IMG/VR virus record: IMGVR_UViG_3300020477_001475 | Location: 44,475 to 108,474 of that record | DNA: 64,000 nucleotides | Source of the DNA: a virus | Reading direction: 5' to 3' (one strand) | Shown: one piece after another, positions 1-64,000 of the stretch | Position numbering within the stretch: position 1 is the first letter of the stretch | How the letters are laid out: each line of letters starts with the position of its first letter | Notes under the pieces: model-generated | The model's database searches: none | What the model was told of the DNA's origin: nothing | Seen by the model: only the letters and a program-made list of their open reading frames with translations | Position numbers and translations under genes: made by a program

Positions 1-3000
1 TTGTTTCATATGGTGCCGATGAATGTAAATTATATATACAATTCCTGGCACCAGTATCACAATTACTTCTTTTAAATGGGTTCAATCCTACACCATTGGG
101 ATCGGGATATTCATCTGGTAGTTTAATAGAAAATCCATCACACGATTCTTTTATACAATAATTTTCATCACCATCACATTCATCATTACAATTATTATTA
201 TCATAAATCGTACCATTAATATCATCAGAACATACATAAGAAATATCACCTTCACCATTTGTATATTCACATACACCTTGTAAAGCTATACCATTTAATG
301 CAAAACCATCTTGTGCAGGCCAACAATAACCTGAACATAATGATTCATCACCACTACAATCTACACCGAAATTATCATAATTTCTACAATACGAATTACC
401 TACTGTTGCTGATGCTGATGATCGACATTCACCACAGTCATCATACAAATTTGAATAACAAAGACAAGATATACCTTGCTCATCAGCATTGTTCACATGA
501 GGGAAATTACATATATTACCAGCAACATCACAACCATCGTCTTCACAGTTACAATTTTGACAAGTACCGCCCGAATCTGTACAATGTCCACTGTATGCTA
601 TTTGTCCTTGTCTATGTAATCCAATATTATCACATCGGAATTCTTCATATTCATGATAACCAGTTTCCCAACAACCTATCCCATCACCATCTACATCTGG
701 ATACCACTTCTTTCTATATTCACAACTACTGTTATGATGTGTTGCATCCGAATTATAATTACACACATAATCACTATTTTCATATTCTTGACATAAACCT
801 ATACAATCATTATCAATTTCAAATTGAGTAGTATCTACATTGAATATATCTTCTTCACTATCGTATTTACAATTTATCCACTTCATACCACCAGCTAAAT
901 CATCAACTTCACATCTGGTTAAAGGTCTATCATCCATACAACCATATACTGCAGAGTTTACTGTAAATTGTTCAGATTTTTTTATTAAACAATCATCATC
1001 TTGATAACATCCCGCTGGATAATATACAGTTATTTCATAATCACCAGGCGAATAATCTGATAACCCATAAGTAACATCATTATTTTCATCACCAAGAGTT
1101 ATTTTATTGAAGTCATCACCAGATGTATTTAAAAGAAATATAGAACCACCTGGCTGTAATTCTACACAATCACCACTACACACACTGTTATCCCATATAC
1201 CATCAATAAAATTCCAACATAAGGGAGGATCAGAATCATCATCACTAACGCATCTAAACCCACCAGGCAATCCATCAAATGTATTACAATTATTGAAACC
1301 ATTATCATAATAGATTCCAACAGTACAATCCACTTTCTTCACAGAATAAGAAAAAGTTTCATTTGTATAATCATCATCTGGATTTGTATTACGAATACAA
1401 TGATATCCACCATCATAATATGAACTTATATCTTGATATATACTGTCATTTTCACTTACATCATTTAAATAAAAATAAAAAGGATAACCTTCGTATATAG
1501 TTGGTGCTCCATTTTCATTAGCATAACTTGGTTCTATTATATCCAAATTAACACAAGAACCAACACAACCTTCTGGGTCAACATCATCAAAATTATCTAT
1601 AAAACTTGGATATGTTAATACATCACATTCTTCAAAAGTACAATCTACATAATTTTGACATAATTCATCACTATATTGGCCAACTAAATCGGCGTCAACC
1701 AAACTCATACAATAATTGTGATATTCCTGACATACACAAGAATTATCTTTACATATATAGTTATCCGCTTGAGCTTCTACACAAGCTTGGTGATCATTAT
1801 TATCACCATAATATGGAGGTTCAACCCACCAACCACATGTATCTCCTTCAATATTATGTGGTGCAGTAGGTATTTGCCAATAATATCCATTTTCATCATA
1901 AAAAGTTTGATTAACAATTCTTAATGGCCAATTATTTGAAAAATCTGAATCATTTGGGCAAAAGAACACACCACCATCACATTGTGCATTATTCCAAACC
2001 CATATTTCAATGGCCGTAGAATCAAAACCTAAAACATCATATGGAAATGGATCCCATGTACAAGCTCCACCATAACCATAACCATCACCATCCCAATCTA
2101 AATAGTAAGCAGTTGGTGCTGGTCCACCACAACCACATCCATAATCTAATATTTGACTATCAATATCACCCATATCACCAAAATTTTCATCTTCCCAACA
2201 CATACCCATACAATTTTCTATAGGTACATAATCAGAATTTATAGCTAATTGAACAAGTGATGGCCAATTATCCCAATTATTTATCAATACTGTATCCCAT
2301 TCATCTGGAGTATTAGAACAATCAGGATTAAATTGATCATCCAAACACATGAATCCGAAGGTAATATCTGTCACTCCACATCCAGGAATTAAATCTTCGG
2401 CATCCATTTCATCATCAGTTACAACATCATACCAATTGATATAATATGGTATCCAAGCATCTACACCATCTAAATAAGGTTCTACATAACAAGGCTCAGA
2501 TCCACCACCAACGATATATGTTAAAAATTGATTTTCATCTACATTGTAATAGCAATCCAATTGATATACCCAACCAGGTATATGATAAAAAATACCATCT
2601 ATGTCCTTTTCACCACAAAGATAATGAACCATACCACTCGCCAAACCATCACCATCTGTATCTTCCCACCATGTGTACTGACCACAACTGTCATTACCGG
2701 GTAAATCTTGACAAGATGTTAAACAAGCACAACACATATCTGTGTCTGGATTATTACATTGTACCCAATCATCTACGACACAACAATGTTCAACTTCATA
2801 TTGACCAGTAGAATCTATAGTATGATAACAATACTCTTTCATTTGAGTCCAATTAGGATCATTTATAGGATTATCATTACCATCATAACAAGGAATACCT
2901 TTACAATCACTACAACTCGTATTCCAATCTTGATTATTAGGTATTTTATAAACACCATCTTCTAAATTTGGATTATCCATACAAGGGTTATTATTTTTAT

Positions 3001-6000
3001 TAAAATAAAATACATTGTTTACATCCAAGTCATTTTTATACCATACTTGATTGTTATAACTAATCGCTGTATCTGTAAAATCAATATGACTCACATCACC
3101 AGAACAATTCAATTGCATACAAACACCACAATCATCTGATTTTAAACGGCTGTTATTACCACTACAAGTATTGGTTAAATCCACCGTACATAAATTACTG
3201 TCATCATAACCATACTCCAATGGATCACATCCATATGTTATACCATTTATAGAACTACATTCTTTGTCTGGTGTAACTGCTAGAGTATTACACACATTAT
3301 CGGTACAAGGTTCACCTGTAACATTATCACATATCGTAGTAGGTTCATTATTACATACCCAAGTATCTTGACAATAACCTTCCAATTTACATTCTTTTCT
3401 CCAATCCCTATAAACATCATCATCAGCAAAACAATCTCCACAATAATCACGACAATCATTATCATTCATGTAATCACAATATATGCATGTATCATCGTCA
3501 TCATCATAACACCTGTTTTCATCTGTACTAATACAATAACCACCCACCACCAATGGATCAGATTCATCTAATACATTAATACAAGCATTTTCTAAACAAT
3601 TTTCATCTTCACTACCAAAATAACAATTAAATCCCCAAGGCTGATAGTTTCCATCACCTATATGTTCACATGTAACACAACCTTCATCGTCCCAATCACC
3701 CAAACATATTTCATCTCGAGGCATACCAGATGAATAACCATCACCATCTTCATCAGAATAACAAGTTTCTACATACCCATCACCACCACATTGATCACAA
3801 GTATCACAATCAGTACCATCATTACACACACCATTACAACCTTGTGTCGCACAACCCAAAGACAACCCATTTTCACATCCAATTGGACCTTTACATTCAT
3901 ATTCACCATCACCATCACCAAGATCAAAACAAGTACCATTTGGACATTCTGGACAATTTTGTACACTACCATCATCAGGTATAATATAACCATCTGGATG
4001 TATTTGTATACATGTATGTGATGCATCTAAAATATTACCATCTTGATCTCTACAAAAACTCATACATTCATCTTCATGACCTTCTTCCACACAATTACCA
4101 CAAGAATCATAATAATCAGTATCACATTCACAATAAGCATCACCAACAATAGATTCACACATACCAGCATTTTGTGATTCACAATAAACATCACCACTTG
4201 ATAAAATACCATTCAATTGGTAAACTTTATCACTAGGATCACATTGTATATTTGTACCATAACATATACCACCTAATATAAAATCATTACCACACATTGA
4301 ATCTAAACTTCCATCTTCAATCAATTCACCAGCAATATCATAACAATACTTAACCCATGGAAAGTCACACGCTGCACCATCACCATCACAATCAGAATAA
4401 AAAGTTAATCTTGTATCAACTAAATTAGCTATACATTCATTATTATTTCCACTAAATCCAATAGGAGGTGGACAATTTTCACCTATTTGGACATCATTAG
4501 GACATGATGGTCTAAAACAATTATTAGGACTACCACATAATGCTGTAGTATTAGTACGTGGATTACATTCTATACCACCAGATTCACCACCACAAGTATA
4601 TTCATTACAAATTCTATCATAACCATCTGTATCATCCCAAACAACTGGATAACAAAATTCACCACATGTTATAGTAGAATAACTTGGATCACTACCATCA
4701 TATTTAAATTTACACGAACCATCTTCTTCGGTTGCAAATGGATTATAATTACAAGCTTCTGAATTAGTACAACCCCATACTTGACAATTCCAGTAAATAT
4801 TACCTTCACTACTTTGACATACTTCTGGATTAGCAACGAATCTTATATAAGATGGATTAGTATCAGAACCAGATGCACCATAACCATATTCAAAATAATT
4901 GGACCCCTCTTCTTTACTTGCGGTAAATTGTGCCAATATATATATGTTACCGTCATCAGGATTAAAAATTCTTATAGTATATTCATTTAAACCAACACCA
5001 TCATATTTAATATTCTCTGGAAAATCATATAGAGGTTTACCTTGAGCTCCTCTAGATAAACAATATTCATCACCTTCACAATCAGTAACTTCAGGATACC
5101 ATGTATTGTCATGTGTACTTAATAAATAATGCCAATCCCAATTTTCAGCAGTTTCTTCAAATATATCATCATAATGTGGATCGGTATCATTTAACAAATA
5201 TTGAAATACTAATGGTGAAATATTTTCAGTCGACCATAATCCATCCCAAATATATAAACAAGGATCATTCTGATTATTGTCACAATACACAGAACAATCA
5301 GGATTACTGTCAGGACATTCACTATTATCATCTGAAGGTAAACATGGTTTTTCTTCACCTGTTTGGCAGAAATAACCAGCTTCAGGATATAAACTATACC
5401 AGGTTTCATCTTCAGTACCTGTTAGTTCATTTACAAGATACGGTGGTTCAATATTACCAATATAATTTATATTAAAAGGAAAATGTCTGAATGTAGGCAT
5501 AATACCTTTTATTTCACAATCTTCAACACTTGTACAAGAATGGTTTGGATTGGGTAACCCAGATTGTAATGCAAATCCTTTGAATATACCAACCACATGA
5601 TTGTCATAAGGAGATATATCACCATTATCAAAATAACCTACATCTGGTACAGGTTGTCCTAACCAATCACCACCTTCTAAAGTTTCACCTTCAATTAAAT
5701 TGACATTCATATAGAATACATCACCATTAGGACCGTGAGAATCACTTACATTATAATAAGAAGTATACCAATTAAAAGGGAAATTTTCTATACAACTACC
5801 ATCATCGTCTTCACATCTAGCAGGATATCCACCATTGTCCGGTAATGCTGCATCAACATTTACTTCACATTCACCAGCACTCAAATAAGATAGTTTATTT
5901 CCAGAAGTAATCCATTCATTTGAAGTACTTGCATCAAAATGAGAAAGTGATTTCCATTCATAACTTTTCCATTCCGGAGTTAACCATTTTGCATATATCC

Positions 6001-7705
6001 ATTCCCATTCATGACCACTCCACCCATTTGCGTGATTACAATAATCATTATAATCTCTTCTACTACTACTGGAATAACCAATACCATGATGATCTTTATG
6101 TCCTGGTCCAGCACTTCCTATGGGATATGGTATATTACCCCTTATATCAGTTTCTTCTCCATCAGATGCATCAAAAAATTCTCTACCATTATCTGTATGA
6201 TGATAACCTCTAGCTTCACCATAATGTATTGCTGCATTTTTACGATCCCAACATATACCATATTTATTATCACACCTATCACCACCACTATTATCAAGTC
6301 TTTCATCCAAAAACCAGTAATATGTTCTAATTTCACTTTCATCATCTTCCCATTCCCATGGAGGTCCAGTAGGAGTACAATCACCACCATATAAGCAACC
6401 ATCAGTATCATAATCACCCATTAAATTACTAAAGCCAGCTGGCCAATAATTAAGATTACCACCATCTTCATAATAATGTTTATCATATTTTTGCCAATGA
6501 TAACCCCAGTCACAACCCACAGGACAGCCATCGTATTCTTCAGGATTACCAGTTTGTCTAATTATAGAACCATCATCAGGATTACTTAAACAATCATTAG
6601 ATAAACCCTGATAAAAAGTATCTACACTCCAAGAAACATATTTATAACATTCTCTTTGTGGAGTTAAAGCCCACAACTCAGTTGGACCACCCATTATAAA
6701 AGTTATTCTGTTTTCTTCATTTAAAGGTGCATTACCATCCCAAGGCCATTGTGCATAATCATCTTCGTGTAAACCACCTAGTGGTAAGGTAGCTCTTGGT
6801 AAATAACCACCTTCTGCCGACAATAGTATTTCGTCGCCTTCAAACCATTCACCATCATCTGTTTCATCACAATCATCTTCATTATCAATATCAGGATAAC
6901 CATCACAATATGATTCACCTCTATACCACCAATTTTCGTCATCCATTAAATCAAATACACAAAATCCTGTAGATTCACATTCATCTTGATCAGCTGCAAC
7001 TAGTGTTTCACCTGTTAAGGGATTAACACAAATTCCCATATCTTCACAAGTACTGTCATCTTCATACAAATCTGTAAACCATTCCAACACATTATCATCA
7101 TCATCGTATAATACACAATAACCATAATCTGTATCACCACAATATGTTTCCACATCAAAAGTTTCGGTGCACCCTTCACCTGTATTTGGATCACTCCCAT
7201 CACCACAAGATTCTACTATATAACAATTATTAAAACCTTCACATTCAGCTTGGTCCATAGTATCAGTTAAAATAACTATTGGGTCACAACATTGAGAACT
7301 ATTATCACATTCATGAATAGTACCAAAATACTCATTATTATAATTCATAACTTGCATTTCACATTCAGTGTTCCAACAAGTATTTTCAACTAATGTATTT
7401 CCAATATAAACACAATTTAAATCATTTTCATAACAACTATAAGCAGCCATTTGATAGTAAGATGTTTCGTAGGGATCATATGTTGAATAACCAGTATCAT
7501 CAATTTCCCATGGTTGATGGCCACTTGCAGGTGATTGTCTAATGATAGAATTACATTCAGCTTCTTCACACAATGATGCAGGATCCGAATACCAATCAGC
7601 ACAATGATAAAATGGTTGTCCACCATCTTCTATATCAGATTGCCAACAATTCCAATGAGAATTGACTTTTGTTGAATCTGTACATCCTGTTTTCCAACTG
7701 CTCAC
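1..7705 (-). CDS. Giant Cys/Asp-rich repeat protein (>=2568 aa, runs off the window start); putative virion-surface/adhesin protein
   Basis: GTG at 7703-7705 with GGAG SD upstream. Reads MSSWKTGCTDSTKVNSHWNCWQ... and the same frame is open at the window start (...CDTGARNCIYNLHSSAPYET). No ORF in this frame is in the track, consistent with no stop in the window. Contains GCTNSEACNYNPFATEEDGSC and WYPDVDGDGIGC motifs. Confidence 0.85.
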   Translation of the reverse strand, partial: MSSWKTGCTDSTKVNSHWNCWQSDIEDGGQPFYHCADWYSDPASLCEEAECNSIIRQSPASGHQPWEIDDTGYSTYDPYETSYYQMAAYSCYENDLNCVYIGNTLVENTCWNTECEMQVMNYNNEYFGTIHECDNSSQCCDPIVILTDTMDQAECEGFNNCYIVESCGDGSDPNTGEGCTETFDVETYCGDTDYGYCVLYDDDDNVLEWFTDLYEDDSTCEDMGICVNPLTGETLVAADQDECESTGFCVFDLMDDENWWYRGESYCDGYPDIDNEDDCDETDDGEWFEGDEILLSAEGGYLPRATLPLGGLHEDDYAQWPWDGNAPLNEENRITFIMGGPTELWALTPQRECYKYVSWSVDTFYQGLSNDCLSNPDDGSIIRQTGNPEEYDGCPVGCDWGYHWQKYDKHYYEDGGNLNYWPAGFSNLMGDYDTDGCLYGGDCTPTGPPWEWEDDESEIRTYYWFLDERLDNSGGDRCDNKYGICWDRKNAAIHYGEARGYHHTDNGREFFDASDGEETDIRGNIPYPIGSAGPGHKDHHGIGYSSSSRRDYNDYCNHANGWSGHEWEWIYAKWLTPEWKSYEWKSLSHFDASTSNEWITSGNKLSYLSAGECEVNVDAALPDNGGYPARCEDDDGSCIENFPFNWYTSYYNVSDSHGPNGDVFYMNVNLIEGETLEGGDWLGQPVPDVGYFDNGDISPYDNHVVGIFKGFALQSGLPNPNHSCTSVEDCEIKGIMPTFRHFPFNINYIGNIEPPYLVNELTGTEDETWYSLYPEAGYFCQTGEEKPCLPSDDNSECPDSNPDCSVYCDNNQNDPCLYIWDGLWSTENISPLVFQYLLNDTDPHYDDIFEETAENWDWHYLLSTHDNTWYPEVTDCEGDEYCLSRGAQGKPLYDFPENIKYDGVGLNEYTIRIFNPDDGNIYILAQFTASKEEGSNYFEYGYGASGSDTNPSYIRFVANPEVCQSSEGNIYWNCQVWGCTNSEACNYNPFATEEDGSCKFKYDGSDPSYSTITCGEFCYPVVWDDTDGYDRICNEYTCGGESGGIECNPRTNTTALCGSPNNCFRPSCPNDVQIGENCPPPIGFSGNNNECIANLVDTRLTFYSDCDGDGAACDFPWVKYCYDIAGELIEDGSLDSMCGNDFILGGICYGTNIQCDPSDKVYQLNGILSSGDVYCESQNAGMCESIVGDAYCECDTDYYDSCGNCVEEGHEDECMSFCRDQDGNILDASHTCIQIHPDGYIIPDDGSVQNCPECPNGTCFDLGDGDGEYECKGPIGCENGLSLGCATQGCNGVCNDGTDCDTCDQCGGDGYVETCYSDEDGDGYSSGMPRDEICLGDWDDEGCVTCEHIGDGNYQPWGFNCYFGSEDENCLENACINVLDESDPLVVGGYCISTDENRCYDDDDDTCIYCDYMNDNDCRDYCGDCFADDDVYRDWRKECKLEGYCQDTWVCNNEPTTICDNVTGEPCTDNVCNTLAVTPDKECSSINGITYGCDPLEYGYDDSNLCTVDLTNTCSGNNSRLKSDDCGVCMQLNCSGDVSHIDFTDTAISYNNQVWYKNDLDVNNVFYFNKNNNPCMDNPNLEDGVYKIPNNQDWNTSCSDCKGIPCYDGNDNPINDPNWTQMKEYCYHTIDSTGQYEVEHCCVVDDWVQCNNPDTDMCCACLTSCQDLPGNDSCGQYTWWEDTDGDGLASGMVHYLCGEKDIDGIFYHIPGWVYQLDCYYNVDENQFLTYIVGGGSEPCYVEPYLDGVDAWIPYYINWYDVVTDDEMDAEDLIPGCGVTDITFGFMCLDDQFNPDCSNTPDEWDTVLINNWDNWPSLVQLAINSDYVPIENCMGMCWEDENFGDMGDIDSQILDYGCGCGGPAPTAYYLDWDGDGYGYGGACTWDPFPYDVLGFDSTAIEIWVWNNAQCDGGVFFCPNDSDFSNNWPLRIVNQTFYDENGYYWQIPTAPHNIEGDTCGWWVEPPYYGDNNDHQACVEAQADNYICKDNSCVCQEYHNYCMSLVDADLVGQYSDELCQNYVDCTFEECDVLTYPSFIDNFDDVDPEGCVGSCVNLDIIEPSYANENGAPTIYEGYPFYFYLNDVSENDSIYQDISSYYDGGYHCIRNTNPDDDYTNETFSYSVKKVDCTVGIYYDNGFNNCNTFDGLPGGFRCVSDDDSDPPLCWNFIDGIWDNSVCSGDCVELQPGGSIFLLNTSGDDFNKITLGDENNDVTYGLSDYSPGDYEITVYYPAGCYQDDDCLIKKSEQFTVNSAVYGCMDDRPLTRCEVDDLAGGMKWINCKYDSEEDIFNVDTTQFEIDNDCIGLCQEYENSDYVCNYNSDATHHNSSCEYRKKWYPDVDGDGIGCWETGYHEYEEFRCDNIGLHRQGQIAYSGHCTDSGGTCQNCNCEDDGCDVAGNICNFPHVNNADEQGISCLCYSNLYDDCGECRSSASATVGNSYCRNYDNFGVDCSGDESLCSGYCWPAQDGFALNGIALQGVCEYTNGEGDISYVCSDDINGTIYDNNNCNDECDGDENYCIKESCDGFSIKLPDEYPDPNGVGLNPFKRSNCDTGARNCIYNLHSSAPYET

Positions 7706-7716
7706 TATAAGACTCC

Positions 7717-10700
7717 TTAATTACCTAAAATCATATTTACTATGCTTACTATGTCAGTTACATTAACTTGACCATCACCATTAACATCAGAACATTCTGT
7801 TAAATCATTTCCTACAGCACTTTCTAAACTTAAATCCACACCACTCAAAACAAAATTAACAATACTTACGACATCAGAAACATTAACATCACCAGTACCA
7901 TTTACATCACCCGGAATACATGACACAACATCTTCGACAGTACCACTGAATAAATATCCAAAAACATAATCTATTTTATCATTTAATTCTTGTTCTTTTT
8001 GTGTTATCCTTTCACTCTTTAACTTTACATTCTTCTTATTAGAAAATGTTTTAACTTTAGTGTGAAGACTTCCAATTTGATCAGAAAATGAAATTATATT
8101 TGATGTTCTGTATTTAGTTGGTATTATATTAGTAACAATAACTTCAACTACATCAGAACCTATCATTTCTTGTTCAGGTAATCCAAATGTTTCACCTAAA
8201 ACTTCCAACTTAAATTTAAGAACAATTTCATCATAACCTTGTGGTAATTCTGGTGCTTCCCATTCCAAATATGGAGATTCAGACCAAGGCAGTATATGTT
8301 CTGGTGTTCTTCTTTGTGGGTTAATAGGGTTATCTGTAATTGGATTTCCTATAAAAACCCATTCGTTACCATTCCAACGATACCATCTATATTTCAATGA
8401 TTCAGTACTACCATCACATATAGAATTAGCAGCTTGAAATGAATTACTACCATCTAACACAAATTTTCTCAATGGTTTAACCCAAAAATCTTCATTAACT
8501 ATTGCTACAACTGGTGGTATTATAGATGTAGAAACTTTAAACCCAGGTTCAAGTCTATGTACATACTCCCAACTACAACCATTTTGTTCACAATCTTCTT
8601 GATTTGTAATTGACAAATCACATTCACAAAATTCACTATACCATTGTCCTCCTGATGAATCTTGTTCCCATTCAAATACTCTATGGTCATCGTCAATAAT
8701 ATTATCCGTATATGCTTCTATTTTAAATAAGAAGTCAGTATCATAAGGTTCTTCTGAATTGTTATATGGATAACTACCACCATATCTTATCCATTCCCTA
8801 CAAGATAAATTTTGCCAATCATATATGGAATTATATCCAATAGAATATGAAGTATCATTTATATTAAAACCAGAATTAGTAATTCTTATATCAAAGGGTA
8901 TTTGATATAAATCATCAATACCTTGTACAGTACCAGGATTAGAAACTGTAAACCAACCATCTCTAGGAATTTCAAATAAGTGTCCATATTGGTCGTGTAC
9001 CCTTGATACAATTCTCAATCTAACATCAGTTATAGTTTGTGTACTATATACTTGTGCACGAAATTTTATAATATCATCTAAAATTACAGATGGAGTATCA
9101 TAATCACAATCACTTGGGTTATGATAATACCAATCAAAATCATAATTACCAGCATTAGGATCACTACAACCTGTACAAACATCCCAAAAATCTAAACAAC
9201 AATTACCCTCATCATACATACATTCTAATATATCACAAGAACAGTAATCACCACCAACATTAGAATTCCCACATTCATCTACACATGACCCTCTAAATGA
9301 ACAACAAATTTCATCAGTACCAGATGAAGGGAAAGTTTCATAAATATTACCACCACAATCTACCCACACAGATTCACCATCATAAATACCTGTTGGATAT
9401 GGATCAAAATTAATAGCTTCTTGATTTAAACATTCAGCACATACAGTATTATCACCATCACAAATATTACAAACATCAATTTCTGAATCACAGTAACATA
9501 ATGCTTCATTATCTTCATAATCATTAGTATCAATAAATTCGTAACCATCAGGACAACCACCATCTATGACAAGATTTTCATCACCTTCACATGCAATTAA
9601 AATTTGGTTATCTTGGAAATTACACCCAATACCATCACAATCATAATCCAAATAATAACATTTAGGTGTTATACAACAACCATCTAACCCGTGAGTTTCA
9701 GTACATTGAGTATTAGGTATACCTTCTTCCCAATTAGTTGTCCAAAAATTATAAATTACATTTTTATTACAATAATCGCCACTTCCACTTATCATACCAT
9801 TAGCAACACCAACACAACCAAAATCAACTGCATCTTGGTCAAGATTGTCAACACAACCCACAAATTCACAATCACCAGAATCTACTGTACAAGTTTCACA
9901 ATAATTGAAAGCTCCTTGATCTGTACAACCATAACAATAATCATCATCTTCAAAACCATTTGGAACACAACCACAATGTTCAGTGAGATATTCTTGATTT
10001 GTACAACAACATTCACAATGTTCTTCACCATCTTGATGCCCTAAATGATTTTGACATTCACAAGGACCATCACCATTACAGATACCACATTCATCTTCTA
10101 ATGCACTACCATTACATGAACCTTCACAATCAAAATAATTTTCTTCACAATCACAATATTCATCCGCTTCACCACAATCTTCTGTAGTAGGGTATTCAGT
10201 ACATTCTTCAAATCCTGGACACCAATATTGTAAATCGTCACAACATCCTATACCATCACCATCTGAATCATAATAACGAATATTTTCATAATATGGATTA
10301 CACAAATCTGGGTTGTGATGTACTCCATCTAAATCTTCAGCACAATCTACTACATTAACTTCATCACAATTATAATTACCATTATATATACCTTTAGCTT
10401 TAGGATTCAAACTACTAATATGATGGACATGTTCCTCATATAAAACTTCATAATCACCAAAAGTTGGATTATCTATACCTGAAATAGCTGGACAAGGACA
10501 TTTATCTATACCTTCAGGACAATCTACACCATTAACACCATCGTCACAATAAAATAAACATCCAGAAAAGATACAACAACAATTCTCATATTCACAATCA
10601 GGACATTGAGCACCAGCATTATCTGCACCAGAATCTTCATCACATTCATATGTAAGATCACATTGTAAATCGAACAAATCACTTCCATCTAGATAACAGT

Positions 10701-11301
10701 CCCAATTCGGATTAACAATATCTCCAGGATACTCCCAATTTTCAGTACAAGGATTTGCCATTAGCATTCCAATTGAATTACCAGAAATATCTGAACACAT
10801 ATCACCAAATACATCTGTATTACAAGAACAATGACCCCAAAGATTTGGATCAACAGTTTCATCTTCCCATACATAAAAATAAGCATCATGGGATAGACCA
10901 TCATTACCATCGGTGTTATACCAACAACCATATGGATGTGAGTTACCATTGCTATCATTACAAGCACCACCTTCAAATGCATTTAGTACTGGTACTGCTG
11001 TCAAATTAACACAAGGCCATTCACAAGTTTCTAATGTATCTTCTATATTTCCAGGAGTTGTTGTTTCTACTGCAATAGGTGATGTTACATTTTTAGAAGC
11101 TTCTATTGCATCTTGAAATTTTTGTATATTAATCCGTTTTTGAATTTCTGGTTTTAATTTAGGGTTTGTTGTAATTAAAACTTTATCCTTTTCTTTTTGG
11201 GATAATTTAGTCTTTTGTTTTGGTGGAGTTTTAGGTTTAGTTGATTTCTTTGACTTGTCAACATCCACTATACCCACATTAATTTCAAAATTACCACTCA
11301 T
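7717..11301 (-). CDS. Cys-rich repeat protein with somatomedin-B-like, PKD-like and C-terminal dockerin domains
   Basis: GCTDQGAFNY repeat, YYDSDGDGIGC, SMB-like SCVDEC..CSCDILEC..NCCLDFWDVC, PKD-like VLDGSNSF..LKYRW..LKFKLEV, duplicated dockerin GDVNGTGDVNVSDVVSIVNFVL / SDVNGDGQVNVTDIVSIVNMIL. Confidence 0.8.
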   Translation of the reverse strand: MSGNFEINVGIVDVDKSKKSTKPKTPPKQKTKLSQKEKDKVLITTNPKLKPEIQKRINIQKFQDAIEASKNVTSPIAVETTTPGNIEDTLETCEWPCVNLTAVPVLNAFEGGACNDSNGNSHPYGCWYNTDGNDGLSHDAYFYVWEDETVDPNLWGHCSCNTDVFGDMCSDISGNSIGMLMANPCTENWEYPGDIVNPNWDCYLDGSDLFDLQCDLTYECDEDSGADNAGAQCPDCEYENCCCIFSGCLFYCDDGVNGVDCPEGIDKCPCPAISGIDNPTFGDYEVLYEEHVHHISSLNPKAKGIYNGNYNCDEVNVVDCAEDLDGVHHNPDLCNPYYENIRYYDSDGDGIGCCDDLQYWCPGFEECTEYPTTEDCGEADEYCDCEENYFDCEGSCNGSALEDECGICNGDGPCECQNHLGHQDGEEHCECCCTNQEYLTEHCGCVPNGFEDDDYCYGCTDQGAFNYCETCTVDSGDCEFVGCVDNLDQDAVDFGCVGVANGMISGSGDYCNKNVIYNFWTTNWEEGIPNTQCTETHGLDGCCITPKCYYLDYDCDGIGCNFQDNQILIACEGDENLVIDGGCPDGYEFIDTNDYEDNEALCYCDSEIDVCNICDGDNTVCAECLNQEAINFDPYPTGIYDGESVWVDCGGNIYETFPSSGTDEICCSFRGSCVDECGNSNVGGDYCSCDILECMYDEGNCCLDFWDVCTGCSDPNAGNYDFDWYYHNPSDCDYDTPSVILDDIIKFRAQVYSTQTITDVRLRIVSRVHDQYGHLFEIPRDGWFTVSNPGTVQGIDDLYQIPFDIRITNSGFNINDTSYSIGYNSIYDWQNLSCREWIRYGGSYPYNNSEEPYDTDFLFKIEAYTDNIIDDDHRVFEWEQDSSGGQWYSEFCECDLSITNQEDCEQNGCSWEYVHRLEPGFKVSTSIIPPVVAIVNEDFWVKPLRKFVLDGSNSFQAANSICDGSTESLKYRWYRWNGNEWVFIGNPITDNPINPQRRTPEHILPWSESPYLEWEAPELPQGYDEIVLKFKLEVLGETFGLPEQEMIGSDVVEVIVTNIIPTKYRTSNIISFSDQIGSLHTKVKTFSNKKNVKLKSERITQKEQELNDKIDYVFGYLFSGTVEDVVSCIPGDVNGTGDVNVSDVVSIVNFVLSGVDLSLESAVGNDLTECSDVNGDGQVNVTDIVSIVNMILGN

Positions 11302-11304
11302 AAC

Positions 11305-12027
11305 TTAATTTTCCAACGAATAATCATTTGGATAATTGATTATTATTCTATTATGATTTTCTGATTCAGGTGGACAATCCAAATAATCGTGACAACAATT
11401 ATAATTATTCTTACATAATGAATTACAATAACAAGTAGCACCACTTGTAATTGGTGTATAAGTTCCACAACTTTCTACACAAGTATTACCATCATCATAA
11501 CCATTAAAATTATTAAAACCTGGAGTTATCCAAAAAGTTTCGGGTGTATCTTTGTAAATCCAATCACCACCATAAACATCATTTCCTCCCATTCCATCAA
11601 CAATCCGTTTCCAAACTGTATCAACTCCATTATCTTGGGAACTAAATTCATAATTAACAAAATTTATTTCTACATCATCACTGTCATTCAATGATATCCA
11701 GTCACTTGGATCACTTCCCCAACTGTAATCACAACCAATATGCCCATTACAATTGTCATAAGGTAAAAATATAATTTTATACCCACCCTTTTTTATAATA
11801 TAATCATCTAAAATAAGAGGATTTGGAAATGTAGATGCATTTAATACCCAACCACCCAATTGTATATTATAATTACTTCTATTATAAAGTTCAACATATC
11901 TATTCTGGGTTTCTTGTAAATCTGGAAGAATTTCTGATCCATAGTAAAATTCTGTAAGTGAAAAGTCTACATCACCACCCATCCAATTATATATTTCGTT
12001 TACAACTACATCACCTAAATTAGCCAT
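11305..12027 (-). CDS. Lamin-tail-domain protein with C-terminal somatomedin-B-like domain
   Basis: VVVNEIY..YVELYNRS..IQLGGWVL (LTD); SCG..CYCNSLCKNNYNCCHDYLDC (SMB Cys pattern). Confidence 0.7.
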   Translation of the reverse strand: MANLGDVVVNEIYNWMGGDVDFSLTEFYYGSEILPDLQETQNRYVELYNRSNYNIQLGGWVLNASTFPNPLILDDYIIKKGGYKIIFLPYDNCNGHIGCDYSWGSDPSDWISLNDSDDVEINFVNYEFSSQDNGVDTVWKRIVDGMGGNDVYGGDWIYKDTPETFWITPGFNNFNGYDDGNTCVESCGTYTPITSGATCYCNSLCKNNYNCCHDYLDCPPESENHNRIIINYPNDYSLEN

Positions 12028-12463
12028 TTATAAGCTCCATTTTAGAATCTACTATGTTTTTACCATTTTTACCAACACATATCAATTCATCAAACTTTAT
12101 ATATTTCATATCTACATTCTTTTCCATATCCAATTTAAATAAAAATGTCTTTTTTTCGGCTCTTGGTAATAAATTACCACCCATATTAAATGAAAGAATA
12201 CGAAAGTTACCAACTAACAAGTTAAATTTACTATCCGTCAATATACTTTTAACAGCATTTTTACTGAATACATTATCAGCCTTCTCAGAATCATATGTTC
12301 TATATAATTCCTTTTCGTTTGGGGCATTATGTTTCCTCTGTTTAACATCCAAATTTAAATTACGCAAATTGTGTTTAAACTGAAAACCCCTCATAACTTC
12401 TGTCGAAATGTATGAAAAATCTAAAGATATTCCTAACTTTCTTTCTACATAAAATCTTACCAT
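12020..12463 (-). CDS. Stand-alone cohesin-like beta-sandwich protein
   Basis: MRGFQF..ILSFNMGGNLLP..LFKL..ELICVGKNG parallels VAGFQF..VLGFSFDGSVIP..LTII..DIVISDTNG of the 59946 protein. Confidence 0.45.
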   Translation of the reverse strand: MVRFYVERKLGISLDFSYISTEVMRGFQFKHNLRNLNLDVKQRKHNAPNEKELYRTYDSEKADNVFSKNAVKSILTDSKFNLLVGNFRILSFNMGGNLLPRAEKKTFLFKLDMEKNVDMKYIKFDELICVGKNGKNIVDSKMELING

Positions 12464-12519
12464 ATTAATTTAAATCCTTATTGAAAAATAAAACAATATA
12501 TACATAAATATTTAATCCT

Positions 12520-12548
12520 AAAAAAAATACCCCTGTTGTTGGGGTATT
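12520..12548 (-). terminator. Rho-independent terminator
   Basis: AATACCCC-AACAACA-GGGGTATT hairpin followed by a T-run on the minus strand. Confidence 0.75.
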
Positions 12549-12577
12549 ATATAAAAATATTGATTTTATTTATGATA

Positions 12578-12775
12578 TTATCTTTCTATATCTGAATAAT
12601 TAACATACCATATCTTTCCTAAATCATCTTTAACTCTGAGGTCTTTATCAGGAAAACCTACTTCATCAATTTTAACCTTTTCACCTTCACGGAGCATTCC
12701 ATCTACCGTAGGAATATTTCTTATTACTATAACCCGTTCACCAATTTTAAAATTACTTTTTATCATTAGAATCAC
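12578..12775 (-). CDS. Small hypothetical protein (SH3-like barrel)
   Basis: FKIGERVIV..GEKVKI..GKIWYV pattern. Confidence 0.5.
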   Translation of the reverse strand: MILMIKSNFKIGERVIVIRNIPTVDGMLREGEKVKIDEVGFPDKDLRVKDDLGKIWYVNYSDIER

Positions 12776-12917
12776 CTTCCATTTTTTCCATAGCCGATTC
12801 CAATTCTTTCAATTCTTTTTTAAAGCCATCTAATGTCCAACCATCATGATAACCTGCGTGGGCTAATTCTGTTTTCAAATACTTTATTCTTTTTTTCATC
12901 TGTTCTTTATCCATCAT
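12753..12917 (-). CDS. Small hypothetical protein (~54 aa, below the ORF-track cutoff)
   Basis: MMDKEQMKKRIKYLKTELAHAGYHDGW...; fills the gap and overlaps both neighbours. Confidence 0.55.
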   Translation of the reverse strand: MMDKEQMKKRIKYLKTELAHAGYHDGWTLDGFKKELKELESAMEKMEGDSNDKK

Positions 12918-13192
12918 CTTATAGACTTTTTAGTTCTTTTTTTGGATTTAACAGATTTTTTAATAGAATCACCTATAACATCTGGTTTTTTATTTTTTTT
13001 AGATGTTTTTGGTTTAGTTTTAACAGCTTTTGGTTTTTCTTCGACCTTTTCTGTTGAAATAGTTGTACCAACTTTATCATCATTTAATAATTCTGATATA
13101 GTTCTCGATAAAAAAGCTCTATCTTGAGATGAAAATAAATTTAACCTATAATGTTCATCTAAAACTCTTCTTATTTTTTCTTTAATTTCCAT
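12914..13192 (-). CDS. Hypothetical protein with Lys-rich C-terminus
   Basis: AGGAG SD, 92-aa ORF in operon. Confidence 0.55.
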   Translation of the reverse strand: MEIKEKIRRVLDEHYRLNLFSSQDRAFLSRTISELLNDDKVGTTISTEKVEEKPKAVKTKPKTSKKNKKPDVIGDSIKKSVKSKKRTKKSIR

Positions 13193-13206
13193 ATGTAACT
13201 CCTATT

Positions 13207-13728
13207 TTATTTACAAAATCTTTTTGAACCAAAAAAATCACCAACATTAGTAAAATAACAATTTGGACACAATAACCTTAAATTATCATAAGTATAATTA
13301 TCAGTATTACCATCTATAAAATCCAACGATAAACATATCTTATCATCTGTTATCCTCTTTTCATTCCATTTACACAAACTACACTCTTCAACCATATAAC
13401 CAGCATTTATCAATCGTGTTTTTAATTTCGAAGATGAATAACCTTTATACTTGTTTGCTAAAATTTCATCCAAATCGTAGGAAGAATAAACAAATTTCTT
13501 TTCTATACCCTTCCCACTTTGATTTTTATGTTGTTCAAATATGTCATAATATTTAGCCCATTTTTTGTAAGTATTGTAATTAACACCTAACCATCTAGCA
13601 GCTTCAGAATTAGACCTTGTATTTTCTACAGCATCTTCGATCATCTTTTTAGTTAATACAAATCTTTTTCCTGGTATCTTGACATATTTTTTAACAGAAC
13701 CCATTAATAATCTTTTTGATATACCCAT
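13207..13728 (-). CDS. HTH plus degenerate HNH zinc-finger protein
   Basis: SNSEAARWLGVNYNTYKKW HTH; CSLC..LDFIDGN..NLRLLCPNCY HNH-like with His residues substituted. Confidence 0.65.
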   Translation of the reverse strand: MGISKRLLMGSVKKYVKIPGKRFVLTKKMIEDAVENTRSNSEAARWLGVNYNTYKKWAKYYDIFEQHKNQSGKGIEKKFVYSSYDLDEILANKYKGYSSSKLKTRLINAGYMVEECSLCKWNEKRITDDKICLSLDFIDGNTDNYTYDNLRLLCPNCYFTNVGDFFGSKRFCK

Positions 13729-13916
13729 GAATTAGGATCAATATTTACAACCTTTTGTTCACGTAAATGTGTAGCAGTTTGATTGTCTATCTTCCTATGA
13801 GGTGAATTATTATTACTCAAAGATTGTTCTACCCAAAATAATTCACTTGGTTCTATATCTTTATATCTATAAGAAAGCCAATCTATATGACCTTTTTCCT
13901 TTGGAAAATCCGGCAT
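13704..13916 (-). CDS. Hypothetical protein
   Basis: ORF in operon context. Confidence 0.45.
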   Translation of the reverse strand: MPDFPKEKGHIDWLSYRYKDIEPSELFWVEQSLSNNNSPHRKIDNQTATHLREQKVVNIDPNSWVYQKDY

Positions 13917-13917
13917 A

Positions 13918-14151
13918 TTATTTCCCCTTCTTGTCGTTGCAGTAACATTCAGGTACTGGTTTTGATGCTATAATTTCCAAAGAATTTGCTATTCTTTGTA
14001 AAACTTCTAATGTAATCGCATCCTTTGATTTAATTTCAACATTGGTGTAACCTTGTGCATTCACTTTAAATGGTATTTTAATATCAGACATTGTTTTCTT
14101 CCTCCTGTAACAATTGTTTTTTAGTTTGTTGTTTGTCTTCTTCAGGTACAT
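13918..14151 (-). CDS. Hypothetical protein (true start probably the internal MSDIK)
   Basis: GGAGG SD precedes the internal ATG. Confidence 0.45.
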   Translation of the reverse strand: MYLKKTNNKLKNNCYRRKKTMSDIKIPFKVNAQGYTNVEIKSKDAITLEVLQRIANSLEIIASKPVPECYCNDKKGK

Positions 14152-14299
14152 CTCCTTTAGTATGTTTCCTGAGAAATTCTTCTATATCAATATTTAACCT
14201 ATTCAATTCATTATAGGCTAAATCATGAACAAATTCATCTGCATCTTTATCCAAAATAGTAGTCATCAACTTTTGAATATATGGTCCAAGTTTATTCAT
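14084..14299 (-). CDS. Hypothetical protein
   Basis: GAGGAG SD, 71 aa. Confidence 0.55.
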   Translation of the reverse strand: MNKLGPYIQKLMTTILDKDADEFVHDLAYNELNRLNIDIEEFLRKHTKGDVPEEDKQQTKKQLLQEEENNV

Positions 14300-14323
14300 A
14301 ATATTCTCCTCATATATATATAT

Positions 14324-14467
14324 TTACTTTTTTCGTTTTTTGGCAATTTTACGATATTCTGATTGTTTCATTTTTCTATTCTTATGTTTCTTATTACCAT
14401 TTTTCCTTTTAGTTTTTTGGTAATTGTTAGAATATTCATCCAAATCATATAATTCATCATACTTCAT
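14324..14467 (-). CDS. Small protein with acidic N-terminus and basic C-terminus (47 aa)
   Basis: MKYDDELYDLDEYSNNYQKTKRKNGNKKHK...; fills the intergenic gap. Confidence 0.5.
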   Translation of the reverse strand: MKYDELYDLDEYSNNYQKTKRKNGNKKHKNRKMKQSEYRKIAKKRKK

Positions 14468-14469
14468 TT

Positions 14470-15681
14470 TTAAGCAAAACGCCTCCTTTTATTAACTTTC
14501 AAATTAGATTCAATTCTATTCATCACTCTTATATTTAAGTGAAATATATCATATTCCATTTCACCTATCTCTCCACTTTCATCAATAATTTTTTGTATGT
14601 CAAAAATAAATTGTAATTTTTCTTGTACATTATTTTCTGTAATTTCTCTACCACTAAATCTTAAAATTATATCATTATCTTTTTTATAATCATATAACTT
14701 AATTTTTTCAGATAATAAAATCATCGTATTTGGTTGTTCATTGGAAATATATTTAGATATTAATTCTTTACTACTATTAAACAAATGATTGTGTTTAACA
14801 TAAATGGTAGAAGCCCATGGTTCTAAAGCGTGTAATTTACCCAAATCACATTCATCTACAACCAATCCTATATCATATTTGGGTGGTACAGTCATATCTC
14901 TATTTTCATCCCAAACACCACTTGGCCAACACCCCCATTTCCTAACAAAGTTTCTTATGGACTTATTATATTGATTATCTATGTCTATATGACCTTCTTC
15001 TCTTTGCCGAACACTTTTGCTTGGCATATGATAAACAGCAGTTTCAAATAATTGACAATACTTCGCACCACTCATCTTTATTCTTAAATAAAAGTCATCG
15101 TCATCCACCATATATTTCAAAAACAATAAGTCATTTCCACCAACTTTATCATAAAGTGTTTTTTTGATCATCCATGGAAAAAACATTCTTTGTTCTACTC
15201 TACCTTTACTATCTTCAATGTTCTTTTCATGCCAATTAATAAATTTATTTTCTTTAAATTCTTCAGATCTTGTACCAAAATCAATTAAAAATTTATCAAT
15301 CGATTCTGGATAACCTATATTTGGTTCAACTCTTAAAGGTGTAATGAAATCATATTCTTTCATATACTTTAACATAATTTCATCAAACTTGGGTGGTACA
15401 TACATATCTGAATGCAACATACACACAATTTCATTAGAAGCCAATTCAACCATTTTATTATAAGAATAGGCTATTCCAATATTTTCTTCATTTCTATGAA
15501 TAACCATGTTTATATCTTGTGATTTCAATTCTTGTAATAATTCCCAAGTACCATCTTTAGAACCATCATCCATCATAACTATTTCATGTCTATAACCAAG
15601 ATTTTTCCTAATAGAGTTGTAACACCATTTAGTATATTTCTTAGTATTAAAATTGGATATTATGAAACTAATAGTTTTCAT
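14470..15681 (-). CDS. Glycosyltransferase family 2
   Basis: ISFIISNFN..MDDGSKDGT..LHSDM..DDDFYLR. Confidence 0.85.
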   Translation of the reverse strand: MKTISFIISNFNTKKYTKWCYNSIRKNLGYRHEIVMMDDGSKDGTWELLQELKSQDINMVIHRNEENIGIAYSYNKMVELASNEIVCMLHSDMYVPPKFDEIMLKYMKEYDFITPLRVEPNIGYPESIDKFLIDFGTRSEEFKENKFINWHEKNIEDSKGRVEQRMFFPWMIKKTLYDKVGGNDLLFLKYMVDDDDFYLRIKMSGAKYCQLFETAVYHMPSKSVRQREEGHIDIDNQYNKSIRNFVRKWGCWPSGVWDENRDMTVPPKYDIGLVVDECDLGKLHALEPWASTIYVKHNHLFNSSKELISKYISNEQPNTMILLSEKIKLYDYKKDNDIILRFSGREITENNVQEKLQFIFDIQKIIDESGEIGEMEYDIFHLNIRVMNRIESNLKVNKRRRFA

Positions 15682-16409
15682 TTATTAAATTCCTTTATTT
15701 CTTCTAACTGAATTTTAATATTTGGTGTTTCTATAGTTGGTACAAGACATTTATCTATTTTCAAAGAATCATTTTTATTTATTTCAACATCTTTTCCATA
15801 AACATCCTTCATTATATTTAATAATTCATATTTAGAAATACATTCAGTTGCTGGTATATTTAAATCTTTATAGTTATCCCAATTAGACATCATATCATAG
15901 GCAACTTTAGCCCATTGTAGTGTGGTATTACCATTCCAATAACATTCACTATAACCACCTATACTATCATCTTCAACATTCAAAAACCATTCTAATAAAC
16001 TTGCTTCAGTATTTAATTCTGGTCCAATGATAGATGTTTTTATAATTTTAGTCATCCTACCATCTTCTAAAATATATTCGGCAGCTTTTCTTTTAGAATT
16101 TCCATAATCATCATCATCTATTTCACAATCAGTTCCTGGGTGTATTATATAACAACCTATATTTTCATCTAACCATATAGGTAAATCTACATTAACATCA
16201 AAATCATTTGTTCTTTGGTGTATAGCACCTATACAATTTATTATATAACCACCATTTTCACTCCACCAAAAATCTGTAACGAAATCCTTAAATTCCCTTG
16301 TAGGCCACCTTAAATCTGTAGTAACTACTTTGCAGTCACCTTTAGTAGATAGATACTTGTAAACCATATGTCCTAACATACCTTTATGTCCTAAAATTAA
16401 AACTTTCAT
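15678..16409 (-). CDS. dTDP-4-dehydrorhamnose reductase-like (RmlD family)
   Basis: GHKGMLG Rossmann motif, INCIG, TDC, YGNSK. Confidence 0.8.
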   Translation of the reverse strand: MKVLILGHKGMLGHMVYKYLSTKGDCKVVTTDLRWPTREFKDFVTDFWWSENGGYIINCIGAIHQRTNDFDVNVDLPIWLDENIGCYIIHPGTDCEIDDDDYGNSKRKAAEYILEDGRMTKIIKTSIIGPELNTEASLLEWFLNVEDDSIGGYSECYWNGNTTLQWAKVAYDMMSNWDNYKDLNIPATECISKYELLNIMKDVYGKDVEINKNDSLKIDKCLVPTIETPNIKIQLEEIKEFNK

Positions 16410-16413
16410 ATGA

Positions 16414-16827
16414 CTATCTCCTCTCTATATTCCAAATGTTCCATTTATCCCATTCAAATCTAATATCATCACCCATACTATCTTCTAATGTAGATGTTGA
16501 AAAGAATAAAACTTTTGTATTATCTTGCAAATTCATAAAACCATTAGCATATCCTGGAGGTATATACAAAATTTGTGGTTTACTTGATGACAATACGAAT
16601 CTATCTATTTCTTCAGTTTTCATATTAACAGCACCTATTAAAATAGCACCATTGGGAACAAAAACATACTTGCCTTCATTTTCATGTCCATGCCAAGCTC
16701 TGATAAATCCTTTTTCATGATTTTCAACCATATAAAATCTCTTAACATTTTTAAAATCAAAATCATTAACAAATGATAATTGACCTCTATCATCTACGGC
16801 AACACCACCATTCATAACTTTTACCAT
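16414..16827 (-). CDS. Sugar 3,5-epimerase/isomerase cupin (RmlC-like)
   Basis: DDRG..IRAWHGH..LYIPPGYANGF. Confidence 0.8.
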   Translation of the reverse strand: MVKVMNGGVAVDDRGQLSFVNDFDFKNVKRFYMVENHEKGFIRAWHGHENEGKYVFVPNGAILIGAVNMKTEEIDRFVLSSSKPQILYIPPGYANGFMNLQDNTKVLFFSTSTLEDSMGDDIRFEWDKWNIWNIERR

Positions 16828-17114
16828 ATTCTTAACCTCCCTAATATTATATCCTTAAACATTAACCAGTCTGACAATTTAGCATATAATGGATTTACAA
16901 ATGCAGCTGGTTTATTACCTTCAAAAAAATAATGACCACTCCAAGCAAATGGGTATATTACAAATGGAATCAATGGAATTAAAAACCAATACCAATTATA
17001 CAATACAAATATTGTAAATGATATTGTAACCCATTGGCCAATGAAATGTAATAACCTACACTTTGGATGTTCGTGTAATGTTAAATAGTATTTATAATAT
17101 TCTTTAATTCCCAT
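16821..17114 (-). CDS. DUF962/Mpo1-like membrane protein
   Basis: YLTLH..RLLHFIG..FAWSGHYFFEGNKPA. Confidence 0.75.
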   Translation of the reverse strand: MGIKEYYKYYLTLHEHPKCRLLHFIGQWVTISFTIFVLYNWYWFLIPLIPFVIYPFAWSGHYFFEGNKPAAFVNPLYAKLSDWLMFKDIILGRLRIW

Positions 17115-18063
17115 TTTGTTCTCCTATATATTTAGCATTACTATAAAGGTTACTATAAGGATTTCTTATTCTATTACTTTCAAATATATCTGCTAATTCT
17201 TTGATACTATCTTCTAAACTAATATGTGGTGACCATCCAGTAGCATCTACATATTTTTTAGAACTTACATGATAATCTCTCAAATCTTCATATTTCATAT
17301 CTATATATTCAATATCAACATCACCCAAAACCTTATATATAGTTTCACCCAAATCTTTTATTTCTACATTTTTATCAGAAACATTATATATACCATTCAA
17401 CGATTTCATATTACTCATATTCAAATTAGTTTGATATAAAATATCAGCTACATCTCTAACATGTATTATTGGTCTCCATTGAGATCCACCAAAAACAGTT
17501 AATTTTTCACCCCTAATTGCCTTCAATGTAAGTATATTGATTACCAAATCTAATCTAGGTCTACTAAATCTATCACCAAATCCGTGTACTGTACCTAATC
17601 TGTATATAACAGAATTTCCTCTATCCAATAACATCTTTTCAGCTTCCAACTTTGTGGATGCATATATAGACAAAGGATTTGTAGGTGATTTTTCATTGAG
17701 GTTTCTTTTTCTATTTGCACCATAAACAGAACAAGTACTTGTAAAAATAATTCTACCATTATAATTATCACATAACCACTTAACTGGTTCTTGATTTATA
17801 TTTATCGTAGTTTCAGGATCCACAGCACATGCCCCATCACCTACTAAAGCAGCTAACCATATAACAGTATCATAATTATTTATAATTTTACCCAATTTTT
17901 TATAATCCCTGATATCACCATATATTAAATTTATATCTTTCAAATATAAATCTTCATACACTAATGAATCATAAACATCCACATCAAACATAGTTTTTCT
18001 AAATCTATCAGTCAATGCACCACCTATATAACCTGCACCACCAACTATTAATATTTTTTTCAT
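17104..18063 (-). CDS. NAD-dependent sugar epimerase/dehydratase
   Basis: GGAGYIG, STCSVYG, YASTK, RPIIHVRD. Confidence 0.85.
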   Translation of the reverse strand: MKKILIVGGAGYIGGALTDRFRKTMFDVDVYDSLVYEDLYLKDINLIYGDIRDYKKLGKIINNYDTVIWLAALVGDGACAVDPETTININQEPVKWLCDNYNGRIIFTSTCSVYGANRKRNLNEKSPTNPLSIYASTKLEAEKMLLDRGNSVIYRLGTVHGFGDRFSRPRLDLVINILTLKAIRGEKLTVFGGSQWRPIIHVRDVADILYQTNLNMSNMKSLNGIYNVSDKNVEIKDLGETIYKVLGDVDIEYIDMKYEDLRDYHVSSKKYVDATGWSPHISLEDSIKELADIFESNRIRNPYSNLYSNAKYIGEQNGN

Positions 18064-18627
18064 CTAATTATTCCCCTTTTTTTCAGTATATAAAATTATT
18101 CTTATAGCAGAATCCGCTGAATTACTTCTATGTGATGATGATTGTTTAATAATATTAAAATATTTTTCCACAGTTTCTTTTTGGTCTGGATTTATTTCAA
18201 ATACAGCATAATCACAATTCATTTTAGATAAAGTCAAGTCTTGATTTTCACAATGATGTAACATATTCAAACACAAAGCTATATCACATTCAGGGGTATC
18301 TTCACCTCCAACCCATTCTAAAAATTCCATATCAACACCAGAAAATTCAGTTATTAATTTAGCTGTTGGTATAACAGGTGGTGTTGCATCCAAACCAATT
18401 ACTTTTTTGGCTCCTTTTTTCATAACTTGTATACCAAAATAAGCATGAAAACATCCTAAATCACATACTGTTTTATCTATCCAATCTATTCCAAGTTCGT
18501 TTATAGTTTTCCAAGATTCGTAAGATTTAGAATAACCAATAAAATCTAATATTTCAATATCTTGGTAATACTTATCATAATCTTGAGAATCTAAATATTG
18601 TCTAAGTTGTTCTTTATTTTCAATCAT
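18064..18627 (-). CDS. Class I SAM-dependent methyltransferase
   Basis: VCDLGCFHAYF, VIGLD, LNMLHH. Confidence 0.75.
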   Translation of the reverse strand: MIENKEQLRQYLDSQDYDKYYQDIEILDFIGYSKSYESWKTINELGIDWIDKTVCDLGCFHAYFGIQVMKKGAKKVIGLDATPPVIPTAKLITEFSGVDMEFLEWVGGEDTPECDIALCLNMLHHCENQDLTLSKMNCDYAVFEINPDQKETVEKYFNIIKQSSSHRSNSADSAIRIILYTEKKGNN

Positions 18628-18637
18628 ATTATTTCCC

Positions 18638-19144
18638 TCATGGTACTATTGGTTCATTATCAATACTGTTATCATAAATATAAAAATCACCACGTATATG
18701 TGAATTTACCAAATTATCATCCACCCATTTACTATAAAAATCTTTATAATTTTTTTTATATTCATCTAAATTTTCTTCTTTATAAAAATATTTTGATTTT
18801 AATCTACCCAACCACACATCAATATCACCACATTCCACTAAAATAATAGTACAATTATTATTCAAATAATAATCTTCAAATGATTTTATTGGATTTTCTG
18901 GTGGTACAGCATCCATTATTAATTTATCACCATTTTCAATCAGTTTAAAAATATTTTTTATACCTTTGTCAGGATCATGATAAGGATAATTTTTATCAAA
19001 ACTAATAAATTTATAATCTCCATTCTTTTCTACAAATTTTTTAGAAAAATGTGTTTTCCCTGAACCGAATAAACCAGTTACAAATATTTTAGATTTAAAA
19101 TTACTACTGCCCATACTTTTTAGTTTCTGCATTAAAACCTCCAA
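18638..19144 (-). CDS. P-loop kinase-like protein
   Basis: GLFGSGKT Walker A, LIMD. Confidence 0.65.
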   Translation of the reverse strand: MEVLMQKLKSMGSSNFKSKIFVTGLFGSGKTHFSKKFVEKNGDYKFISFDKNYPYHDPDKGIKNIFKLIENGDKLIMDAVPPENPIKSFEDYYLNNNCTIILVECGDIDVWLGRLKSKYFYKEENLDEYKKNYKDFYSKWVDDNLVNSHIRGDFYIYDNSIDNEPIVP

Positions 19145-19454
19145 TATCTATTTTTTCTATATTTCTTTTTATTGTTGTTGATAACTTTTCATCTATACAT
19201 CTTTTCAACCTAGCCCGTTCTTCAACTAACCTAACATCCTCAACAGACGCCCAAGAACAGAATTCAGAATCATTCTTATTGTCCATTACTCTATCTTTTA
19301 ATGTAAATAATTTGAAATTAACAATCGATAATCTATCAACCAATTCACCCATACTTAAAAGTTGTTCAAAACTGTTATCACAATCATAACTACCATCATA
19401 ATTATCCACTGAATCCTTTATAATCAAATCTATATTTTCACTAAACTTATTCAT
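19104..19454 (-). CDS. Helical hypothetical protein (DUF4254-like)
   Basis: SMGELVDRLSIVNFKLF..ERARLKRCIDE. Confidence 0.5.
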   Translation of the reverse strand: MNKFSENIDLIIKDSVDNYDGSYDCDNSFEQLLSMGELVDRLSIVNFKLFTLKDRVMDNKNDSEFCSWASVEDVRLVEERARLKRCIDEKLSTTIKRNIEKIDIGGFNAETKKYGQ

Positions 19455-20443
19455 ATATTTAAATTCCTATACCAATTATGTATTTCCTCTACACCATAAT
19501 ATAATACAGTTTCAGCTTCAAATCCTAACATTTTTTTAGCTTTTTTCACTGATGGTACTCTTTTTTGGACATCGTGTTTAAATGATTCAGTTTTAATTAT
19601 ATTTGGTTTCCCTTTTTTACCAGATATATCCCATATCATATTAACCAATTCCAAAACACTTGTTTCTTGGTCACTACCCAGATTAAAGGATTCATTCTTG
19701 GCTTCTGGGTGTGTAACTAATGTTACAATACCTTTAGCTAAATCTTTAACTTGTGTGAAACATCTTGTTTGATTTCCCTGACCTAAAATTCTAACACTAC
19801 CATTGGTTGACATATTTACTTTATAAAATAAGTCAGGTATAACGTGTGCAGATCCAACTTCCAATTCACCATCAACAATCTTTGGTTCTTCACCAGGTCC
19901 ATAAGCATTAAATGGTATCGCAATTGAATATTCCATACCTTTTTCTTCTGAAACAGCTTTTAACATCCATTCACCGATTAATTTTGATTGCCCATATGCA
20001 GTTTTGGGTGGTAGTGTTTCTCCTATATGCCCTTCTTCATGTGGGTACAAATCTGAACCTTCATAAACCATAGATGATGATATGTAAACAAATCTTTTAA
20101 CACCCACTTCAGAAGCTGCATCCATAACACATGCATTTATTCTTGAATTATCATTTATCATAGATTGTGGTTTTTTATGAAAATGACCAATACCACCTAT
20201 CTTAGCTGCAGCGTGTATCACATAATCTTGGCCCGCCAAAGCATTTCTAGCTCCACCCATTGTAGACAAATCCAATTGTTTAAAAGTGATACCTTTAATA
20301 AATGGTTTATCTGTGGGTGATAGACTCTCTGGATTCGATAAATCATCAACAACAGTTACATCCCAATTACCATCTTGCAATAATCTATCAACAATATGTC
20401 TCCCAATAAAACCACAACCACCAGTAACAAGTATTTTATTCAT
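19451..20443 (-). CDS. NAD-dependent epimerase/dehydratase
   Basis: TGGCGFIG, SSSMVY, YGQSK, FNAYGP, QTRCF. Confidence 0.85.
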   Translation of the reverse strand: MNKILVTGGCGFIGRHIVDRLLQDGNWDVTVVDDLSNPESLSPTDKPFIKGITFKQLDLSTMGGARNALAGQDYVIHAAAKIGGIGHFHKKPQSMINDNSRINACVMDAASEVGVKRFVYISSSMVYEGSDLYPHEEGHIGETLPPKTAYGQSKLIGEWMLKAVSEEKGMEYSIAIPFNAYGPGEEPKIVDGELEVGSAHVIPDLFYKVNMSTNGSVRILGQGNQTRCFTQVKDLAKGIVTLVTHPEAKNESFNLGSDQETSVLELVNMIWDISGKKGKPNIIKTESFKHDVQKRVPSVKKAKKMLGFEAETVLYYGVEEIHNWYRNLNI

Positions 20444-20452
20444 ATATAACTC

Positions 20453-21763
20453 CTACCATTTTTTAAAAAAATTATCCAATGACGAAATAATCTTATTCAT
20501 ATGTTCGTCAGTGTTTATTTGCGAAACGCCTAACATCAAAAATCTTTCAAGAATAATGTCTGAATTTTTATGTTCATCACCATAAACATCAAACAAATGT
20601 TTTTTATTAGTATAAGCTGGATGTTTCAATAAATTAGCTCCAAACAATACTCTACTTTCTATTTTATCTTTCTGTAAATGATTTATTAAATGTTTCCTTT
20701 TAAATTTAGAATTTTCAGGTAATATAAATGGAAACGCGAATGGAGATGTTTCATCATCAATTTCCCATATATGTATATCATGTTCAAGTTTTGTAAAATA
20801 ATCATAAAGCTTTTTATAATTTTTTCTTCTTATATCATTAAATTCATCTATCCTATCCAATTGATTAAATAATATAGCACTTTGAAGTTCTAATGGTTTT
20901 AGATTATAACCCAACCATTCATATTGATAATTAACCATATAATCATCAGGAAGTTCACATTGAGATGTTAATTTTGTTGATGGACAAAAAGCTTCAGGAT
21001 TAACTGACCTTATACAACAATTAGATGATGCACAAAATCTACCCCAATTTCTAAAACCCCTCATTGCCAAATGTAAATTGTTATCATTAGTAACTATACC
21101 ACCACCTTCACCCATAGTAACATGATGTGCAACATAAAAACTAAATGTTGATGCTTTACCATATGATTGAATTGGTTGACCTTTATATTTAGTACCATAA
21201 GCATCACATGCATCAAAAAATACATGTATATTTTTAGTCCTAGCTATATCTAAAATCCTATCAATATCACTTTTAAAACCTAATGTATGTGCAACAAAAA
21301 CACCCTTAATATCTTCCTTATCGACTATTTCTTCAAATAAATCAGGTGATAAATTTAATGTATTTATATCAATATCAGCAAAAACAGGTCTTAAATTATT
21401 TTGTATTATTGGATTAACTGTAGTTGGAAATCCACATGACAAAGTTAAAATTTTATCATTATCTTTAAAATAACATTCTTTAGCTGCTGACATCAATAAA
21501 AGATTTGCTGAACTACCAGAATTTGTTACTAACCCATAATTTCTACCAGATATTTCAGCTAATTTAGTTTCCGAATTAAAAGTATATTTACCACCAGACC
21601 ACCATTCACTAAAAATAGCATCCATCATAGATGCGTATTCCTTTTTACCTATTTTTGGTCCAGAATATCTAACTTTATTTAAAGAATTTTCTTCATCCCT
21701 CTTATCAACCCAATATTCCATCAAAATTTTAATTTGTTTTTCTAAATCATTTTTATTTATCAT
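20453..21763 (-). CDS. rfbH: NDP-4-keto-6-deoxyglucose 3-dehydratase (RfbH/DdhC, DegT fold)
   Basis: NSGSSANLL, FPTTVNPI, AHTLG, SFYVAHHVTMGEGG with His at the PLP-Lys position, Cys cluster, GYNLK. Confidence 0.8.
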   Translation of the reverse strand: MINKNDLEKQIKILMEYWVDKRDEENSLNKVRYSGPKIGKKEYASMMDAIFSEWWSGGKYTFNSETKLAEISGRNYGLVTNSGSSANLLLMSAAKECYFKDNDKILTLSCGFPTTVNPIIQNNLRPVFADIDINTLNLSPDLFEEIVDKEDIKGVFVAHTLGFKSDIDRILDIARTKNIHVFFDACDAYGTKYKGQPIQSYGKASTFSFYVAHHVTMGEGGGIVTNDNNLHLAMRGFRNWGRFCASSNCCIRSVNPEAFCPSTKLTSQCELPDDYMVNYQYEWLGYNLKPLELQSAILFNQLDRIDEFNDIRRKNYKKLYDYFTKLEHDIHIWEIDDETSPFAFPFILPENSKFKRKHLINHLQKDKIESRVLFGANLLKHPAYTNKKHLFDVYGDEHKNSDIILERFLMLGVSQINTDEHMNKIISSLDNFFKKW

Positions 21764-21974
21764 ATTTTTCCTTAAAAAAATTATTTAACTTATCTAAAAT
21801 TATGTATTCTTTATTTATAAGTTCTTCACATTTTAACGCTGACTTTTTTCTTATTTTATAATCAATAGAATGATTTCTAGCATCATTGTCAGCCTTCATC
21901 CATTCCCACCAAACACTACATAATTCTGATATATGATCACTAAATTTATTTTTCATTTTTATTATCCATACCAT
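21753..21974 (-). CDS. Hypothetical protein
   Basis: Overlaps both neighbours in operon. Confidence 0.45.
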   Translation of the reverse strand: MVWIIKMKNKFSDHISELCSVWWEWMKADNDARNHSIDYKIRKKSALKCEELINKEYIILDKLNNFFKEKYDK

Positions 21975-22209
21975 AGGTTTTTATAGTTTTTAAAATTACA
22001 TTTTTTTCATTACCGTTTACAACATTTTCTATCTTTTCATCCAAAAATTTTGAAATGATTCCTCTATTTTCATTAAGAACCATCATTTTTTCATTAAGTT
22101 CCACATATTCATTATCAGTTAGTCCTTCTTCATGCAATTTATCTCTTATAGAAAATATTTTAATGTTTTCTATAACAAGTTTATCTATAAAATCGGCTAT
22201 ACTATACAT
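21946..22209 (-). CDS. Helical hypothetical protein (DUF4254-like), paralog of 19104-19454
   Basis: SIADFIDKLVIENIKIF..ENRGIISKFLDE..KTYG. Confidence 0.5.
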   Translation of the reverse strand: MYSIADFIDKLVIENIKIFSIRDKLHEEGLTDNEYVELNEKMMVLNENRGIISKFLDEKIENVVNGNEKNVILKTIKTYGMDNKNEK

Positions 22210-22943
22210 TTCATTTGCTCCAAATATTCTTGCATATCATCTTCCCATGTATCCAATTTAACGAATTTTTTAATTTTATCACACGACATCAAAAATTTAC
22301 CATAATTATGAAATTTTCTTTTATGTTTTTTTATTCTTTTTATTTCCAAATTTATATTAAAATATTTTTTTATATATTCACCATATTCATAATGAGAACT
22401 ATTGCCATCATTTGATAAATTAAAAATACCATTTAAATTATTATTAAATAATTCATATTCAACCACCTTCAAAACTTGTTTCAAACTGGTTGGATTAAAC
22501 ATCACATCATCCAACACAACTTCATCAGAAGTCATTATGTATTCAGTTAACTTATTTTGTTTAATTAAATTGGAATGCCCAAATAACTTACCCAACCTAA
22601 ATACAACTCCACCATTTTCTACAACTAATTTTTCACTCATCAACTTGTGTTCACAATATTTATATTCTTTAGTCACATTACTATCTTCCACACATTCATT
22701 TTCACCATCATATACATAATAAGAAGAAAAATGTATTATTTTACTATTAGGATAATTTTTAATAATATCAGAAACAACTTCATAATTTGAAACATATGAA
22801 ATATCTGAATTATCTTCACAAAATTCCAAATCTGGTTTACCTATACAATTAATAATATAACCATCAATATCATCTAAAAAATTAATATGATCTTTTAAAT
22901 ATGATCCCAAATACCCACTACTTCCTAAAATTAAATTATTCAT
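22197..22943 (-). CDS. RmlD-like sugar reductase
   Basis: GSSGYLG, INCIG, YCEHK. Confidence 0.75.
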   Translation of the reverse strand: MNNLILGSSGYLGSYLKDHINFLDDIDGYIINCIGKPDLEFCEDNSDISYVSNYEVVSDIIKNYPNSKIIHFSSYYVYDGENECVEDSNVTKEYKYCEHKLMSEKLVVENGGVVFRLGKLFGHSNLIKQNKLTEYIMTSDEVVLDDVMFNPTSLKQVLKVVEYELFNNNLNGIFNLSNDGNSSHYEYGEYIKKYFNINLEIKRIKKHKRKFHNYGKFLMSCDKIKKFVKLDTWEDDMQEYLEQMKCIV

Positions 22944-23704
22944 CTTTTATAAATTTTCTTCGTATAAATTGGATGTGGATCTATTTCTTCTTTTTTCCTA
23001 CTGACATTGGATATATGTGTAGGCGGATGCAGTCTATTACCACCACCTAAATGTTCCCAACCAGGCCAACTTGTTTCCCACTTATCTTTAAACACATCAT
23101 CATTAATACCATCATTCATAGGTAAGCGATCTTTAACATCACCATCTATCCTAGATTGTGTATCATCATCATCACCATGAGAATAATACCCTTCATTCTT
23201 TATGTTGTGAAAAATAATACCATTTTCAGAAGATCTTATCATAAAATCAACATCAAAATGAGGACCTATACCAAATTCTTCATCAAACCAACCCATTCTG
23301 GATATTGCCTTTTTATCAAAGCCAAATAATGCATGATTATCAATCAAAACATATTCACACCTATTGGTAATGATTTGATTATATAAGGATTCATACCAAC
23401 CTGATTTTAAAAAAATAGTATCAGAACTTGCAAACATAACATATCTATTATGTGTCAACATCATACCTAAATTCCAAGCTTCTGACAAACTACTTCTATA
23501 AGTAGTTTCACATATCCTTATTGTTCTACCATCTATAGTATTACAAAATTTTCTTAATTCTCTTATAGTTTGTTCTTCTGAAGATGCATCTATTAAACAA
23601 AAATCAACTTCTTTTGGACAAGTTTTATCTGCTGTAGAAATAGATTTCTTTAATATATCTACTCTATTCCTAAAGGACCAAATCAATGTAAAATTATTAC
23701 TCAT
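22940..23704 (-). CDS. Glycosyltransferase family 2-like
   Basis: LIDAS, SEAWNLG, GWFDEEF..DVDF. Confidence 0.7.
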   Translation of the reverse strand: MSNNFTLIWSFRNRVDILKKSISTADKTCPKEVDFCLIDASSEEQTIRELRKFCNTIDGRTIRICETTYRSSLSEAWNLGMMLTHNRYVMFASSDTIFLKSGWYESLYNQIITNRCEYVLIDNHALFGFDKKAISRMGWFDEEFGIGPHFDVDFMIRSSENGIIFHNIKNEGYYSHGDDDDTQSRIDGDVKDRLPMNDGINDDVFKDKWETSWPGWEHLGGGNRLHPPTHISNVSRKKEEIDPHPIYTKKIYKR

Positions 23705-24506
23705 TTGAACTTGATTTCCTCATACCTTTAAACACTGTTGTTTCATATCTTTCATTATCATCCAATATAGTTTTAAATAATTTACCACCAACTTTTAATT
23801 CTTTTGCCAACCTATTTAACGCTTTAGTATCTTTTGGTAAACATACACCACCAAATCCCCTGAAATTTTCATTACAATCCAAATATTTATCTGTAATATG
23901 TTTTCTATTTACTACAGCATTTTTCACATTAGTATAATTTACACCCAAACCTTCACATATTTCATAAAAACTATTAGCAAATGTAATTAATGTAGCCGCG
24001 TAAACATTATTAAAATATTTAACTAATTCAGCTTCTGTAACTGATAATTGAATTATATTTCGTGGGTATCTTCCATGTGCTTTTTTGATCAAATTAAATA
24101 CAGAACTTTTATCAGTACCAATTATACATAAATCATGATTTTCACAAAAATCTGTGATTGCACATCTTTCCCTTAAAAACTCGGGTACATAACAAATTTT
24201 CCTATCTGGATATTTTTCTTGTAATTTTTGTGTAGTTCCAGGTTCTACTGTTGATTTAATAGCTATAATACCTTTATAATCAATCTTATTCAATTCAAAA
24301 ACAACATCCTTAACAATATGAACATTACATTTACCATTTTTTAAAGATGGTGTAGGAACGCAAATAAATACAACATCTGTATCCATCACATCTTCTATTG
24401 ATGTATAATGTCTTGTATCATGAGTAAATACCTTATGACCTAATTTTTCAAAACCGTACTTTACAGCTGAACCTACTACACCTATACCTACTACACCTAT
24501 GTTCAT
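23697..24506 (-). CDS. ugd: UDP-glucose/GDP-mannose 6-dehydrogenase (short form)
   Basis: GIGVVG, CVPTP, KSTVEPGT, PEFLRE, GFGGVCLPKD. Confidence 0.85.
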   Translation of the reverse strand: MNIGVVGIGVVGSAVKYGFEKLGHKVFTHDTRHYTSIEDVMDTDVVFICVPTPSLKNGKCNVHIVKDVVFELNKIDYKGIIAIKSTVEPGTTQKLQEKYPDRKICYVPEFLRERCAITDFCENHDLCIIGTDKSSVFNLIKKAHGRYPRNIIQLSVTEAELVKYFNNVYAATLITFANSFYEICEGLGVNYTNVKNAVVNRKHITDKYLDCNENFRGFGGVCLPKDTKALNRLAKELKVGGKLFKTILDDNERYETTVFKGMRKSSSNE

Positions 24507-25309
24507 GTATAAATTCCTTTTTGCATATTCCTTCTAGTTTCAAGACCACCACAATGATAACTTATAGCATCCAATGATTTTGTTATTTCTACACCACCGA
24601 GTTTACATCTATCAAAAAAATCTGTATCACCTGTTATATTATATTGATTTAAAATTTTATTCATAGGTCCAAATCTATCCCATACATCTTTTGGTACTAA
24701 AAAAGGCATAGCATCTAACCTATGACCGTACTCACCACCTTTACCCAAAGTTTCATGATATAAACCTGGGATAGTTTCAAAAACTAATTTGTCAGTTTCC
24801 ATTTCATTACAATAATCTACAAAACCATCTTCATTGAACCCCCCATCAGTAGTTGTTCCAAAATTCCTAGCTGTATGTAAAGTCGGTATAGTACCAGGTT
24901 CTATTAATTTACAATTGACTATTCTATTAGATTTACCATGTTTTACCAAATTCTTCAACCAATTTTTATGAAATGCATGATCTGTAGCTATTGGACATAT
25001 ATAATCAGCTCCGTGTTCAAATCCTATCGTATACCCATAATTCCAACCTTTATATAGATTCCATAAAAATCCTTTACCTTCGTCATATTCCATATCAACA
25101 TATTTAAAATTATTCTTGTCCAACCATTCATATGTATGTTTCGGAGTTTTCCAACATATAAATACTATATCACAATCTTCTTCTGGTAATCCTATATTTT
25201 TCAAGGCACCATATTTACCATTAATGGCAAATTCTGCCATATCGATAGCACCACCTATTTGACAATACATTACAACCTTTGGTTTATTCCATTTTTTATC
25301 ATAAAACAT
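24503..25309 (-). CDS. Glycosyltransferase-like protein (GT-A fold)
   Basis: LYKGWN..ATDHAF..NWLKNL..GDTDFF; similar to 28780-29538. Confidence 0.55.
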   Translation of the reverse strand: MFYDKKWNKPKVVMYCQIGGAIDMAEFAINGKYGALKNIGLPEEDCDIVFICWKTPKHTYEWLDKNNFKYVDMEYDEGKGFLWNLYKGWNYGYTIGFEHGADYICPIATDHAFHKNWLKNLVKHGKSNRIVNCKLIEPGTIPTLHTARNFGTTTDGGFNEDGFVDYCNEMETDKLVFETIPGLYHETLGKGGEYGHRLDAMPFLVPKDVWDRFGPMNKILNQYNITGDTDFFDRCKLGGVEITKSLDAISYHCGGLETRRNMQKGIYT

Positions 25310-25310
25310 A

Positions 25311-25967
25311 CTATTCTTCTCCTCTCACAAATCTTTTTTTCACTAATGATTTTGATACATCCAACAAAATAGATTCTTCCCATTTTAAAAAAGAAACATC
25401 AGACAATTTTCCAAGATCATAATCAGGATTATGTTCTGGTTCAGGTGATAACCTTTTCACCAAAACTTCATTAACCAACCATTTTCTATTATGATATTCA
25501 TGATTGTGTGTTTTCCATCTACTACCACCACCTCTATACTCAATTTCATCCTTTTCATAATGAGCAATATCAGCTTCTTTAAGCCTTAACATATAATCAG
25601 AATCTTCATAACCACCACCCACATAATTTTCATCAAGAAATCCAACTTGTTGTATAAGTTGCTTTTTAAACCCAAAAAATGCAAATCTCCATAAACCAAC
25701 AAACCCATAACCATCATCCAATAAATTTAAAGTTCTTTCGATTTGCTCATAATTTGGTTTACATCTATCGGAACAAATTATAACTATTTCAGTATCGGTC
25801 ATTAATATAGAATCATTTATAAGTTTAGAGAAGCTAGGATAATTAGATCCATCTTTTCTAAGAACCATTTTTTCATCTATACCCAAAGAAATAATATGAT
25901 TGTAAATTGGATCAGAGTGCGTAGGTTCACAAGATGGTATAACTATTGTAAAATCTTTTCTATCCAC
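25311..25967 (-). CDS. Glycosyltransferase family 2-like
   Basis: VGFLDENYVGGGYEDSDY. Confidence 0.65.
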   Translation of the reverse strand: MDRKDFTIVIPSCEPTHSDPIYNHIISLGIDEKMVLRKDGSNYPSFSKLINDSILMTDTEIVIICSDRCKPNYEQIERTLNLLDDGYGFVGLWRFAFFGFKKQLIQQVGFLDENYVGGGYEDSDYMLRLKEADIAHYEKDEIEYRGGGSRWKTHNHEYHNRKWLVNEVLVKRLSPEPEHNPDYDLGKLSDVSFLKWEESILLDVSKSLVKKRFVRGEE

Positions 25968-25972
25968 TTTCC

Positions 25973-27223
25973 TTATACTCCCACAAAATTTTTCAATTCT
26001 AAATGACTATCCACTATTTGCATTTCTGGAAAAGCTACTATATATCTATAACCTCTACCATTTAACTTTTCAATAATCATTTTAGAAAAATTCCAAGCAA
26101 AAATAAAAATATAATCTGGTTTTTCATTATCGTTATCTAAATGTTCTTTACTGACAATAGGTACGTGAGTTCCTGCTATATATCTATCAATTCTTTCTGG
26201 TGATTCATCTACTATGTAGTCAACCATATCAGTCGTAATACCTGCCAAATTACAAAGCATTGTTGCCCTACCAGATGCACCATAACCCACAATTTTCATA
26301 TCTTGACTCTTTAAATCTTCCAATGTTTCTTTAATAACTTCAATATGTTGATTGACTTTTTTACCAAATGATGTAAAATATTCCAATGATGTTATTTCCC
26401 AATCATCTCTTTCAAGATATAACCTACCAGACACTTTTTTATTTAATTTTTCTTGTGAATTTTTAACTAAAACTCTAATACTTCCCGCGTGTATGGGTAT
26501 TTCTTCAAAATCTACAACAGTCATATCGTATTTTTTAAATAAGTTATACAAAGCAGTCAACGAATAATAATAAAGATGTTCGTGATAAATATTATCATAT
26601 TGCAATTTTTCAATCAATGGTTTAACATAATGAACTTCTATTTGAAAATAACCATCTTCCTTTAGTGTCTTTTTAACACCTTTAACAATAGATTGTATGT
26701 CGTCTATATGTGCAAAACAATTATTTGATATTACAAAATCAAACCTATTTTCAAATTCAAATTTACCAACAAATTCTTCATTGAAATATTCATTATATAC
26801 ATTACAACCCTTCGATTCGGCTATTTCACATATATTAACTGCTGGATCAACTCCCACCGCATCAATACCCAAATCCATTAAGGGTTTTAATAAAACACCA
26901 TCATTAGAACCAATTTCCAAAACATTTTTTGGGTTAAATTTACTTTTTATATTCTTAGCTACATCAGAAAAATGATTAGATAAACCAATAGATGACATAT
27001 AACGATAATCTTCAAATAATACATCAGCATCTACTATACTGTCAGTTTGCAATAAGCTACATTTTTCACAAAATTGAATATTCAAATTATACTTCTTATC
27101 ATTTTTTAGTCCTTCTTTATCCAAAAAATCTCCAGCTAACGGTACATTACCATATTCCATTATAGTGTGTAAATTTTTATTATCACACACTGCGCATCGT
27201 GTTCTTGTCTTGTATTCATTCAT
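25973..27223 (-). CDS. NDP-sugar C-methyltransferase
   Basis: N-terminal CAVC/CEKC zinc site, EIGSNDG, YHEHLYY, HAGSIR, GYGASGR, FAWNF. Confidence 0.85.
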   Translation of the reverse strand: MNEYKTRTRCAVCDNKNLHTIMEYGNVPLAGDFLDKEGLKNDKKYNLNIQFCEKCSLLQTDSIVDADVLFEDYRYMSSIGLSNHFSDVAKNIKSKFNPKNVLEIGSNDGVLLKPLMDLGIDAVGVDPAVNICEIAESKGCNVYNEYFNEEFVGKFEFENRFDFVISNNCFAHIDDIQSIVKGVKKTLKEDGYFQIEVHYVKPLIEKLQYDNIYHEHLYYYSLTALYNLFKKYDMTVVDFEEIPIHAGSIRVLVKNSQEKLNKKVSGRLYLERDDWEITSLEYFTSFGKKVNQHIEVIKETLEDLKSQDMKIVGYGASGRATMLCNLAGITTDMVDYIVDESPERIDRYIAGTHVPIVSKEHLDNDNEKPDYIFIFAWNFSKMIIEKLNGRGYRYIVAFPEMQIVDSHLELKNFVGV

Positions 27224-27872
27224 AATAAGCTCCTGTTATATAAACCTTTTTACCATTTTTATCTTTTATATATGCATTGGGAAAAGGATCCCGTAACATT
27301 CTTATTTTATTGTAAATATATTCAGCTGATTTAGTAGTTATTTCTTCCAATGTTATTTCAGATTCATGTGGCTTCCTTCTTGGAAAATATGTCATATCAT
27401 CTTCATTTTGTTTAATAAAATTATATCCATTTTTTAAAAAATCACATGTACCAGAAAAACCTAATTCAAACATCCTATCTAAAATATCTTCTATATCACC
27501 AGACAATGACATTGGCAATTGTCTTATAATATCACCCGAATCAATTTGACCATTCATTTTAAAAATAGTTACCGCACTCATTTTTTCATTTCTTATTATT
27601 TGATTTTGCAGTGGAGTTCCTCCCCTGTATTTAGGTAAAAGTGATGGATGCAAGCAAATACAATCATATTTATCAACTAAATGATCAGGTATCATCCAAC
27701 TCCAACCATACCACAATATAATATCAGGTTTAAATTTTGTTATAATATCTTCCGAGTAAGATTTTTTATTTCGTATTATCTTAAAATTATATTCTGGTAA
27801 TGAATTTTCTAACATATCATATATTTTACATGCCCAATTTCTATATGTTACACATAATATATTTTTTATCAT
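27216..27872 (-). CDS. Formyltransferase (Fmt-like, probably sugar N-formyltransferase)
   Basis: LHPSLLPKYRGGTP, IDSGDI. Confidence 0.8.
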   Translation of the reverse strand: MIKNILCVTYRNWACKIYDMLENSLPEYNFKIIRNKKSYSEDIITKFKPDIILWYGWSWMIPDHLVDKYDCICLHPSLLPKYRGGTPLQNQIIRNEKMSAVTIFKMNGQIDSGDIIRQLPMSLSGDIEDILDRMFELGFSGTCDFLKNGYNFIKQNEDDMTYFPRRKPHESEITLEEITTKSAEYIYNKIRMLRDPFPNAYIKDKNGKKVYITGAYYE

Positions 27873-28777
27873 GGTAATAACCTTGTTTGTGACGCGTCAT
27901 ATCTAGGAATCATCAATGGATCAAAACTAATAGAATCCAATGTTTCTTGTTTTGTGGTGAATGCCAAATCATATTCATATTTTGACATACATTTCAATGT
28001 ATCATTGTTATAACCACCATTGGGATATGCAAAAGTACGATACCCATTATAAAAATTATTAACAAATTCAATAGATTTAAATATTTCATTATCCAATCTT
28101 GCATCAGACATATTAGATAAATCTTCGGAAATATAACCGTGTCCACCAATATACATACCATTATTAACTAATTCAACAATATGATCAGTATTCAAATAAA
28201 ATTTATCACATAAATCCTTTTCATCAGTTGTAACATAATCTTTAAATAATTGATTAGCCAATCTTTTACCACTAGAATGATTCCTCAATATATTAGTAAC
28301 AAAAACCATTTCAGGTGACCACCAATTATCTTTCCATTTGGATACAGAATAAATATCCCACAACTTATCGTCACCCAATTCATCAATTATAAGAGATGTA
28401 AGTTTTTTTTCATCAACCAAAGCTAAAATAAATTGTATTTTATTGGACAAAAGAATTTTCCTTCTGGTTACAGCTTCACATGGTATAAAAAAAGTACCAT
28501 TAATTTTTTTATCAATCAAAATATCTAATATATCATAATGGTCTAAAAGTCCATCATCAAATGTAAGTATGGAATAATTACCCTTATCATTTTTATCCAA
28601 TTCTAAAAATTGAGATGTAGATATAATATCACTTTCATTTTTGATAAAATCTATTTGTTTGATAAACTTATTTCTAGTAATATATGACTTCAATTCATAT
28701 CTTTTATGAAATAACCTACCAAAGTCACTATCTTTATGATTTCTTATATCATGATACATGAAACTTTTTACTAACAT
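27869..28777 (-). CDS. Polysaccharide deacetylase
   Basis: MYHD, LTFDDG, IGGHG, FAYPNG. Confidence 0.85.
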   Translation of the reverse strand: MLVKSFMYHDIRNHKDSDFGRLFHKRYELKSYITRNKFIKQIDFIKNESDIISTSQFLELDKNDKGNYSILTFDDGLLDHYDILDILIDKKINGTFFIPCEAVTRRKILLSNKIQFILALVDEKKLTSLIIDELGDDKLWDIYSVSKWKDNWWSPEMVFVTNILRNHSSGKRLANQLFKDYVTTDEKDLCDKFYLNTDHIVELVNNGMYIGGHGYISEDLSNMSDARLDNEIFKSIEFVNNFYNGYRTFAYPNGGYNNDTLKCMSKYEYDLAFTTKQETLDSISFDPLMIPRYDASQTRLLP

Positions 28778-28779
28778 AA

Positions 28780-29538
28780 TTAAGCGTCCTTTTCTCCTTC
28801 AATAATATGATATACAATTGAATCGAATATAGTTATATGTTTCATACCAAACATTTTTTCCAATTTTTCATAAAATAAAAATGTATCACTGGTTTTATAA
28901 ACTTCCCTATCATTTGGATAACCTACAGAAATAGTACCATCAGTTTCAAGAAATACATTACCTTCTGGATACCCGCCAGATTCAATAAATCTGGATTTTT
29001 CAAAAACAGGTGAACAAAATATACCACCCGTATGAACTTCATTTCTTTCTATTGTATTTGCAAATTCATACCAACCATCAAATTCAAATCCATTGGGATG
29101 TCTACCAAAATCATTATTTCCCATATTTATACAATGTTTTCCTGAAGCCATTTTACCACTTTCAACAGTTCTACTGCATGGAATATTTGCACCATCATGA
29201 TGTTTTAATAAATTTGACAGCCAATTTTTACTAATAACATTATCAGAATTTAATAAACAAACATTATCATATTCACTAGAAAATACCGCATGATTAAAAG
29301 CTTTATATACTCTATTTAAATAAAATTCATTTGGGTCTAAATTATTAAAAATTGTATAATTTATATCTAATTTTTTAAGTTCGTTAATAACTTCTTCAGT
29401 TGCATCATTAGCAACTATACGTATACCTACTTCCCAACCATCCGCTTTACACATATCACTTTTCAATTGATCATATATAAAATGTAAATATTGGACAGAT
29501 TTAAAAATTAATGATACTATTTCTATATTTTTTTTCAT
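28780..29538 (-). CDS. Glycosyltransferase-like protein (GT-A fold)
   Basis: VANDA, LLNSDN, NWLSNL, GGYPEG. Confidence 0.6.
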   Translation of the reverse strand: MKKNIEIVSLIFKSVQYLHFIYDQLKSDMCKADGWEVGIRIVANDATEEVINELKKLDINYTIFNNLDPNEFYLNRVYKAFNHAVFSSEYDNVCLLNSDNVISKNWLSNLLKHHDGANIPCSRTVESGKMASGKHCINMGNNDFGRHPNGFEFDGWYEFANTIERNEVHTGGIFCSPVFEKSRFIESGGYPEGNVFLETDGTISVGYPNDREVYKTSDTFLFYEKLEKMFGMKHITIFDSIVYHIIEGEKDA

Positions 29539-30176
29539 TTATTAACAACCCTAAAAATATACCATTCAAATGAAAATGGATCATCAAACCAAAAAGGACC
29601 ACTTTCTTCAATAAGCTTTTTATCAGTCAAATTTATCATAGATTTCATTTTATCGGAAGAATAAAAATATAACATACTCCTATTGATATCATTTATAATT
29701 AATTCTGATAAAACTGTTTTTTTAGGATTCAAAGAAGCAAATTGGAAACTAAAGATACCATCATCTTTAATATTAACATCATCTATAATCCTAATAACTT
29801 CTTCTTCATGATTATGTTGTATACATAAATGTGAAAAGGCTATATCAACAGGTTCAATTTTATTTATATCATCAGTCAAATATAATTCATCATAAAAATT
29901 CTTTGATATTTCCAAAGATTTTGAAGAAATATCAACACCAATAATCTTATTAACTCGTGATTTAATCCCAACACCTGATGCACCACCACCTATACCTATA
30001 TCAAGAAAACTTTTATTTTTATCTATATTTAACCCATGATATTTTTGAATATTATCTTCAAAATAATTATTATTGATAGTTCCTGTGACAAAACTATCTT
30101 TATCATAATCATTATCAGAATCTATAGTAGAATGTTTTGAATCCCAATCCAATTGTTTATATTTTTTATATATCAT
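29535..30176 (-). CDS. Class I SAM-dependent methyltransferase
   Basis: LDIGIGGG, GVDIS, CIQH. Confidence 0.75.
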   Translation of the reverse strand: MIYKKYKQLDWDSKHSTIDSDNDYDKDSFVTGTINNNYFEDNIQKYHGLNIDKNKSFLDIGIGGGASGVGIKSRVNKIIGVDISSKSLEISKNFYDELYLTDDINKIEPVDIAFSHLCIQHNHEEEVIRIIDDVNIKDDGIFSFQFASLNPKKTVLSELIINDINRSMLYFYSSDKMKSMINLTDKKLIEESGPFWFDDPFSFEWYIFRVVNK

Positions 30177-30973
30177 AAATCTAAACTCCTTAACCCAGTC
30201 AAAGGATATACACTTTTCAATGCATCTTTATTTATTGGATTTTCATTATCTTCTATAACAAACCATTCTGGTAATATACCTTCAGGTAATTTTTGAACAT
30301 TTAAAGTATTTTCGTCAATTAATCTATCCAAATTCCAGCCAGATTGTCCTCTATCTTTATATATTTGATATCTATCCATAATTTGTTTATCTGTAGAAAA
30401 TCCTTTATGAATTAAATTAATATCTTTAGCCAATAATATATTTGATAAACCTATAGGATATTGTTGGCTGTGTAATCCAGAATTTTCTGGAAATGAAATA
30501 TTGCCATTATTTTTCCAAAAAGCCACAACTTTCTGATGTAACCAATGATATTCATTATCTGTCCTATAATATAAATCACTTCTCCACAAATTATAATGAC
30601 CAACAGCTAAACCATCAGCTTTATCATCATTGGAAACTTTTTTCAAAAAATCATATAAATTATTTTTATTCAATGCATTATTACTCAATAATGTATCTCC
30701 ATCCATCCAATAAATCCAATCTACATCAGGATGATCCTTTAATAACTTTTCTAATAATATTTTTTTACACTTTATTTCATTTTTAAAATCATTTATAGAT
30801 GATTCAATAACAACAACATTATCATAATTCTTATAATAATCCAAACTACCATCATCCGAATTTTGATCATAAATGTAAATAAAATCACATATAGACTGCA
30901 TACATTTAAACCAATTTTCTAAATTACCTTTTGATAATTCATTTCTCAATTGTGTAAAGCCAATTAATTTCAT
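30173..30973 (-). CDS. Glycosyltransferase family 2-like
   Basis: YDQNSDDGS, WIYWMDGD. Confidence 0.7.
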   Translation of the reverse strand: MKLIGFTQLRNELSKGNLENWFKCMQSICDFIYIYDQNSDDGSLDYYKNYDNVVVIESSINDFKNEIKCKKILLEKLLKDHPDVDWIYWMDGDTLLSNNALNKNNLYDFLKKVSNDDKADGLAVGHYNLWRSDLYYRTDNEYHWLHQKVVAFWKNNGNISFPENSGLHSQQYPIGLSNILLAKDINLIHKGFSTDKQIMDRYQIYKDRGQSGWNLDRLIDENTLNVQKLPEGILPEWFVIEDNENPINKDALKSVYPLTGLRSLDL

Positions 30974-32061
30974 ATGATTCTACCTTTCAATATAGATATT
31001 ATTTTATCTGATGCGTCACCATCACCTAACCATTCACTATTTCTATCAGACCCATTAAAATAATTTTCTAACCATTCAAATGACTTTTCTATATGTTCAT
31101 CATTTGGATCACCATTTACCCATCTTTGAGCAGTGAACATAAAACTATTCCCATTTTTAACCGATTCTGGTCTTTCAGTAAAACTTCTAGGAACTATAAC
31201 AGGAATATCCAACAAAGCAGGTTCCTCTTGTGCAGTTCCGCTATCACTAATAATAAATAAACTTTGTTGCTGGAAATTTATAAAATCCTTATAACCCATT
31301 AAATCAACTAATTCTATAGACCCCAAATCTAATTTATATTCATTTATATAATCCAATGTTCTACCAAATTTCAACATCTTAACAGGTAAATTAAATTTAT
31401 CAGAACATTGGTTAGCATAATCCAATATTACTTCCATCCTACCCTTATACTTAAAATTTTCTGGTCTATGTATGTCCATACATATGTGTTTAGAATCACC
31501 ATCATATTTTTCAAAATCAATAGAATTTAAAGCTTCAACGATAGTGTTACCAACTACAAATATTTTTTTAGAATTTATATTTTCCTTTAAAGCCTTTTCT
31601 TTATAATTTTCATGATATACAAATAAATAATCACTTACATGATCACAAGCTTTTCTATTTATTTCTTCTAACATTCTTTCATCATAACTTCTCATACCGG
31701 CTTCTATATGCCCTATCTTATAACCTTCTTTTTTAAGTGGTAGTGAAGCTAAAACTGAATTACTATCTCCCAAAAATAAAACTATATCAGGTTTTATATC
31801 TTCCGATTCAAACAATTCAATTATTTTTACACCCAATTCGGCTTGTTGATGATAATGCTGTTTACCACCACCACCTATACCCAAATTATAATCAGGTTTT
31901 CTTATGTTTAAATCTTTAAAAAAAACATCAGATAATAAATTATCATAATGTTGTCCTGTATGAATTAAGATGTGATTAAAATTCTTATCTAACTTTTTAA
32001 ATATTTCACACATTCTAATGAAATCTGGTCTTATTCCAGTGATTGTAACAATTGTCTTCAT
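30970..32061 (-). CDS. wecB: UDP-N-acetylglucosamine 2-epimerase
   Basis: GIRPD, HTGQHYD, LGDSNS, HIEAGMRS, EEINR, SDSGTAQEE, TERPE. Confidence 0.9.
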   Translation of the reverse strand: MKTIVTITGIRPDFIRMCEIFKKLDKNFNHILIHTGQHYDNLLSDVFFKDLNIRKPDYNLGIGGGGKQHYHQQAELGVKIIELFESEDIKPDIVLFLGDSNSVLASLPLKKEGYKIGHIEAGMRSYDERMLEEINRKACDHVSDYLFVYHENYKEKALKENINSKKIFVVGNTIVEALNSIDFEKYDGDSKHICMDIHRPENFKYKGRMEVILDYANQCSDKFNLPVKMLKFGRTLDYINEYKLDLGSIELVDLMGYKDFINFQQQSLFIISDSGTAQEEPALLDIPVIVPRSFTERPESVKNGNSFMFTAQRWVNGDPNDEHIEKSFEWLENYFNGSDRNSEWLGDGDASDKIISILKGRII

Positions 32062-32062
32062 A

Positions 32063-32947
32063 TCAATTTAAAATCCTTTTAATTTGTTCAGTTATATAAG
32101 ATGGATGTCCCAAATAATTATCTTTATTGAGATAATTATTAATTTTACACACTTCTTTTGCTCCAGCATACCAATGAATACCTATAGTATTTTTTGGAAT
32201 AAATCCATCAAAAGGTTCAAATAGTTGATGTATTAATCTCCAATCATAAGGATAAACAGTATCAGTATCCAAATTAACTACACCATCATAAACATCTCGT
32301 ATCAGTAAATACTTGTAAGAAACATTTAATAAATCAGCTCCAGCTGATTGATAATTAGAATTAACAGTTCCCATGGAATCATTATATATATCCCAAAATA
32401 ATTGATTATTACCAGATGACATTAAAAACCCAATAGCATGTGATTGAACTAAGTAACGTTCTGTATTCGTTTGAAAACAATCACAAATTACAGATTTAAT
32501 ATTTCTATTTTGATATGTATTTAAATAAATTTCATTCATTGGTTTCGTGTATATTATATCAAAATCAGACCAAACTCCACCTATATCAGCTAAAAGATAC
32601 CATCTGTATATGTCAGATTTTTGAACTGTTGTTAAATTTAATTCGATATCATTTAAATCCAATTCAAATTCAAAAATATTAATGTTATCATATTTATCAC
32701 AATATTCCAACATGTCTCCATAATAATTTTCACCACTAAAAGATAATCCATGCTCACCAGTGGACCATTTAGGATTTAATGTATCATTTGTATCAGCTGG
32801 TATATGTATTCTTATTTCCCAATTAGGATTAAGTTTATGAAAAGATAATATGGTCATATATCTCAAAAATGAAAAATCTTTTTTACCACCCCAATATAAA
32901 TGTAATATTTCAGGTATATTTTCTAATTTCCAACTATTTTTTCCCAT
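32063..32947 (-). CDS. DXD glycosyltransferase (GT32-like)
   Basis: IPEILHLYW, KSDIYR, GGVWSDFD. Confidence 0.75.
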   Translation of the reverse strand: MGKNSWKLENIPEILHLYWGGKKDFSFLRYMTILSFHKLNPNWEIRIHIPADTNDTLNPKWSTGEHGLSFSGENYYGDMLEYCDKYDNINIFEFELDLNDIELNLTTVQKSDIYRWYLLADIGGVWSDFDIIYTKPMNEIYLNTYQNRNIKSVICDCFQTNTERYLVQSHAIGFLMSSGNNQLFWDIYNDSMGTVNSNYQSAGADLLNVSYKYLLIRDVYDGVVNLDTDTVYPYDWRLIHQLFEPFDGFIPKNTIGIHWYAGAKEVCKINNYLNKDNYLGHPSYITEQIKRILN

Positions 32948-33780
32948 ATAACCTCTCTATTTAATTTTTCTGACTTATAAGGCATTGTATTAAAAGCTTT
33001 GCCGGAACCATTATTCCATATTTTTTCCAAAAGAAGTCTATTTCTAGTAACATCTTCTACTTTATCATCCCATGATGCATAATGAACATCCCCATGCCAT
33101 TGGTGAAATACAACCAAGTCGTCTATTATTTTAATTTTCATATTTTTAGCTCTTATCCTAAAAACCAAATCATCATCATCATAAGAACAACCAAAAGCGA
33201 ATCTTTCATCAAAACCACCAATATCTACAAAATCTTTTCTAGTAATAGCTGTACACCAATGAAAAGCTTTTGGTCTATAAACACTATGATTATAAAATGC
33301 CAATTCGTTACCATTATCTGGATTTGGATTATTATCACATGACCATGGATTTAAACTTATATCATCCAATTCACCATTACCTAATTTATCTGTAGTTTCT
33401 TTGTTTAAAGCGTAAACAGCTGTCGATATATATTCATTTTCAACTAAATTTTTATCTACATATGAACATATATCAGAAGTATGAAAACATTCAGGATTTT
33501 GAATTATAATAGCATCACCAGTAGAATTAGCTAATGCAATATTATAAGGTATACAGGGATTCAGCCACCATTTATTATGATTCTCTATTTTAATAACTTT
33601 TATATCTAAATCAAAATATTCCTTTATATCACTTAAATCATGTTCTGAATTACTACCATCATCCACTATAACAATTTCTAATTTATCAACAACTTCAGAT
33701 TGTGATATAGATTGCAATGTATTAAACAACAACTTCCTTCTATTATAATAAGACATTACTATTGATATCTTTTTATACAT
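32923..33780 (-). CDS. Glycosyltransferase family 2
   Basis: SIVMSYYNR, VDDGS, GGFDERF..YDDDD, HQWH. Confidence 0.85.
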   Translation of the reverse strand: MYKKISIVMSYYNRRKLLFNTLQSISQSEVVDKLEIVIVDDGSNSEHDLSDIKEYFDLDIKVIKIENHNKWWLNPCIPYNIALANSTGDAIIIQNPECFHTSDICSYVDKNLVENEYISTAVYALNKETTDKLGNGELDDISLNPWSCDNNPNPDNGNELAFYNHSVYRPKAFHWCTAITRKDFVDIGGFDERFAFGCSYDDDDLVFRIRAKNMKIKIIDDLVVFHQWHGDVHYASWDDKVEDVTRNRLLLEKIWNNGSGKAFNTMPYKSEKLNREVIWEKIVGN

Positions 33781-34413
33781 CTATAAACCACCTACTATTT
33801 CAGAGTAAAAATTATTTTGTTTTTCTTGTTTATTTATATCTTTAGGATGATATATTGAAAATTCTTCTTGTGCTGGTAACTCTGTATATTCTTCGAAGCC
33901 CACCAACATTTCATGAACTGGTCTTTCCCATCTGATATTTGGTCTGTTTTTCCATATTCTACCTTGCCAATCAGGAAAATTTATCCAACCACTACCATTA
34001 ACATGCCATTTCCAATGATTTATATGTTCATCAGTCAACCCATCTACAGTATTAATTCTGGGTACCCAATATAAATCTATCGTAGGATTAATTTTCAATA
34101 TTGATTTTATATTTGTTATTAATTGTTTATGTGGCATTTCATCTGCATCTATATTGAAAATATAATCACCCGAACACATACGAGTCAAGTGATTTTTTTG
34201 TCCAGCGTAATCTTTTAACAAATGTCTTTGCTCAAATTTAATTTCATGAATAGAACACATAGTATCAAGAATTTCTTTTGTCTTTTCATTATCTGAATAA
34301 TCATCTAGAATTACAATTTCATCTTCTTCATCTTTATGTTTAACAAGAAACTCTATTAGTTTTAATAGAGAATCAGTTTCGTTGTGTGTTAATATACTAT
34401 AACTAATTTTCAT
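33781..34413 (-). CDS. Glycosyltransferase family 2
   Basis: THNE, LDDYS, IDADE, PDWQGR, VHE. Confidence 0.85.
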   Translation of the reverse strand: MKISYSILTHNETDSLLKLIEFLVKHKDEEDEIVILDDYSDNEKTKEILDTMCSIHEIKFEQRHLLKDYAGQKNHLTRMCSGDYIFNIDADEMPHKQLITNIKSILKINPTIDLYWVPRINTVDGLTDEHINHWKWHVNGSGWINFPDWQGRIWKNRPNIRWERPVHEMLVGFEEYTELPAQEEFSIYHPKDINKQEKQNNFYSEIVGGL

Positions 34414-34970
34414 TATTTTAATAACCCATCCAAATTTAATTCTAAAACTCTTATATTTTTAATTTTATCCATAGAATAAGTTCTATATATATCCCATCTG
34501 TTAACAAACTTTTTTAATACTTTATCATATAACATTTTCATCTGCCTTTTGGATTCAGATAAAGACATGGGATTTCCTTCTCTTTCCATTTTAAAAACAG
34601 GTAAATGTATACGACTAAATTCTTTCTTCAATAAATTTCTATTAGGCAATTGATCATCGGTATCCACAGAAGAATCTTGATCTTCAATTCTAACAACATT
34701 TTGATTTTTTGTAGTATAAACACCAGACCCTCTTTGTAATTTAACCATAACTCTCTTAATTTCATTTTCTGTCATATAGTTTAAATTTATACCATGTATT
34801 AATTTGGAGTTTAAATCTCTGTGTAATACGATTACCATGGGTTTAATATCCGAAGCATTTGGAGATTTATACATAAATTCAACAAACATACCAGGAAGTA
34901 TTGCCTTTACGCCAGCTGGTTGTCTACCTTGAATTCTTCTTCTATGATTGTATGTGGTTTTCTTCGGCAT
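34413..34970 (-). CDS. Possible DNA end-protector-like protein (T4 gp2-like)
   Basis: PGMFVEFMY..PMVIVL..IHGINLNYM resembles the gp2 G.NLHYL motif. Confidence 0.4.
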   Translation of the reverse strand: MPKKTTYNHRRRIQGRQPAGVKAILPGMFVEFMYKSPNASDIKPMVIVLHRDLNSKLIHGINLNYMTENEIKRVMVKLQRGSGVYTTKNQNVVRIEDQDSSVDTDDQLPNRNLLKKEFSRIHLPVFKMEREGNPMSLSESKRQMKMLYDKVLKKFVNRWDIYRTYSMDKIKNIRVLELNLDGLLK

Positions 34971-35409
34971 TAACTTTATTTATTTCAATAAGAATTTGAT
35001 AAAAATAATCCTTTATTATTTGATTATCTATATCATACCTCTGTTTATAATAACTACCATCGGGTTTAGTATATTTTTCCCTATCTTCTTCCGATACATC
35101 CACCAATGGTGCAAATGCCCATTTCATTTTCCATGGTACTTCTTCATCTTCGATGGGATAAACTAAACCATAATTTAAACTTAATATAGATGGTATCCAT
35201 ATACGTTTATCTAAATAAACAGACCATTTTTGAATTTTTTCATCTAATGTTTTAAATTTTTTACATTTTTTAGGATGATTTTTAAGTTCATGCGTAGTTG
35301 AATAACCACAATACAAACACTGCATCAATTCAGCTGGAGGATTATTTTCTACAGTAAGACTTTCTTTATCACATAAAAAGCATGTTGTTTTTATTGTAAA
35401 ATCTTTCAT
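34942..35409 (-). CDS. Hypothetical zinc-ribbon protein
   Basis: CFLC..CLYCGY. Confidence 0.55.
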   Translation of the reverse strand: MKDFTIKTTCFLCDKESLTVENNPPAELMQCLYCGYSTTHELKNHPKKCKKFKTLDEKIQKWSVYLDKRIWIPSILSLNYGLVYPIEDEEVPWKMKWAFAPLVDVSEEDREKYTKPDGSYYKQRYDIDNQIIKDYFYQILIEINKVNAEENHIQS

Positions 35410-36786
35410 TTAATTAATCTTCTTTAATTTTGGTAATTTAATTTTCTTATGTTCTGGTTGTTTCATATCAATATTTTCCATATGTTTGTCTAAAATTTCG
35501 CCGAGTTTTTCAGTCATATGTTTATGTGTAAATTTACTATGATTCTTATTCATGAGTTTAAGTGCATTTGTTTTAAAATCAAAACTATTTTTAAATGCAT
35601 ATCTCATAGCATCTTTTGCCTGCGTTTCATCAACAGTAAACCACTTACTTTCTGGTATAATTATATTTTCCCATACTGCTGACTCTGGTACATTATTTAA
35701 TGTACCTTGTAATAAAATACAATTAGCTGGATCTAAAAAATCTACTTGACCACTCCAACCAGATGCTATAACAGGTAGTCCAGCCATAGTAGCTTCTTGT
35801 AATGGTCTACCATAACCTTCACCATGAGTAAAAGAAAGCATAGTTTTTATTTTTGGGTGATTATATAAACTATTCATTTCACTATCTGTCAAATCACCAT
35901 GTAACAAATAAATATTTGGTAAATTCCAATCACTTGGAAATTGATTTTTAATATTATTTATTTTCGAAATGATACTCTCTTTGTCAATTACACTAAAAGT
36001 AGCTCCACTGGTTTTTAATACAATAGCTGGTTGTTTTTTCTGATTAGCAAATGTTTCATAAAATAATTTAATCATTCTACCAACATCTTTTCTATCTTCA
36101 CCATAATTACCTTTTATCCAATGGCCTACAAATAAAAATGCAAAATCTTCTTTTACTATAGAATTAATATCATCTAATACATTTTTATCCATTTCATCAA
36201 TTTTTAATTGTTTGTATATAGAATCATCAGATCCTTCGAACAAAACTTCCATTGGTTTTTCGAGTTTTAATTCACCAACTTTATGATTACCACCAGTAGG
36301 TAATTTTTCCAATTTATCAAAAGCTGTATCAACAAAAGCTTTTTTAGAATGGTTAGATGGTACAATTAACATATCCATTCTATTACACCCTTCCAACCAT
36401 TGTTGTGATACAGCTGTTGTTTCTATACCAGCTGTTATACCAATATTAAAAAATTTACCAATGGGTTGAAATTCATTTGGTATTCTAACATCTATGTAAA
36501 TATCTGGTGAATTATGCCCAGAAATAAGATTAGGATCCACTACTATTGATTCAGATACAATAAGATCTTTACCATCTCTTAAATTCAAAGCATTTCGTGG
36601 ACAATTTCCCCACCGTACATCAAATAATTTAATATTAAATTTATTTAAAAGTCTTAATGAATGAAAAATATCTCTAGCATGTTCACCATAACCACTTCTA
36701 CTAGTGAATGGTCCAGTTATAACAACAGATGGTCTATTTTTTATACTCATACTACCTCCAATGTATATTTTTCTTTCGGTTTCCAT
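35410..36786 (-). CDS. Glycosyltransferase family 4 (GT-B)
   Basis: SRSGYG, RKDVG, GEGYGRPLQEA, PVIASGWSG. Confidence 0.85.
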   Translation of the reverse strand: METERKIYIGGSMSIKNRPSVVITGPFTSRSGYGEHARDIFHSLRLLNKFNIKLFDVRWGNCPRNALNLRDGKDLIVSESIVVDPNLISGHNSPDIYIDVRIPNEFQPIGKFFNIGITAGIETTAVSQQWLEGCNRMDMLIVPSNHSKKAFVDTAFDKLEKLPTGGNHKVGELKLEKPMEVLFEGSDDSIYKQLKIDEMDKNVLDDINSIVKEDFAFLFVGHWIKGNYGEDRKDVGRMIKLFYETFANQKKQPAIVLKTSGATFSVIDKESIISKINNIKNQFPSDWNLPNIYLLHGDLTDSEMNSLYNHPKIKTMLSFTHGEGYGRPLQEATMAGLPVIASGWSGQVDFLDPANCILLQGTLNNVPESAVWENIIIPESKWFTVDETQAKDAMRYAFKNSFDFKTNALKLMNKNHSKFTHKHMTEKLGEILDKHMENIDMKQPEHKKIKLPKLKKIN

Positions 36787-38102
36787 TTTTCAAACACGGT
36801 ATCCATAGATGTAATAAAATTATCAGACATTTTTTCCGATGTCATACCTTCTTTAATAACAAATTCTCTACCTTTTTTCCCAGCTTCTTTTCTTTCATCT
36901 GGTGTTTTGTCATACCAATATTTCATAGCTTCACCAGTTTCATCCCACCTACACCTATCATCAAAAATGTATGGAGTAACTGGTGATCCCATCAATGATA
37001 TTGTAGATGGAAATACAGTTTTTACCCATTCACCATGTTCTTGATATTTACCATTATGATTAGATCCCCATTCACCGATATAATCATTTTCTGTGAGATA
37101 TTCACCATCTTCATTTTTAAATCCACATTGGTCTTGTAATCCACCTGTAACATTAATAATAGTTGGAGTACCTGCCATAAGTGATTCACATGTAGCCAAT
37201 CCAAATCCTTCATTGGATGCTATATTTATAGTAACATCACATGAATTATATAAAAGATTTAATTCGTTGTCATTTAACTTAACTTCCGTAAATTTTATAT
37301 TATAGTTAGGACATATATCTCTATGTATGGCTCCTAAATCTGTACCATTTTCATCAACAATTGGTGTATGCATAACCAATATACATTTATCGGCTTCATC
37401 TTTAGGTAACATATCACAAAAATGTTTAAATGCTAATATCACATCACCTGGCATTTTCCTTCTAATATTTCTATTACAAAATAATATCTTAAAATTATAA
37501 TTATTTATATCCAATTTCGTTTCAAATTGAGTTAATCTCAAATCAGATTTATCTATACTGTGATAATTATCGGCATCTACTCCATGTGGAACATATGTTA
37601 TTTGCCAATCTTCATATTCTGGGACTACTCGTTTATTTATACCATAAGTTTGTTTTGAAATCGCCATCAATAAATCAGAACTTCTGTAATAATTTCTATT
37701 ATACAATGGATCTGGTAAATCATCCCATATATTATAATAAAAAATAGGAATTTGTGTTCTTACTTCATGTTCGATGTTATACAACCAAATCCAAAATCTT
37801 GGATCCGTGTAATGAAGTATAGCATCTGGTTTTTCAAGTTTAATTATTTCAAATAATCTATCAGCATCACCATAACCGCTAACTGGATAAAGTTTTAAAG
37901 ATCCACCTTTAGGAATTTTTATTCTTTCATCACCATTTATATTTAGTATTTGACCATGTTCTGGATGTTGTATAGCCCCAGCTAATTGTATCCAATCATA
38001 TTTATGTATAGTACCTCTAACAATTTCAAACGACATCCTAGCTACACCAGATGTCATTCTAAGATCATCGGATAATAATAATATTTTTTTTCTTTTTGAC
38101 AT
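36747..38102 (-). CDS. Glycosyltransferase family 4 (GT-B)
   Basis: NRNIRRK, NEGFGLATCESLMAGTP, TGGLQDQ. Confidence 0.85.
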   Translation of the reverse strand: MSKRKKILLLSDDLRMTSGVARMSFEIVRGTIHKYDWIQLAGAIQHPEHGQILNINGDERIKIPKGGSLKLYPVSGYGDADRLFEIIKLEKPDAILHYTDPRFWIWLYNIEHEVRTQIPIFYYNIWDDLPDPLYNRNYYRSSDLLMAISKQTYGINKRVVPEYEDWQITYVPHGVDADNYHSIDKSDLRLTQFETKLDINNYNFKILFCNRNIRRKMPGDVILAFKHFCDMLPKDEADKCILVMHTPIVDENGTDLGAIHRDICPNYNIKFTEVKLNDNELNLLYNSCDVTINIASNEGFGLATCESLMAGTPTIINVTGGLQDQCGFKNEDGEYLTENDYIGEWGSNHNGKYQEHGEWVKTVFPSTISLMGSPVTPYIFDDRCRWDETGEAMKYWYDKTPDERKEAGKKGREFVIKEGMTSEKMSDNFITSMDTVFEKWKPKEKYTLEVV

Positions 38103-38129
38103 ACATAACCTTTATTTTAACGATATTTA

Positions 38130-38336
38130 CTAAAAACTACTACCAGACATTAGAAGTTCATCTGTAATTTTTATTTTATCTCTAAAGTTATCATCATCAC
38201 TTATATATAATAATATACTTCTATTGACCAACTTTTGCAAATTTATATCATCATCCAGACTTATATGCCTAAATTCATTGTATAAATTTTCGATTATCTT
38301 TACAGATGTTAATTTTGTTTTACATTCTATACTCAT
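38130..38336 (-). CDS. Small putative DNA-binding protein (ribbon-helix-helix-like)
   Basis: LTSVKI..LY..LQKLVNRSI strand-helix-helix pattern. Confidence 0.45.
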   Translation of the reverse strand: MSIECKTKLTSVKIIENLYNEFRHISLDDDINLQKLVNRSILLYISDDDNFRDKIKITDELLMSGSSF

Positions 38337-38377
38337 ATATATACATATATATAAAATACAGAAAACAACTACTTTTT

Positions 38378-38785
38378 TTAATAAATTATTAAAGTTTTTT
38401 TATTAAATTTTTCGGCATATTTTAATGTAGATTCTGTACCACTCGTGCTTATGCCCTTTGGAATAAATGCAACTATATAATCACTAGTTCCAGCAATTAT
38501 CTTATTTCTAACATGATAATTCTTTACATGATAAGGCTTTCCATATCTAGATTCAGATAATGGGCAATATAAATTATGAGGAAAATGATCAGGTGGATAT
38601 TCTTCATATTGTAAACCCAATTCAAGAGCGTATTTCTTAGCGTATTTATCAGCCCCATCTTTACAACCACCACTTACGATTGTAGTATCTTCACCATGTT
38701 CTTGCTTCAATTTAAAAATAAAATCTTTTATTTTCTTTTTATTTTCATATTTACGACTGCCAATTATAGCTATTTTCATTAACAA
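38378..38785 (-). CDS. SLOG/DprA-like protein (YspA/DUF2493 type)
   Basis: IAIIGSR, IVSGGCKDGAD, RNKII, GTEST. Confidence 0.75.
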   Translation of the reverse strand: MLMKIAIIGSRKYENKKKIKDFIFKLKQEHGEDTTIVSGGCKDGADKYAKKYALELGLQYEEYPPDHFPHNLYCPLSESRYGKPYHVKNYHVRNKIIAGTSDYIVAFIPKGISTSGTESTLKYAEKFNKKTLIIY

Positions 38786-38866
38786 TTACCATTATTGAAA
38801 AGTAAAAACATGGCCAACATTATCAATTTATCTAAAATCCACAATGATATCAATATAGTCAATTTT

Positions 38867-39217
38867 TTATCTATTCCTATTTTCATTTTTTTTATCTATC
38901 CTTTTTATTTGTTTATAAATATTTTTATAATATTCCAAACCATCTAAAATATTACCTTCATATTTATACCTCCACCCACATTTATCACCATTATTTATAA
39001 CAAAAAAATTATAATTTATTATATCACCATTTTTATACGATTTATTTATCATATAATCATATTTTTTTACAAATTTATTAGTACTTCCATTCAACCCAAC
39101 TATATTCAATTCAAAATCTCTATTTTTGTAAAAAGATTTTAAAAAACTAACTACATTCTCTTCTTCACTTAATATATCTTCTATGTTAAGTAATAATGAA
39201 TAAACATGTCTACTCAA
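38867..39217 (-). CDS. Hypothetical protein
   Basis: 116-aa ORF abutting the upstream nuclease gene. Confidence 0.5.
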   Translation of the reverse strand: MSRHVYSLLLNIEDILSEEENVVSFLKSFYKNRDFELNIVGLNGSTNKFVKKYDYMINKSYKNGDIINYNFFVINNGDKCGWRYKYEGNILDGLEYYKNIYKQIKRIDKKNENRNR

Positions 39218-40078
39218 TTAAATTATACCTTCTTTACAATATTCAGTTTGATTAAATTCACAAAATCTACAAGCGTTTTTACTCGGCGTGGCGTGCAGAG
39301 CATCGGCCGAATAACTACCATCATTGGCAAACGCTTCATCTATAAACCTATTCAATTTTTTACCTATCTTGTTCATAGAAACCTTACCACTGGCAGGTGC
39401 AAACTTCTGAAATCTCTTTTGTGGAAAATCCACATTTTCCCACAACTTTCTTTTCAATATCAAATATTCAATATCTATTCTATCTATGGGATGATTATAT
39501 TGTTTAGAATAAAATTGTTTATATAACAATAATTGTGATGTTTTATCAAAATCCTTTTTCATCCATTTATTCCAACCTTTTGTGGATGTTTTCAAATCAA
39601 TTATCTTTATTGAATCTGTTGGTTTATGCCTTAACACCACATCAAGATAACCAACCATTCTAATATTATTCTTTAATTCCATATCTATTGGAACTTCACA
39701 ACCAATTAATTCCCATTTATTTTTGAAAAAATATTCACCCCGTTTCTTCCTAAAAAAATCAAGTATTTCAATACCATCATCAAAAAATTCTGATAATTGT
39801 TCTTTTGTACATGGTGGTTTACCATCATTTTCTTCAGCTTTTTTAAATTCATTTATCATTTCTTTTTGTAACAATGCTGGTAAATCAATTTCATTGGCCT
39901 TTTTCACACTTTCACCATACATCACATCAAGATAATGTTGTATTGTTTCGTGCATTGCTGTTCCAAATACCAAATGTATATTTGATTCTGATACGGATAT
40001 TTCATCCACATATCTTAGTTTCCAATGCATTGGGCATTGGCTATACATCGATAATTGACTGTATGATATTTTATTCAT
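39218..40078 (-). CDS. PD-(D/E)XK RecB/Cas4-like nuclease
   Basis: SYSQL..CP, GTAMHE, GYLD..IIDLKT, QLLLY, CRFCEF..C. Confidence 0.85.
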   Translation of the reverse strand: MNKISYSQLSMYSQCPMHWKLRYVDEISVSESNIHLVFGTAMHETIQHYLDVMYGESVKKANEIDLPALLQKEMINEFKKAEENDGKPPCTKEQLSEFFDDGIEILDFFRKKRGEYFFKNKWELIGCEVPIDMELKNNIRMVGYLDVVLRHKPTDSIKIIDLKTSTKGWNKWMKKDFDKTSQLLLYKQFYSKQYNHPIDRIDIEYLILKRKLWENVDFPQKRFQKFAPASGKVSMNKIGKKLNRFIDEAFANDGSYSADALHATPSKNACRFCEFNQTEYCKEGII

Positions 40079-40358
40079 TTTTGCCTACCATTCTATGATA
40101 TGGTTTTTTATAATAATGTGAAATAAATGTACTAATTTCTTCCATATCTAATTTTCTTCTTAAATTATTTTCTAATCTTGTATATGGACAATCTAATCTG
40201 TTTAAAGCTAAATGCATTATCCACGCTGATAGTGGTAATGCTATCCAAATAGGTTCATTGATAAATAATAAAGGAACACTTAATGTTATAACCCAAAGCC
40301 CAATATGATGTGTAACTACGGTAAATACAAACAATAATCTATAAAATGTTCTATTCAT
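40071..40358 (-). CDS. Small membrane protein (DUF2784-like)
   Basis: Two hydrophobic segments, CPYTRLENNLR. Confidence 0.55.
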   Translation of the reverse strand: MNRTFYRLLFVFTVVTHHIGLWVITLSVPLLFINEPIWIALPLSAWIMHLALNRLDCPYTRLENNLRRKLDMEEISTFISHYYKKPYHRMVGKNE

Positions 40359-41028
40359 CTTTCTCCTTTGGGTAAGGTAATATTTTATATTTTAAATTTT
40401 TCATCATATCCTTTTTTTCCTTTTTATTTCCCATTAAATACAAATATCTATATTTTCCATGTAATTTTTTAATTTCGTATTGAACTCCCATTTTTTTCAA
40501 TTTATCTTTACTACGAGTACCATACCTTTGATTCATAGTTCTGGGATGTACTTTTTTACCATCAATAATATACCAAGTATCTTCAGTACTAGTTCCACAA
40601 TACAACCAATTGGTTGCTTGATATATTTTTCCAAAATGACCTTGTTCTGGATCGGCAAAAGATACTAATATCTTTATATCAGGATGATTTTTCTTTATAT
40701 ATTTTATACTTTGACCTATACAATAACTTTCCATATTCTTACCAGCCCAATCAAAACTAAACAACCTAACTAATTCCCAATATTTTCCAGGAAGACTATC
40801 TTTCATAGTTGACGATGCACTTTGACCATAAACTAAAACTGCATTCAATTTCTTTTCTACATAAAATCCCAAACATAATTCAGATGCTGGAAATGCATGA
40901 CTATAATGATTTTTAATTATTATACTTTTAGCTAAATTGGATGGTATTCGTTCCATTTCAATATTATTCTTATCTAAAGTATCCATTTCTACTTCTGATG
41001 TAGGATCACCATCCCAGAAATTATTCAT
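40351..41028 (-). CDS. Mom-like GNAT DNA-modification protein
   Basis: HYSH, ELVRLF, SFADPEQGHFGKIYQATNWLYCG. Confidence 0.75.
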   Translation of the reverse strand: MNNFWDGDPTSEVEMDTLDKNNIEMERIPSNLAKSIIIKNHYSHAFPASELCLGFYVEKKLNAVLVYGQSASSTMKDSLPGKYWELVRLFSFDWAGKNMESYCIGQSIKYIKKNHPDIKILVSFADPEQGHFGKIYQATNWLYCGTSTEDTWYIIDGKKVHPRTMNQRYGTRSKDKLKKMGVQYEIKKLHGKYRYLYLMGNKKEKKDMMKNLKYKILPYPKEKDE

Positions 41029-41039
41029 AATTTTAATCT

Positions 41040-41798
41040 CTATAAAATATTAGAATTATTGTCAACAACAACTTTTTTTATTTTCAATTCATTATTACCA
41101 GTATTTTTAGGATAATCCATAGACGGATGTTTTAAAGATTTTATAAATTTTTTCTTTTCTTTTTTTGTACCTAAAAAATAAACATATCTGTGTTTACGTG
41201 GATCTTCTTTCAACCAAAATGTATGTCCTATCTTGTCTTTCAACTTTTCCATGTTATTAGTACCATACATAGCAAAAATAGTTCTGGAATGTATCCAATC
41301 ACCATCCTCTTCCAACCTTAATAACCAAGAATCACAATATCTAATTTTATCCCCTTGATATACCCAATTAGTTGCTTGATAAATACCACCCAAATGACCT
41401 TCTTTAGGATCTGCATAAGATAATAAAGCTTTAATGGATTTATCATTTGTTTTTAACCATTCAAAAGTCCTACTAATAAAAGATGATTCTATATTTTTAC
41501 CATAACCATCATGAATAAATAACCGTGTTAATTCTAATACATTCTTATTTTCCAATTCACTGGAAATAGATTGTGCAGCCAACCTACCAACAGGATAACC
41601 ATAAACAGCAACACCAATTAGTTTTTCTTCCTTTTCATCAAAAAATGCATGATCATTACCAGTTTCATAAAAAAGACCCAATGCATAACGACAACTTGTC
41701 CACGCATGAGAATAATGATATTTTTCAATCATTTTTTTACCTATATTTTTAGGTATAGATTTAACCTTTAATTTTTTTATATCTACATATTTTTCCAT
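41040..41798 (-). CDS. Mom-like GNAT DNA-modification protein (tandem paralog)
   Basis: HYSH, ELTRLF, SYADPKEGHLGGIYQATNWVYQG, KHRYVY. Confidence 0.75.
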   Translation of the reverse strand: MEKYVDIKKLKVKSIPKNIGKKMIEKYHYSHAWTSCRYALGLFYETGNDHAFFDEKEEKLIGVAVYGYPVGRLAAQSISSELENKNVLELTRLFIHDGYGKNIESSFISRTFEWLKTNDKSIKALLSYADPKEGHLGGIYQATNWVYQGDKIRYCDSWLLRLEEDGDWIHSRTIFAMYGTNNMEKLKDKIGHTFWLKEDPRKHRYVYFLGTKKEKKKFIKSLKHPSMDYPKNTGNNELKIKKVVVDNNSNIL

Positions 41799-41803
41799 AA
41801 TAA

Positions 41804-41838
41804 AATATACAACCTTTTTGTAATATAAAACAAGCTTT
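41804..41838 (-). promoter_or_regulatory. Conserved sigma70-like phage promoter
   Basis: GCTTGTTTTATATTACAAAAAGGTTGTATATT; same motif at ~49300, 51870, 53050, 63160. Confidence 0.6.
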
Positions 41839-41843
41839 TTATG

Positions 41844-41991
41844 CTGGAGCCGTAGGAGTCGAACCTACACGAAGAAGTTAGCCTTAGTTCAAGTGTGCAC
41901 CTAAGTAGTGGTCAACCCATTAAACCATGTTTATCCTTTTATCTTCACCCCCGAGACAAGAGGGCGTGTCTGCCAATTCCACCAGACTCCA
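41844..41991 (-). tRNA. Atypical tRNA-like RNA (148 nt), GUC triplet in the anticodon loop, 66-nt structured insertion in the variable arm
   Basis: Acceptor TGGAGTC/GGCTCCA+G; class II-type D arm GTG-GAATTGGCAGA-CAC; CCCTC-TTGTCTC-GGGGG; GAAGA/TCTTC V stem; T arm GTAGG-TTCGACT-CCTAC; no encoded CCA. Confidence 0.75.
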
Positions 41992-41997
41992 ATGTTA

Positions 41998-42498
41998 TTA
42001 TTTATCTAATAACCAAGATGATGATTGTATTTTGTCACCACCTATTCCCCAAATCATTTCTACACCTAAATCCTGGCAAACCTGCATTTCAGGTACATTA
42101 TCTGATGTTCTATCCCCACCGTTAGCAAAAAACAATTTATATTCTTTTTCACCGGTTGGGTTTGAATCTAAATAATCATAGTTAAATCCTTGACCACTAT
42201 AAATGGTTCTAACTTGTTTGATTAAACTACAAGCCGTATCATCTTTATCATCAAAGGCTAACACTTGGTTGACATATTTAAAACCTTCAAGTATTTCTTT
42301 TCTTTCTTTGAAATCCATAAATGGTTTTTCTTTTTTACGAGTTAACCAATCATCTGAATTTAATCCCACTATAACTTGATGTCCTAACCAACTTGCTTCT
42401 CTAAACATTCTTAAATGACCTTTATGTACAGGATCAAATCCACCACTCATTATGATGACGGATTTTCTCCAGTCTTTATTCCATGTCGTTTGTTTCAC
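41998..42498 (-). CDS. HxGH cytidylyltransferase (RfaE/TagD-like)
   Basis: SGGFDPVHKGH, GLNSD, FANGGDR, SSS. Confidence 0.85.
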   Translation of the reverse strand: MKQTTWNKDWRKSVIIMSGGFDPVHKGHLRMFREASWLGHQVIVGLNSDDWLTRKKEKPFMDFKERKEILEGFKYVNQVLAFDDKDDTACSLIKQVRTIYSGQGFNYDYLDSNPTGEKEYKLFFANGGDRTSDNVPEMQVCQDLGVEMIWGIGGDKIQSSSWLLDK

Positions 42499-43322
42499 TT
42501 AGTTAACCCCGACATTTCCATAGCTCTTACCATTCTCGTTACACCAATTCCACCACCGAATCTAGGGAAGAAATCGTGTGATAAGTATTCTTCTAATTCT
42601 TTTTCAACTCTTTCTTTTGTGAAATGGTTGTAAAGTAATTGAGCATACTCACCGTCTGAAATTGAATGGAAGTTTTCTCTCATTTCATCAACATTAACTG
42701 CTCTTTCAGCTGAACCAATTGTTTCTTGACCATGCATGATAACATCAATCTTATTGTAAAGATTTTTGTCATCATCATTTTGTTTCATGTTCCAGAATGG
42801 ATGTGTTCTATGTGGAAAATGTGATAAAAATGTACAAGTACCTAATTCTTTACTCATAGCTTCTTCTTCTGCATAATCTAATTCATCAACACTATATTTT
42901 TCACATGCTTCATCATATTTGATTTTACCATGTTCAGAACCAAAACCTAAAAACTCTAATAATTCTTCTTCCATTTCTTCTAATTTGTCCATACCACCGT
43001 GAGACTCAAACTCGAACATTGGGAATAATTTCTCATGACGACCTTCAACAGGATTTGGTTCATTTCTATAACTCGTTGATACACAAAATACACCTTTTAC
43101 TGTTGGATTCTTTAATAATTCATATTCAAGCCACATTTGTCCAGTCTGCGGTAACGGCCAGTTTACACCATTAAACACATATTGTGATATGGTTTTTGGA
43201 TCTTCACAAGCCGCTAATATAGACCTTCTTGATTGTGTTGGAACTTCTATAAATCCCTTTGCTTCTCTAAAGTATTGTCTCATTTTATAAACTGCTGCAT
43301 CAAATGCGAACATATCTTTCAT
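42495..43322 (-). CDS. Class II Asp/Asn-tRNA-synthetase-like catalytic domain lacking the anticodon-binding domain
   Basis: GFIEVPT (motif 1), YRNE..RH..FPMFEFE (motif 2), ETIGSAER, PRFGGGIGVTR (motif 3); only 275 aa. Confidence 0.8.
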   Translation of the reverse strand: MKDMFAFDAAVYKMRQYFREAKGFIEVPTQSRRSILAACEDPKTISQYVFNGVNWPLPQTGQMWLEYELLKNPTVKGVFCVSTSYRNEPNPVEGRHEKLFPMFEFESHGGMDKLEEMEEELLEFLGFGSEHGKIKYDEACEKYSVDELDYAEEEAMSKELGTCTFLSHFPHRTHPFWNMKQNDDDKNLYNKIDVIMHGQETIGSAERAVNVDEMRENFHSISDGEYAQLLYNHFTKERVEKELEEYLSHDFFPRFGGGIGVTRMVRAMEMSGLTK

Positions 43323-43333
43323 TTATCTTCTCC

Positions 43334-43801
43334 TTAACATCCTATATAAAATATAATCAAACCTAAAACACATACACCCCAATCAAATACATTTGAACGA
43401 GGTAAACTTATGTTCATCATTTTCCATGGTGCTTTACTTGCGAAAGGATCATCAAGACACACATAATTCAATGCTCTTTCATATACAAAATAACCAACCA
43501 TCCAACTACCTAACCAAATAAATAATAAATCGTAAAAACTAGTTCCAGCCCACATACCAAGTGTATATGCTGATAAGATACAACCTACAGTACCTATATT
43601 TTCACCTAATCTCCAAGCATGATAATCAAGAATACCTACCCCACTAGGTTTACCCTTTTTACTAATACTACCAAATATTAATTTATTTGATTTTCTTTGT
43701 TTTGCATTTGCCCATGTATATCCTTCAGTACACCCTTCACTAAACCAATATACAACCATAAAAAATAAAAAACATAATTCTAATAACATATTAATCTCCA
43801 C
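43334..43801 (-). CDS. Hypothetical membrane protein
   Basis: Several hydrophobic segments. Confidence 0.55.
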   Translation of the reverse strand: MEINMLLELCFLFFMVVYWFSEGCTEGYTWANAKQRKSNKLIFGSISKKGKPSGVGILDYHAWRLGENIGTVGCILSAYTLGMWAGTSFYDLLFIWLGSWMVGYFVYERALNYVCLDDPFASKAPWKMMNISLPRSNVFDWGVCVLGLIIFYIGC

Positions 43802-44786
43802 ATATTGTTTCTGTTAATTTAAAACAAACCTTATAAGGATCACAATTAGCAGAAGGTCTTCTATCTTCAAGATAACCTTTACCATCTTTTGCTACTTGCC
43901 AAGGAACTCTAACTGATGCTCCTCTATCCGAAACTCCCCAATGAAATCTATTAATTGGACAAGTTTCATGCAATCCAGTGAGTCGTCTTTCATTACCATG
44001 ACCATAAACACCAATATGTTCTTGATGTTTATTTTCTAATTTCTGTATAGCTTCATGTATAACTTTATCACCACCATCTTCTCTCATAGCCTTTGTTGAG
44101 AAGTTTGTATGAGCACCAGCACCATTCCAATCACCTTCAACAGGTTTTGGGTCAAGTGATACTTCTATATCGTTTTTAGCACAAACCTTTTCCAATATCC
44201 AACGAGCAACCCAAATATCATCTGATATTACTATTGGGTCATCGGCACCAATCTGATACTCCCATTGTCCAAGCATAACTTCTGAATTAATACCACTAAT
44301 CTTGATACCAGCTTTAATACAATAATCCATATGTCTGCGAGCAATCCAATCGCCTTTATTTCTACCACAATAGTAATCACCTTGTGGTGCAGGCTCACCT
44401 TCTATTGGCCATCCCAATGGTCTACCATTTTCATACAAAGTATATTCTTGCTCTATACCAACCCATACATCTTGCTCTCTATGTGTTTGGTATAACTCTT
44501 CCAATTCAAACCTATGATTAGTCGGATGTGGATGGTCATGGACATCCCAAACTTCACATAATACCAAAAATGAATCGTGTTTTTCCATAGGATTTTCATA
44601 TAATCTAACAGGTTTTAAAACACAATCAGAGTTAGCTCCTTCAGCTTGATTTGTTGATGAACCATCAAACCCCCATACAGGACAATCAGTTATACTCCTA
44701 CCAAATTCTTCTACAATTTTTGTTTTACTACGCAATTGACTTGTTGGTTCAGTTCCATCAATCCATATGTATTCTAATTTAGTCAT
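43791..44786 (-). CDS. glnII: Glutamine synthetase type II
   Basis: EYIWIDG, FDGSSTNQA, EQEY, EVMLGQWEYQ, DWNGAGAHTNFST, RLTGLHET, GYLEDRRP. Confidence 0.92.
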   Translation of the reverse strand: MTKLEYIWIDGTEPTSQLRSKTKIVEEFGRSITDCPVWGFDGSSTNQAEGANSDCVLKPVRLYENPMEKHDSFLVLCEVWDVHDHPHPTNHRFELEELYQTHREQDVWVGIEQEYTLYENGRPLGWPIEGEPAPQGDYYCGRNKGDWIARRHMDYCIKAGIKISGINSEVMLGQWEYQIGADDPIVISDDIWVARWILEKVCAKNDIEVSLDPKPVEGDWNGAGAHTNFSTKAMREDGGDKVIHEAIQKLENKHQEHIGVYGHGNERRLTGLHETCPINRFHWGVSDRGASVRVPWQVAKDGKGYLEDRRPSANCDPYKVCFKLTETICGD

Positions 44787-44787
44787 A

Positions 44788-45210
44788 TTATTTCCCCCAA
44801 ACTTTTTCTTTCACTAATTGTGCTATTATAGCGTAATTTGCTAAGTCCATAAAGGTATCCATTAATGATTCATTTTCAGGTTCTTGATTGTTTATAACAA
44901 TTTGTTGAAATCTTTGCATCTTATCATTCATTCTGAACCATAATCCTGTAAGTGCTAATTTAACTTCTTCTTCTGTTTCAAGGTTACTTCCAACTGATAT
45001 ATTTTTTGGACCATAATCTTTTTGTTTTTTACAGAATAATTCCCATTGATTAAATTGGATGTCTTGAAACATTTTTGTTGTATCTGGATATTTTTCTTCT
45101 ATAAAATTTATAGGGTTAGTGTCATCCCATCCCATATTATTATTCATTATAACACCATTTAATGAACTTTTTTTAGAAGCTTCTTTTATAACTTTAATTT
45201 TACTTTTCAT
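44788..45210 (-). CDS. DUF1599 / nucleotide-modification-associated domain protein
   Basis: KKQKDYG..RMNDKMQR..ESLMDTFMDLANYAIIA. Confidence 0.75.
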   Translation of the reverse strand: MKSKIKVIKEASKKSSLNGVIMNNNMGWDDTNPINFIEEKYPDTTKMFQDIQFNQWELFCKKQKDYGPKNISVGSNLETEEEVKLALTGLWFRMNDKMQRFQQIVINNQEPENESLMDTFMDLANYAIIAQLVKEKVWGK

Positions 45211-45635
45211 TTTTTACCCTTCAATAGTTTTTTAATTTGTTTTGGTTCCTTACCATATATTTCTAATAACGATTTTAATTGATTTTTATCCAAAATATCC
45301 ACATATTCAACACATTCTTTTTTACTGACTTCGTAATATTTGCAAACTATATCCACCAATTCTACATCATATTTCACTTGTTTTTTTCCTTTAATATACC
45401 TATTGAAACGTTTTCCTTTAGGAAGGATATCACGATACCATTTATAAGTATCCTTTGGTTCCAATAATCCAATAGAATATTTTTGAAAAAAATTGACTAT
45501 TTCAATAAATTCTCTATCCATAGACAGCCATCTATTTATAATAAAAGGATTAAATGTTTTTTGATCTGATTCCGAAAAATCATTCCAATCTTTTTTATGA
45601 ACCAACAACTGGTTCACCCAATCTACAATCGTCAT
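45207..45635 (-). CDS. gp62: Clamp loader small subunit (T4 gp62-like)
   Basis: PFIINRWLSM..KGKRFNRYIK; near gp44/gp45. Confidence 0.7.
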   Translation of the reverse strand: MTIVDWVNQLLVHKKDWNDFSESDQKTFNPFIINRWLSMDREFIEIVNFFQKYSIGLLEPKDTYKWYRDILPKGKRFNRYIKGKKQVKYDVELVDIVCKYYEVSKKECVEYVDILDKNQLKSLLEIYGKEPKQIKKLLKGKK

Positions 45636-45847
45636 CCTGGTTTTACTTTCTTTTTATAATCTGTTTCATAAAACCCATTACCTTTGAATTGTGGTTTACC
45701 TGTTGAACCATATATTCTTTCCATTCTTATATGTCTTCTTGGTACAGGTGTACTACAATCTTTACAGAATGGTGCATCATCACCCAACTTACCTAAAATA
45801 TCTTTTGTGTCACAACATTTTGGACATTTATAGGTATATATTGGCAT
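45632..45847 (-). CDS. FmdB-family zinc-ribbon protein
   Basis: MPIYTYKCPKC..CKDC..FKGNGFYETDY. Confidence 0.8.
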   Translation of the reverse strand: MPIYTYKCPKCCDTKDILGKLGDDAPFCKDCSTPVPRRHIRMERIYGSTGKPQFKGNGFYETDYKKKVKPG

Positions 45848-46068
45848 TATTCAAATTCACCTTGTTGAAATTCTTTATTAACATGCCCACATTTATTACA
45901 ACTGAAAACTTGCATTGGTATAATAGCTTCTTGACCTGATGGTGATACCAAAGCTGATAATTTTCTCATTTTATATCTTGTATTAAATACATCATGTTCA
46001 CATTCTTCACATTTATATGCCGTTGTTTTCGACATATCTACACCACTATGCATTTCTCCATCCAACAT
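45847..46068 (-). CDS. Small zinc-ribbon protein
   Basis: CEEC..CNKCGHVN. Confidence 0.6.
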   Translation of the reverse strand: MLDGEMHSGVDMSKTTAYKCEECEHDVFNTRYKMRKLSALVSPSGQEAIIPMQVFSCNKCGHVNKEFQQGEFE

Positions 46069-46421
46069 TATTTTACCTCCAATAATTCTACATCAAAAAT
46101 TAATATGGAATTTGGTGGAATTTTACCCATATTTCTTTCACCATAACCAAGTTCAGGTGGTATAATCAAAGTTCTTTTACTACCAACATTCATATCAGCA
46201 AATCCTTCATCCCATCCTTTAATTACTCTACCTTTACCGATAGGAAATTCAAAAGGTTTGTTTCTATCATAAGAACTATCAAAAACAGTACCATCTTCTA
46301 AATAACCTTTATAATGAGCAACTACAGTTTGACCATCAGTAGGTTTTTTTCCAGAACCCTTTTTATGTTCTAACATTCTCAAACCACTATCCATTACCAT
46401 TTCATTCATTTTGTACCCCAC
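46068..46421 (-). CDS. FKBP-type peptidyl-prolyl isomerase
   Basis: [38 protein letters not shown]. Confidence 0.92.
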
Positions 46422-46621
46422 ACAGATGTATCTTCAGTTATTTCCCACACTTCAGATTCATTACCAATTTCTTGTAAAAAATTTTCTATTTCTTCTACAT
46501 GAGGTTTAAAATCAACATGTTCAGATAAACCTCTATCTTCCAAATGTAATTTTATTTGAAATAAAGGCATTCTAATTCTTTCCAATACTTCCTGATAAGC
46601 TTTTTCATTTAAATACTTCAT
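46406..46621 (-). CDS. Hypothetical protein
   Basis: GGAG SD, 71 aa. Confidence 0.5.
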
Positions 46622-46634
46622 TTAATTATCTCCA

Positions 46635-47633
46635 TTATTTAATATTATTTATTGGTATTAATTTCTTAATATTTTCATCTACATGTTGTGGTACAAATCC
46701 TTTAATTTTTAAGAATTTATTCCATTTGAGTTTTTTTCCATATAGTTTATCTAAATTTGATTTATATTCTTCTATATTAGATAAACATTTTTTTCTACCT
46801 TTATTTAATGAATCTAAACCTTTAACACCTCTAATGACATGGAGTATTATCTCTGTTACTTTACCATGTTTTATCCAATTTCGTACTGCTGTATATAGTT
46901 TTGTATCTTCATAACTATATGGTAAAGCTATCTGATGACAGTCACCACCCTCATTATAATCATTACCTGTTTGAAATCCATATACTGGTTCACTTTCCCA
47001 GCATTTATCTATCCATTCAGTTTTTATACTTTTATCAGTATAAGTCCAAGTTTTATTTTTTGGTTTATTAGTTTTTAATCTATCCATAACTGCAGTTAAA
47101 ACTTTACCTTTGGAAACTTTATCTAAGTGCGGTTCACATTCTTTTAGAAAATCCTTGAAAGCTTTCTCTGAATTTTTCATTTCCTTCATTTCTACTGCTT
47201 CTATGATAGAGTTTTGTAAGTCGTGTTCTGTGTTATCCCATTTTGGTAATTTCCTATTAGACCAAATCCTTAAAGCTCTTTTTGATCTTGGAGTAGAACA
47301 TTCTACAACAATATGTGCATACCAATTAACATTACTTACTTCAAAATAACCATCTCTACCAAACCCATCAATTCTATCATAAATCCCATCAGTCCGTTCT
47401 TCAACAATTGGTATTGGTTGATTAAAATCTAAACCACCTTTAAATGATTTTTCTAATTTATCTACTCTATTTGTTATTTCATCATGTACTCTGTGTTGAC
47501 CATAAATCGTATCATTATTAACCATATTACGATGTAATATTTTAATACCTATAACTTTAATACCCTTAATTGGAATATCTGGTATATTAAACTTATCAAC
47601 ATTTCTTTCCAAATATTCTTTTGTTATTTTCAT
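46635..47633 (-). CDS. Hypothetical protein, possibly with a ParB-like N-terminus
   Basis: PIPIV..IDGFGR resembles ParB DGxHR. Confidence 0.4.
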   Translation of the reverse strand: MKITKEYLERNVDKFNIPDIPIKGIKVIGIKILHRNMVNNDTIYGQHRVHDEITNRVDKLEKSFKGGLDFNQPIPIVEERTDGIYDRIDGFGRDGYFEVSNVNWYAHIVVECSTPRSKRALRIWSNRKLPKWDNTEHDLQNSIIEAVEMKEMKNSEKAFKDFLKECEPHLDKVSKGKVLTAVMDRLKTNKPKNKTWTYTDKSIKTEWIDKCWESEPVYGFQTGNDYNEGGDCHQIALPYSYEDTKLYTAVRNWIKHGKVTEIILHVIRGVKGLDSLNKGRKKCLSNIEEYKSNLDKLYGKKLKWNKFLKIKGFVPQHVDENIKKLIPINNIK

Positions 47634-48535
47634 TTAATTATCTCCATTATTTTAATCATTGTAGACATAAAGTTTATTTCTTTATCCACCACATTAACAT
47701 CTTGATATTGTCCTTGAGCAATAGCTAATATACATTCAGCATCTTTGCCATTTGAATAAGCACCAACATCATCATATAATAATCTATATAATTCCGAATA
47801 ATCACTTATAGAATTATCAGCAATCAACTGCCTAACATCAGTAAAATTATTACCATTAGACAAACATTCTAATAATTGTAATTTATAATTATTTTGAATA
47901 ATAGAACTATTATCAATCTTCAATTCACCACCAACCACTTGTCTTTGTGCAGAATTTATAACTCTACGAATATCTGGATATCCAGCGTTTACAATTAAAG
48001 CTACATCATCTAAATCATAAACAATACTTTCTTGATTTAAAATATTAACCATTTGTTGAGCTACCTCTTTTTTAGATGGTGGAACAACTTTGTATGATTG
48101 ACATCTCGATTGAATTGGATCGATTATTCTTTCTACATAATTACAAGTAAGAATGAACCGACAATGTTTTGAAAATGTTTCCATTAGGTTTCTTAACGCT
48201 GCTTGTGCATTTGGTGTAAGATAATCACACTCATCAAGAATCACAACTTTCAAATCTTTAAACCCAACAGAAGATGCAAATGTTTTAACTTTATTCCTGA
48301 CATCATCAACCTTATTTTCGTCAGAAGCATTTATATACATGTAATCACAATCAATGTTCTTAACAACTATCTTAGCAAGTGTGGTTTTACCTGTACCAGC
48401 TTTACCATAAAGTAAAAGGTGAGGTACATCTTCATTTTCTAAATATATACTCACCTTACTTTTAAGATGTTCATTACCTATATAAGTTGATAAATCAGTA
48501 GGTCTGTATTTTTCTACCCATAAACTATGACTCAT
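47630..48535 (-). CDS. gp44: Clamp loader large subunit (T4 gp44/RFC)
   Basis: LWVEKYRP, GKAGTGKTT, INASDE, LDECD, IQSRC. Confidence 0.92.
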   Translation of the reverse strand: MSHSLWVEKYRPTDLSTYIGNEHLKSKVSIYLENEDVPHLLLYGKAGTGKTTLAKIVVKNIDCDYMYINASDENKVDDVRNKVKTFASSVGFKDLKVVILDECDYLTPNAQAALRNLMETFSKHCRFILTCNYVERIIDPIQSRCQSYKVVPPSKKEVAQQMVNILNQESIVYDLDDVALIVNAGYPDIRRVINSAQRQVVGGELKIDNSSIIQNNYKLQLLECLSNGNNFTDVRQLIADNSISDYSELYRLLYDDVGAYSNGKDAECILAIAQGQYQDVNVVDKEINFMSTMIKIMEIIK

Positions 48536-49257
48536 TAATCATTATCCTGCATTGCAACTAAATAATAAGTAACATCAAAGTCGTCAACTTTAAAGTTCAT
48601 TTTCATTAAACCATCTTTAGCTACTTCTAAAATAGCTGATGTACACTCTTTATTAGCAACTAAAACTTCCTTGAATAAATTAGCGTTAAAAGAAATGGGT
48701 TTTTCCAAATCAGATTCAATTAAATTAGTTGGTATATTGATCCTATTTGTATTTGTAGATGAATAACCAATAATACAATCAACCGACCCATTATTAGAAA
48801 CTAATGTAAAACTATCAACATCAGATAAAGCAGATTTACCTTTAATAAATGTATTAACAAAATCACTATCCATCTTTATCTTAATACCAAATGGAGGTGT
48901 TCTTTTTAATTTAGGTGGCGTACCTATAACTGATGTTTCTGATAATGTATAATTAACAGATATATTATTATTATCATTTACTTTAAGTGATATAGGTTTA
49001 TCATTAACTTTATTCAACGATAATTTTATATCATCTCCTAAAACTCCAAGTAATTTATCTAATTGATCCGTAGAATAAATACCAACTTCACCATTTTCTA
49101 AATCAACACCACAAACTTCTAAATTACCCAATAAACTCTTATCAGCAGTGACAAATGATGTATTCAACACATTATCTTCCACTTTCCACACAACAGAATT
49201 AACATTACCAGATAAACCATATTTTTTAATAAACCCATTAAGTTTATTCTTTTTCAT
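48535..49257 (-). CDS. gp45: Sliding clamp (T4 gp45-like)
   Basis: 240 aa between polymerase and clamp loader; GIY..L..L and C-terminal YYLVA. Confidence 0.75.
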   Translation of the reverse strand: MKKNKLNGFIKKYGLSGNVNSVVWKVEDNVLNTSFVTADKSLLGNLEVCGVDLENGEVGIYSTDQLDKLLGVLGDDIKLSLNKVNDKPISLKVNDNNNISVNYTLSETSVIGTPPKLKRTPPFGIKIKMDSDFVNTFIKGKSALSDVDSFTLVSNNGSVDCIIGYSSTNTNRINIPTNLIESDLEKPISFNANLFKEVLVANKECTSAILEVAKDGLMKMNFKVDDFDVTYYLVAMQDND

Positions 49258-49295
49258 ATATCATTCTCCTTATTATATGATTATTTAATTATTAT

Positions 49296-49330
49296 AATAT
49301 AAAACTTTTTTAGAATATAAAACAAGCTTT
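49296..49330 (-). promoter_or_regulatory. Conserved sigma70-like phage promoter
   Basis: GCTTGTTTTATATTCTAAAAAAGTTTTATATT upstream of the clamp gene. Confidence 0.6.
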
Positions 49331-49332
49331 TT

Positions 49333-51858
49333 TTAAAAAAATCTTTCAATAGAATTTTGTCTATCAGTAGGCATTTCCCAATTTAATGCATTATAAAACA
49401 TTATTATCTTCTTTTCCATAGCACCTTTGTATAACTTATCATAATTAGCATACTGCTTAATAAAATCCATAATTTCAGGTGGATCATCATAACCTTTAAA
49501 TGCTATAGCTTCAATACCATAAGAATTGTTTTTCAAATATATCCATTTTATTTTAGAACTATTTCTAATTGGTTCTATATTATTTAACCCAAAATGTTTT
49601 AATAAATCGTTATATTTAATAGAAGCTTTAACATGAACAGGAGTACCCTTCTTTAAATTACTAAATATAGATCCAGTGTTAGAAAATTTACTTCTCTTCT
49701 TATCCAAATACTTTTTCAAACCTTTAACACCAGTTGGTAATGCTATGTCTTCAATAGGTTCGGTTTTCATACTCTTTTTAAATTTCATTATAATATCATC
49801 AATGTCATCTTTTGGTTCATTTGATAATATCATTTGTAACACATTTTTCATTAAATCTCTCATCGCTGGTGGGAAATTACTTCTAACAATATCTAAACCT
49901 TTAACATCAAGTTTATCACATTTAACACCACCATCATTAATAATCCATTGACCATATCTTTTCTTTGTAACCCAAAATGCTGATTTGGCAACACACTCTT
50001 GTTTGATATCAAATCTATGATCACCTTTAATATTCAAAAACTTTTTAGCAAAATAATTATAACTATTATTAATAAAATCTTGAACTTCTTTAGCAACATC
50101 CAATATTTGTGTTGTCATAAATTCTTCATTATTAACATCTACATCTGGAAATCTTTTTTTAACAAGTGGTAAAGCCGGATAGAATACAGAATCAGTATCT
50201 GTATAAATACAATAATCTTCCTTATCATCAAGTTCTTTATTATAATAATGATTAGCTATCTTCTCTGTAAATTTTATTAATTCTTGTCCTGTTAATGTAG
50301 TAGCTTCAGCATTATCAACATCATAAAATCTGAATACAGGTAATCCTAACACACCATACAGAGAATTAAGAATAATCTTTTGAATATGTTGTCTTCTTTT
50401 AAAATAACCATATTTTTCATCATCACCTTCATTACCATATTTTTTCATAAGAGTTTTATATTCAACTCTTTCATTAAACCATTTTTCCAATAATACAGGA
50501 ATCAATCCCTTCCTATCATTTCTATATAATATACCATTAGAAGATATAGTTATATTATTTTCACTAAATAATTTTTTTAATTGTATTTCATCGAATGTAC
50601 CTTGTATCCTATTATTCTTTTCCAACGAATATGTTTTCGATGTACCCCTGATAAATTCTTCTGCATCCCAGCCAATCAATTTACCCAACTTCATTTCAGG
50701 TGATATATTTAAAGACATAATAACTGAAGGGTACATTGATGTCAAATCTAAATCATAAACCCAATCATATCTACCAGATTTTGGATCTTTTACATATGCC
50801 CCACTAAATTTTTCATCATCACTTTTCATTTTAGCACCAAACTTTTTGTTTGGGGCTATAACACCAACCTTCTTCATATAAACCAACATAGCACCTTCGA
50901 GATACCTACTACTATAAAAATTATCTTCATAAGGTACATGACCAAGATGACTAACACCACGAGCCAAATCAATAAATTTTAATTTATCATCTAATGCCTT
51001 TACAATAATAACATCATTTAAATTATATTCCACATATTTGTTTATATCGGTTTCATATAAATCTTGTAAAGTTCCCTCATACTCAATCTTACCAATACCA
51101 ACTTCAAGTTGACCTATGAAATCTAATCTATATGATGATTGTTGTGTATATGTAAACCATCTATACAATTTAAGATAATCAAGACATGATACACCAGCTA
51201 TTTTATACATTTTTCTGGAATCATTATAATAAACTTCACCTATGGGAGATAAAGTATTGGCAAAACTTTCACCCATAACCCTTTTAGTTCTATTATACAA
51301 ATATGGTATATCAAAACCATCTATATTCCAACCACTCAATATAGTTGGGTTTATTTCTAGATACTTTTGATAAAACCTCTGCAATAATTCTTCTTCACTA
51401 CCAAAAGCTTCTATAGTAGTTTTTTTATGAATTGAATTTTTGATATTTCCTAATATCAAACAAGTATAACTGTCAGCAACTTTATCATATAATGCTATAG
51501 ATGTTATTTTATTTTTAGCTATTGATGGATCTGGAAATCCATCAGTAACTTCAACTTCAATATCAAAAAATACTTCTCTGTGTCCAGTAGAAGATTCATC
51601 TGAATCACCATATCTATCAACTAATATTCGTGTTTCAACTGGAACATCAGATTCAAATACTCTGCCGTTTTCTAAATCTTCTTGTTCCCAATAATTAACT
51701 TTCTTCAATTTATCACCATATAAAGATTTATATGTTCCACTAGCAGATTTTAAGTACGCATATGGTTTGTAAATAAATTTTTGATAACCAACTTGATCAT
51801 CCCACAAGTGAACTTCTGAACCTTTAGCTAATCTTTTAACAAAAATGTTTTGATACAT
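49333..51858 (-). CDS. gp43: Family B DNA polymerase (T4 gp43-like)
   Basis: Exo FFDIE, GWN..FDIPY; pol DLTSMYPS, KIILNSLYG, YTDTDS, KKRY; C-terminal clamp-binding-like SIERFF. Confidence 0.95.
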   Translation of the reverse strand: MYQNIFVKRLAKGSEVHLWDDQVGYQKFIYKPYAYLKSASGTYKSLYGDKLKKVNYWEQEDLENGRVFESDVPVETRILVDRYGDSDESSTGHREVFFDIEVEVTDGFPDPSIAKNKITSIALYDKVADSYTCLILGNIKNSIHKKTTIEAFGSEEELLQRFYQKYLEINPTILSGWNIDGFDIPYLYNRTKRVMGESFANTLSPIGEVYYNDSRKMYKIAGVSCLDYLKLYRWFTYTQQSSYRLDFIGQLEVGIGKIEYEGTLQDLYETDINKYVEYNLNDVIIVKALDDKLKFIDLARGVSHLGHVPYEDNFYSSRYLEGAMLVYMKKVGVIAPNKKFGAKMKSDDEKFSGAYVKDPKSGRYDWVYDLDLTSMYPSVIMSLNISPEMKLGKLIGWDAEEFIRGTSKTYSLEKNNRIQGTFDEIQLKKLFSENNITISSNGILYRNDRKGLIPVLLEKWFNERVEYKTLMKKYGNEGDDEKYGYFKRRQHIQKIILNSLYGVLGLPVFRFYDVDNAEATTLTGQELIKFTEKIANHYYNKELDDKEDYCIYTDTDSVFYPALPLVKKRFPDVDVNNEEFMTTQILDVAKEVQDFINNSYNYFAKKFLNIKGDHRFDIKQECVAKSAFWVTKKRYGQWIINDGGVKCDKLDVKGLDIVRSNFPPAMRDLMKNVLQMILSNEPKDDIDDIIMKFKKSMKTEPIEDIALPTGVKGLKKYLDKKRSKFSNTGSIFSNLKKGTPVHVKASIKYNDLLKHFGLNNIEPIRNSSKIKWIYLKNNSYGIEAIAFKGYDDPPEIMDFIKQYANYDKLYKGAMEKKIIMFYNALNWEMPTDRQNSIERFF

Positions 51859-51863
51859 ATTAT

Positions 51864-51895
51864 AATTTATAACCTTTTTTAGATATAAAACAAGT
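51864..51895 (-). promoter_or_regulatory. Conserved sigma70-like phage promoter
   Basis: CTTGTTTTATATCTAAAAAAGGTTATAAATT, 5 nt before the polymerase ATG. Confidence 0.6.
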
Positions 51896-51896
51896 A

Positions 51897-52769
51897 TTAT
51901 TTATATAGGCTGAAATATCTTTCACCCCTATCACATAGAATTGTAACTACAACTCCATTGGGATTATGTTTTTCAATCCACCGTTCAGATGCTAACACAT
52001 TGGCTCCAGCCGATATACCAACAAATAAACCATTCTCTTTCGCAAGTCTTAATGCTCTTTCTTTAGCTTCTTCTGTAGATATAGTTATAACTTCACCCAC
52101 TTTATCTAAATCTACTAAAAACTTTGAACCATCACCAATACCTTGTATTCCGTGAAGTCCTTTTTCACCACCACTCATTACAGGAGATTCTGCAGGTTCT
52201 ACTGCTACAATTTTTGTTTTAAGATTTCTTTCTTCAACACCTTTTTGTAAACCCATTAAAGTTCCACCAGTTCCAGTACCAGCAATAAAAGCTGATATTT
52301 CTTGATTGAATTTTATCTGTGATGCATCGTTTAGGATTTCTTCAAATGTTGTCTTATGGTGACATTCAATGTTTAATGGATTATTAAATTGATTTAACTC
52401 AACATAACCATACCATTGAGCTAATTCTTCTTTATATCTAATAGCTTCATCAAAATCACCAGCATCAACTTCTTCTAAATCTGCTCCAAAGAACTTCATC
52501 ATCTTTTTTCGTTCTTCTGACATATCTGATGGCATAACGATTACACATTTATATCCTCGTTCTGCACACATCATAGCTAATGATATACCTGTGTTACCAC
52601 TTGTAGCTTCTATAATAGTATCACCTTTTTTTAATAATCCATCTTTTTCATATCTATCAAGAATATATTTAACAGGTCTATCCTTTATAGAACCACCAGG
52701 ATTGATAGCTTCTAACTTACCATATAACTTATCTGACAATTTTATCAGAGGTGTATTTCCTACTTCCAT
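51897..52769 (-). CDS. cysK: Cysteine synthase (O-acetylserine sulfhydrylase)
   Basis: GNTPL, NPGGSIKDR, ATSGNTG, GTGGT, HGIQGIG, DRGERY. Confidence 0.92.
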   Translation of the reverse strand: MEVGNTPLIKLSDKLYGKLEAINPGGSIKDRPVKYILDRYEKDGLLKKGDTIIEATSGNTGISLAMMCAERGYKCVIVMPSDMSEERKKMMKFFGADLEEVDAGDFDEAIRYKEELAQWYGYVELNQFNNPLNIECHHKTTFEEILNDASQIKFNQEISAFIAGTGTGGTLMGLQKGVEERNLKTKIVAVEPAESPVMSGGEKGLHGIQGIGDGSKFLVDLDKVGEVITISTEEAKERALRLAKENGLFVGISAGANVLASERWIEKHNPNGVVVTILCDRGERYFSLYK

Positions 52770-52770
52770 T

Positions 52771-53031
52771 TTATGACTCCAATTCCTCTATCTTATTTTC
52801 TAGAACTTTTATTTGTATTTGTTTATTTCTCATATCAAAATGATAATGTTGTTTCAATTCTTCATATTTTTCTTTCAATTCATTATATTTTTCAATTGAA
52901 ACTGCAACAGTTTCCATACCATGATATGAACTTTCATTTAATCCACAAAACCCATATGGATTTTTCTTTGGCGTTTTCCAATCTTTTCCTTTTGGGAATT
53001 TCTTTCTATAACTTTCTTCGTATTTATCCAT
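52771..53031 (-). CDS. Hypothetical coiled-coil protein
   Basis: 86 aa, downstream of a promoter motif. Confidence 0.5.
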   Translation of the reverse strand: MDKYEESYRKKFPKGKDWKTPKKNPYGFCGLNESSYHGMETVAVSIEKYNELKEKYEELKQHYHFDMRNKQIQIKVLENKIEELES

Positions 53032-53038
53032 AGGTGTT

Positions 53039-53070
53039 AATATATAACATTTTCAGGTATAAAGTCAAGC
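53039..53070 (-). promoter_or_regulatory. Conserved sigma70-like phage promoter
   Basis: GCTTGACTTTATACCTGAAAATGTTATATATT. Confidence 0.6.
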
Positions 53071-53081
53071 ATTTTTTATTA

Positions 53082-53336
53082 TTATGTGGGAATATTTTCT
53101 TGAGGTTGTATAGGATAAACAAATTGACATTGTGAACCACATACATTTATATTTCTACCCATCAAACAACACATAGAAATTGACAAATCGTTTATTGTTA
53201 TTTCACCATCACCATCATAGTCATTGAATTTAACACAATGTGAAGAATTACATATATCAATACCTGATTGTGCAACATTACAGTCTCCACCACAACCACC
53301 ATAAAACCACATTAAAGCTTCACTATAAGTTGACAT
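53082..53336 (-). CDS. Small Cys-rich protein with a single dockerin/EF-hand-like loop
   Basis: DYDGDGEITINDL. Confidence 0.55.
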   Translation of the reverse strand: MSTYSEALMWFYGGCGGDCNVAQSGIDICNSSHCVKFNDYDGDGEITINDLSISMCCLMGRNINVCGSQCQFVYPIQPQENIPT

Positions 53337-54448
53337 TATTTTCTCCTCCCAGGCCTATACCCACCTTTTCTCTTTTTTATTCTTTTACCACCATTTCCTT
53401 TGTGTGCATTCATCCCAACATTAACACTTTGATTTAAATATTGTGAAATAGTCAATGGTGTTCTTTCTACCGGTACCTTTTTAGTACCCTTTCTTTTAGT
53501 AGTTACCACAGGGGGTATTGGCGTTTGTTGTGTTGTAAGTTGATTGATAATTTGATTACCTTGAGTTGTATTTGGTCCTAATATACTATTAACTAAATTA
53601 ACAATATCAACTACATTTACTGTTCCATCACTATTAACATCTGCATTTTGAAGTGCTTGACCAACTAAATTATTACTACCCAATACATGATTTACAATTT
53701 GAACTATATCTACAACATTTACAACACCGTCTAAATTTGTATCACCTACTAAACCTTCCACTACAAAATTTTGTTCATAATCAGGAGTGGGATATCCTGG
53801 TGATGCATTATTTGAAAAAGTTGTGGGTGTCCAACTATTAGGATTATATGGATCAGTCAATGATATGGATTTAGTACCTCCCACATTAGTATTCCCATCA
53901 TCCGTATATTGAACATAAGTATGTGCATTAGTATAGTTACCTGTCCACTTACCTGTTGTATTATTAGTTGGTGGAGAAATATTTGATGGAAACAGAGCAA
54001 TTAAATCACAATCCCCATTTTGATGTGAGCAATCATAATCACCACAACCATGATTAGAAGTATTAGCTGGTTGATTAGAATCATTATACCCCATAACATA
54101 ACAAGGAGGATCTGGATTAGGGAAATTATTAATATTTTTATCATATATATCAGTACAATTCAAACCACCACATGGAGATGGAGATTCATATACAACTAAA
54201 AATTCTCCAGGTGGTAATATACAATCATTATTACAATAATTGGCAGTACCTGTCCAACCACCTTGACCTTGATAACATAAATCAAAATCAATCCATTTAT
54301 CGTCTTCATATCCACAATCAGTATTCCCAGGATGTCCATTATAACCAACAAACTTCCAACCACTTAAAGGTACTGGTGTATTACCAGCATTAAATATTTC
54401 AATCCATTCTGGTTCTGATTTTGATGATATTTCTGTTATTACAATCAT
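53336..54448 (-). CDS. Lamin-tail domain plus dockerin protein with basic C-terminal tail
   Basis: IVITEI..EWIEIFNAG..LSGWKF..LPPGEFLVV (LTD); GDTNLDGVVNVVDIVQIVNHVL / ADVNSDGTVNVVDIVNLVNSIL. Confidence 0.8.
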   Translation of the reverse strand: MIVITEISSKSEPEWIEIFNAGNTPVPLSGWKFVGYNGHPGNTDCGYEDDKWIDFDLCYQGQGGWTGTANYCNNDCILPPGEFLVVYESPSPCGGLNCTDIYDKNINNFPNPDPPCYVMGYNDSNQPANTSNHGCGDYDCSHQNGDCDLIALFPSNISPPTNNTTGKWTGNYTNAHTYVQYTDDGNTNVGGTKSISLTDPYNPNSWTPTTFSNNASPGYPTPDYEQNFVVEGLVGDTNLDGVVNVVDIVQIVNHVLGSNNLVGQALQNADVNSDGTVNVVDIVNLVNSILGPNTTQGNQIINQLTTQQTPIPPVVTTKRKGTKKVPVERTPLTISQYLNQSVNVGMNAHKGNGGKRIKKRKGGYRPGRRK

Positions 54449-55215
54449 TTATCCATAAACCTATCATAAGGTGTTTTTTCATAATTTCTGGTAGAACTTC
54501 TATTCCAACTTACTGGCATATCATTTATAAGTTCAAATGATCTGGGATTATAATTTGCACCAGATTTTATTCTATCCAATTGTTTATCCGACATAGATTT
54601 CCCATCCCTAATAAATAAATATTTTGAACCTCTAACTTTTTTAGAAATTCCAGTAAAATCTTTATATATTATATTATTTATAAGCATTTTATCCACAATA
54701 CCAATACTTTGATGATTAACTAATTGCATATGTTTAATTTTTGTTGCATTACCCATGTTCGCTGACGACCACATTTCTTTTCTTTCTTCAAAAGCTGGTA
54801 TTTCCAAATAATATAAATCCATAAAAAATCTGTGATCCATATGAGCATACCACATACCTTCATATATAATTTTTTCAACTAACTTGGCATCAAATTTTAT
54901 ACCAGGTTTGGGAACCATAACTACATCTATATCCCATGTAGGATATTCATATAACCAAGAACCAGTTAACCAATAATCATATAAATCATAATGTGCTATT
55001 TTACTAAAACTTTTTCTCCACCTTTTAAATAATAATTCATTTGGTTTATAAAAAGTTCCACTTGTAATTAACGGACCTATTTCAATTGAATTCACATTCC
55101 TACTTAAATTTTTTCTACTGATTGGGAATATCTTACCATCATTATGCTTTTTAATTCTAGAACGATTAGAATTATTGAAAAAAGATCTATCTCTATTTAT
55201 AATTTTTTTTAACAT
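54445..55215 (-). CDS. Pol-beta-superfamily nucleotidyltransferase-like protein
   Basis: WLTGS..WDIDVV..FMD. Confidence 0.55.
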   Translation of the reverse strand: MLKKIINRDRSFFNNSNRSRIKKHNDGKIFPISRKNLSRNVNSIEIGPLITSGTFYKPNELLFKRWRKSFSKIAHYDLYDYWLTGSWLYEYPTWDIDVVMVPKPGIKFDAKLVEKIIYEGMWYAHMDHRFFMDLYYLEIPAFEERKEMWSSANMGNATKIKHMQLVNHQSIGIVDKMLINNIIYKDFTGISKKVRGSKYLFIRDGKSMSDKQLDRIKSGANYNPRSFELINDMPVSWNRSSTRNYEKTPYDRFMDK

Positions 55216-55227
55216 AAAATATTCTCC

Positions 55228-58200
55228 TTAAGACCAATCATAATCATAGTCAAAATAATCATTATAATCATCCCACCAATCTTGTTCAGGCCAATAATCC
55301 CAATAATCAATTATATCATCATCTGGATCGTCATAACTATAATCCCACCAACATGTATAACAATATGGTATATAATCACATTCACCAAGACAACAGCCAT
55401 CAGGACAAAAATAGTCATCATAACCACCACCAAATATTTCTTCCCAGTTACAACTATTATCATAATAACAACCCCAATAATCTATTTCACTACCAGGAAG
55501 CCACCAAGCACTACAATCAGGTGTAGTACATGTTGGAAATTTTGTATATCCCCAATGATTATCACTCTTACAAACCCCAGTAGATATAAATCTACCCAAA
55601 CCTTGTGAAAAATTAAGTCTATACCACATCGCATTATATTTTGCAATACTATGAGGTTCACCTTCTTCATTAAGATAATAGTCAGAATTAAAATTAAACA
55701 TTTTATAATTAGGCATACCTTGATAATCATCTATAATGTCACAATCATTGACATACATCCATTGTTGACCACAATCATCATCCATCAGATTTAGGTATAT
55801 TTGTTCCGGGTTATTTCCCATGTCAACAAATGATTGTGATAATTTCATAGGACCTTTTATTGGTTTACCATCTTCACCAATTCTATAATACCATGGTGCA
55901 CCTTCTTGAAATGGAAATTTAGTATAATTATACATATCATATCTATTTTCAGACTGATTAAAAATATCTCCTTCACCATATACATTATATTCATCTGGCA
56001 TTGGTGAAAATTCATTTGGGTTATATAAACCATCAGCATTTTCAGCGGAAATATTAACAGGAATAGCCGCATTACTTGAAGTTGGTAAAATTTCTTGTAC
56101 TCTTCTAGAAACTATATATGCCCAACCATCCCATGTAGATACAAAATCTATTAATCCAGCATGCCAATGTTCTCCATACCAATAAGGATCCACACCATTT
56201 ACATAATCATCACACGAACCATCTTGTTCATCATGATCAAAAAAACAATTTCTCCAACCATCACCGAGAGCAATTCCTCTCCTATGCCCTAAAAGTACAG
56301 TAGTATTGCTATTACCTTCAACATTTTGCCTTAAAAAATCCAAAGGACTAAAAGGTATACATTGACGTACCAAACCACTAGCACCCATTTCTTGATCATC
56401 AATTGAATCTGTATAATAAACCCAATCATCATGGTCATTGGAATTTGGTGCACCATTAGTTGGTCTAAAATCACATGTGTCTGGGTTGTGACAATGTTTA
56501 ATAGATGTTAAATTGAATCCTTGATCCCAACCTAATTGATCTCCTATAGTACCATCTCCACCTACATCATCACAATAACCAAAATTTCTAGGATCTTTTA
56601 TCACATCCAATAAGTCATTATCATCTGGGCTCAAACCTTTATATCTATCCTTAAAGAAATCAATTACACCCTCTTTTGTTTGCCCATCAGATCCAACACC
56701 ATAAGGATAAGGAACTGTAAAATGTTCCCACCCATTCCTTTCATCCATATAATGAACCCAATCATCTACCCAATCAGGATAAACTTGGAATAACAACCCA
56801 TCATTAGCTGAAAAATCTCCTTCAAATCCATGTTGATCTGCGGGAGTCCATATAGGGTTACCATCATCATCATAAGGGTGTGATCCTGGCCACCTTTCCA
56901 TAACAGGTTGTTCCCATTGAGTATCTGAACAACCTTGAAACCAATTACTATCCTCTGACGGGTTAGAAACGGATATCCCAGGTGAAACTCCCTCTACAGG
57001 GTTAGATTGTAACCAACTAAATCTAATGGAATAATGATACCCATTTTGTACTTGAAATCTATATATAACTACAGATTCATCCATACCACCAGTAGATTCA
57101 TCACCATTTTGTTGATAAAATTCACTTTGACTGATAGTACCAGTATCCTGCCAAGACCATAATATACCAGCTAATTCTTCACATATTGGGTTTGAAAAAG
57201 TATAATTTATCCCCATTTCTTCAGCAGAAGTAAAATTTTCAATTTCTGATTCACATTCATCCCAATGTGAAGAAGTAAACCCATCATCTAAAAATTCAAC
57301 AGAATTTGACCAAAAACAACTACCATCATCCACATTTGCTTTTGGATTATAACTTAAAGCAGAAGGATCTGTACAACCTTCTATTACTTCATATTTTTCC
57401 CACACATTATATAAACCAGTAACATAAAATATACCAGGATAAATTTGAGAATTACCTCTATCTTCATAAGTATCAATATCATAGTGATTTGGGTCTGTTA
57501 AATAAAAACAAAACTTTTTTTGTGGTTCTGAAGAATATGGATTATCACCCGGAAACCAATAACCATTACCATTATAATTTATACCCAATTCTGGTGTTGG
57601 ATTAGATAATTCTAAATTTTCAATAAAACAATGTAATGGAGCAAAATCTGCTGGATATTCATTTGATGGTATTTTACCATGATAACTATTATTAAAAATT
57701 CTGCTACCTTGTTTTGCAATATCAACCCAAGTATCACCATACACAGTAATTGGAGAAGTATCTGTATAATCAGAAGGTATAGAATTATGTGTGGGATATT
57801 CAGGTAAGGGTACACTTGTAGCCGAACCAGCAAACACATCTAACATCGTACCATCATAACCTTGAGTACCAGACGATAATTTACCCCATATATGATCGTC
57901 CACTGAAAAATTATCTTCATCTGTCCATATAACAGCTGATGGTTGTATTGGTAACATAGATTGACCATCATTATTTAACTGACCAGTAGCTTTTTCCGCT
58001 AAATAAATTATAGTTGGGTCATTAGAAAAATATATATTTGCACATTGAGTAGTATACATACCCAGTTCAACATCACCAGCTTGAAATTGATTATCACATT
58101 CTTCTTGACCAGGTCTAGTTAAAAATACCCAATTTTCTATGTCGTCAAAATCAGGTTCATCATCAACAGTCATATCAATGTCCAATGTTTCCAAAACAGT

Positions 58201-59310
58201 ATTGTGTGTATTAGGAGGTGCAAAGTTCATACACCCTTGATTAGAATCATCACCACCACAATATGAATTCATACCATCTTCATTTTGAAATTGTTGCCAA
58301 TATGTTGGAATCCATCCCCAATTATATTGAGGATTTTCACCTCTTTGATAATGTGGATATAATTTACTTTTTGATAAACCATCATTATGACTTAAATCAA
58401 ATTTAAAATACGTTTGGGGTATATCTTCACCTAAATATGTTTGATAAGGAAAACTAAATGTATTTACCCATGCATATTCATCCACATCATGTTCAAACGC
58501 GTCTTGTGACCATATATTAATTCCGTGAGGTAAACAATCTAAAGCAGAACTTTTACAATTATCACATGAAGGTCCAGGACCAAATGGATTATCACAATCA
58601 TTAGAAGTAAATATTTCTTCACATAAGCTATCATCTGATGGGTAAGTATAACCATCACAACCATATAAATTTCCAATTGAACCATCTTCATTTACACACA
58701 CACTGTTTTGACACCAATTTACTGTTTCTTCTGGCCAATTTTCATAACCAAAAGCAGCTGCTCCAGTATTACCATCATAATCTGCAAATCTAGCTCTAGC
58801 TTTAAAAAGAATACCAGTACCAAATTGACTATCAGGTCCACTATTTTCTTCATTAAGTGATATAGCTGTTATACGACTACCAGGTTTAAAACCAGATCCA
58901 TCAGTTTGTTCATTACCTTCTGGATCCAAATTTTTAAAATCCGTATAAAAACCAGCTTCATTATAATAATCACTATAAATTCTTGTTATTTGTATACCAT
59001 TTGGATTTAAATCACCACTTGTGTCTGGTGTTAATGTGTGTTCTGTGTTTGTCCAATCAAAAAATAAATCAAATGAACCTATAGGATTCCAGCAAGGAGG
59101 TTCTGAACAAGTATGTGTTGATGTATCCCACAATACACCATCCCATTCAATATTATCACCCCGAGTCCAAGCTACAGAAAAATTGAAATAACCATTTTCT
59201 TCAGGTTCATTACTAGCAAGAGGGTTGTCACCTTTTGTAAACCATATTTGATTTATATAAAGGTATACATCACAATTACTTTCTGCAACACAATTTTGAT
59301 TAAAAGACAT
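55228..59310 (-). CDS. Large acidic Cys/Trp-rich protein, possible cohesin-like N-terminus, D/Y/W-rich tail
   Basis: 1360 aa; GCTDPSALSYNPKANVDDGSC repeat; PIGSFDL..GF..ITAISL..GILFKA. Confidence 0.7.
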   Translation of the reverse strand: MSFNQNCVAESNCDVYLYINQIWFTKGDNPLASNEPEENGYFNFSVAWTRGDNIEWDGVLWDTSTHTCSEPPCWNPIGSFDLFFDWTNTEHTLTPDTSGDLNPNGIQITRIYSDYYNEAGFYTDFKNLDPEGNEQTDGSGFKPGSRITAISLNEENSGPDSQFGTGILFKARARFADYDGNTGAAAFGYENWPEETVNWCQNSVCVNEDGSIGNLYGCDGYTYPSDDSLCEEIFTSNDCDNPFGPGPSCDNCKSSALDCLPHGINIWSQDAFEHDVDEYAWVNTFSFPYQTYLGEDIPQTYFKFDLSHNDGLSKSKLYPHYQRGENPQYNWGWIPTYWQQFQNEDGMNSYCGGDDSNQGCMNFAPPNTHNTVLETLDIDMTVDDEPDFDDIENWVFLTRPGQEECDNQFQAGDVELGMYTTQCANIYFSNDPTIIYLAEKATGQLNNDGQSMLPIQPSAVIWTDEDNFSVDDHIWGKLSSGTQGYDGTMLDVFAGSATSVPLPEYPTHNSIPSDYTDTSPITVYGDTWVDIAKQGSRIFNNSYHGKIPSNEYPADFAPLHCFIENLELSNPTPELGINYNGNGYWFPGDNPYSSEPQKKFCFYLTDPNHYDIDTYEDRGNSQIYPGIFYVTGLYNVWEKYEVIEGCTDPSALSYNPKANVDDGSCFWSNSVEFLDDGFTSSHWDECESEIENFTSAEEMGINYTFSNPICEELAGILWSWQDTGTISQSEFYQQNGDESTGGMDESVVIYRFQVQNGYHYSIRFSWLQSNPVEGVSPGISVSNPSEDSNWFQGCSDTQWEQPVMERWPGSHPYDDDGNPIWTPADQHGFEGDFSANDGLLFQVYPDWVDDWVHYMDERNGWEHFTVPYPYGVGSDGQTKEGVIDFFKDRYKGLSPDDNDLLDVIKDPRNFGYCDDVGGDGTIGDQLGWDQGFNLTSIKHCHNPDTCDFRPTNGAPNSNDHDDWVYYTDSIDDQEMGASGLVRQCIPFSPLDFLRQNVEGNSNTTVLLGHRRGIALGDGWRNCFFDHDEQDGSCDDYVNGVDPYWYGEHWHAGLIDFVSTWDGWAYIVSRRVQEILPTSSNAAIPVNISAENADGLYNPNEFSPMPDEYNVYGEGDIFNQSENRYDMYNYTKFPFQEGAPWYYRIGEDGKPIKGPMKLSQSFVDMGNNPEQIYLNLMDDDCGQQWMYVNDCDIIDDYQGMPNYKMFNFNSDYYLNEEGEPHSIAKYNAMWYRLNFSQGLGRFISTGVCKSDNHWGYTKFPTCTTPDCSAWWLPGSEIDYWGCYYDNSCNWEEIFGGGYDDYFCPDGCCLGECDYIPYCYTCWWDYSYDDPDDDIIDYWDYWPEQDWWDDYNDYFDYDYDWS

Positions 59311-59390
59311 GAAATCCCCTATTAATTATATTTCTATACATAGATAAATATAAAATTAATATTTTTTAAATAGGGGGAATTAAATAAAAA

Positions 59391-59795
59391 CTATCCGTTG
59401 AATACTTTTTTCTTTTCTCCATGATATTCGTAAGCATGACCATTCTCTTTAAGTAACTCATTTACTGACTTTTCGTGACCTTTTACAAATAATTCACCTA
59501 ATACTCTACCATATTTACCAGTTCCATGTGATATGATTGAGAACTTACCTTCATCTGAATTTTCAAGTAAATCTTTTGTGAATGCTTTAGCGGCTAAACC
59601 TTTTACTTTTTCTTCTTTGTTTCGTGTTCTTGATTCCCAAGTATCAACTCCCATAAATCTGATTCTTTTCTTAACCCAAGTATTAAAACCTAAGTCAATC
59701 ATAGCATCACAAGTATCACCATCAACTACTCTATCTAACTTACAGCTATATCCATGTTTTTTAACTTGTTTTCCCATTATCTTTCTCCCCATCAT
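59391..59795 (-). CDS. Staphylococcal nuclease (thermonuclease) homolog
   Basis: RVVDGDT, RIRFMGVDTWE, GKYGRVLG. Confidence 0.88.
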   Translation of the reverse strand: MMGRKIMGKQVKKHGYSCKLDRVVDGDTCDAMIDLGFNTWVKKRIRFMGVDTWESRTRNKEEKVKGLAAKAFTKDLLENSDEGKFSIISHGTGKYGRVLGELFVKGHEKSVNELLKENGHAYEYHGEKKKVFNG

Positions 59796-59949
59796 CTTTT
59801 ATATCAGCTGTAAAGTATGAATTTATTTTTTTAACTGGAAGTTTTCCTAATTTATCAAATACAATATTTCCATCTTCATCTGTGACATAATCACTTGGTT
59901 TAGTTCCAGCTAATCCATACTTGTCCTGTAATTCCATTCCTATATTCAT
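59761..59949 (-). CDS. Hypothetical protein
   Basis: ATGA-coupled to the upstream gene. Confidence 0.45.
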   Translation of the reverse strand: MNIGMELQDKYGLAGTKPSDYVTDEDGNIVFDKLGKLPVKKINSYFTADIKDDGEKDNGKTS

Positions 59950-61448
59950 TCAGTACTCTCCCAATTATAATTCAATACGTCTAATCTATTTCTAACATCT
60001 AATTGTGGAAAGTTTTCTTCCAACCATTCAACTGATTCAGTGAATGTCGTTCCAAGTATCTGACCTACAACTTGTATTATATCTAAAATATTTAAAATAC
60101 CATCATTGTTTATATCACTAACTAAAAATTGTAAATCAGTTGGTTGGTTTACATTCAACACAAAATTAACTATTTGAACCACATCAACTATATTAATCTC
60201 TCCATCAAAGTTAACATCACCATATAGAATTGATTGAACATCTATACAATCAGGTGTATTACTTTCTATTTCATCACCATTTGTATCTGATATAACTATA
60301 TCTGATGCACAAACTTCAACATCTTCATAAGTCGGTGTAAAATTAATTATCGTTAATGTACCACTACCCGCAGGAATCACACTACCATCAAATGAAAATC
60401 CTAATACAACACCTTGTTCACTTGTAGATACCGTAAAATCATAATTTTCAGCTTCACCACCGCTAGCACCCAACACATCAATTAAATCAGGGGTATCTGT
60501 TAGAGTGAATTGAAATCCCGCAACATCAATATTTGATTCATAATTCACCAATAAATAATCAGTTCCTGGATATTCAAATGTTAAATTTATATAATCACTT
60601 TCTTCTTCTTCAGGTTCACCAATGTAACCAAAAAACCAATCAAGTCTAGACCAGACTTTTGAGTATACTCCCGGATACCCAGCATCAGCTCAACCATATC
60701 CCCAACTGACTATACCGATAAGTTCATATTCACCATCTGAATTAGTCATAATAAGTGGTCCACCACTATCTCCTTGACAAGAATCTTCACCACCATTGTT
60801 ATCACCTGCACATATCATATTATTTGTTATTTCATTACTAATGTAACCACAATCATCATCAATAGGTACATCCACTTCTAATAATACATCAGAACCCCAG
60901 CCACCAGAATAGGTTGCACCCCAACCCATAACTGTTGATATAATTGGTTCTTCATGATGTGATTCATCTGTAACTAATTGTATAGGTTCAAATGTAGTAA
61001 CTGGTTGTGTTAAATGTAATAGAGCATAATCATTATCCAATGACCAACCACTATAATTTGGATGAACTATAATTTGGTCTACATTTCTTGTAACAGCACC
61101 ACTTGTTCCATTCACATTATGCAATCCAACCTTTACTTGTAATCCACCAGGAGATTCTCCTTCTACACAATGTGCGGCTGTTACAACCCAATCTTCTCTA
61201 ACAAGTGAACCACCACAAAAGTGCCCCCAACCATTTCCTTGTAATGAAACCATAAATGGATATTTACAATCCGGACATTCAGGATCAACTTCCTCTCCCC
61301 CAACTATAAATGGTTCTGGCAAATCACCATGATTAGGCATTTCATTTTGAGTTGAATATGTTTCTAAATAACTATTTGTTATCGGGATTGAATTATCACT
61401 CTGGCACCCTAAAACCATTAATAACATTATCAAAAATAATTTCTTCAT
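59946..61448 (-). CDS. Lipoprotein trypsin-like serine protease with cohesin-like and dockerin domains, 500 aa if the in-frame UGA (60690-60692) is read as selenocysteine
   Basis: Lipobox LVLGC; IVGG, TAAHC, DYALL, DSCQGDSGGP, SWGYG-UGA-ADAGYPGVY continuing without a stop into the 59946-60551 ORF. Confidence 0.8.
60642..60689 (-). promoter_or_regulatory. Candidate bacterial SECIS element(s) directly 3' of the UGA
   Basis: Hairpins TGGGTAT-CCGGGAGT-ATACTCA (60660-60681) and AAGTCT-GGTCT-AGACTT (60642-60658). Confidence 0.55.
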
Positions 61449-61639
61449 CGTTTTTTCCTTTTTGGTTTTAATTTAGTTTGTTTATTTATAAAATTATACA
61501 TTGCTTCATTAATAAAATACTGTAATCTAAATTCTGTAAGTTTATCCCAATCCATCACGGCACACAAAGTTTCTTCAAATATCTTATCATATTCAATTGA
61601 TAATTTATTACCCTTTTCTTCGACTATTTCAAACTTCAT
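61445..61639 (-). CDS. Hypothetical protein
   Basis: ATGA-coupled to the protease gene. Confidence 0.5.
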   Translation of the reverse strand: MKFEIVEEKGNKLSIEYDKIFEETLCAVMDWDKLTEFRLQYFINEAMYNFINKQTKLKPKRKKR

Positions 61640-61647
61640 ATCAATTA

Positions 61648-61854
61648 TTAATCATCACTACCCATCATCATAGTTTCAAGTGATCCAGTTTCTATATTCA
61701 TATACAATCGTTTACCATTTTTATTCTTACGTTCTAACCCATAATTTAATGCTCTACCAAACCTCATTACAATATTTTCAATAACCCAATCTTTATTATT
61801 TATAGTTATAATATCACCTTTATCATATTTTGTTTCCATATCTAGATTATTCAT
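61648..61854 (-). CDS. Hypothetical protein
   Basis: 68-aa ORF in operon. Confidence 0.5.
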   Translation of the reverse strand: MNNLDMETKYDKGDIITINNKDWVIENIVMRFGRALNYGLERKNKNGKRLYMNIETGSLETMMMGSDD

Positions 61855-61860
61855 AACATA

Positions 61861-62001
61861 TTATTTACCTTGACCTCTATTTTTTTTCCTATAATATTTA
61901 CTTTGTGTAGAACCATTTGGTCCACCACCTTTTCTACCATATTTAGTATTATTACTAGCACCTTGTCTAGTCTTCTTTGGTCTTTTACCATGTTTTTGCA
62001 T
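61861..62001 (-). CDS. Small basic protein ending in RGQGK (46 aa, not in the ORF track)
   Basis: MQKHGKRPKKTRQG...KKNRGQGK; KTxQG..RGQG is a recurrent small phage protein pattern. Confidence 0.65.
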   Translation of the reverse strand: MQKHGKRPKKTRQGASNNTKYGRKGGGPNGSTQSKYYRKKNRGQGK

Positions 62002-62016
62002 AACTTTAATTTACCT

Positions 62017-62442
62017 TTATTTTATTCCAGTACTTCCAAACCCATTTTCTCCTCTATGAGTATTGTGTAATTCTTTGACATCCTCAACTTCAAAACTAAC
62101 AACTTGTGTTGGAATTAATTGTGCTATTTTATCACCTTGTTCTATTTTAATTGATGTAGCACTAACATTATGAAATAAAACTTTTATTTTACCTGTATAA
62201 CCTGCATCTATCACACCTGCATGTGTAAACAACCCTTTAACTGCCATAGAACTTCTATCCTTAATAATCCAACCCCATCTACCATTAGAACATTTTACAG
62301 AAATACCAGTTGAAATTAATTTATATTCACCAGATGGTATCCATTTATCTTCGTCTGCAAATATATCATATCCCAAATCACCTTGATGTGCTCTAACAGG
62401 TAATTTCGCAGTTTTCGAATGCCTTTTTACATTTAATTCCAT
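62017..62442 (-). CDS. dut: dUTPase (trimeric)
   Basis: GYDI, DRSS, AGVIDAGYTG, IAQL, RGENGFGSTG. Confidence 0.93.
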   Translation of the reverse strand: MELNVKRHSKTAKLPVRAHQGDLGYDIFADEDKWIPSGEYKLISTGISVKCSNGRWGWIIKDRSSMAVKGLFTHAGVIDAGYTGKIKVLFHNVSATSIKIEQGDKIAQLIPTQVVSFEVEDVKELHNTHRGENGFGSTGIK

Positions 62443-62459
62443 TAATCTCCCGAAAATTT

Positions 62460-62868
62460 AAATTAATGTGTAGTTAGGGAATACAATAACACCCATCTCT
62501 ACTTTTTTTGTATGTTGCTACACATTATAATAATGTCACCAATCCGTTGGTCCTTTCGGTGGTCTATTGGGATTTGATGACTCTTTTTCTATTCATAAGT
62601 TTGAAGTGCTGTAAGACCAAATATTACCGTTTATTTTAACTCGTCAAATGTACACGAACAATTCGTTCATTATACCTCCTTGATTTAGTTTAAGTCGATA
62701 CCCCTATAATACTTTCAATCTCAACTCAATCAAATTCAAACCTTTCGGTAACCCCATTGATATTTTGTATCTTGATTACTACTCATATTATAGAGTATTG
62801 TATCAACCCTTTTGATTACGCTATTGCGTTCTTTTATCATTAAGTGATAAGTGCTGTAGGGTTAAATA
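62460..62868 (-). ncRNA. Candidate large structured non-coding RNA
   Basis: ~470-nt gap with no ORF >=60 aa in a gene-dense genome; many hairpins, two ACC-GAAA-GG tetraloops, duplicated TACAGCACTT, 10-bp stem TAATGTGTAG/CTACACATTA. Confidence 0.55.
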
Positions 62869-62913
62869 TGTATATAAATATATATAATATTATCTATACA
62901 AAACAACGTTTTT

Positions 62914-63147
62914 TTATACTATTTCCATTTTAGTGAAATCAGTTTCTTCAAATGATTGATAATAATCATCATCACTTTCAAAATCTAAAAGATCATTTGA
63001 ATTTTTTATATCAATACACAAATCTTCCAAATGTTCTGACATATCATCACTTGTAAGATTTCCATTTTCATATTCAGCCCTTATGGCTTCTATTTGTTGT
63101 ACTATTTCTACAATTGTCATATTAAATACTCCTTTTCTTAATGACAT
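62914..63147 (-). CDS. Acidic hypothetical protein
   Basis: AGGAG SD before the internal MTIVEI. Confidence 0.5.
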   Translation of the reverse strand: MSLRKGVFNMTIVEIVQQIEAIRAEYENGNLTSDDMSEHLEDLCIDIKNSNDLLDFESDDDYYQSFEETDFTKMEIV

Positions 63148-63183
63148 ACGTTAAAACATTTTAACAATATAAGTCAAGCTTTT
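63148..63183 (-). promoter_or_regulatory. Conserved sigma70-like phage promoter
   Basis: AAAGCTTGACTTATATTGTTAAAATGTTTTAACGT. Confidence 0.5.
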
Positions 63184-63308
63184 TCTTTAAATTTTTTATT
63201 GATATAAAATAACCTATTGTGATAAAAATGCCACTTGCAACCAATACAAATAACAAATAAGTAAAAAACATAAACATATATGGTAACATAAATATAATAT
63301 CCATAATT

Positions 63309-63539
63309 TTATTCAAAAAATTCATCCCATCTTAATAATGTCCAAGTTGTAAATATACCCATAAAACCTGATAATGAAAATACTAATCCACTAAATGTTG
63401 TTATTATATTATACAAACATATAATAGTTGTCATCCACAATAATGTTTTTATCATTAATGATTTATTCATATTAAACTCCTTAAAATATACATATAACCT
63501 TGAATGACCCAGTACAGAACTATCCAAGCTATAATCCAT
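63309..63539 (-). CDS. Small membrane protein
   Basis: AAGGAG SD before the internal MNKSL; two hydrophobic helices. Confidence 0.45.
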   Translation of the reverse strand: MDYSLDSSVLGHSRLYVYFKEFNMNKSLMIKTLLWMTTIICLYNIITTFSGLVFSLSGFMGIFTTWTLLRWDEFFE

Positions 63540-63560
63540 TGGAATAATATATCTGTCATT

Positions 63561-63764
63561 TTACCTATCTTCATTAGGTGGCCATCCTATAATATCTACT
63601 TCATGTGTTAAACAATGTTGTATATTACCATTTTCCAATTCTACTGTAAAGGTAGTTGGGAATTGTGTAATTTCCTTTAGTATACACATTTTACTTGATT
63701 TTTTTATAATCATCTCAGTACCAATTGGAACATCATTCATCGTGTGATATATATTTTTTTTCAT
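63561..63764 (-). CDS. Hypothetical protein
   Basis: 67-aa ORF with AGGA SD. Confidence 0.5.
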   Translation of the reverse strand: MKKNIYHTMNDVPIGTEMIIKKSSKMCILKEITQFPTTFTVELENGNIQHCLTHEVDIIGWPPNEDR

Positions 63765-63880
63765 TTCCTATTTTGTCTATCTTCATACCAAGCTCCAAAC
63801 TTGGCTATTAAGTAGAATCCTAAAATCGTTCCACCTATTGATAATAATGTTTTTATTAAGTCATCCATTTTTATTTCTCC

Positions 63881-64000
63881 TTACTTAAATTTCTTAATAT
63901 CATTGATTTAACCTCTCCCCAATCAAAGCAATTTTCTGTTGATGATACCTCTATTTCATCACCAGCTTTCCACTTTAATTCTTTTAACAATTCTTTTGGT
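63881..64000 (-). CDS. Partial AbrB/MazE-like small protein (5' end outside the window)
   Basis: PKELLKELKWKAGDEIEV... Confidence 0.4.

Follow-up and report, generated by a model that had tools for sequence, protein, structure and literature searches.

Dockerin and cohesin modules of the phage

The window, that is, the whole stretch of 64,000 nt that was analyzed, is part of the genome of an uncultured T4-like marine myovirus. The record carries a T4-type PolB, a clamp loader, a baseplate wedge and PhoH; all genes lie on a single strand, and GC content and skew are uniform.

Table 1. Features with cohesin, dockerin or associated modules (window positions, except where genome is given).
Position	Strand	Feature	Basis
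2..7705	-	Cys-rich giant, N-terminal 2,568 of 5,119 aa, exits the window; last operon gene	
7717..11301	-	1,194-aa Cys-rich protein, K-rich N-terminus, C-terminal dockerin (7726-7914), no signal peptide	
11305..12027	-	LTD (lamin-tail) + somatomedin-B protein	Pfam LTD 39.4 bits, Somatomedin_B 23.6 bits
12020..12463	-	Stand-alone 147-aa protein, probable diverged cohesin, ~30-aa insertion, no signal peptide	
53082..53336	-	84-aa Cys-rich ORF, one dockerin-type Ca loop DYDGDGEITIND	Loop pattern, shuffles
53336..54448	-	LTD + dockerin (53579-53746) protein, K/R-rich C-terminal tail, no signal peptide	
55228..59310	-	1,360-aa protein of no known family, Cys-rich, acidic/aromatic C-terminus	
59946..61448	-	Lipoprotein trypsin-like (S1) protease-cohesin-dockerin, TGA-interrupted frame	Pfam, translation
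60057..60224	-	Type I dockerin of the protease, two Ca-loop/helix repeats	Pfam 33.4 bits, PDB dockerin sequence matches, VIA
60222..60602	-	Cohesin-fold module, Marinimicrobia-type family (GFQF ... VLGFSFxGxxIPAGxG)	AF2, Foldseek, VIA, homologues
60661..60680	-	SECIS-like hairpin, 12-31 nt past the U of TGA, G-rich apical loop	RNAalifold
60690..60692	-	In-frame TGA at the conserved Cys of WGxGCA (Cys220 position); candidate selenocysteine codon	
genome 25329-26414		Fourth protein, LTD + dockerin, outside the window	Pfam Dockerin_1 35.2 bits

The sequence-only reading had recognized complete dockerin repeats in three proteins of the window, all of which exceed the Dockerin_1 cut-off of Pfam (22.9 bits): 28.1 bits at residues 1130-1192 of the 1,194-aa protein, 37.0 bits at residues 235-290 of the product of 53336-54448, and a C-terminal match in the part of the protease that is encoded after the TGA. 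The half repeat proposed for ORF 53082-53336, for which Pfam gave no match, is real as a single Ca loop (a shuffled ORF matches at 1.4e-4). Across all minus-strand ORFs, the Ca-loop pattern was observed eight times, against 0.06 expected from shuffles. The phage repeats fit the consensus D-x-N-x-D-G-x-[IL]-N-[VI]-x-D-[IV]-[VI]-x-x-V-N-x-I-L, which was drawn from Marinimicrobia loci and metagenomic members of the family. Three of the four dockerin proteins have no secretion signal and carry K/R-rich tails (peak K+R fraction per 30-aa window of 0.37 in 53336-54448, which also matches Pfam LTD with 40.4 bits), such tails being absent from the sampled host dockerin proteins. These three may reside inside the virion and never encounter a cohesin.

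The domain between trypsin and dockerin of the protease, previously considered cohesin-like, is a cohesin by fold, although Pfam Cohesin (PF00963) did not match it even at E ≤ 5. It was modeled by AF2 with a pLDDT of 89.8; the top ∼45 Foldseek matches in the PDB were cohesins (best E 2e-7), and VIA-align, used without Foldseek, retrieved 16 cohesins (Z 11.6-12.9, rmsd 2.3-4.0 Å, 118-125 residues). For the stand-alone product of 12020-12463, several weak but concordant signals indicate that it is probably a diverged copy, as had been suspected. It is the best non-self match of the cohesin-family HMM in the genome (E 1.3e-4), gave an hhalign P of ∼0.01, can be aligned end to end with single-domain family members, and led in the ESM Atlas to clusters bearing Cohesin and Dockerin. 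With the family MSA, which makes the test partly circular, one of five AF2 models reached a pLDDT of 74.8, and its top matches were cohesins. The conserved ASGG motif is missing, and word-based search returned no homologue. A third cohesin had been proposed, more weakly, at the N-terminus of 55228-59310, a gene sharing a tight block with the LTD-dockerin gene; it is not supported: the family HMM did not match, hhalign gave a P of 0.41, and neither Pfam nor the Atlas returned anything. The phage tally is 4.5 dockerins versus one or two cohesins.

ORF 12020-12463 is the first gene of a four-gene operon and overlaps the following ORF, 11305-12027, by 8 nt. Compared with Marinimicrobia dockerins, that of the 1,194-aa protein shows 52-58% identity. 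Within residues 346-460 of this protein there were two matches, both on cohesin-bearing ORFs of Marinimicrobia, the better one sitting between two cohesin modules. For the 5,119-aa giant, neither Pfam nor PHROG gave a match, and no cohesin or dockerin was detected in it.

The protease and its in-frame TGA codon

The trypsin domain (180.9 bits in Pfam, residues 57-252) shows the motifs TAAHC, DNDYALL and GDSGGP, and the N-terminal hydrophobic stretch ends in ...VLGC; relatives have kept this SPII-type signal, with ...SC or ...GC. The dockerin superimposes on 2ccl_B with a VIA Z of 12.8 and an rmsd of 1.2 Å. With readthrough of the TGA, 59946-61448 is one ORF, as it had been treated; otherwise the frame is interrupted. 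As both cohesin and dockerin are encoded downstream of the TGA, they are made only with readthrough. Among 12 related viral contigs, the homologous codon is TGA in five and TGT in seven, and the downstream frame is conserved. RNAalifold assigned the hairpin region -6.5 kcal/mol in six TGA carriers versus -0.4 in seven TGT carriers, and GC3 of the next 12 codons was 0.33-0.75 in TGA carriers versus 0-0.25 in TGT carriers. Judged by these sequence comparisons, the protease TGA behaves like a candidate selenocysteine codon.

All 12 related contigs keep the signal peptide, the trypsin domain and the dockerin with intact Ca loops, and in all of them the protease adjoins a nuclease and PolB. Within the recovered stretches, none encodes a cohesin. 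The cohesin of the present protease is of host type and was presumably acquired by a dockerin-bearing, trypsin-like lipoprotein.

Counterparts in Marinimicrobia and known systems

At E ≤ 1e-3, 1,460 homologues of the phage cohesin were retrieved; they often stand in tandem arrays, and a single protein can contain up to 13-14 of them. Most of the named records holding the family belong to Candidatus Neomarinimicrobiota (SAR406). At the 54 genome loci holding it, about half of the records are titled Candidatus Neomarinimicrobiota, most others being MAGs, and arrays comprise up to eight modules within the stretches fetched. In each of five such genomes (1.3-2.9 Mb), Dockerin_1 matched 31-86 times and the phage cohesin 12-36 times. 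Host ORFs display architectures such as Trypsin_2-Ig-Coh-Doc, Trypsin_2-Coh-Coh-Doc and SMB-Coh-Doc-Por_Secre_tail, and, by coordinates, LTD shares open frames with Doc as well as with Coh. Phage and host have the architectures protease-Coh-Doc and LTD-Doc in common, and Neomarinimicrobiota counterparts exist for the phage cohesin, dockerins, LTD, somatomedin-B and Cys-rich linker elements. Judging by module similarity and low GC (∼29% in the phage versus a median of 34% at host loci), a bacterium of the SAR406/Marinimicrobia group is the most likely host.

The earlier statement that no phage cohesin-dockerin system is known to have been characterized agrees with the literature search, in which dockerins of viral contigs turned up only in passing: gene 40 of Vibrio phage VvAW1 (PMC3558961), an ORF of a putative ANME-2 virus (PMC13452462) and one of a brine-pool jumbo phage (10.1101/2024.01.25.577265). 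Two viral BFVD entries (A0A8S5M688 and A0A6J5M064) are also annotated with dockerins. In none of these reports are several dockerin proteins described alongside cohesin modules of a single phage or traced to a host-wide cohesin-dockerin system, and none of the cases has been characterized. The cohesin family with its more than 1,400 relatives, and its tie to Neomarinimicrobiota, are new here.

With the non-cellulosomal modules of Archaeoglobus fulgidus (2xdh) and Clostridium perfringens GH84C/GH33 (2w1n, 2vo8, 2jh2), the phage modules share the cohesin β-sandwich, the two-Ca-loop fold of type I dockerins, the occurrence in proteins unrelated to cellulose degradation, and the possibility that cohesin and dockerin reside on one polypeptide; the phage cohesin, however, is shorter (∼105-125 aa), missed by PF00963 and phage-encoded. 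Homologues of the phage cohesin form tandem arrays in genomes that also code for dozens of dockerin proteins, as is the case for the scaffoldins (cellulosomal and adaptor) known from Clostridia and Ruminococcus, and the X-Coh-Doc layout of the phage resembles an adaptor scaffoldin. Unlike in those systems, the organisms concerned are Marinimicrobia, which are marine diderms, proteases and LTD or somatomedin-B proteins are among the cargo, the anchor, where seen, is a T9SS C-terminal domain rather than SLH or sortase, and the linkers are Cys-rich C-G-x-C-x-G-D-G repeats.

Possible roles of the modules

We consider it about even (probability ∼0.5) that the phage dockerins and cohesin(s), captured from a host-type system, dock phage proteins onto host cohesin scaffolds. 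Docking onto a cohesin/dockerin layer of the host had been one of the suggestions made from the sequence, and it has strong circumstantial support in the Neomarinimicrobiota counterparts and the related phages without cohesin; because these phages keep the lipoprotein trypsin-dockerin without a cohesin in the recovered stretches, it is also the best reading. The wider interpretation stands in part, as the modules are real, but one of three claimed cohesin-like regions failed.

As to docking, cellular location and timing, we infer the following. The phage would have captured modules of the host system, with dockerins of host type now at the end of four phage proteins; being Ca2+-dependent, these dockerins could plug the proteins into host cohesin scaffolds. 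In the infected cell, the SPII signal would direct export of the protease, which would come to sit on the cell surface. The signal-less Cys-rich and LTD dockerin proteins, being of extracellular type, would be able to mature only extracellularly, either on the virion or once the cell has lysed, and might there bind host-cell cohesins, for example as an adsorption aid. The phage cohesin(s) may recruit further dockerin proteins and so form another layer, as an adaptor scaffoldin does. T4-like virions display Ig-like and other adhesion domains (Hoc-type decoration). The concept would be alike, namely, accessory modules on phage proteins that bind the host surface and aid reversible adsorption; unlike there, adhesion would be mediated by a dockerin that recognizes a specific host protein partner, and its placement on the virion is putative.

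Some points speak against host docking. The three signal-less dockerin proteins may be confined to the virion interior, and the cohesin and dockerin of the protease depend on readthrough. Dockerin-like domains outside cellulosomes are not always known to have a proven cohesin partner. The stand-alone cohesin-like gene shows translational coupling to a dockerin protein, which fits pairing within the phage as well. As the other suggestion made from the sequence has it, the product of 12020-12463 and the cohesin of the protease might bind phage dockerins and build, independently of host cohesins, a modular complex of the Cys-rich giants on the virion surface or released upon lysis. The tight operon, in which the cohesin-like ORF overlaps or abuts the genes for the LTD-SMB protein, the 1,194-aa dockerin protein and the 5,119-aa giant, is in line with this, as is the lack of signal peptides on the cohesin-like ORF and its putative partners, which puts them in a common compartment; presumably, the protein behind 2xdh, the top structural match, also carries cohesin and dockerin on one chain. 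Nevertheless, we consider such self-assembly rather unlikely, given the few cohesins for so many dockerins, the high divergence of the stand-alone module (neither ASGG motif nor detectable relatives) and the retention of the dockerin without cohesin in the recovered stretches of related phages. Moreover, Ca2+ and redox state of the cytoplasm are unfavorable for the folding of dockerins and Cys-rich proteins.

A similarly small chance is given to the modules being recent captures from the host secretome, either without a cohesin-dependent role or serving as auxiliary genes (for instance, an extracellular protease boosting amino-acid supply), the dockerin being just a retained tag or a Ca2+-stabilized or glycan-binding appendage. 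Related contigs lack the block 53082-59310 at the corresponding place, between nuclease and PLP-enzyme gene, so that it is accessory, no PHROG family covering the proteins of the dockerin/cohesin loci was found, and the LTD-Doc and Cys-rich proteins had no relatives in IMG/VR or GenBank phages. Yet the trypsin-dockerin lipoprotein is conserved, Ca loops included, in 12 diverged contigs, one genome holds four independent dockerin genes, and the lack of signal peptides together with the presence of basic tails, unlike in sampled host dockerin proteins, points to adaptation instead of raw capture. That the contig is chimeric or host-derived is highly improbable: the record is metagenomic and incomplete (an open ORF at one end, no terminal repeat) and its modules resemble those of the host, but it is labeled as virus, and it combines one coding strand and uniform composition with T4-type genes; moreover, in 12 independent viral contigs the protease likewise adjoins nuclease and PolB.

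As far as can be judged from their genomes, Marinimicrobia appear to run a large non-cellulosomal cohesin-dockerin system at their surface, composed of tandem-cohesin scaffolds, part of which carry T9SS sorting domains, and of secreted proteins with dockerin tags, which number in the dozens. As the dockerins and cohesin(s) of the phage are of this SAR406/Marinimicrobia subtype, they most likely attach phage proteins to the surface scaffolds of the host.

Dockerin and cohesin modules of the phage

All three window proteins in which the sequence-only reading had seen complete duplicated dockerin repeats scored above the curated cut-off of Pfam Dockerin_1 (PF00404; 22.9 bits), as did a fourth protein encoded on the same record outside the window. 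Each of the four contained two Ca-loop/helix segments (∼22 residues; EF-hand-like, D/N at 1, 3, 5, 9, and 12). The half repeat noticed in the 84-aa Cys-rich ORF at 53082-53336 was seen as a single Ca loop, which shuffles of the ORF reached at a rate of 1.4e-4; Pfam Dockerin_1 gave no match for this ORF. Counting that loop, the strict Ca-loop pattern occurred eight times in minus-strand ORFs, compared with 0.06 expected from shuffles. The best PDB sequence matches of the protease C-terminus were solved dockerins, and residues 125-186 of its AlphaFold2 model, the protease dockerin being the only one modelled, superposed on dockerin 2ccl_B with a Z of 12.8 and an rmsd of 1.2 Å over 62 residues (VIA-align).

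Cohesin and dockerin modules encoded by the phage (window positions unless marked genome)
Feature	Position	Strand	Basis
1,194-aa Cys-rich protein with a C-terminal dockerin	7717-11301	-	Pfam Dockerin_1, 28.1 bits
LTD protein with a dockerin	53336-54448	-	Pfam Dockerin_1, 37.0 bits
Protease with a dockerin in its last third	59946-61448	-	Pfam Dockerin_1, 33.4 bits
Cohesin module of the protease (121 aa), between trypsin and dockerin	60240-60602	-	predicted cohesin fold
Fourth protein (LTD + dockerin), outside the window	genome 25329-26414		Pfam Dockerin_1, 35.2 bits

The trypsin domain of the protease (PF00089) scored 180.9 bits, and the translation contains the catalytic His, Asp, and Ser motifs (TAAHC, DNDYALL, and GDSGGP). 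For the cohesin-like domain downstream, Pfam Cohesin (PF00963) gave no match at E ≤ 5, nor did it for the stand-alone ORF 12020-12463 or in any of ten homologues of the protease module, and the family profile of the module found no match among PDB sequences. Assignment of the cohesin fold therefore rests on predicted structure. The AlphaFold2 model of the cohesin-dockerin-tail segment (47-sequence alignment) reached a pLDDT of 89.8 and a pTM of 0.72. In a Foldseek search of the PDB with the module, about 45 cohesin entries came out on top (best E 2e-7, probability 1.0), with non-cellulosomal cohesins represented as well as types I, II, and III. VIA-align, which is independent of Foldseek, placed 16 cohesins first (Z 11.6-12.9, rmsd 2.3-4.0 Å, 118-125 residues), with the first non-cohesin β-sandwich ranking below them at Z 10.3. 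The predicted module is clearly a flattened β-sandwich (jelly-roll) superposable on solved cohesins, so that the domain proposed from sequence is borne out by the fold. Relatives numbered 1,460 in an exhaustive HMMER search (E ≤ 1e-3), and many of them have tandem modules (2-14 per protein); 24 of the best 150 contained a dockerin-type Ca loop, and a Pfam scan of ten relatives showed Dockerin_1 in three, Trypsin_2 in one, and a T9SS sorting domain in one.

The 147-aa product of ORF 12020-12463 is probably a cohesin too, several weak signals being in agreement. No homologues were detected, a word-based protein search returning only the protein itself. It was the best non-self match of the family HMM in the phage genome (E 1.3e-4, in two collinear pieces), and hhalign against two family alignments gave a P of about 0.01. 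In a MAFFT alignment, it was collinear over its full length with single-domain members, its GFQF and LSF..G blocks flanking an insertion of ∼30 aa, and the ESM Atlas led independently to clusters with Cohesin, Dockerin_1, or Por_Secre_tail. AlphaFold2 (14-sequence family alignment) gave a pLDDT of 74.8 with one of five models confident, its core being confident and the insertion disordered; the top PDB matches of this model were cohesins (E 4e-4, TM about 0.5), which is weak and partly circular support. A third, weaker cohesin, proposed for the N-terminus of the protein encoded at 55228-59310, was discarded, as it had no HMM match, an hhalign P of 0.41, and no signal from Pfam or the Atlas.

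Genome setting and related phages

The virus record is a single contig of 108,474 bp, of which the window spans bases 44,475-108,474. The minus strand carries all long ORFs; the skew is uniform and the GC content 26-35%. The record ends within an ORF and has no terminal repeat, which indicates a partial genome; the contig has neither capsid nor terminase genes. PolB is of the T4 type (phrog_262, E 1e-186), with 47% identity to that of Microcystis phage Mel-JY01 and about 32% to those of cyanomyoviruses. Further genes encode an AAA+/DNA_pol3_delta2 clamp-loader-type protein, a dUTPase, and an SNase-type nuclease; a baseplate wedge protein and PhoH are encoded outside the window. With T4-type genes for both replication and the baseplate, the record is that of a T4-like (PolB-type) myovirus, of which no close relative was present among 50,697 GenBank phage records. 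ARAGORN found no tRNA or tmRNA across the whole 108-kb record. The T4 late-promoter motif TATAAATA was considered as a clue to timing and rejected as uninformative, as this AT-rich genome has 32 copies on the coding strand, at least one of them upstream of PolB. Synthesis or modification of a glycan by the phage is suggested by window 14470-38102, where genes for sugar modification form a long series (several glycosyltransferases, an aminotransferase, a nucleotide-sugar epimerase, and methyltransferases).

The phage is related to twelve IMG/VR contigs through PolB (about 72% identity), the clamp-loader-type protein (about 85%), the nuclease (about 90%), and the protease. A lipoprotein (SPII-type) signal ending in ...SC or ...GC and followed by acidic or polar residues was found in every full-length copy of the protease. 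In 11 of the 12 contigs, those reaching the C-terminus, almost nothing separates trypsin from the dockerin, the cohesin (residues 283-407) being absent, and the family HMM of the cohesin matched none of the stretches fetched from the twelve contigs. The cohesin is thus an insertion specific to the window phage and to the source of P0058, an 80%-identical fragment.

A second difference concerns the ∼6.2-kb block at 53082-59310, which encodes the 1,360-aa protein (55228-59310), a 256-aa protein, the LTD-dockerin protein, and the 84-aa ORF. In the related viral contigs, the block is missing, and the gene next after the nuclease is that of the PLP enzyme or PolB; by this gene order, it is an accessory insertion of the window phage. 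The PLP-dependent enzyme itself (51897-52769), which adjoins PolB and is about 80% conserved in the related contigs, is a cysteine-synthase-like member of the PALP family (236.8 bits) and a possible auxiliary metabolic gene. PHROGs contained no match for any dockerin, LTD, or Cys-rich protein; scans of IMG/VR found no relatives of ORF 12020-12463, the LTD-somatomedin-B protein, the 1,194-aa protein, or the LTD-dockerin protein; and tblastn of GenBank phages gave no match to the cohesin, the dockerin, or the LTD-dockerin protein.

In-frame TGA of the protease gene

The protease frame is interrupted by TGA (60690-60692) at the conserved Cys220 position, the cysteine of WGxGCA, and the cohesin and dockerin of the protease are encoded downstream of it. 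At the same codon, the twelve related contigs divide into five with TGA and seven with TGT, all with a conserved downstream frame; residue identity after the codon is 85-93% in three partial contigs (L057, L060, and L065). The residues after the codon do not separate TGA from TGT carriers cleanly, which speaks against one lineage of pseudogenes. Only the TGA carriers have a hairpin at 12-31 nt past the codon (60661-60680; alifold −6.5 vs −0.4 kcal/mol), a candidate SECIS element, and GC3 of the next 12 codons is 0.33-0.75 in TGA carriers compared with 0-0.25 in TGT carriers. In the genomes of five candidate hosts, the host itself being inferred, SelA was present in all five and tRNA-Sec scored above the gathering threshold in four. 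It is therefore rather likely that the TGA is decoded as selenocysteine and is not terminal, which makes the protease a probable phage-encoded selenoprotein. Read in this way, the protease-cohesin-dockerin protein is intact. The comparative evidence for the selenocysteine reading is new.

Candidate host and proposed docking

The host side was scanned with the most conserved peptide of the cohesin family against one genome per prokaryotic species. This led to 54 loci, about half of them in records titled Candidatus Neomarinimicrobiota (SAR406, Marinimicrobia) and most others in marine MAGs. Within the stretches fetched, arrays reach eight cohesin modules, with Cys-rich C-G-x-C-x-G-D-G linkers and a median GC content of 34%. 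In each of five Neomarinimicrobiota genomes (1.3-2.9 Mb), Dockerin_1 scored above its cut-off 31-86 times, the phage cohesin was matched 12-36 times, and LTD 3-16 times. Tandem arrays, as in scaffoldins, and many dockerin proteins thus occur in the same genomes, which suggests that Marinimicrobia have a large cohesin-dockerin system; the searchable literature yielded no paper linking Marinimicrobia or Neomarinimicrobiota with dockerins.

Phage and host modules resemble each other in layout and sequence. Host ORFs with the best cohesin match share the layout of the protease (Trypsin_2-Ig-Coh-Doc in locus L073 and Trypsin_2-Coh-Coh-Doc in L002), another (L074) reads somatomedin-B-Coh-Doc-T9SS tail, and single host open frames combine, by coordinates, LTD-Doc and LTD-Coh. 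The phage dockerin repeats match a consensus built from the dockerin repeats of Marinimicrobia loci and metagenomic family members, and the one at the C-terminus of the 1,194-aa protein shows 52-58% identity to dockerins of the host. Cys-rich repeats of the C-G-x-C-x-G-D-G type are common to this protein (window 8900-10300, aa 346-460) and to cohesin-bearing proteins of Marinimicrobia, in which they sit between cohesin modules with up to 49% identity to the phage (loci L007, L018, L035, L042, and L054). The two matches of aa 346-460 are both on host cohesin-bearing ORFs, the better one between two cohesin modules. We infer SAR406/Marinimicrobia as the host of the phage.

The three signal-less phage dockerin proteins have K/R-rich low-complexity tails (N-terminus of the 1,194-aa protein, C-terminus of the LTD-dockerin protein, and both ends of the fourth protein). 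Their highest K+R fraction per 30-aa window is 0.37-0.47, compared with 0.10-0.23 in ten sampled host dockerin ORFs, from which such tails are missing; this suggests a phage-specific adaptation, for example, for attachment to the virion or to DNA. The C-terminal tail of the 1,360-aa protein (window 55228-55330) is extremely acidic and Trp/Tyr-rich. The K/R-rich and acidic tails might bind DNA or the capsid, or pair by charge. Being Cys-rich or Ca-dependent, the signal-less dockerin proteins look extracellular.

Cohesin-dockerin pairs are a textbook plug-and-socket system of extracellular proteins, and we know of no characterised phage that uses them. Documented here are the modules with their predicted fold and host-type subtype, and a dockerin-tagged lipoprotein protease that is conserved; beyond that, the phage dockerins may bind cohesins of the host. 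Such binding is suggested by the numbers of modules (4.5 phage dockerins compared with only one or two cohesins), by relatives that keep the dockerin without a cohesin in the stretches recovered, by a candidate host rich in cohesin arrays of the same family, and by a host counterpart for every phage architecture. The rival explanation, self-assembly by pairing of the phage's own cohesin or cohesins with its dockerins, carries real weight, as the cohesin-like ORF 12020-12463 is the first gene of an operon with the 1,194-aa dockerin protein and the 5,119-aa giant protein; the same module numbers and relatives lacking a cohesin in the recovered stretches speak for docking onto the host instead. 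In its full form, docking would mean that dockerins on the virion or released by lysis act as receptor-binding plugs for the tandem-cohesin scaffoldins coating SAR406/Marinimicrobia, and that the selenocysteine-containing, lipid-anchored, cohesin-bearing protease remodels or extends this scaffold on infected cells; we give this tentative scheme a probability of roughly one in four.

SAR406/Marinimicrobia are among the most abundant uncultured phyla of the ocean. Among the BFVD entries with the same fold are a few proteins of uncultured phages, one of them a 211-aa protein of Myoviridae labelled "Dockerin type 1". Here, a single phage encodes one or two cohesins together with four proteins that bear a dockerin, and the subtypes of all these modules match one candidate host phylum. 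In the literature found, dockerins on viral contigs are mentioned only in passing, and we found no description of one phage with several dockerin proteins and cohesin modules, of phage modules derived from a dense Marinimicrobia cohesin-dockerin system, or of a link between such modules and a candidate selenoprotein. Viruses of Marinimicrobia are almost unknown, the first having been reported from single cells in 2015 (PMC4611503). An uncultured group of T4-like marine phages thereby gains a host prediction, SAR406/Marinimicrobia. Ca2+-dependent pairing of phage dockerins with Marinimicrobia cohesins is a testable idea, and such pairs would be new orthogonal parts for the engineering of protein assemblies. 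If docking in its full form holds, the phage would recognize its host by hijacking the host's own protein plug-and-socket system, and a large, undescribed cohesin-dockerin system would be exposed in Marinimicrobia.

What the first reader, a model, noticed from the sequence alone, without database searches (positions are those of the whole stretch)
41844..41991. 148-nt tRNA-like RNA with a giant branched variable arm
All four cloverleaf arms pair well, but the V-arm stem (GAAGA/TCTTC) encloses 66 nt (41876-41941) containing two more hairpins (TGGTT..GACCA and CTTAG..CTAAG). The body is Leu/Ser-type (3-bp D stem, long arm, G73), yet the loop triplet is GUC (Asp, 41955-41957) with a pyrimidine at position 37, so it is unlikely to be a normal decoder. 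Possible roles: decoy for host anticodon nucleases, dedicated aminoacyl carrier, or an analogue of the long tRNA-like stable RNAs in the T4 tRNA cluster.
Basis: partly seen in the sequence, partly recalled or inferred. Interest (0 to 1): 0.78.

Follow-up and report, generated by a model that had tools for sequence, protein, structure and literature searches.

The report
Phage copy of giant-armed tRNA-like RNA
The 148-base element is a real, conserved RNA shaped like an aspartate tRNA with a 78-base folded extra arm; it belongs to an uncatalogued RNA family of Bacteroidota bacteria and their phages that keeps the signals for charging with aspartate but not those for reading codons, so it probably works off the ribosome.

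Summary
A minus-strand 148-nt tRNA-like gene lies at 41844-41991, with a 7/5 acceptor-T helix, 3-bp D stem, GUC triplet, U37, C38, G73 and a 78-nt variable domain. ARAGORN and Rfam 15 do not recognise it.

It is not a one-off. I found 234 distinct relatives in phage contigs, metagenomes and Bacteroidota genomes (mostly Chitinophagales and Saprospiraceae). Covariation is strong: 97% of cells pair and 23 of 35 pairs show compensatory changes.

The arm is three stacked helices plus a conserved apical hairpin.

In unbiased samples U1-A72, G73, U35, C36 and C38 are invariant and G34 nearly so. That is the AspRS identity set plus the GatCAB determinant. U33 and purine-37 are not kept.

In bacteria the RNA pairs with an AsnC-type regulator. 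Here it rides in a mobile cassette with an AsnRS-like catalytic core whose relatives are fused to pyrimidine enzymes.

The adjacent Mom genes are a coincidence of an insertion hotspot. All 15 Mom relatives lack the RNA.

Best reading: an off-ribosome aspartyl-acceptor RNA. Its function is untested.

This scan has met the same family before on other DNA, both bacterial and phage. New here is its link to the AsnRS-like cassette.

The parts
41844..41991 (-). Whole tRNA-like RNA gene, 148 nt (U1 = 41991, G73 = 41844).
   Evidence: Covariance model R1 scores it at 139.2 bits, E 1e-41. It aligns end to end with 59 relatives. It is the only copy in the 108-kb record.
41985..41991 (-). Acceptor stem 5' strand. 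It pairs with 41845-41851. The first pair is U1-A72.
   Evidence: The helix is 99.8% paired and 4 of 7 pairs covary. U1-A72 is present in 234 of 234 copies found with the exact 17-mer and in 31 of 31 unbiased copies.
41966..41982 (-). D arm: a 3-bp stem and an 11-nt Leu-type loop with G18 G19.
   Evidence: Two of the 3 pairs covary. The 5' part matches annotated phage tRNA-Leu genes.
41948..41964 (-). Anticodon arm. The 7-nt loop is at 41953-41959, with G34 U35 C36 at 41957-41955, U37 at 41954 and C38 at 41953.
   Evidence: U35, C36 and C38 are present in 31 of 31 unbiased copies and G34 in 29 of 31. U33 and R37 are not conserved. The stem covaries in the unbiased set.
41870..41947 (-). Variable domain, 78 nt.
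- Helix V1: 41943-41946 with 41871-41874.
- Helix V2: 41936-41938 with 41875-41877.
- Helix V3: 41921-41927 with 41885-41891.
- Conserved internal loop: 41928-41935 and 41878-41884.
   Evidence: V1 is 100% paired, V2 94% and V3 91%. Thirteen of the 14 pairs show changes on both sides. The window satisfies every pair.
41906..41919 (-). Apical hairpin carrying the conserved GGGUYGACCAC motif.
   Evidence: It is 85.9% paired against 28-70% in slid controls, with 27 cells changed on both sides against 0-7. The motif was found independently of the search pattern. It is absent from the short forms of the family.
41845..41868 (-). T arm (5 bp, loop UUCGACU) and acceptor stem 3' strand. G73 follows at 41844.
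   Evidence: The T stem is 100% paired and 4 of 5 pairs covary. G73 is present in all copies.
42495..43322 (-). AsnRS-like class II catalytic core, 275 aa. No anticodon-binding domain was detected.
   Evidence: - Pfam PF00152, E 8e-17.
- A family profile ranks AsnRS catalytic domains first in the PDB.
- The model (pLDDT 90.5) is nearest AsnRS, TMq 0.75-0.77.
- Relatives are fused to DHODH or OMP decarboxylase.
- It travels with the RNA in L495 and L487.
41998..42498 (-). Cytidylyltransferase-like nucleotidyltransferase, 166 aa, a member of the cassette.
   Evidence: PF01467, E 1.6e-14. It is 88-89% identical in L495 and L487, where it lies after the RNA instead of before it.
43334..44786 (-). 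GlnII-type glutamine synthetase (43791-44786) and an unknown 155-aa ORF (43334-43801), at the upstream end of the inserted block.
   Evidence: NF041605 scores 459.9 bits, below the 500-bit cut-off. GlnII lies beside the aaRS core also in L013 and L028. Both genes are absent from L495.
40351..41798 (-). Two Mom-family paralogs directly downstream. They belong to the phage backbone, not to the RNA cassette.
   Evidence: PF25680, E 1e-49 and 2e-50. Fifteen of 15 loci with relatives of Mom1 lack the RNA, the aaRS core, GlnII and the cytidylyltransferase.

Best explanation
The element is a phage-borne member of a large, publicly uncatalogued family of tRNA-shaped RNAs. The family is found in Bacteroidota (mainly Chitinophagales and Saprospiraceae) and in their phages.

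**What it is.** It has a complete tRNA scaffold that should allow tRNA-type end processing and CCA addition. It also has the five strong aspartate identity determinants (G73, G34, U35, C36, C38) and an invariant U1-A72 first pair. Its 78-nt structured domain replaces the variable arm.

**How it most likely works.** It is an aspartate acceptor used away from the ribosome.
1. Host AspRS charges it through the anticodon loop and G73.
2. The pyrimidine at position 37 (with non-U33 in some relatives) and the giant arm keep it out of decoding.
3. The bound aspartate is then processed or handed on within aspartate/asparagine-derived metabolism.

Two versions of the last step are open:
- Amidation to asparagine by GatCAB, for which U1-A72 is the known bacterial determinant.
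- Use by, or regulation of, the AsnRS-like enzyme that travels with it in this phage. Fusions of that enzyme tie it to pyrimidine synthesis.

**Shown:** family membership, the structure, the conservation pattern and the gene contexts.

**Inferred:** charging, exclusion from the ribosome, and the downstream chemistry.
For: **Family.**
- 17 viral contigs, at least 120 bacterial genome contigs and at least 120 metagenome contigs share the architecture.
- These give 234 distinct sequences.

**Structure.**
- 97.4% of cells pair, against 47-60% in slid controls.
- 23 of 35 pairs are compensatory, and 0 of 500 shuffles reach the observed values.
- The apical hairpin is also supported.

**Conservation pattern in copies found without using the anticodon arm**.
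- U1-A72, G73, U35, C36 and C38 are each present in 31 of 31 copies, and G34 in 29 of 31.
- Position 33 is G or C in 5 copies. Position 37 is a pyrimidine in 26.
- The five strong Asp determinants are G73, G34, U35, C36 and C38 (PMC9976931).
- U1-A72 is the bacterial GatCAB determinant (PMC1635274 and PMC2811023).

**Redundancy with a decoder.** Phage L200 has the RNA inside a 17-tRNA array that already holds tRNA-Asp GUC and tRNA-Asn GUU.

**Bacterial context.**
- An AsnC-type regulator lies divergent, about 150 nt away, in 82 of about 120 loci.
- Close orthologs of the regulator occur in 16 of 151 sampled genomes. Fifteen of these are the 15 RNA-positive genomes.

**Phage context.**
- The RNA, the AsnRS-like core and the cytidylyltransferase move together: 88-93% protein identity against 57-67% for backbone genes.
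- The RNA is 146 of 148 identical.
- It occupies the slot that long-arm GUU tRNAs with U37 hold in 14 of 80 other aaRS-core loci and in P-SSM2.

**Hosts.** The four cultured hosts examined have AsnRS, GlnRS and GatB together.
Against: - There is no expression, end-mapping or aminoacylation evidence.
- G1-C72 is strictly conserved in bacterial tRNA-Asp and helps place the 3' end in AspRS, so U1-A72 may lower charging.
- A supernumerary D-loop nucleotide blocks amidation of tRNA-Asp by GatCAB, and this RNA has a large D loop.
- GatB is present in 126 of 151 sampled Bacteroidota genomes, so its presence in all 15 RNA-positive genomes is not discriminating.
- The hosts have other routes to Asn: AsnB-type enzymes in 3 of 4 and AsnA in 1 of 4.
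- asnA is not adjacent to the regulator in any locus examined.
- The regulator scores below NCBIfam's AsnC equivalog cut-off (157 against 227 bits), so its ligand is unknown.
- No homolog of the AsnRS-like core was found in the four host genomes, and 17 phage loci carry the RNA without it. The enzyme is therefore not a general partner.
- Release of free Asn from a carrier RNA would need an unknown deacylase.
Confidence: 0.45

Rival explanations
1. Regulatory or decoy RNA that is bound but not used as a carrier. It would mimic tRNA-Asp in order to do one of three things: titrate or sense AspRS, act as an allosteric ligand of the AsnRS-like enzyme, or absorb an anticodon nuclease or a tRNA-modifying enzyme that reads U33-G34-U35.
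For: - The features kept are those read by proteins, and the decoding features are lost.
- The conserved apical motif and internal loop look like protein or RNA docking sites.
- tRNA-like mimics that regulate aaRS genes through anticodon-loop mimicry are established (PMC9976931).
- In bacteria it is paired with a transcription factor.
Against: - The whole acceptor end (7-bp stem, U1-A72, G73 followed by C) is invariant or covaries like that of an aminoacylatable tRNA. An anticodon-arm mimic would not need this.
- A decoy against phage-defence nucleases would not be expected as a regulated cellular gene in 28 of 151 sampled genomes of the class.
Confidence: 0.2
2. A genuine but specialised decoding tRNA-Asp. 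It would be a phage- or stress-specific isoacceptor whose altered loop and arm make it resistant to host tRNA-targeting defences, or give it condition-specific use.
For: - It lies in tRNA arrays in some phages (L200; next to tRNA-Met in L199, L205 and L208).
- The GUC triplet is kept in 29 of 31 unbiased copies.
- The window copy itself has U33.
Against: - Position 33 is G or C in 5 of 31 copies, and position 37 is a pyrimidine in 26 of 31.
- Arms of 35 to more than 150 nt have no precedent in decoders.
- It is redundant with a canonical tRNA-Asp in L200.
- Bacterial tRNA-Asp strictly keeps G1-C72, whereas every copy here has U1-A72.
- If GatCAB amidated it, decoding would put Asn at Asp codons.
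Confidence: 0.12
3. Dedicated aminoacyl donor for the two adjacent Mom-family enzymes. This would make a self-contained tRNA-dependent DNA hypermodification cassette: ligase, carrier RNA and transferases.
For: [quoted passage not shown]
- The RNA ends 45 nt upstream of Mom1, and the genes are co-oriented.
- The same adjacency is seen in L495 and L487.
- The region also holds DUF1599 and two glycosyltransferases.
Against: - All 15 loci found with Mom1 lack the RNA, the aaRS core, GlnII and the cytidylyltransferase. In most of them the local backbone is clampA-(DUF1599)-Mom-exonuclease.
- None of the 80 aaRS-core loci and none of the 17 giant-arm RNA loci has Mom nearby.
- L013 has GlnII and the aaRS core at the same hotspot without Mom.
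- L495 and L487 belong to the same lineage and are not independent.
- Cassette proteins are 88-93% identical while Mom1 is 57%, so the two have separate histories.
- Bacterial hosts keep the RNA without Mom.
Confidence: 0.07
4. Private substrate of the adjacent AsnRS-like core. The anticodon-blind enzyme would charge this RNA, and in other phages the long-arm GUU tRNAs, through the acceptor end. This would be a natural orthogonal pair.
For: - The RNA lies about 10 nt after the enzyme gene in L495 and L487.
- Unusual GUU tRNAs with U37 hold the same slot in 14 of 80 loci and in P-SSM2.
- The enzyme keeps a class II catalytic fold nearest AsnRS.
Against: - Relatives at 52-54% identity are fused to DHODH or OMP decarboxylase, which points to a metabolic role.
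- Most aaRS-core loci (66 of 80) show no such RNA within the fetched flanks.
- Seventeen phage loci and all bacterial loci carry the RNA without the enzyme.
- Charging a GUC RNA with Asn would be mistranslating if the RNA were decoded.
Confidence: 0.12
5. Decaying pseudo-tRNA, or a chance cloverleaf.
For: ARAGORN and Rfam do not call it. The single-sequence fold z-score is only -1.2.
Against: There are 234 distinct relatives with compensatory changes in every helix. The RNA is 146 of 148 identical between phages whose cassette proteins are about 89% identical.
Confidence: 0.01

Closest known systems
Bacterial class II tRNAs, especially tRNA-Leu (Rfam RF00005)
   Same: It has a 7/5 acceptor-T helix, a 3-bp D stem with the Leu-type D loop, G18 G19, the T loop, and an extra arm emerging between the anticodon and T arms. 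The 5' part matches annotated phage tRNA-Leu genes.
   Different: - The arm is 78 nt here, and 35 to more than 150 nt in the family, instead of about 13-21 nt. It has three stacked helices, conserved loops and an apical motif.
- It has an Asp-type loop with U37.
- It has G73 and U1-A72.
- It scores below the Rfam tRNA threshold (12.4 against 29 bits) and is not called by ARAGORN.
tRNA-Asn as cofactor of the indirect pathway (non-discriminating AspRS plus GatCAB)
   Same: It has U1-A72 and G73, and a G34-U35 anticodon loop readable by AspRS. In that pathway the amino acid is transformed while attached to the RNA (PMC1635274, PMC2811023, PMC2330236).
   Different: - The triplet is GUC, not GUU.
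- It has a class II body with a large D loop; an extra D-loop nucleotide is an antideterminant in tRNA-Asp.
- The product could not be used for decoding.
- The hosts have AsnRS.
- No transamidation has been shown.
Phage long-arm tRNA(GUU) downstream of the AsnRS-like core (for example in Prochlorococcus phage P-SSM2, where the gene is annotated 'tRNA ligase')
   Same: It holds the same slot after the same enzyme, and has the same Leu-type D arm and T arm, U37, and G73 followed by C. R1 scores these tRNAs at 60-80 bits.
   Different: Those tRNAs have GUU, an A38-type loop, a simple 13-25 nt arm and often A1-U72. The window RNA has GUC, C38, the 78-nt domain and U1-A72.
Non-proteinogenic tRNAs, such as the Staphylococcus tRNA-Gly species that feed cell-wall synthesis (own knowledge; Roberts 1972 is listed among the references of PMC13219725)
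   Same: The concept is the same: a tRNA kept for aminoacyl supply outside translation, with features that disfavour decoding.
   Different: Those are normal-sized tRNAs with subtle changes and a known acceptor pathway. Here the acceptor pathway is unknown and the RNA has a large extra domain.
tRNA-Sec and allo-tRNAs (PMC7609411)
   Same: They have a long extra arm, serve as a scaffold for tRNA-bound amino-acid conversion, and carry unusual anticodons on class II bodies.
   Different: They have 8/5, 9/4, 8/4 or 9/3 acceptor-T geometry and serine identity. This RNA is 7/5 with aspartate identity.
tmRNA and Y-RNA-like YrlA (tRNA-like domain plus an extra module)
   Same: A tRNA-like acceptor-T module is joined to a large non-tRNA domain.
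   Different: - This RNA has a full anticodon arm and D arm.
- It has G3-C70 rather than the alanine G3-U70.
- It has no conserved reading frame; the AUG is lost in the closest relatives.
- Rfam gives only an 8-bit T-arm match to tmRNA and nothing for the Y-RNA families.

Membership tests
Canonical tRNA (Rfam RF00005 / ARAGORN) | Cloverleaf with a 7-bp acceptor stem, a 5-bp T stem, the T loop, and G18 G19 in the D loop. | tested here: met
Canonical tRNA (Rfam RF00005 / ARAGORN) | Scores above the family threshold, or is called by a tRNA finder. | tested here: not met
   ARAGORN finds 0 genes in the window and in the genome. RF00005 scores 12.4 bits against a 29-bit threshold. There is no match at gathering score.
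Canonical tRNA (Rfam RF00005 / ARAGORN) | A decoding loop with U33 and a purine at position 37. | tested here: not met
   The window has U33 but U37. In the family, position 33 is G or C in 5 of 31 copies and position 37 is a pyrimidine in 26 of 31.
Canonical tRNA (Rfam RF00005 / ARAGORN) | A variable region of 4-5 nt (class I) or about 10-21 nt (class II). | tested here: not met
   It is 78 nt here. Family members are 106-228 nt in total length.
Giant-arm Asp-type tRNA-like RNA family (defined here by model R1; not in Rfam 15) | U1-A72 and G73. | tested here: met
   Present in the window. Present in 234 of 234 and 31 of 31 family copies.
Giant-arm Asp-type tRNA-like RNA family (defined here by model R1; not in Rfam 15) | G34 U35 C36 and C38 in a 7-nt loop. 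| tested here: met
   Window loop at 41953-41959.
Giant-arm Asp-type tRNA-like RNA family (defined here by model R1; not in Rfam 15) | Three stacked, covarying helices in the variable domain, with the conserved internal loop. | tested here: met
   The window forms all 14 pairs. The model scores it at 139 bits.
Giant-arm Asp-type tRNA-like RNA family (defined here by model R1; not in Rfam 15) | A divergent AsnC-type regulator next to the gene. | tested here: not met
   This is a feature of bacterial loci only (82 of about 120). No regulator gene lies beside the RNA in the window. The neighbours in the 17 other phage loci were screened only for the window's cassette genes.
Phage long-arm tRNA(GUU) partner of the AsnRS-like core | Lies just downstream of the AsnRS-like core gene. 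| tested here: met
   It lies about 10 nt after the gene in L495 and L487. In the window one gene (the cytidylyltransferase) intervenes.
Phage long-arm tRNA(GUU) partner of the AsnRS-like core | A GUU triplet with U37 and a simple 13-25 nt arm. | tested here: not met
   The window has GUC, C38 and a 78-nt domain. Only U37 is shared.
Aminoacyl donor of Mom-type DNA modification | Conserved co-occurrence with Mom genes. | tested here: not met
   None of the 15 Mom1-relative loci has the RNA. Neither the 80 aaRS-core loci nor the 17 RNA loci have Mom nearby.
Aminoacyl donor of Mom-type DNA modification | The charged RNA is accepted by the Mom enzyme. | not testable with these tools
   This needs biochemistry. 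Mu Mom is reported as selective for Gly-tRNA-Gly (PMC13219725).
tmRNA | Alanine identity (G3-U70), a tag reading frame and pseudoknots. | tested here: not met
   It has G3-C70. The candidate AUG is not conserved. Rfam matches only the T arm, at 8.3 bits against a 47-bit threshold.
tRNA-Sec / allo-tRNA | An acceptor-T helix of 13 or 12 bp in 8/5, 9/4, 8/4 or 9/3 geometry, with serine identity. | tested here: not met
   It has 7/5 geometry with covariation support and an Asp-type loop.

The most novel reading that the evidence does not exclude
The RNA is a dedicated cofactor. It would be a tRNA-shaped carrier on which aspartate, loaded by the ordinary AspRS, is converted off the ribosome. The product would be asparagine (made by GatCAB through U1-A72) or a pyrimidine precursor (made by the AsnRS-like enzyme). 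Bacteria would switch it on through an AsnC-type sensor. Phages would carry it, here together with the enzyme, as a portable RNA-dependent metabolic module.
Probability: 0.3. Interest if true: 0.9.

Novelty: new variant of a known kind. Interest (0 to 1): 0.7.

Why it matters
If the reading holds, this is a widespread tRNA derivative selected for charging but not for decoding.

- **Reach.** It is present in 28 of 151 sampled genomes of its bacterial class, and in several phage lineages.
- **Invisible to standard tools.** It carries a large, conserved extra domain that no tRNA finder or Rfam model sees.
- **Biology.** It would add a dedicated, regulated RNA to the short list of tRNAs that work outside translation. 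It would also make testable the long-standing question of why many bacteria keep GatCAB alongside AsnRS and GlnRS.
- **This phage.** The RNA's neighbours should be read as a mobile metabolic cassette, not as a Mom-dependent DNA-modification system.
- **New link.** It connects two RNA classes that had been seen separately: the giant-arm GUC RNAs of Bacteroidota, and the long-arm GUU tRNAs that follow the AsnRS-like enzyme in marine phages.

Tried and rejected
- **ARAGORN and Rfam.** Gathering and E up to 10 on the window, plus four bacterial loci and one phage locus. No family matched beyond an 8-bit T-arm hit.
- **Exact scan with the D-arm 18-mer.** It is unspecific, because it hits ordinary tRNA-Leu genes.
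- **Mom link.** Rejected as a conserved association.
- **'The RNA replaces asnA opposite asnC'.** Rejected. asnA is not next to the regulator or to its distant paralogs in any locus examined, and G003 has both asnA and the RNA at separate places.
- **GatB co-occurrence.** Uninformative at phylum level: 126 of 151 genomes have GatB and all 15 RNA-positive genomes do (P about 0.07), and the comparison is confounded by phylogeny.
- **Homolog of the AsnRS-like core in four host genomes.** Not found with this query.
- **Mosaic origin** (phage GUU-type body plus GUC-type arm). Only weakly supported: alignment scores out of 27 are 20 against 16 for the D-arm segment and 17 against 18 for the T-arm segment.
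No covariation support.
- **First-stage 'minigene' in the arm.** The AUG is not conserved.
- **Complex prediction.** Not used, because it takes no RNA partner.
Full report
**What is there.** The element reads as a tRNA on the minus strand. U1 is at 41991 and G73 at 41844. It has these parts:
- a 7-bp acceptor stem that starts with U1-A72;
- U8;
- a 3-bp D stem with an 11-nt loop of the bacterial tRNA-Leu type;
- a 5-bp anticodon stem with a 7-nt loop carrying G34 U35 C36 (41957-41955), U37 and C38;
- a 78-nt variable domain (41947-41870);
- a standard T arm;
- G73 followed by C, A, U, A, so no CCA is encoded.

It fills the gap between two minus-strand genes. It starts 6 nt after the stop codon of a cytidylyltransferase-like gene and ends 45 nt before the first of two Mom-family genes. 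No promoter-like or terminator-like excess marks it, so it is probably cut out of an operon transcript.

ARAGORN finds no tRNA in the window or in the 108-kb record. Rfam 15 gives nothing at gathering score and only an 8-bit T-arm match at E up to 10. The Rfam tRNA model reaches 12.4 bits against a threshold of 29. The single-sequence fold is not better than shuffles (z = -1.2), so the case rests on comparison.

**It belongs to a large family.**
- An exact scan with the 17-nt anticodon arm found 17 viral contigs with the same layout. They share motifs in the variable domain that were not part of the query.
- The same scan found at least 120 bacterial genome contigs, almost all Chitinophagales or Saprospiraceae, and at least 120 metagenome contigs.
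- I extracted 234 distinct full-length sequences of 109-228 nt. All have U1-A72 and G73.
- Neither Rfam nor ARAGORN recognises the bacterial copies.
- Three literature searches found no description of the family.

This scan's own notebook shows that earlier agents met the same family on other bacterial and phage DNA and read it much as I do. I treated those notes as leads and re-derived the points below myself.

**Structure.** A 60-sequence alignment (A1) gives a consensus with 35 pairs.
- 97.4% of cells pair, against 47-60% when partners are slid.
- 23 pairs have changes on both sides, in 288 cells, against 32-49 cells in slid controls.
- No shuffle out of 500 reaches the observed values.

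The variable domain is a rod of three helices:
- V1: 41943-41946 with 41871-41874;
- V2: 41936-41938 with 41875-41877;
- V3: 41921-41927 with 41885-41891.

A conserved internal loop separates V2 and V3. The rod is capped by an apical hairpin that holds the GGGUYGACCAC motif. That hairpin is 85.9% paired, with 27 double changes against 0-7 in controls. Many members insert further hairpins on either side of the apical one.

The window sequence forms every consensus pair. In the two closest relatives a G-to-A change turns a G-U of helix V3 into A-U and would break the proposed TGGTT/GACCA hairpin.

**What selection keeps.** The 17-mer scans force the anticodon arm to be identical, so I took copies found by other routes.
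- A 14-nt probe from the variable domain gave 9 members. Eight had the same arm and one had a compensatory stem change.
- Homology to the neighbouring regulator gave 13 copies.
- A covariance-model scan of 151 genomes of the class gave 31 copies in 28 genomes.

In those 31 copies:
- U1-A72, G73, U35, C36 and C38 are invariant, and G34 is present in 29. The two exceptions are tandem copies with a Glu-type UUC.
- Position 33 is G in 4 and C in 1.
- Position 37 is U in 24, C in 2 and G in 5.
- The anticodon stem covaries.

A review of tRNA identity states that aspartate identity rests mainly on five strong determinants: G73, G34, U35, C36 and C38. It also states that bacterial tRNA-Asp strictly keeps G1-C72 (PMC9976931). 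U1-A72 is the determinant that lets bacterial GatCAB amidate Asp-tRNA-Asn (PMC1635274, PMC2811023). The family therefore keeps what AspRS reads, and the base pair GatCAB reads, but not the two loop features that decoding needs. One phage (L200) carries the RNA inside a 17-tRNA array directly after canonical tRNA-Asp and tRNA-Asn genes, so it is not that phage's Asp decoder.

**Bacterial context.**
- In 82 of about 120 bacterial loci a 156-aa regulator lies divergent from the RNA, about 150 nt away.
- Its best NCBIfam match is AsnC (157-159 bits, below the 227-bit equivalog cut-off). Lrp and other paralog models score 65 bits or less.
- In a 151-genome sample of the phylum, close orthologs (50% identity or more) occur in 16 genomes. 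Fifteen of these are the 15 RNA-positive ones, and in 10 the two genes are adjacent and divergent.

The stronger idea that the RNA stands where asnA stands in E. coli failed. asnA is not next to the regulator or to its distant paralogs in any locus examined.

The four cultured carriers have AsnRS, GlnRS and GatB together. This recalls Deinococcus, Thermus and Bdellovibrio, which also encode AsnRS, GlnRS and GatCAB together (abstract of PMC4206432). But GatB is present in 126 of 151 sampled genomes, so its presence with the RNA says little. Three of the four carriers have AsnB-type enzymes and one has AsnA.

**Phage context.** Upstream of the RNA lie, in transcription order:
- DUF1599;
- a GlnII-type glutamine synthetase;
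- an unknown ORF;
- a 275-aa class II synthetase core with no anticodon-binding domain detected;
- the cytidylyltransferase-like gene.

The core has more than 596 relatives in viral contigs. In 14 of the 80 best loci, and in Prochlorococcus phage P-SSM2, a tRNA with a GUU triplet follows it. Two of these are ordinary 74-nt tRNA-Asn genes. Most of the rest have the same Leu-type D arm, a 13-25 nt extra arm, U37, and G73 followed by C. The model built from the giant-arm family scores those long-arm tRNAs at 60-80 bits.

Two metagenome contigs (L495, L487) are close relatives of the window cassette.
- The core, the cytidylyltransferase and DUF1599 are 88-93% identical, while Mom1, the exonuclease and the clamp-loader subunit are 57-67% identical.
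- The RNA is 146 of 148 identical.
- The order is core, then RNA, then cytidylyltransferase, with the RNA about 10 nt after the core.

So the cassette has moved as a unit, and in this lineage the giant-arm GUC RNA holds the slot that the GUU long-arm tRNA holds elsewhere. This link between the two RNA classes is what this window adds.

**What the 'synthetase' is.**
- A family profile ranks AsnRS catalytic domains first in the PDB (E 2e-11), then AspRS and LysRS.
- A confident model (pLDDT 90.5) is nearest AsnRS, with TMq 0.75-0.77.
- Following a lead from earlier notes, I confirmed that relatives at 52-54% identity over about 97% of the protein are fused to dihydroorotate dehydrogenase (at least 9 clusters) and, once, to OMP decarboxylase.

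This argues that the enzyme serves pyrimidine synthesis and is not a plain tRNA-charging enzyme. I found no homolog in four RNA-carrying bacteria, and 17 phage loci have the RNA without it. The RNA therefore does not depend on it in general.

**The Mom question.** Mu Mom uses Gly-tRNA-Gly to modify adenine in DNA (PMC13219725), so an aberrant tRNA next to two Mom genes is tempting. The comparative test goes against it.
- All 15 loci found with Mom1 lack the RNA, the core, GlnII and the cytidylyltransferase. In most of them the local backbone is clamp-loader subunit, optional DUF1599, Mom, exonuclease.
- No aaRS-core locus and no giant-arm RNA locus outside this lineage has Mom.
- L013 has GlnII and the core between the same backbone genes without Mom.

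The adjacency reflects a shared insertion hotspot.

**Conclusion.** The element is a real member of an undescribed tRNA-derived RNA family. My best reading (0.45) is an aspartate acceptor that works off the ribosome in Asp/Asn-derived metabolism. The step after charging is open.

Rival readings:
- a bound-but-not-charged regulator or decoy (0.2);
- a specialised decoder (0.12);
- a private substrate of the AsnRS-like core (0.12);
- a Mom donor (0.07);
- a pseudo-tRNA (0.01).

Noticed in passing
L001:4878-4963 (-), Prochlorococcus phage P-SSM2: An 86-nt long-arm tRNA-like gene scores 69.7 bits with R1 and lies 10 nt downstream of the 'tRNA ligase' CDS. The record places its 86-nt tRNA-Asn (PSSM2_199) about 2 kb away, inside a CDS. 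The locus-tag order fits the R1 position, so this is probably a coordinate slip in the record.
   Followed up: partly
window 42495-43322 (-); proteins P0004-P0014: Relatives of the AsnRS-like core at 52-54% identity are fused to dihydroorotate dehydrogenase (PF01180) or OMP decarboxylase (PF00215). This suggests an undescribed pyrimidine-pathway enzyme with a class II synthetase fold.
   Followed up: partly
window 41844-45210; L495:2010-4192; L487: The block DUF1599 / AsnRS-like core / RNA / cytidylyltransferase is 88-93% identical between phages whose flanking backbone genes are 57-67% identical. The gene order of the RNA and the cytidylyltransferase is swapped. The block looks like a recently transferred cassette.
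   Followed up: yes
L583:2113-2222 and 2335-2443 (genome G139); L622: Two tandem short copies (109-110 nt) of the family carry a Glu-type UUC triplet instead of GUC. They still have U37, C38, U1-A72 and G73.
   Followed up: no
window 41906-41919 (-): The 8-nt core of the apical loop motif is self-complementary in both its U and C variants. Two RNAs could therefore kiss or dimerise. This was not tested.
   Followed up: no
window 41920-41940 (-): The 'SD-AUG-GUU-UAA minigene' noted at the first stage is not conserved. The AUG reads AUA in L495 and L487 and is absent from the bacterial copies.
   Followed up: yes
window 35410-45210: Two glycosyltransferases, DUF1599 ('nucleotide modification associated') and two Mom paralogs lie within 10 kb, next to replication genes. 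This is probably a DNA-hypermodification island whose chemistry is unknown.
   Followed up: no
L200:1-2903: A phage tRNA array of 17 genes holds the giant-arm RNA (2035-2178) directly after tRNA-Asp and tRNA-Asn. In L199, L205 and L208 the RNA is followed within about 12 nt by a tRNA-Met.
   Followed up: partly
L317, L344, L372, L375, L377, L390, L574: Several bacterial genomes carry two tandem copies of the RNA 200-470 nt apart. In some pairs the copies are of different length classes.
   Followed up: no

What the first reader, a model, noticed from the sequence alone, without database searches (positions are those of the whole stretch)
59946..61448. Candidate phage-encoded selenoprotein: trypsin-cohesin-dockerin lipoprotein with UGA at the conserved Cys220
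Seen in sequence: the two track ORFs 60690-61448 and 59946-60551 are in the same frame and separated only by one TGA (60690-60692) plus 46 sense codons. The reading is GIVSWGYG-[UGA]-ADAGYPGVYSKV, followed by a cohesin-like domain and a dockerin. Established: S1 proteases read SWGxG-C-A...PGVY, and this Cys220 bonds Cys191 (present in DSCQGDSGG) to shape the S1 pocket; the His/Asp/Ser triad and Asp189 are intact. TGA is a normal stop elsewhere in this genome, so any recoding is site-specific. Inference: Sec is inserted by the host SelA/SelB/SelC/SelD machinery, giving a Se-S bridge and making the full-length protease selenium-dependent. From memory, Sec-containing trypsin-like proteins were reported in marine metagenome surveys (to be verified); a phage-borne one would be unusual and implies a Sec-utilising host.
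Basis: partly seen in the sequence, partly recalled or inferred. Interest (0 to 1): 0.92.

Follow-up and report, generated by a model that had tools for sequence, protein, structure and literature searches.

The report
Phage trypsin gene with selenocysteine codon
An uncultured marine phage carries a secreted protease gene whose internal UGA "stop" replaces a conserved cysteine, is kept in about two thirds of its many phage relatives and is followed by a co-evolving RNA hairpin. It is therefore most likely read as selenocysteine; the protein family was predicted from ocean reads in 2008, but I found no report that it belongs to phages.

Summary
The minus-strand gene 61448..59946 is one 500-codon frame: lipoprotein leader, S1 trypsin domain, cohesin fold, type I dockerin. 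It is interrupted only by TGA at 60692..60690, in the Cys220 column (SWGYG-UGA-A).

This is not an error or a lone nonsense allele.
- Contigs of three DNA runs from two studies cover the site, and no variant is listed there.
- Pattern scans found 67 distinct sequence contexts with TGA, against 31 with TGT or TGC, in the same phage subfamily.
- 50 of 51 TGA alleles keep 120-266 open codons after the TGA.
- Downstream dN/dS is 0.34, against 0.35 in Cys alleles.
- TGA alleles alone carry a local GC3 spike (0.83 against 0.17) that builds a 6-bp hairpin 12 nt after the UGA, with two compensatory pairs.

The family is the "trypsin-like serine protease" selenoprotein candidate of Zhang and Gladyshev (2008, GOS), with the same column. 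What I did not find reported is the context: all members with flanks sit beside the DNA polymerase and nuclease genes of one uncultured T4-like marine phage lineage.

Selenocysteine itself, the host and its Sec machinery are not shown. The phage fragments hold no selB, selD or tRNA-Sec, and 301 sampled Flavobacteriales, the order holding the nearest cellular relatives, lack SelB.

This scan noted the same kind of phage protease before on other DNA (e1-3294761, e1-3426393).

The parts
59946..61448 (-). Whole read-through gene: 500 codons plus its own TGA terminator (59946-59948). It encodes lipoprotein leader, S1 protease, cohesin fold and dockerin.
   Evidence: frame; Pfam; PDB alignment; fold matches.
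60690..60692 (-). In-frame UGA at codon 253, in the Cys220 column of the S1 fold. Candidate selenocysteine codon.
   Evidence: The same column holds TGA in 67 and TGT/TGC in 31 distinct phage-subfamily contexts, and TGG in none. No variant is listed here in contigs of 3 DNA runs and 1 RNA-library contig.
60661..60680 (-). Candidate SECIS mini-hairpin: 5' arm GGGUAU (60680-60675), loop CCGGGAGU (60674-60667), 3' arm AUACUC (60666-60661). The stem starts 12 nt after the U of UGA.
   Evidence: In 64 TGA alleles, pair (+14,+29) reads G-C 59, A-U 4, A.C 1, and pair (+17,+26) reads C-G 58, U-A 5, U.G 1. None of 500 shuffles reach the observed covariation score. GC3 of codons +4..+9 is 0.83 in TGA alleles and 0.17 in Cys alleles.
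61404..61448 (-). Signal peptide with a lipobox (…VLG-C15).
   Evidence: Read from the sequence. C15 is invariant in 26 relatives. No signal-peptide predictor was run.
60612..61307 (-). S1 trypsin-like protease domain (residues 48-279) with H93, D140, S228 (the triad), D222 (Asp189), C224 (Cys191) and U253 (position 220).
60222..60596 (-). Cohesin-fold module (residues 285-409). It is present in this allele and a few relatives and absent from most family members, whose tails are 125-126 aa.
   Evidence: Z 11-11.7 to several type I cohesins; tail lengths. No Pfam cohesin match at E <= 0.01.
60045..60230 (-). Type I dockerin (residues 407-468).
   Evidence: PF00404, E 6e-8; 2ccl_B, Z 12.4, rmsd 1.3 A, 62 of 62 residues.

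Best explanation
The gene is a phage-borne member of a marine selenoprotein family. During infection the ribosome reads UGA253 as selenocysteine. The short hairpin that begins 12 nt after the UGA would act as a bacterial-type SECIS and recruit the host's SelB carrying Sec-tRNA(Sec). Translation then continues through the last strands of the S1 fold, the cohesin module and the dockerin. The product would be an exported lipoprotein zymogen in which Sec220 pairs with Cys191 beside the S1 pocket, giving a selenylsulfide in place of the canonical disulfide.

Shown here: the UGA is real, old and recurrent. It interchanges only with Cys codons. The frame downstream is under the same purifying selection as in Cys alleles. 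An RNA hairpin is maintained only in UGA alleles. The gene lies in a phage.

Inferred: the identity of the inserted residue, the use of host SelB, SelA, SelD and tRNA(Sec), the Se-S bond, and any benefit from it.
For: 1. Cys/UGA pairing at a conserved Cys. No TGG or any other codon occurs in this column in 165 contexts.
2. 67 distinct TGA contexts against 31 TGY in the phage subfamily; 17 against 14 IMG/VR contigs. The ESM Atlas holds two clusters of truncated 256/259-aa forms, 156 and 148 members, all labelled viral.
3. 50 of 51 TGA alleles keep 120-266 open codons downstream. Downstream dN/dS is 0.34 in TGA alleles and 0.35 in Cys alleles.
4. TGA spans deep phage divergence: DNA polymerase identity to the window's enzyme is 67-77%. 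On the polymerase tree TGA occupies most deep clades and TGY mostly one derived clade, with 3 changes. The protease tree needs at least 4 switches, 9 by parsimony.
5. The hairpin. Wobble bases at +14, +17, +20, +26 and +29 are G/C in 78-94% of TGA alleles and in 3-52% of Cys alleles (Fisher p from 1e-5 to 1e-17). Compensatory changes occur at two pairs. The GC3 spike is confined to codons +4..+9.
6. The same family and column were predicted as a selenoprotein, with a predicted SECIS, from GOS reads (PMC2398784).
7. TGA is an ordinary stop elsewhere in the genome.
Against: - No selenium chemistry or protein data exist for this gene.
- The host is unknown.
- Five phage records of this lineage held no tRNA-Sec, selB or selD. 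All are fragments, 8-63% complete.
- The nearest cellular relatives found by the motif scan lie in marine Flavobacteriales. 0 of 301 sampled genomes of that order have a SelB above the cut-off, and 5 MAGs have no tRNA-Sec above the cut-off.
- The hairpin is weak (MFE -2.4 to -6.5 kcal/mol over nt +9..+39), whereas the consensus bSECIS model asks for -7.5 or lower. The spacing is at the lower edge (15-16 nt). The CCA loop variants (14 of 64) lack a G in the first two loop positions (PMC13188914).
- Sec at a structural disulfide of an exported hydrolase is atypical, since most selenoproteins are redox enzymes.
Confidence: 0.7

Rival explanations
1. Read-through of the UGA without selenocysteine. 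The hairpin and the fixed GGU-UGA-G context would promote decoding by a near-cognate tRNA (Cys or Trp) or by a suppressor tRNA encoded in an unsequenced part of the phage genome. The result would be a Cys220 or Trp220 protein at a reduced level, perhaps as a way to throttle a toxic protease.
For: - No Sec machinery was found in the phage fragments or in the Flavobacteriales that hold the closest cellular relatives.
- The hairpin only partly fits the bSECIS consensus.
- The codon before the UGA is GGU in 64 of 64 TGA alleles and in 14 of 31 Cys alleles, which suggests a wider context effect.
- The record is only 55% complete.
Against: - The UGA interchanges only with TGT/TGC, never with TGG or another codon, so the inserted residue must act like Cys.
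- A general opal suppressor would also read through the other 21 coding-strand frames of 100 or more codons that end in TGA.
- The odd tRNA-like genes of this genome read GUC, UCC or ACC in the anticodon loop, not UCA. One of them occurs in both a TGA-type and a TGT-type relative.
- From my own knowledge, hairpin-stimulated read-through at this spacing is known in bacteria only for SECIS.
Confidence: 0.17
2. The UGA is a true stop. The phage would make a 252-aa truncated protease fragment, and the cohesin/dockerin part would be translated separately from an internal start (TTG at 60551 in this allele).
For: Gene callers and the ESM Atlas treat the 252-259-aa form as a protein. A start-like TTG lies 46 codons downstream.
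Against: - The 27 or so codons directly after the UGA encode the conserved last strands and helix of the S1 fold. They stay in frame and are conserved in all TGA alleles.
- A protease cut at residue 219 lacks part of the S1 pocket wall.
- Most relatives have only a 125-aa tail; internal starts in them were not examined.
- The hairpin specific to TGA alleles would have no explanation.
Confidence: 0.08
3. Assembly or sequencing error, or a recent inactivating nonsense mutation (pseudogene).
For: A single base separates TGA from TGT or TGC. One relative (L109) has a second in-frame TGA 10 codons further on.
Against: - Contigs of three DNA runs from two studies cover the site, and no variant is listed there.
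- 67 distinct contexts come from many projects, including Sanger GOS reads.
- Frames downstream are intact and dN/dS is 0.34.
- The TGA persists across deep phage divergence.
Confidence: 0.02

Closest known systems
'Trypsin-like serine protease' selenoprotein candidates from the Global Ocean Sampling data (Zhang and Gladyshev 2008, PLoS Genet, PMC2398784; listed without accession or organism in the 2022 review PMC9312934)
   Same: The same protein family and the same column (SWGYG-U-A[DE]A.YPGVY), the same ...WFF.YIGEPE linker and dockerin-type tail, and a predicted SECIS just downstream.
   Different: Those were nine unassigned shotgun reads treated as microbial, with a 'potential redox function' suggested. 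Here the gene sits in a 108-kb phage record, and in about 55 further loci it lies next to phage DNA polymerase, clamp loader and nuclease genes. The UGA form is the majority, a covarying hairpin is defined, and the Cys is identified as the structural Cys220 partner of Cys191. This allele also has an extra cohesin module.
Bacterial selenoprotein genes with an in-ORF SECIS bound by SelB (prototype E. coli fdhF; consensus bSECIS model as restated in PMC13188914)
   Same: An in-frame UGA at a Cys position, a stem-loop in the coding region beginning about 11-12 nt after the UGA, G residues in the loop, and repeated Sec/Cys interchange among homologues.
   Different: The hairpin is shorter and weaker than the consensus asks. 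The carrier is a virus with no detected Sec machinery of its own. The residue replaced is a structural disulfide Cys in an exported hydrolase, not a redox-active site.
Selenoprotein genes of eukaryotic viruses (glutathione peroxidase homologues of molluscum contagiosum and fowlpox viruses; from my own knowledge, and mentioned generally in PMC8310308)
   Same: A virus carries a UGA/Sec gene and relies on the host's Sec insertion machinery.
   Different: Those use eukaryotic 3'-UTR SECIS elements and are redox enzymes taken from the host. This one is a bacteriophage gene with a bacterial-type hairpin inside the ORF and is a protease.
Long trypsin-domain proteins of marine Flavobacteriales MAGs and SAGs (for example loci L166, L172, L184)
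   Same: The same SWGYGCAEAGYPGVY motif in low-GC marine genomes. They are the closest cellular relatives found by the motif scan.
   Different: They are 800-950 aa long with a different C-terminal continuation (…RVSYFIDWIC…), and always have Cys. On the tree they are separated from the phage clade by a long branch. No SelB above the cut-off was found in 301 sampled genomes of that order.

Membership tests
S1 (chymotrypsin/trypsin) serine peptidases, PF00089 | Profile match above the curated cut-off over the whole domain | tested here: met
   203 bits against a cut-off of 20.6, residues 57-271 on profile positions 6-219 of 220, spanning the UGA. E 4e-46 to trypsin 1utj.
S1 (chymotrypsin/trypsin) serine peptidases, PF00089 | Catalytic triad His57, Asp102, Ser195, plus Asp189 for Arg/Lys specificity | tested here: met
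   H93, D140, S228 and D222 are invariant in 26 relatives and align to the trypsin motifs.
S1 (chymotrypsin/trypsin) serine peptidases, PF00089 | Cys191-Cys220 disulfide | tested here: inconclusive
   Cys191 (C224) is present. Position 220 is UGA here and Cys in 117 of 120 called homologues. The AF2 model of the protease part was too poor (pLDDT below 50 over residues 154-283) to measure the distance.
Bacterial selenoprotein gene (UGA plus bSECIS; model in PMC13188914, Fig. 2A legend) | In-frame UGA aligned with Cys in homologues, with a conserved coding frame downstream | tested here: met
Bacterial selenoprotein gene (UGA plus bSECIS; model in PMC13188914, Fig. 2A legend) | Upper stem of 4-16 bp with an apical loop of 3-9 nt | tested here: met
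   A 6-bp stem (5 bp in CAG-type alleles) with an 8-nt loop, or a 5-nt loop if the invariant C+18/G+24 pair forms. 89% of cells are paired.
Bacterial selenoprotein gene (UGA plus bSECIS; model in PMC13188914, Fig. 2A legend) | [quoted passage not shown] | tested here: inconclusive
   Met only if the inner C-G pair forms, and then only for CCG-type loops (50 of 64). CCA-type loops (14 of 64) have C and A first.
Bacterial selenoprotein gene (UGA plus bSECIS; model in PMC13188914, Fig. 2A legend) | Spacing of 16-37 nt between the UGA and the apical loop | tested here: inconclusive
   15 nt to the 8-nt loop and 16 nt to the 5-nt loop, that is, at the lower edge.
Bacterial selenoprotein gene (UGA plus bSECIS; model in PMC13188914, Fig. 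2A legend) | MFE of -7.5 kcal/mol or lower | tested here: not met
   -2.4 to -6.5 kcal/mol for nt +9..+39. The 81-nt region of the window folds no better than shuffles (z -0.22). bSECISearch itself was not run, and its folding window may differ.
Bacterial selenoprotein gene (UGA plus bSECIS; model in PMC13188914, Fig. 2A legend) | Sec machinery (selA, selB, selC, selD) available in the cell that translates the gene | not testable with these tools
   The host is unknown. There is no tRNA-Sec, SelB or SelD in five phage fragments.
Bacterial selenoprotein gene (UGA plus bSECIS; model in PMC13188914, Fig. 2A legend) | Selenium in the protein | not testable with these tools
   Needs 75Se labelling or mass spectrometry.
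GOS 'trypsin-like serine protease' selenoprotein family (PMC2398784) | The same homologous family with U in the same column | tested here: met
   The Dataset S2 sequences read …IGIVSWGYG-U-AEA.YPGVYSK… followed by the same linker and dockerin tail, as in the window.
Type I dockerin, PF00404 | Profile match above the cut-off, and the fold | tested here: met
   33.2 bits against 22.9; 2ccl_B, Z 12.4, rmsd 1.3 A.
Cohesin module | Cohesin beta-sandwich fold, and a profile match | tested here: inconclusive
   The fold matches many type I cohesins (Z 10.3-11.7, 120-132 residues aligned) on a model with pLDDT of about 55-80 in that part. There is no Pfam cohesin hit at E <= 0.01. Binding was not tested.
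Bacterial lipoprotein | Signal peptide ending in a lipobox with an invariant Cys | tested here: inconclusive
   The …MVLG-C15 motif is visible and C15 is invariant. No dedicated predictor was available.

The most novel reading that the evidence does not exclude
An abundant, uncultured lineage of marine T4-like phages has kept a selenocysteine codon and its insertion hairpin in a secreted protease over long evolutionary time. Its infection cycle would then depend on the Sec machinery of a still unidentified host and on ocean selenium. The boldest form that the data do not exclude is that the phage drives this hairpin-dependent UGA recoding in a host that has no SelB of its own, such as the Flavobacteriales that hold the closest cellular relatives, using factors encoded in the unsequenced half of its genome.
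Probability: 0.08. Interest if true: 0.9.

Novelty: new variant of a known kind. Interest (0 to 1): 0.7.

Why it matters
In the papers I could search, selenoproteins are described for cells and for a few eukaryotic viruses. I found no bacteriophage selenoprotein. A 2021 re-analysis of the GOS data states that selenoprotein families have few or no viral sequences (PMC9402790).

If the reading is right, a selenoprotein family left unassigned since 2008 gets an owner: a widespread marine phage lineage. Phage gene calls that stop at this UGA are wrong in hundreds of database entries. The host range of these phages would be tied to Sec-using bacteria. Selenocysteine would also be seen replacing a structural disulfide cysteine in an exported hydrolase, which is unusual chemistry for a selenoprotein.

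The repeated Sec/Cys switching within one phage lineage offers a natural experiment on when Sec pays off.

Tried and rejected
- ARAGORN and Rfam (gathering thresholds) found nothing in the window. Folding 81 nt after the UGA gave no better energy than shuffles. The signal came only from comparing alleles.
These occur in only a few TGA alleles; most read KIHSRLD. I rejected it as the conserved element.
- An alternative GCUC/GGGC hairpin, predicted by MFE for CAG-type alleles, is not supported in GGG-type or CCA-loop alleles.
- The protein-based scan of GTDB genomes found nothing. The DNA motif scan found only Cys forms.
- Host tests:
  - Flavobacteriales lack SelB above the cut-off in those sampled.
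  - The Actinomarina lead (bioRxiv 10.64898/2026.04.03.716425) was checked. The SelD SECIS of small low-GC Acidimicrobiia genomes starts at the same offset, but its loops differ, so the result is inconclusive.
  - No WhiB in the phage records.
  - The Marinimicrobia lead from earlier scan notes could not be tested, because no genome handle for that phylum could be reached.
- No tRNA-Sec, SelB or SelD in five phage fragments.
- The odd tRNA-like genes of the genome do not have a UCA anticodon, and one occurs in relatives of both the TGA and the TGT type.
- No other TGA-bridged coding frame in G000 or the held phage loci. No W-U-P-S-C redoxin motif.
- AlphaFold2 with a shallow alignment modelled the protease domain poorly, so no Cys191-Sec220 geometry is reported.
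- The 'W' in that column in P0013 and P0015 is probably a table-4 gene call of TGA: P0013 is 98.6% identical to L044, which has TGA.
- An RNA-library contig of a relative about 90% identical spans the site. This does not show transcription.
Full report
**What is there.** On the minus strand, 61448..59946 is a single 500-codon frame broken only by TGA at 60692..60690. The two ORFs that a gene caller would report (60690..61448 and 59946..60551) are in frame and separated by the TGA and 46 sense codons. The Pfam Trypsin model (E 5e-60) covers residues 57-271, straight across the stop at codon 253. A type I dockerin covers 409-464.

Aligned with salmon trypsin 1utj, the stop falls on the Cys of SWGYGCA, which is Cys220 in chymotrypsinogen numbering. 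The motif DSCQGDSGGP supplies Asp189, Cys191 and Ser195. His57 and Asp102 are H93 and D140, both invariant in the family.

A fold search with an AlphaFold2 model gave three matches:
- Residues 285-409 match type I cohesins (Z 11-11.7, rmsd 2.6-3.0 A).
- Residues 407-468 match a type I dockerin (Z 12.4, rmsd 1.3 A).
- Residues 60-279 match S1 proteases.

The model was good only for the C-terminal half. The N-terminus is a signal peptide that ends in …VLG-C15, and this Cys is invariant.

**The genome.** The window is bases 44475-108474 of a 108,474-bp IMG/VR virus record that CheckV rates 55% complete. It encodes a baseplate wedge protein, PhoH, a T4-type DNA polymerase, a clamp loader, dUTPase, a Mom-like protein and many glycosyltransferases. 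The polymerase is 47% identical to that of Microcystis phage Mel-JY01 and about 32% identical to those of T4-like cyanophages. No cultured phage in the collection has this protease.

GC content is 29.7%. TGA ends 22 of 96 coding-strand frames of 100 or more codons (this gene's first half included), and also ends this gene itself. A genome-wide reassignment of TGA is therefore excluded.

**Not an error, not a lone mutation.** Public contigs of three DNA runs from two studies cover the site, and no variant is listed there. I scanned IMG/VR, JGI/ENA metagenomes and GTDB genomes for the DNA motif that encodes WGYG-x-A[DE]A.YPGVY, with the middle codon left open. This gave 165 distinct contexts.

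Within the phage subfamily, recognised by the following …WFF.YIGEPE linker, 67 contexts have TGA, 28 TGT and 3 TGC. None has TGG or any other codon. The ESM Atlas holds two clusters of truncated 256/259-aa trypsins (156 and 148 members), all labelled viral.

**The frame downstream is translated.** Of 51 TGA alleles whose downstream end is on the contig, 50 keep 120-266 open codons. The chance of 125 open codons in this composition is about 2e-5. Pairwise dN/dS over codons +14 to +118 is 0.34 among TGA alleles and 0.35 among Cys alleles; upstream it is 0.24 and 0.17.

**The UGA is old.** In about 55 loci, both forms of the gene lie next to the same SNase-like endonuclease (75-90% identity) and DNA polymerase (67-76%). 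This is one phage lineage.
- On a polymerase tree of 23 contigs, TGA occupies most deep clades. TGY is concentrated in one derived clade, and three changes suffice.
- On the protease tree the basal phage branches are TGY. A large clade is then mostly TGA, with at least four supported switches and nine by parsimony.

Repeated Sec/Cys interchange of this kind is described for selenoprotein families (PMC1794560, by its abstract).

**A cis element specific to UGA alleles.** I compared 64 TGA alleles with 31 Cys alleles of the same subfamily. The third codon positions at +14, +17, +20, +26 and +29 (counting from the U of UGA) are G or C in 78-94% of TGA alleles. In Cys alleles the figure is 3-16% at four of these positions and 52% at +26 (Fisher p from 1e-5 to 1e-17). 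GC3 of codons +4..+9 is 0.83 against 0.17, whereas the rest of the gene is 0.1-0.3 in both sets.

These bases build a hairpin with arms at +12..+17 and +26..+31 and a loop reading CCRGGNGU. Two of its pairs lie wholly at synonymous sites, and both covary:
- Pair (+14,+29) reads G-C 59, A-U 4, A.C 1.
- Pair (+17,+26) reads C-G 58, U-A 5, U.G 1.

Fisher p is 8e-6 and 8e-7 without correction for relatedness. The variant pairs sit at separate places on the trees. The count of structure pairs gives 89% of cells paired, and none of 500 shuffles reach the observed covariation score. The window itself carries the U-A variant: GGGUAU, CCGGGAGU, AUACUC at 60680-60661. The codon before the UGA is GGU in all 64 TGA alleles.

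**How well the hairpin fits a SECIS.** The position matches the E. coli rule, recalled from my own knowledge, that a minimal stem-loop about 11 nt after the UGA suffices. Against the consensus bSECIS model (PMC13188914) the fit is partial:
- Stem and loop sizes fit.
- The spacing (15-16 nt) is at the lower edge.
- The loop-G rule holds only for CCG-type loops, and only if an inner C-G pair forms.
- The folding energy (-2.4 to -6.5 kcal/mol) misses the -7.5 threshold.

**What is already known.** Zhang and Gladyshev (2008) listed a "trypsin-like serine protease" among seven new selenoprotein families in the GOS reads, with nine Sec and 128 Cys sequences. Their Dataset S2 shows the same column, linker and dockerin tail. 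The 2022 review still lists the family without accession or organism. A 2021 GOS re-analysis says selenoprotein families have few or no viral sequences. My literature searches found no report of a bacteriophage selenoprotein.

The selenoprotein prediction is therefore not new. Its assignment to a phage lineage, the majority status of the UGA form and the covarying hairpin were not found in those papers. This scan has noted the same kind of phage protease before on other DNA (e1-3294761, e1-3426393), and other phage Sec candidates as well (e1-5362015, e1-5736073).

**What is missing.** The host and the decoding machinery are unknown.
- Five phage records of the lineage (8-63% complete) contain no tRNA-Sec, SelB or SelD. 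There is also no WhiB.
- The closest cellular relatives by motif are long Cys-form proteins of marine Flavobacteriales. None of 301 sampled genomes of that order has a SelB above the cut-off.
- Sec-using, low-GC marine candidates exist. Ca. Actinomarina is reported to carry selA, selC and selD universally, while Pelagibacter lacks selC (bioRxiv 10.64898/2026.04.03.716425). I confirmed Sec-type SelD genes in small low-GC Acidimicrobiia genomes. Their SECIS starts at the same offset but has different loops, so the comparison is inconclusive. None of the claims here rests on the unpublished genomes flagged.
- Marinimicrobia, suggested by earlier scan notes, could not be reached with the tools.
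- The genome's odd tRNA-like genes read GUC, UCC or ACC, not UCA. One occurs in both TGA-type and TGT-type relatives.

**Verdict.** The best-supported reading is site-specific UGA recoding to selenocysteine by a host SelB system (about 0.7). It would give a Sec220-Cys191 selenylsulfide in an exported, dockerin-bearing trypsin-like lipoprotein.

The rivals, with my estimates:
- Non-Sec read-through: about 0.17.
- True termination with separate products: about 0.08.
- Error or pseudogene: about 0.02.

The gene's role for the phage (receptor removal, nutrient release, or assembly on a cohesin-dockerin scaffold with the other dockerin proteins of this genome) was not addressed and remains open.

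Noticed in passing
window 41844-41991 (minus strand): A 148-nt tRNA-like gene. It has a 7-bp acceptor stem, a T arm, and an anticodon loop that reads GUC, with an insert of about 79 nt at the variable-arm position. ARAGORN and Rfam do not call it. The anticodon is not UCA, so I see no link to the UGA.
   Followed up: partly
G000 about 33955-34118, minus strand (L217:13955-14118): Two tandem tRNA-like units of about 73 nt with compensatory differences in their stems and anticodon loops that read UCC and ACC. Rfam is silent on them. One unit is 81-87% conserved in a TGT-type relative (G708) and a TGA-type relative (G008).
   Followed up: partly
window 7717-11301, 53336-54448, 11305-12027 (minus strand): Two more proteins end in, or contain, a type I dockerin (1194 aa and 370 aa). 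Two carry lamin-tail domains and one a somatomedin-B domain. Together with the cohesin fold in the protease, this suggests a cohesin-dockerin assembly encoded by the phage. A 5119-codon frame runs across the window start.
   Followed up: partly
all TGA alleles, codon -1 and codon +1 (window 60693-60695 and 60687-60689): The Gly codon before the UGA is GGU in 64 of 64 TGA alleles but in only 14 of 31 Cys alleles. The Ala codon after it is GCG in 36 of 64 against 1 of 31. This is an extended context beyond the hairpin, and I have no explanation for it.
   Followed up: no
L109 (metagenome contig Ga0080013_1017239): This relative has a second in-frame TGA 10 codons after the first, where its closest relatives have AGA. 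It may be a broken copy or a sequencing error. It is the only such case among 51.
   Followed up: no
L166, L168, L172, L181, L184, L186, L190, L198 (Flavobacteriales/Bacteroidota MAGs and one SAG): Long (800-950 aa) Cys-form trypsin-domain proteins with the same SWGYGCAEAGYPGVY motif, followed by a Cys-rich …FIDWIC…C.NE…C… region. They are the nearest cellular relatives seen, in 26-31% GC genomic regions.
   Followed up: partly
window 60317-61251, run X20: A 955-nt contig from a poly(A) metatranscriptome library is about 90% identical to the gene and spans the UGA site. It may be carried-over DNA and is not evidence of expression.
   Followed up: no
L252-L261 (small low-GC Acidimicrobiia genomes): The SelD genes read …SHG[AS]G-UGA-ACKL… with a 5-6 bp hairpin that starts 12 nt after the UGA. 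This agrees with the preprint's report that Actinomarina SelD is itself a selenoprotein.
   Followed up: partly
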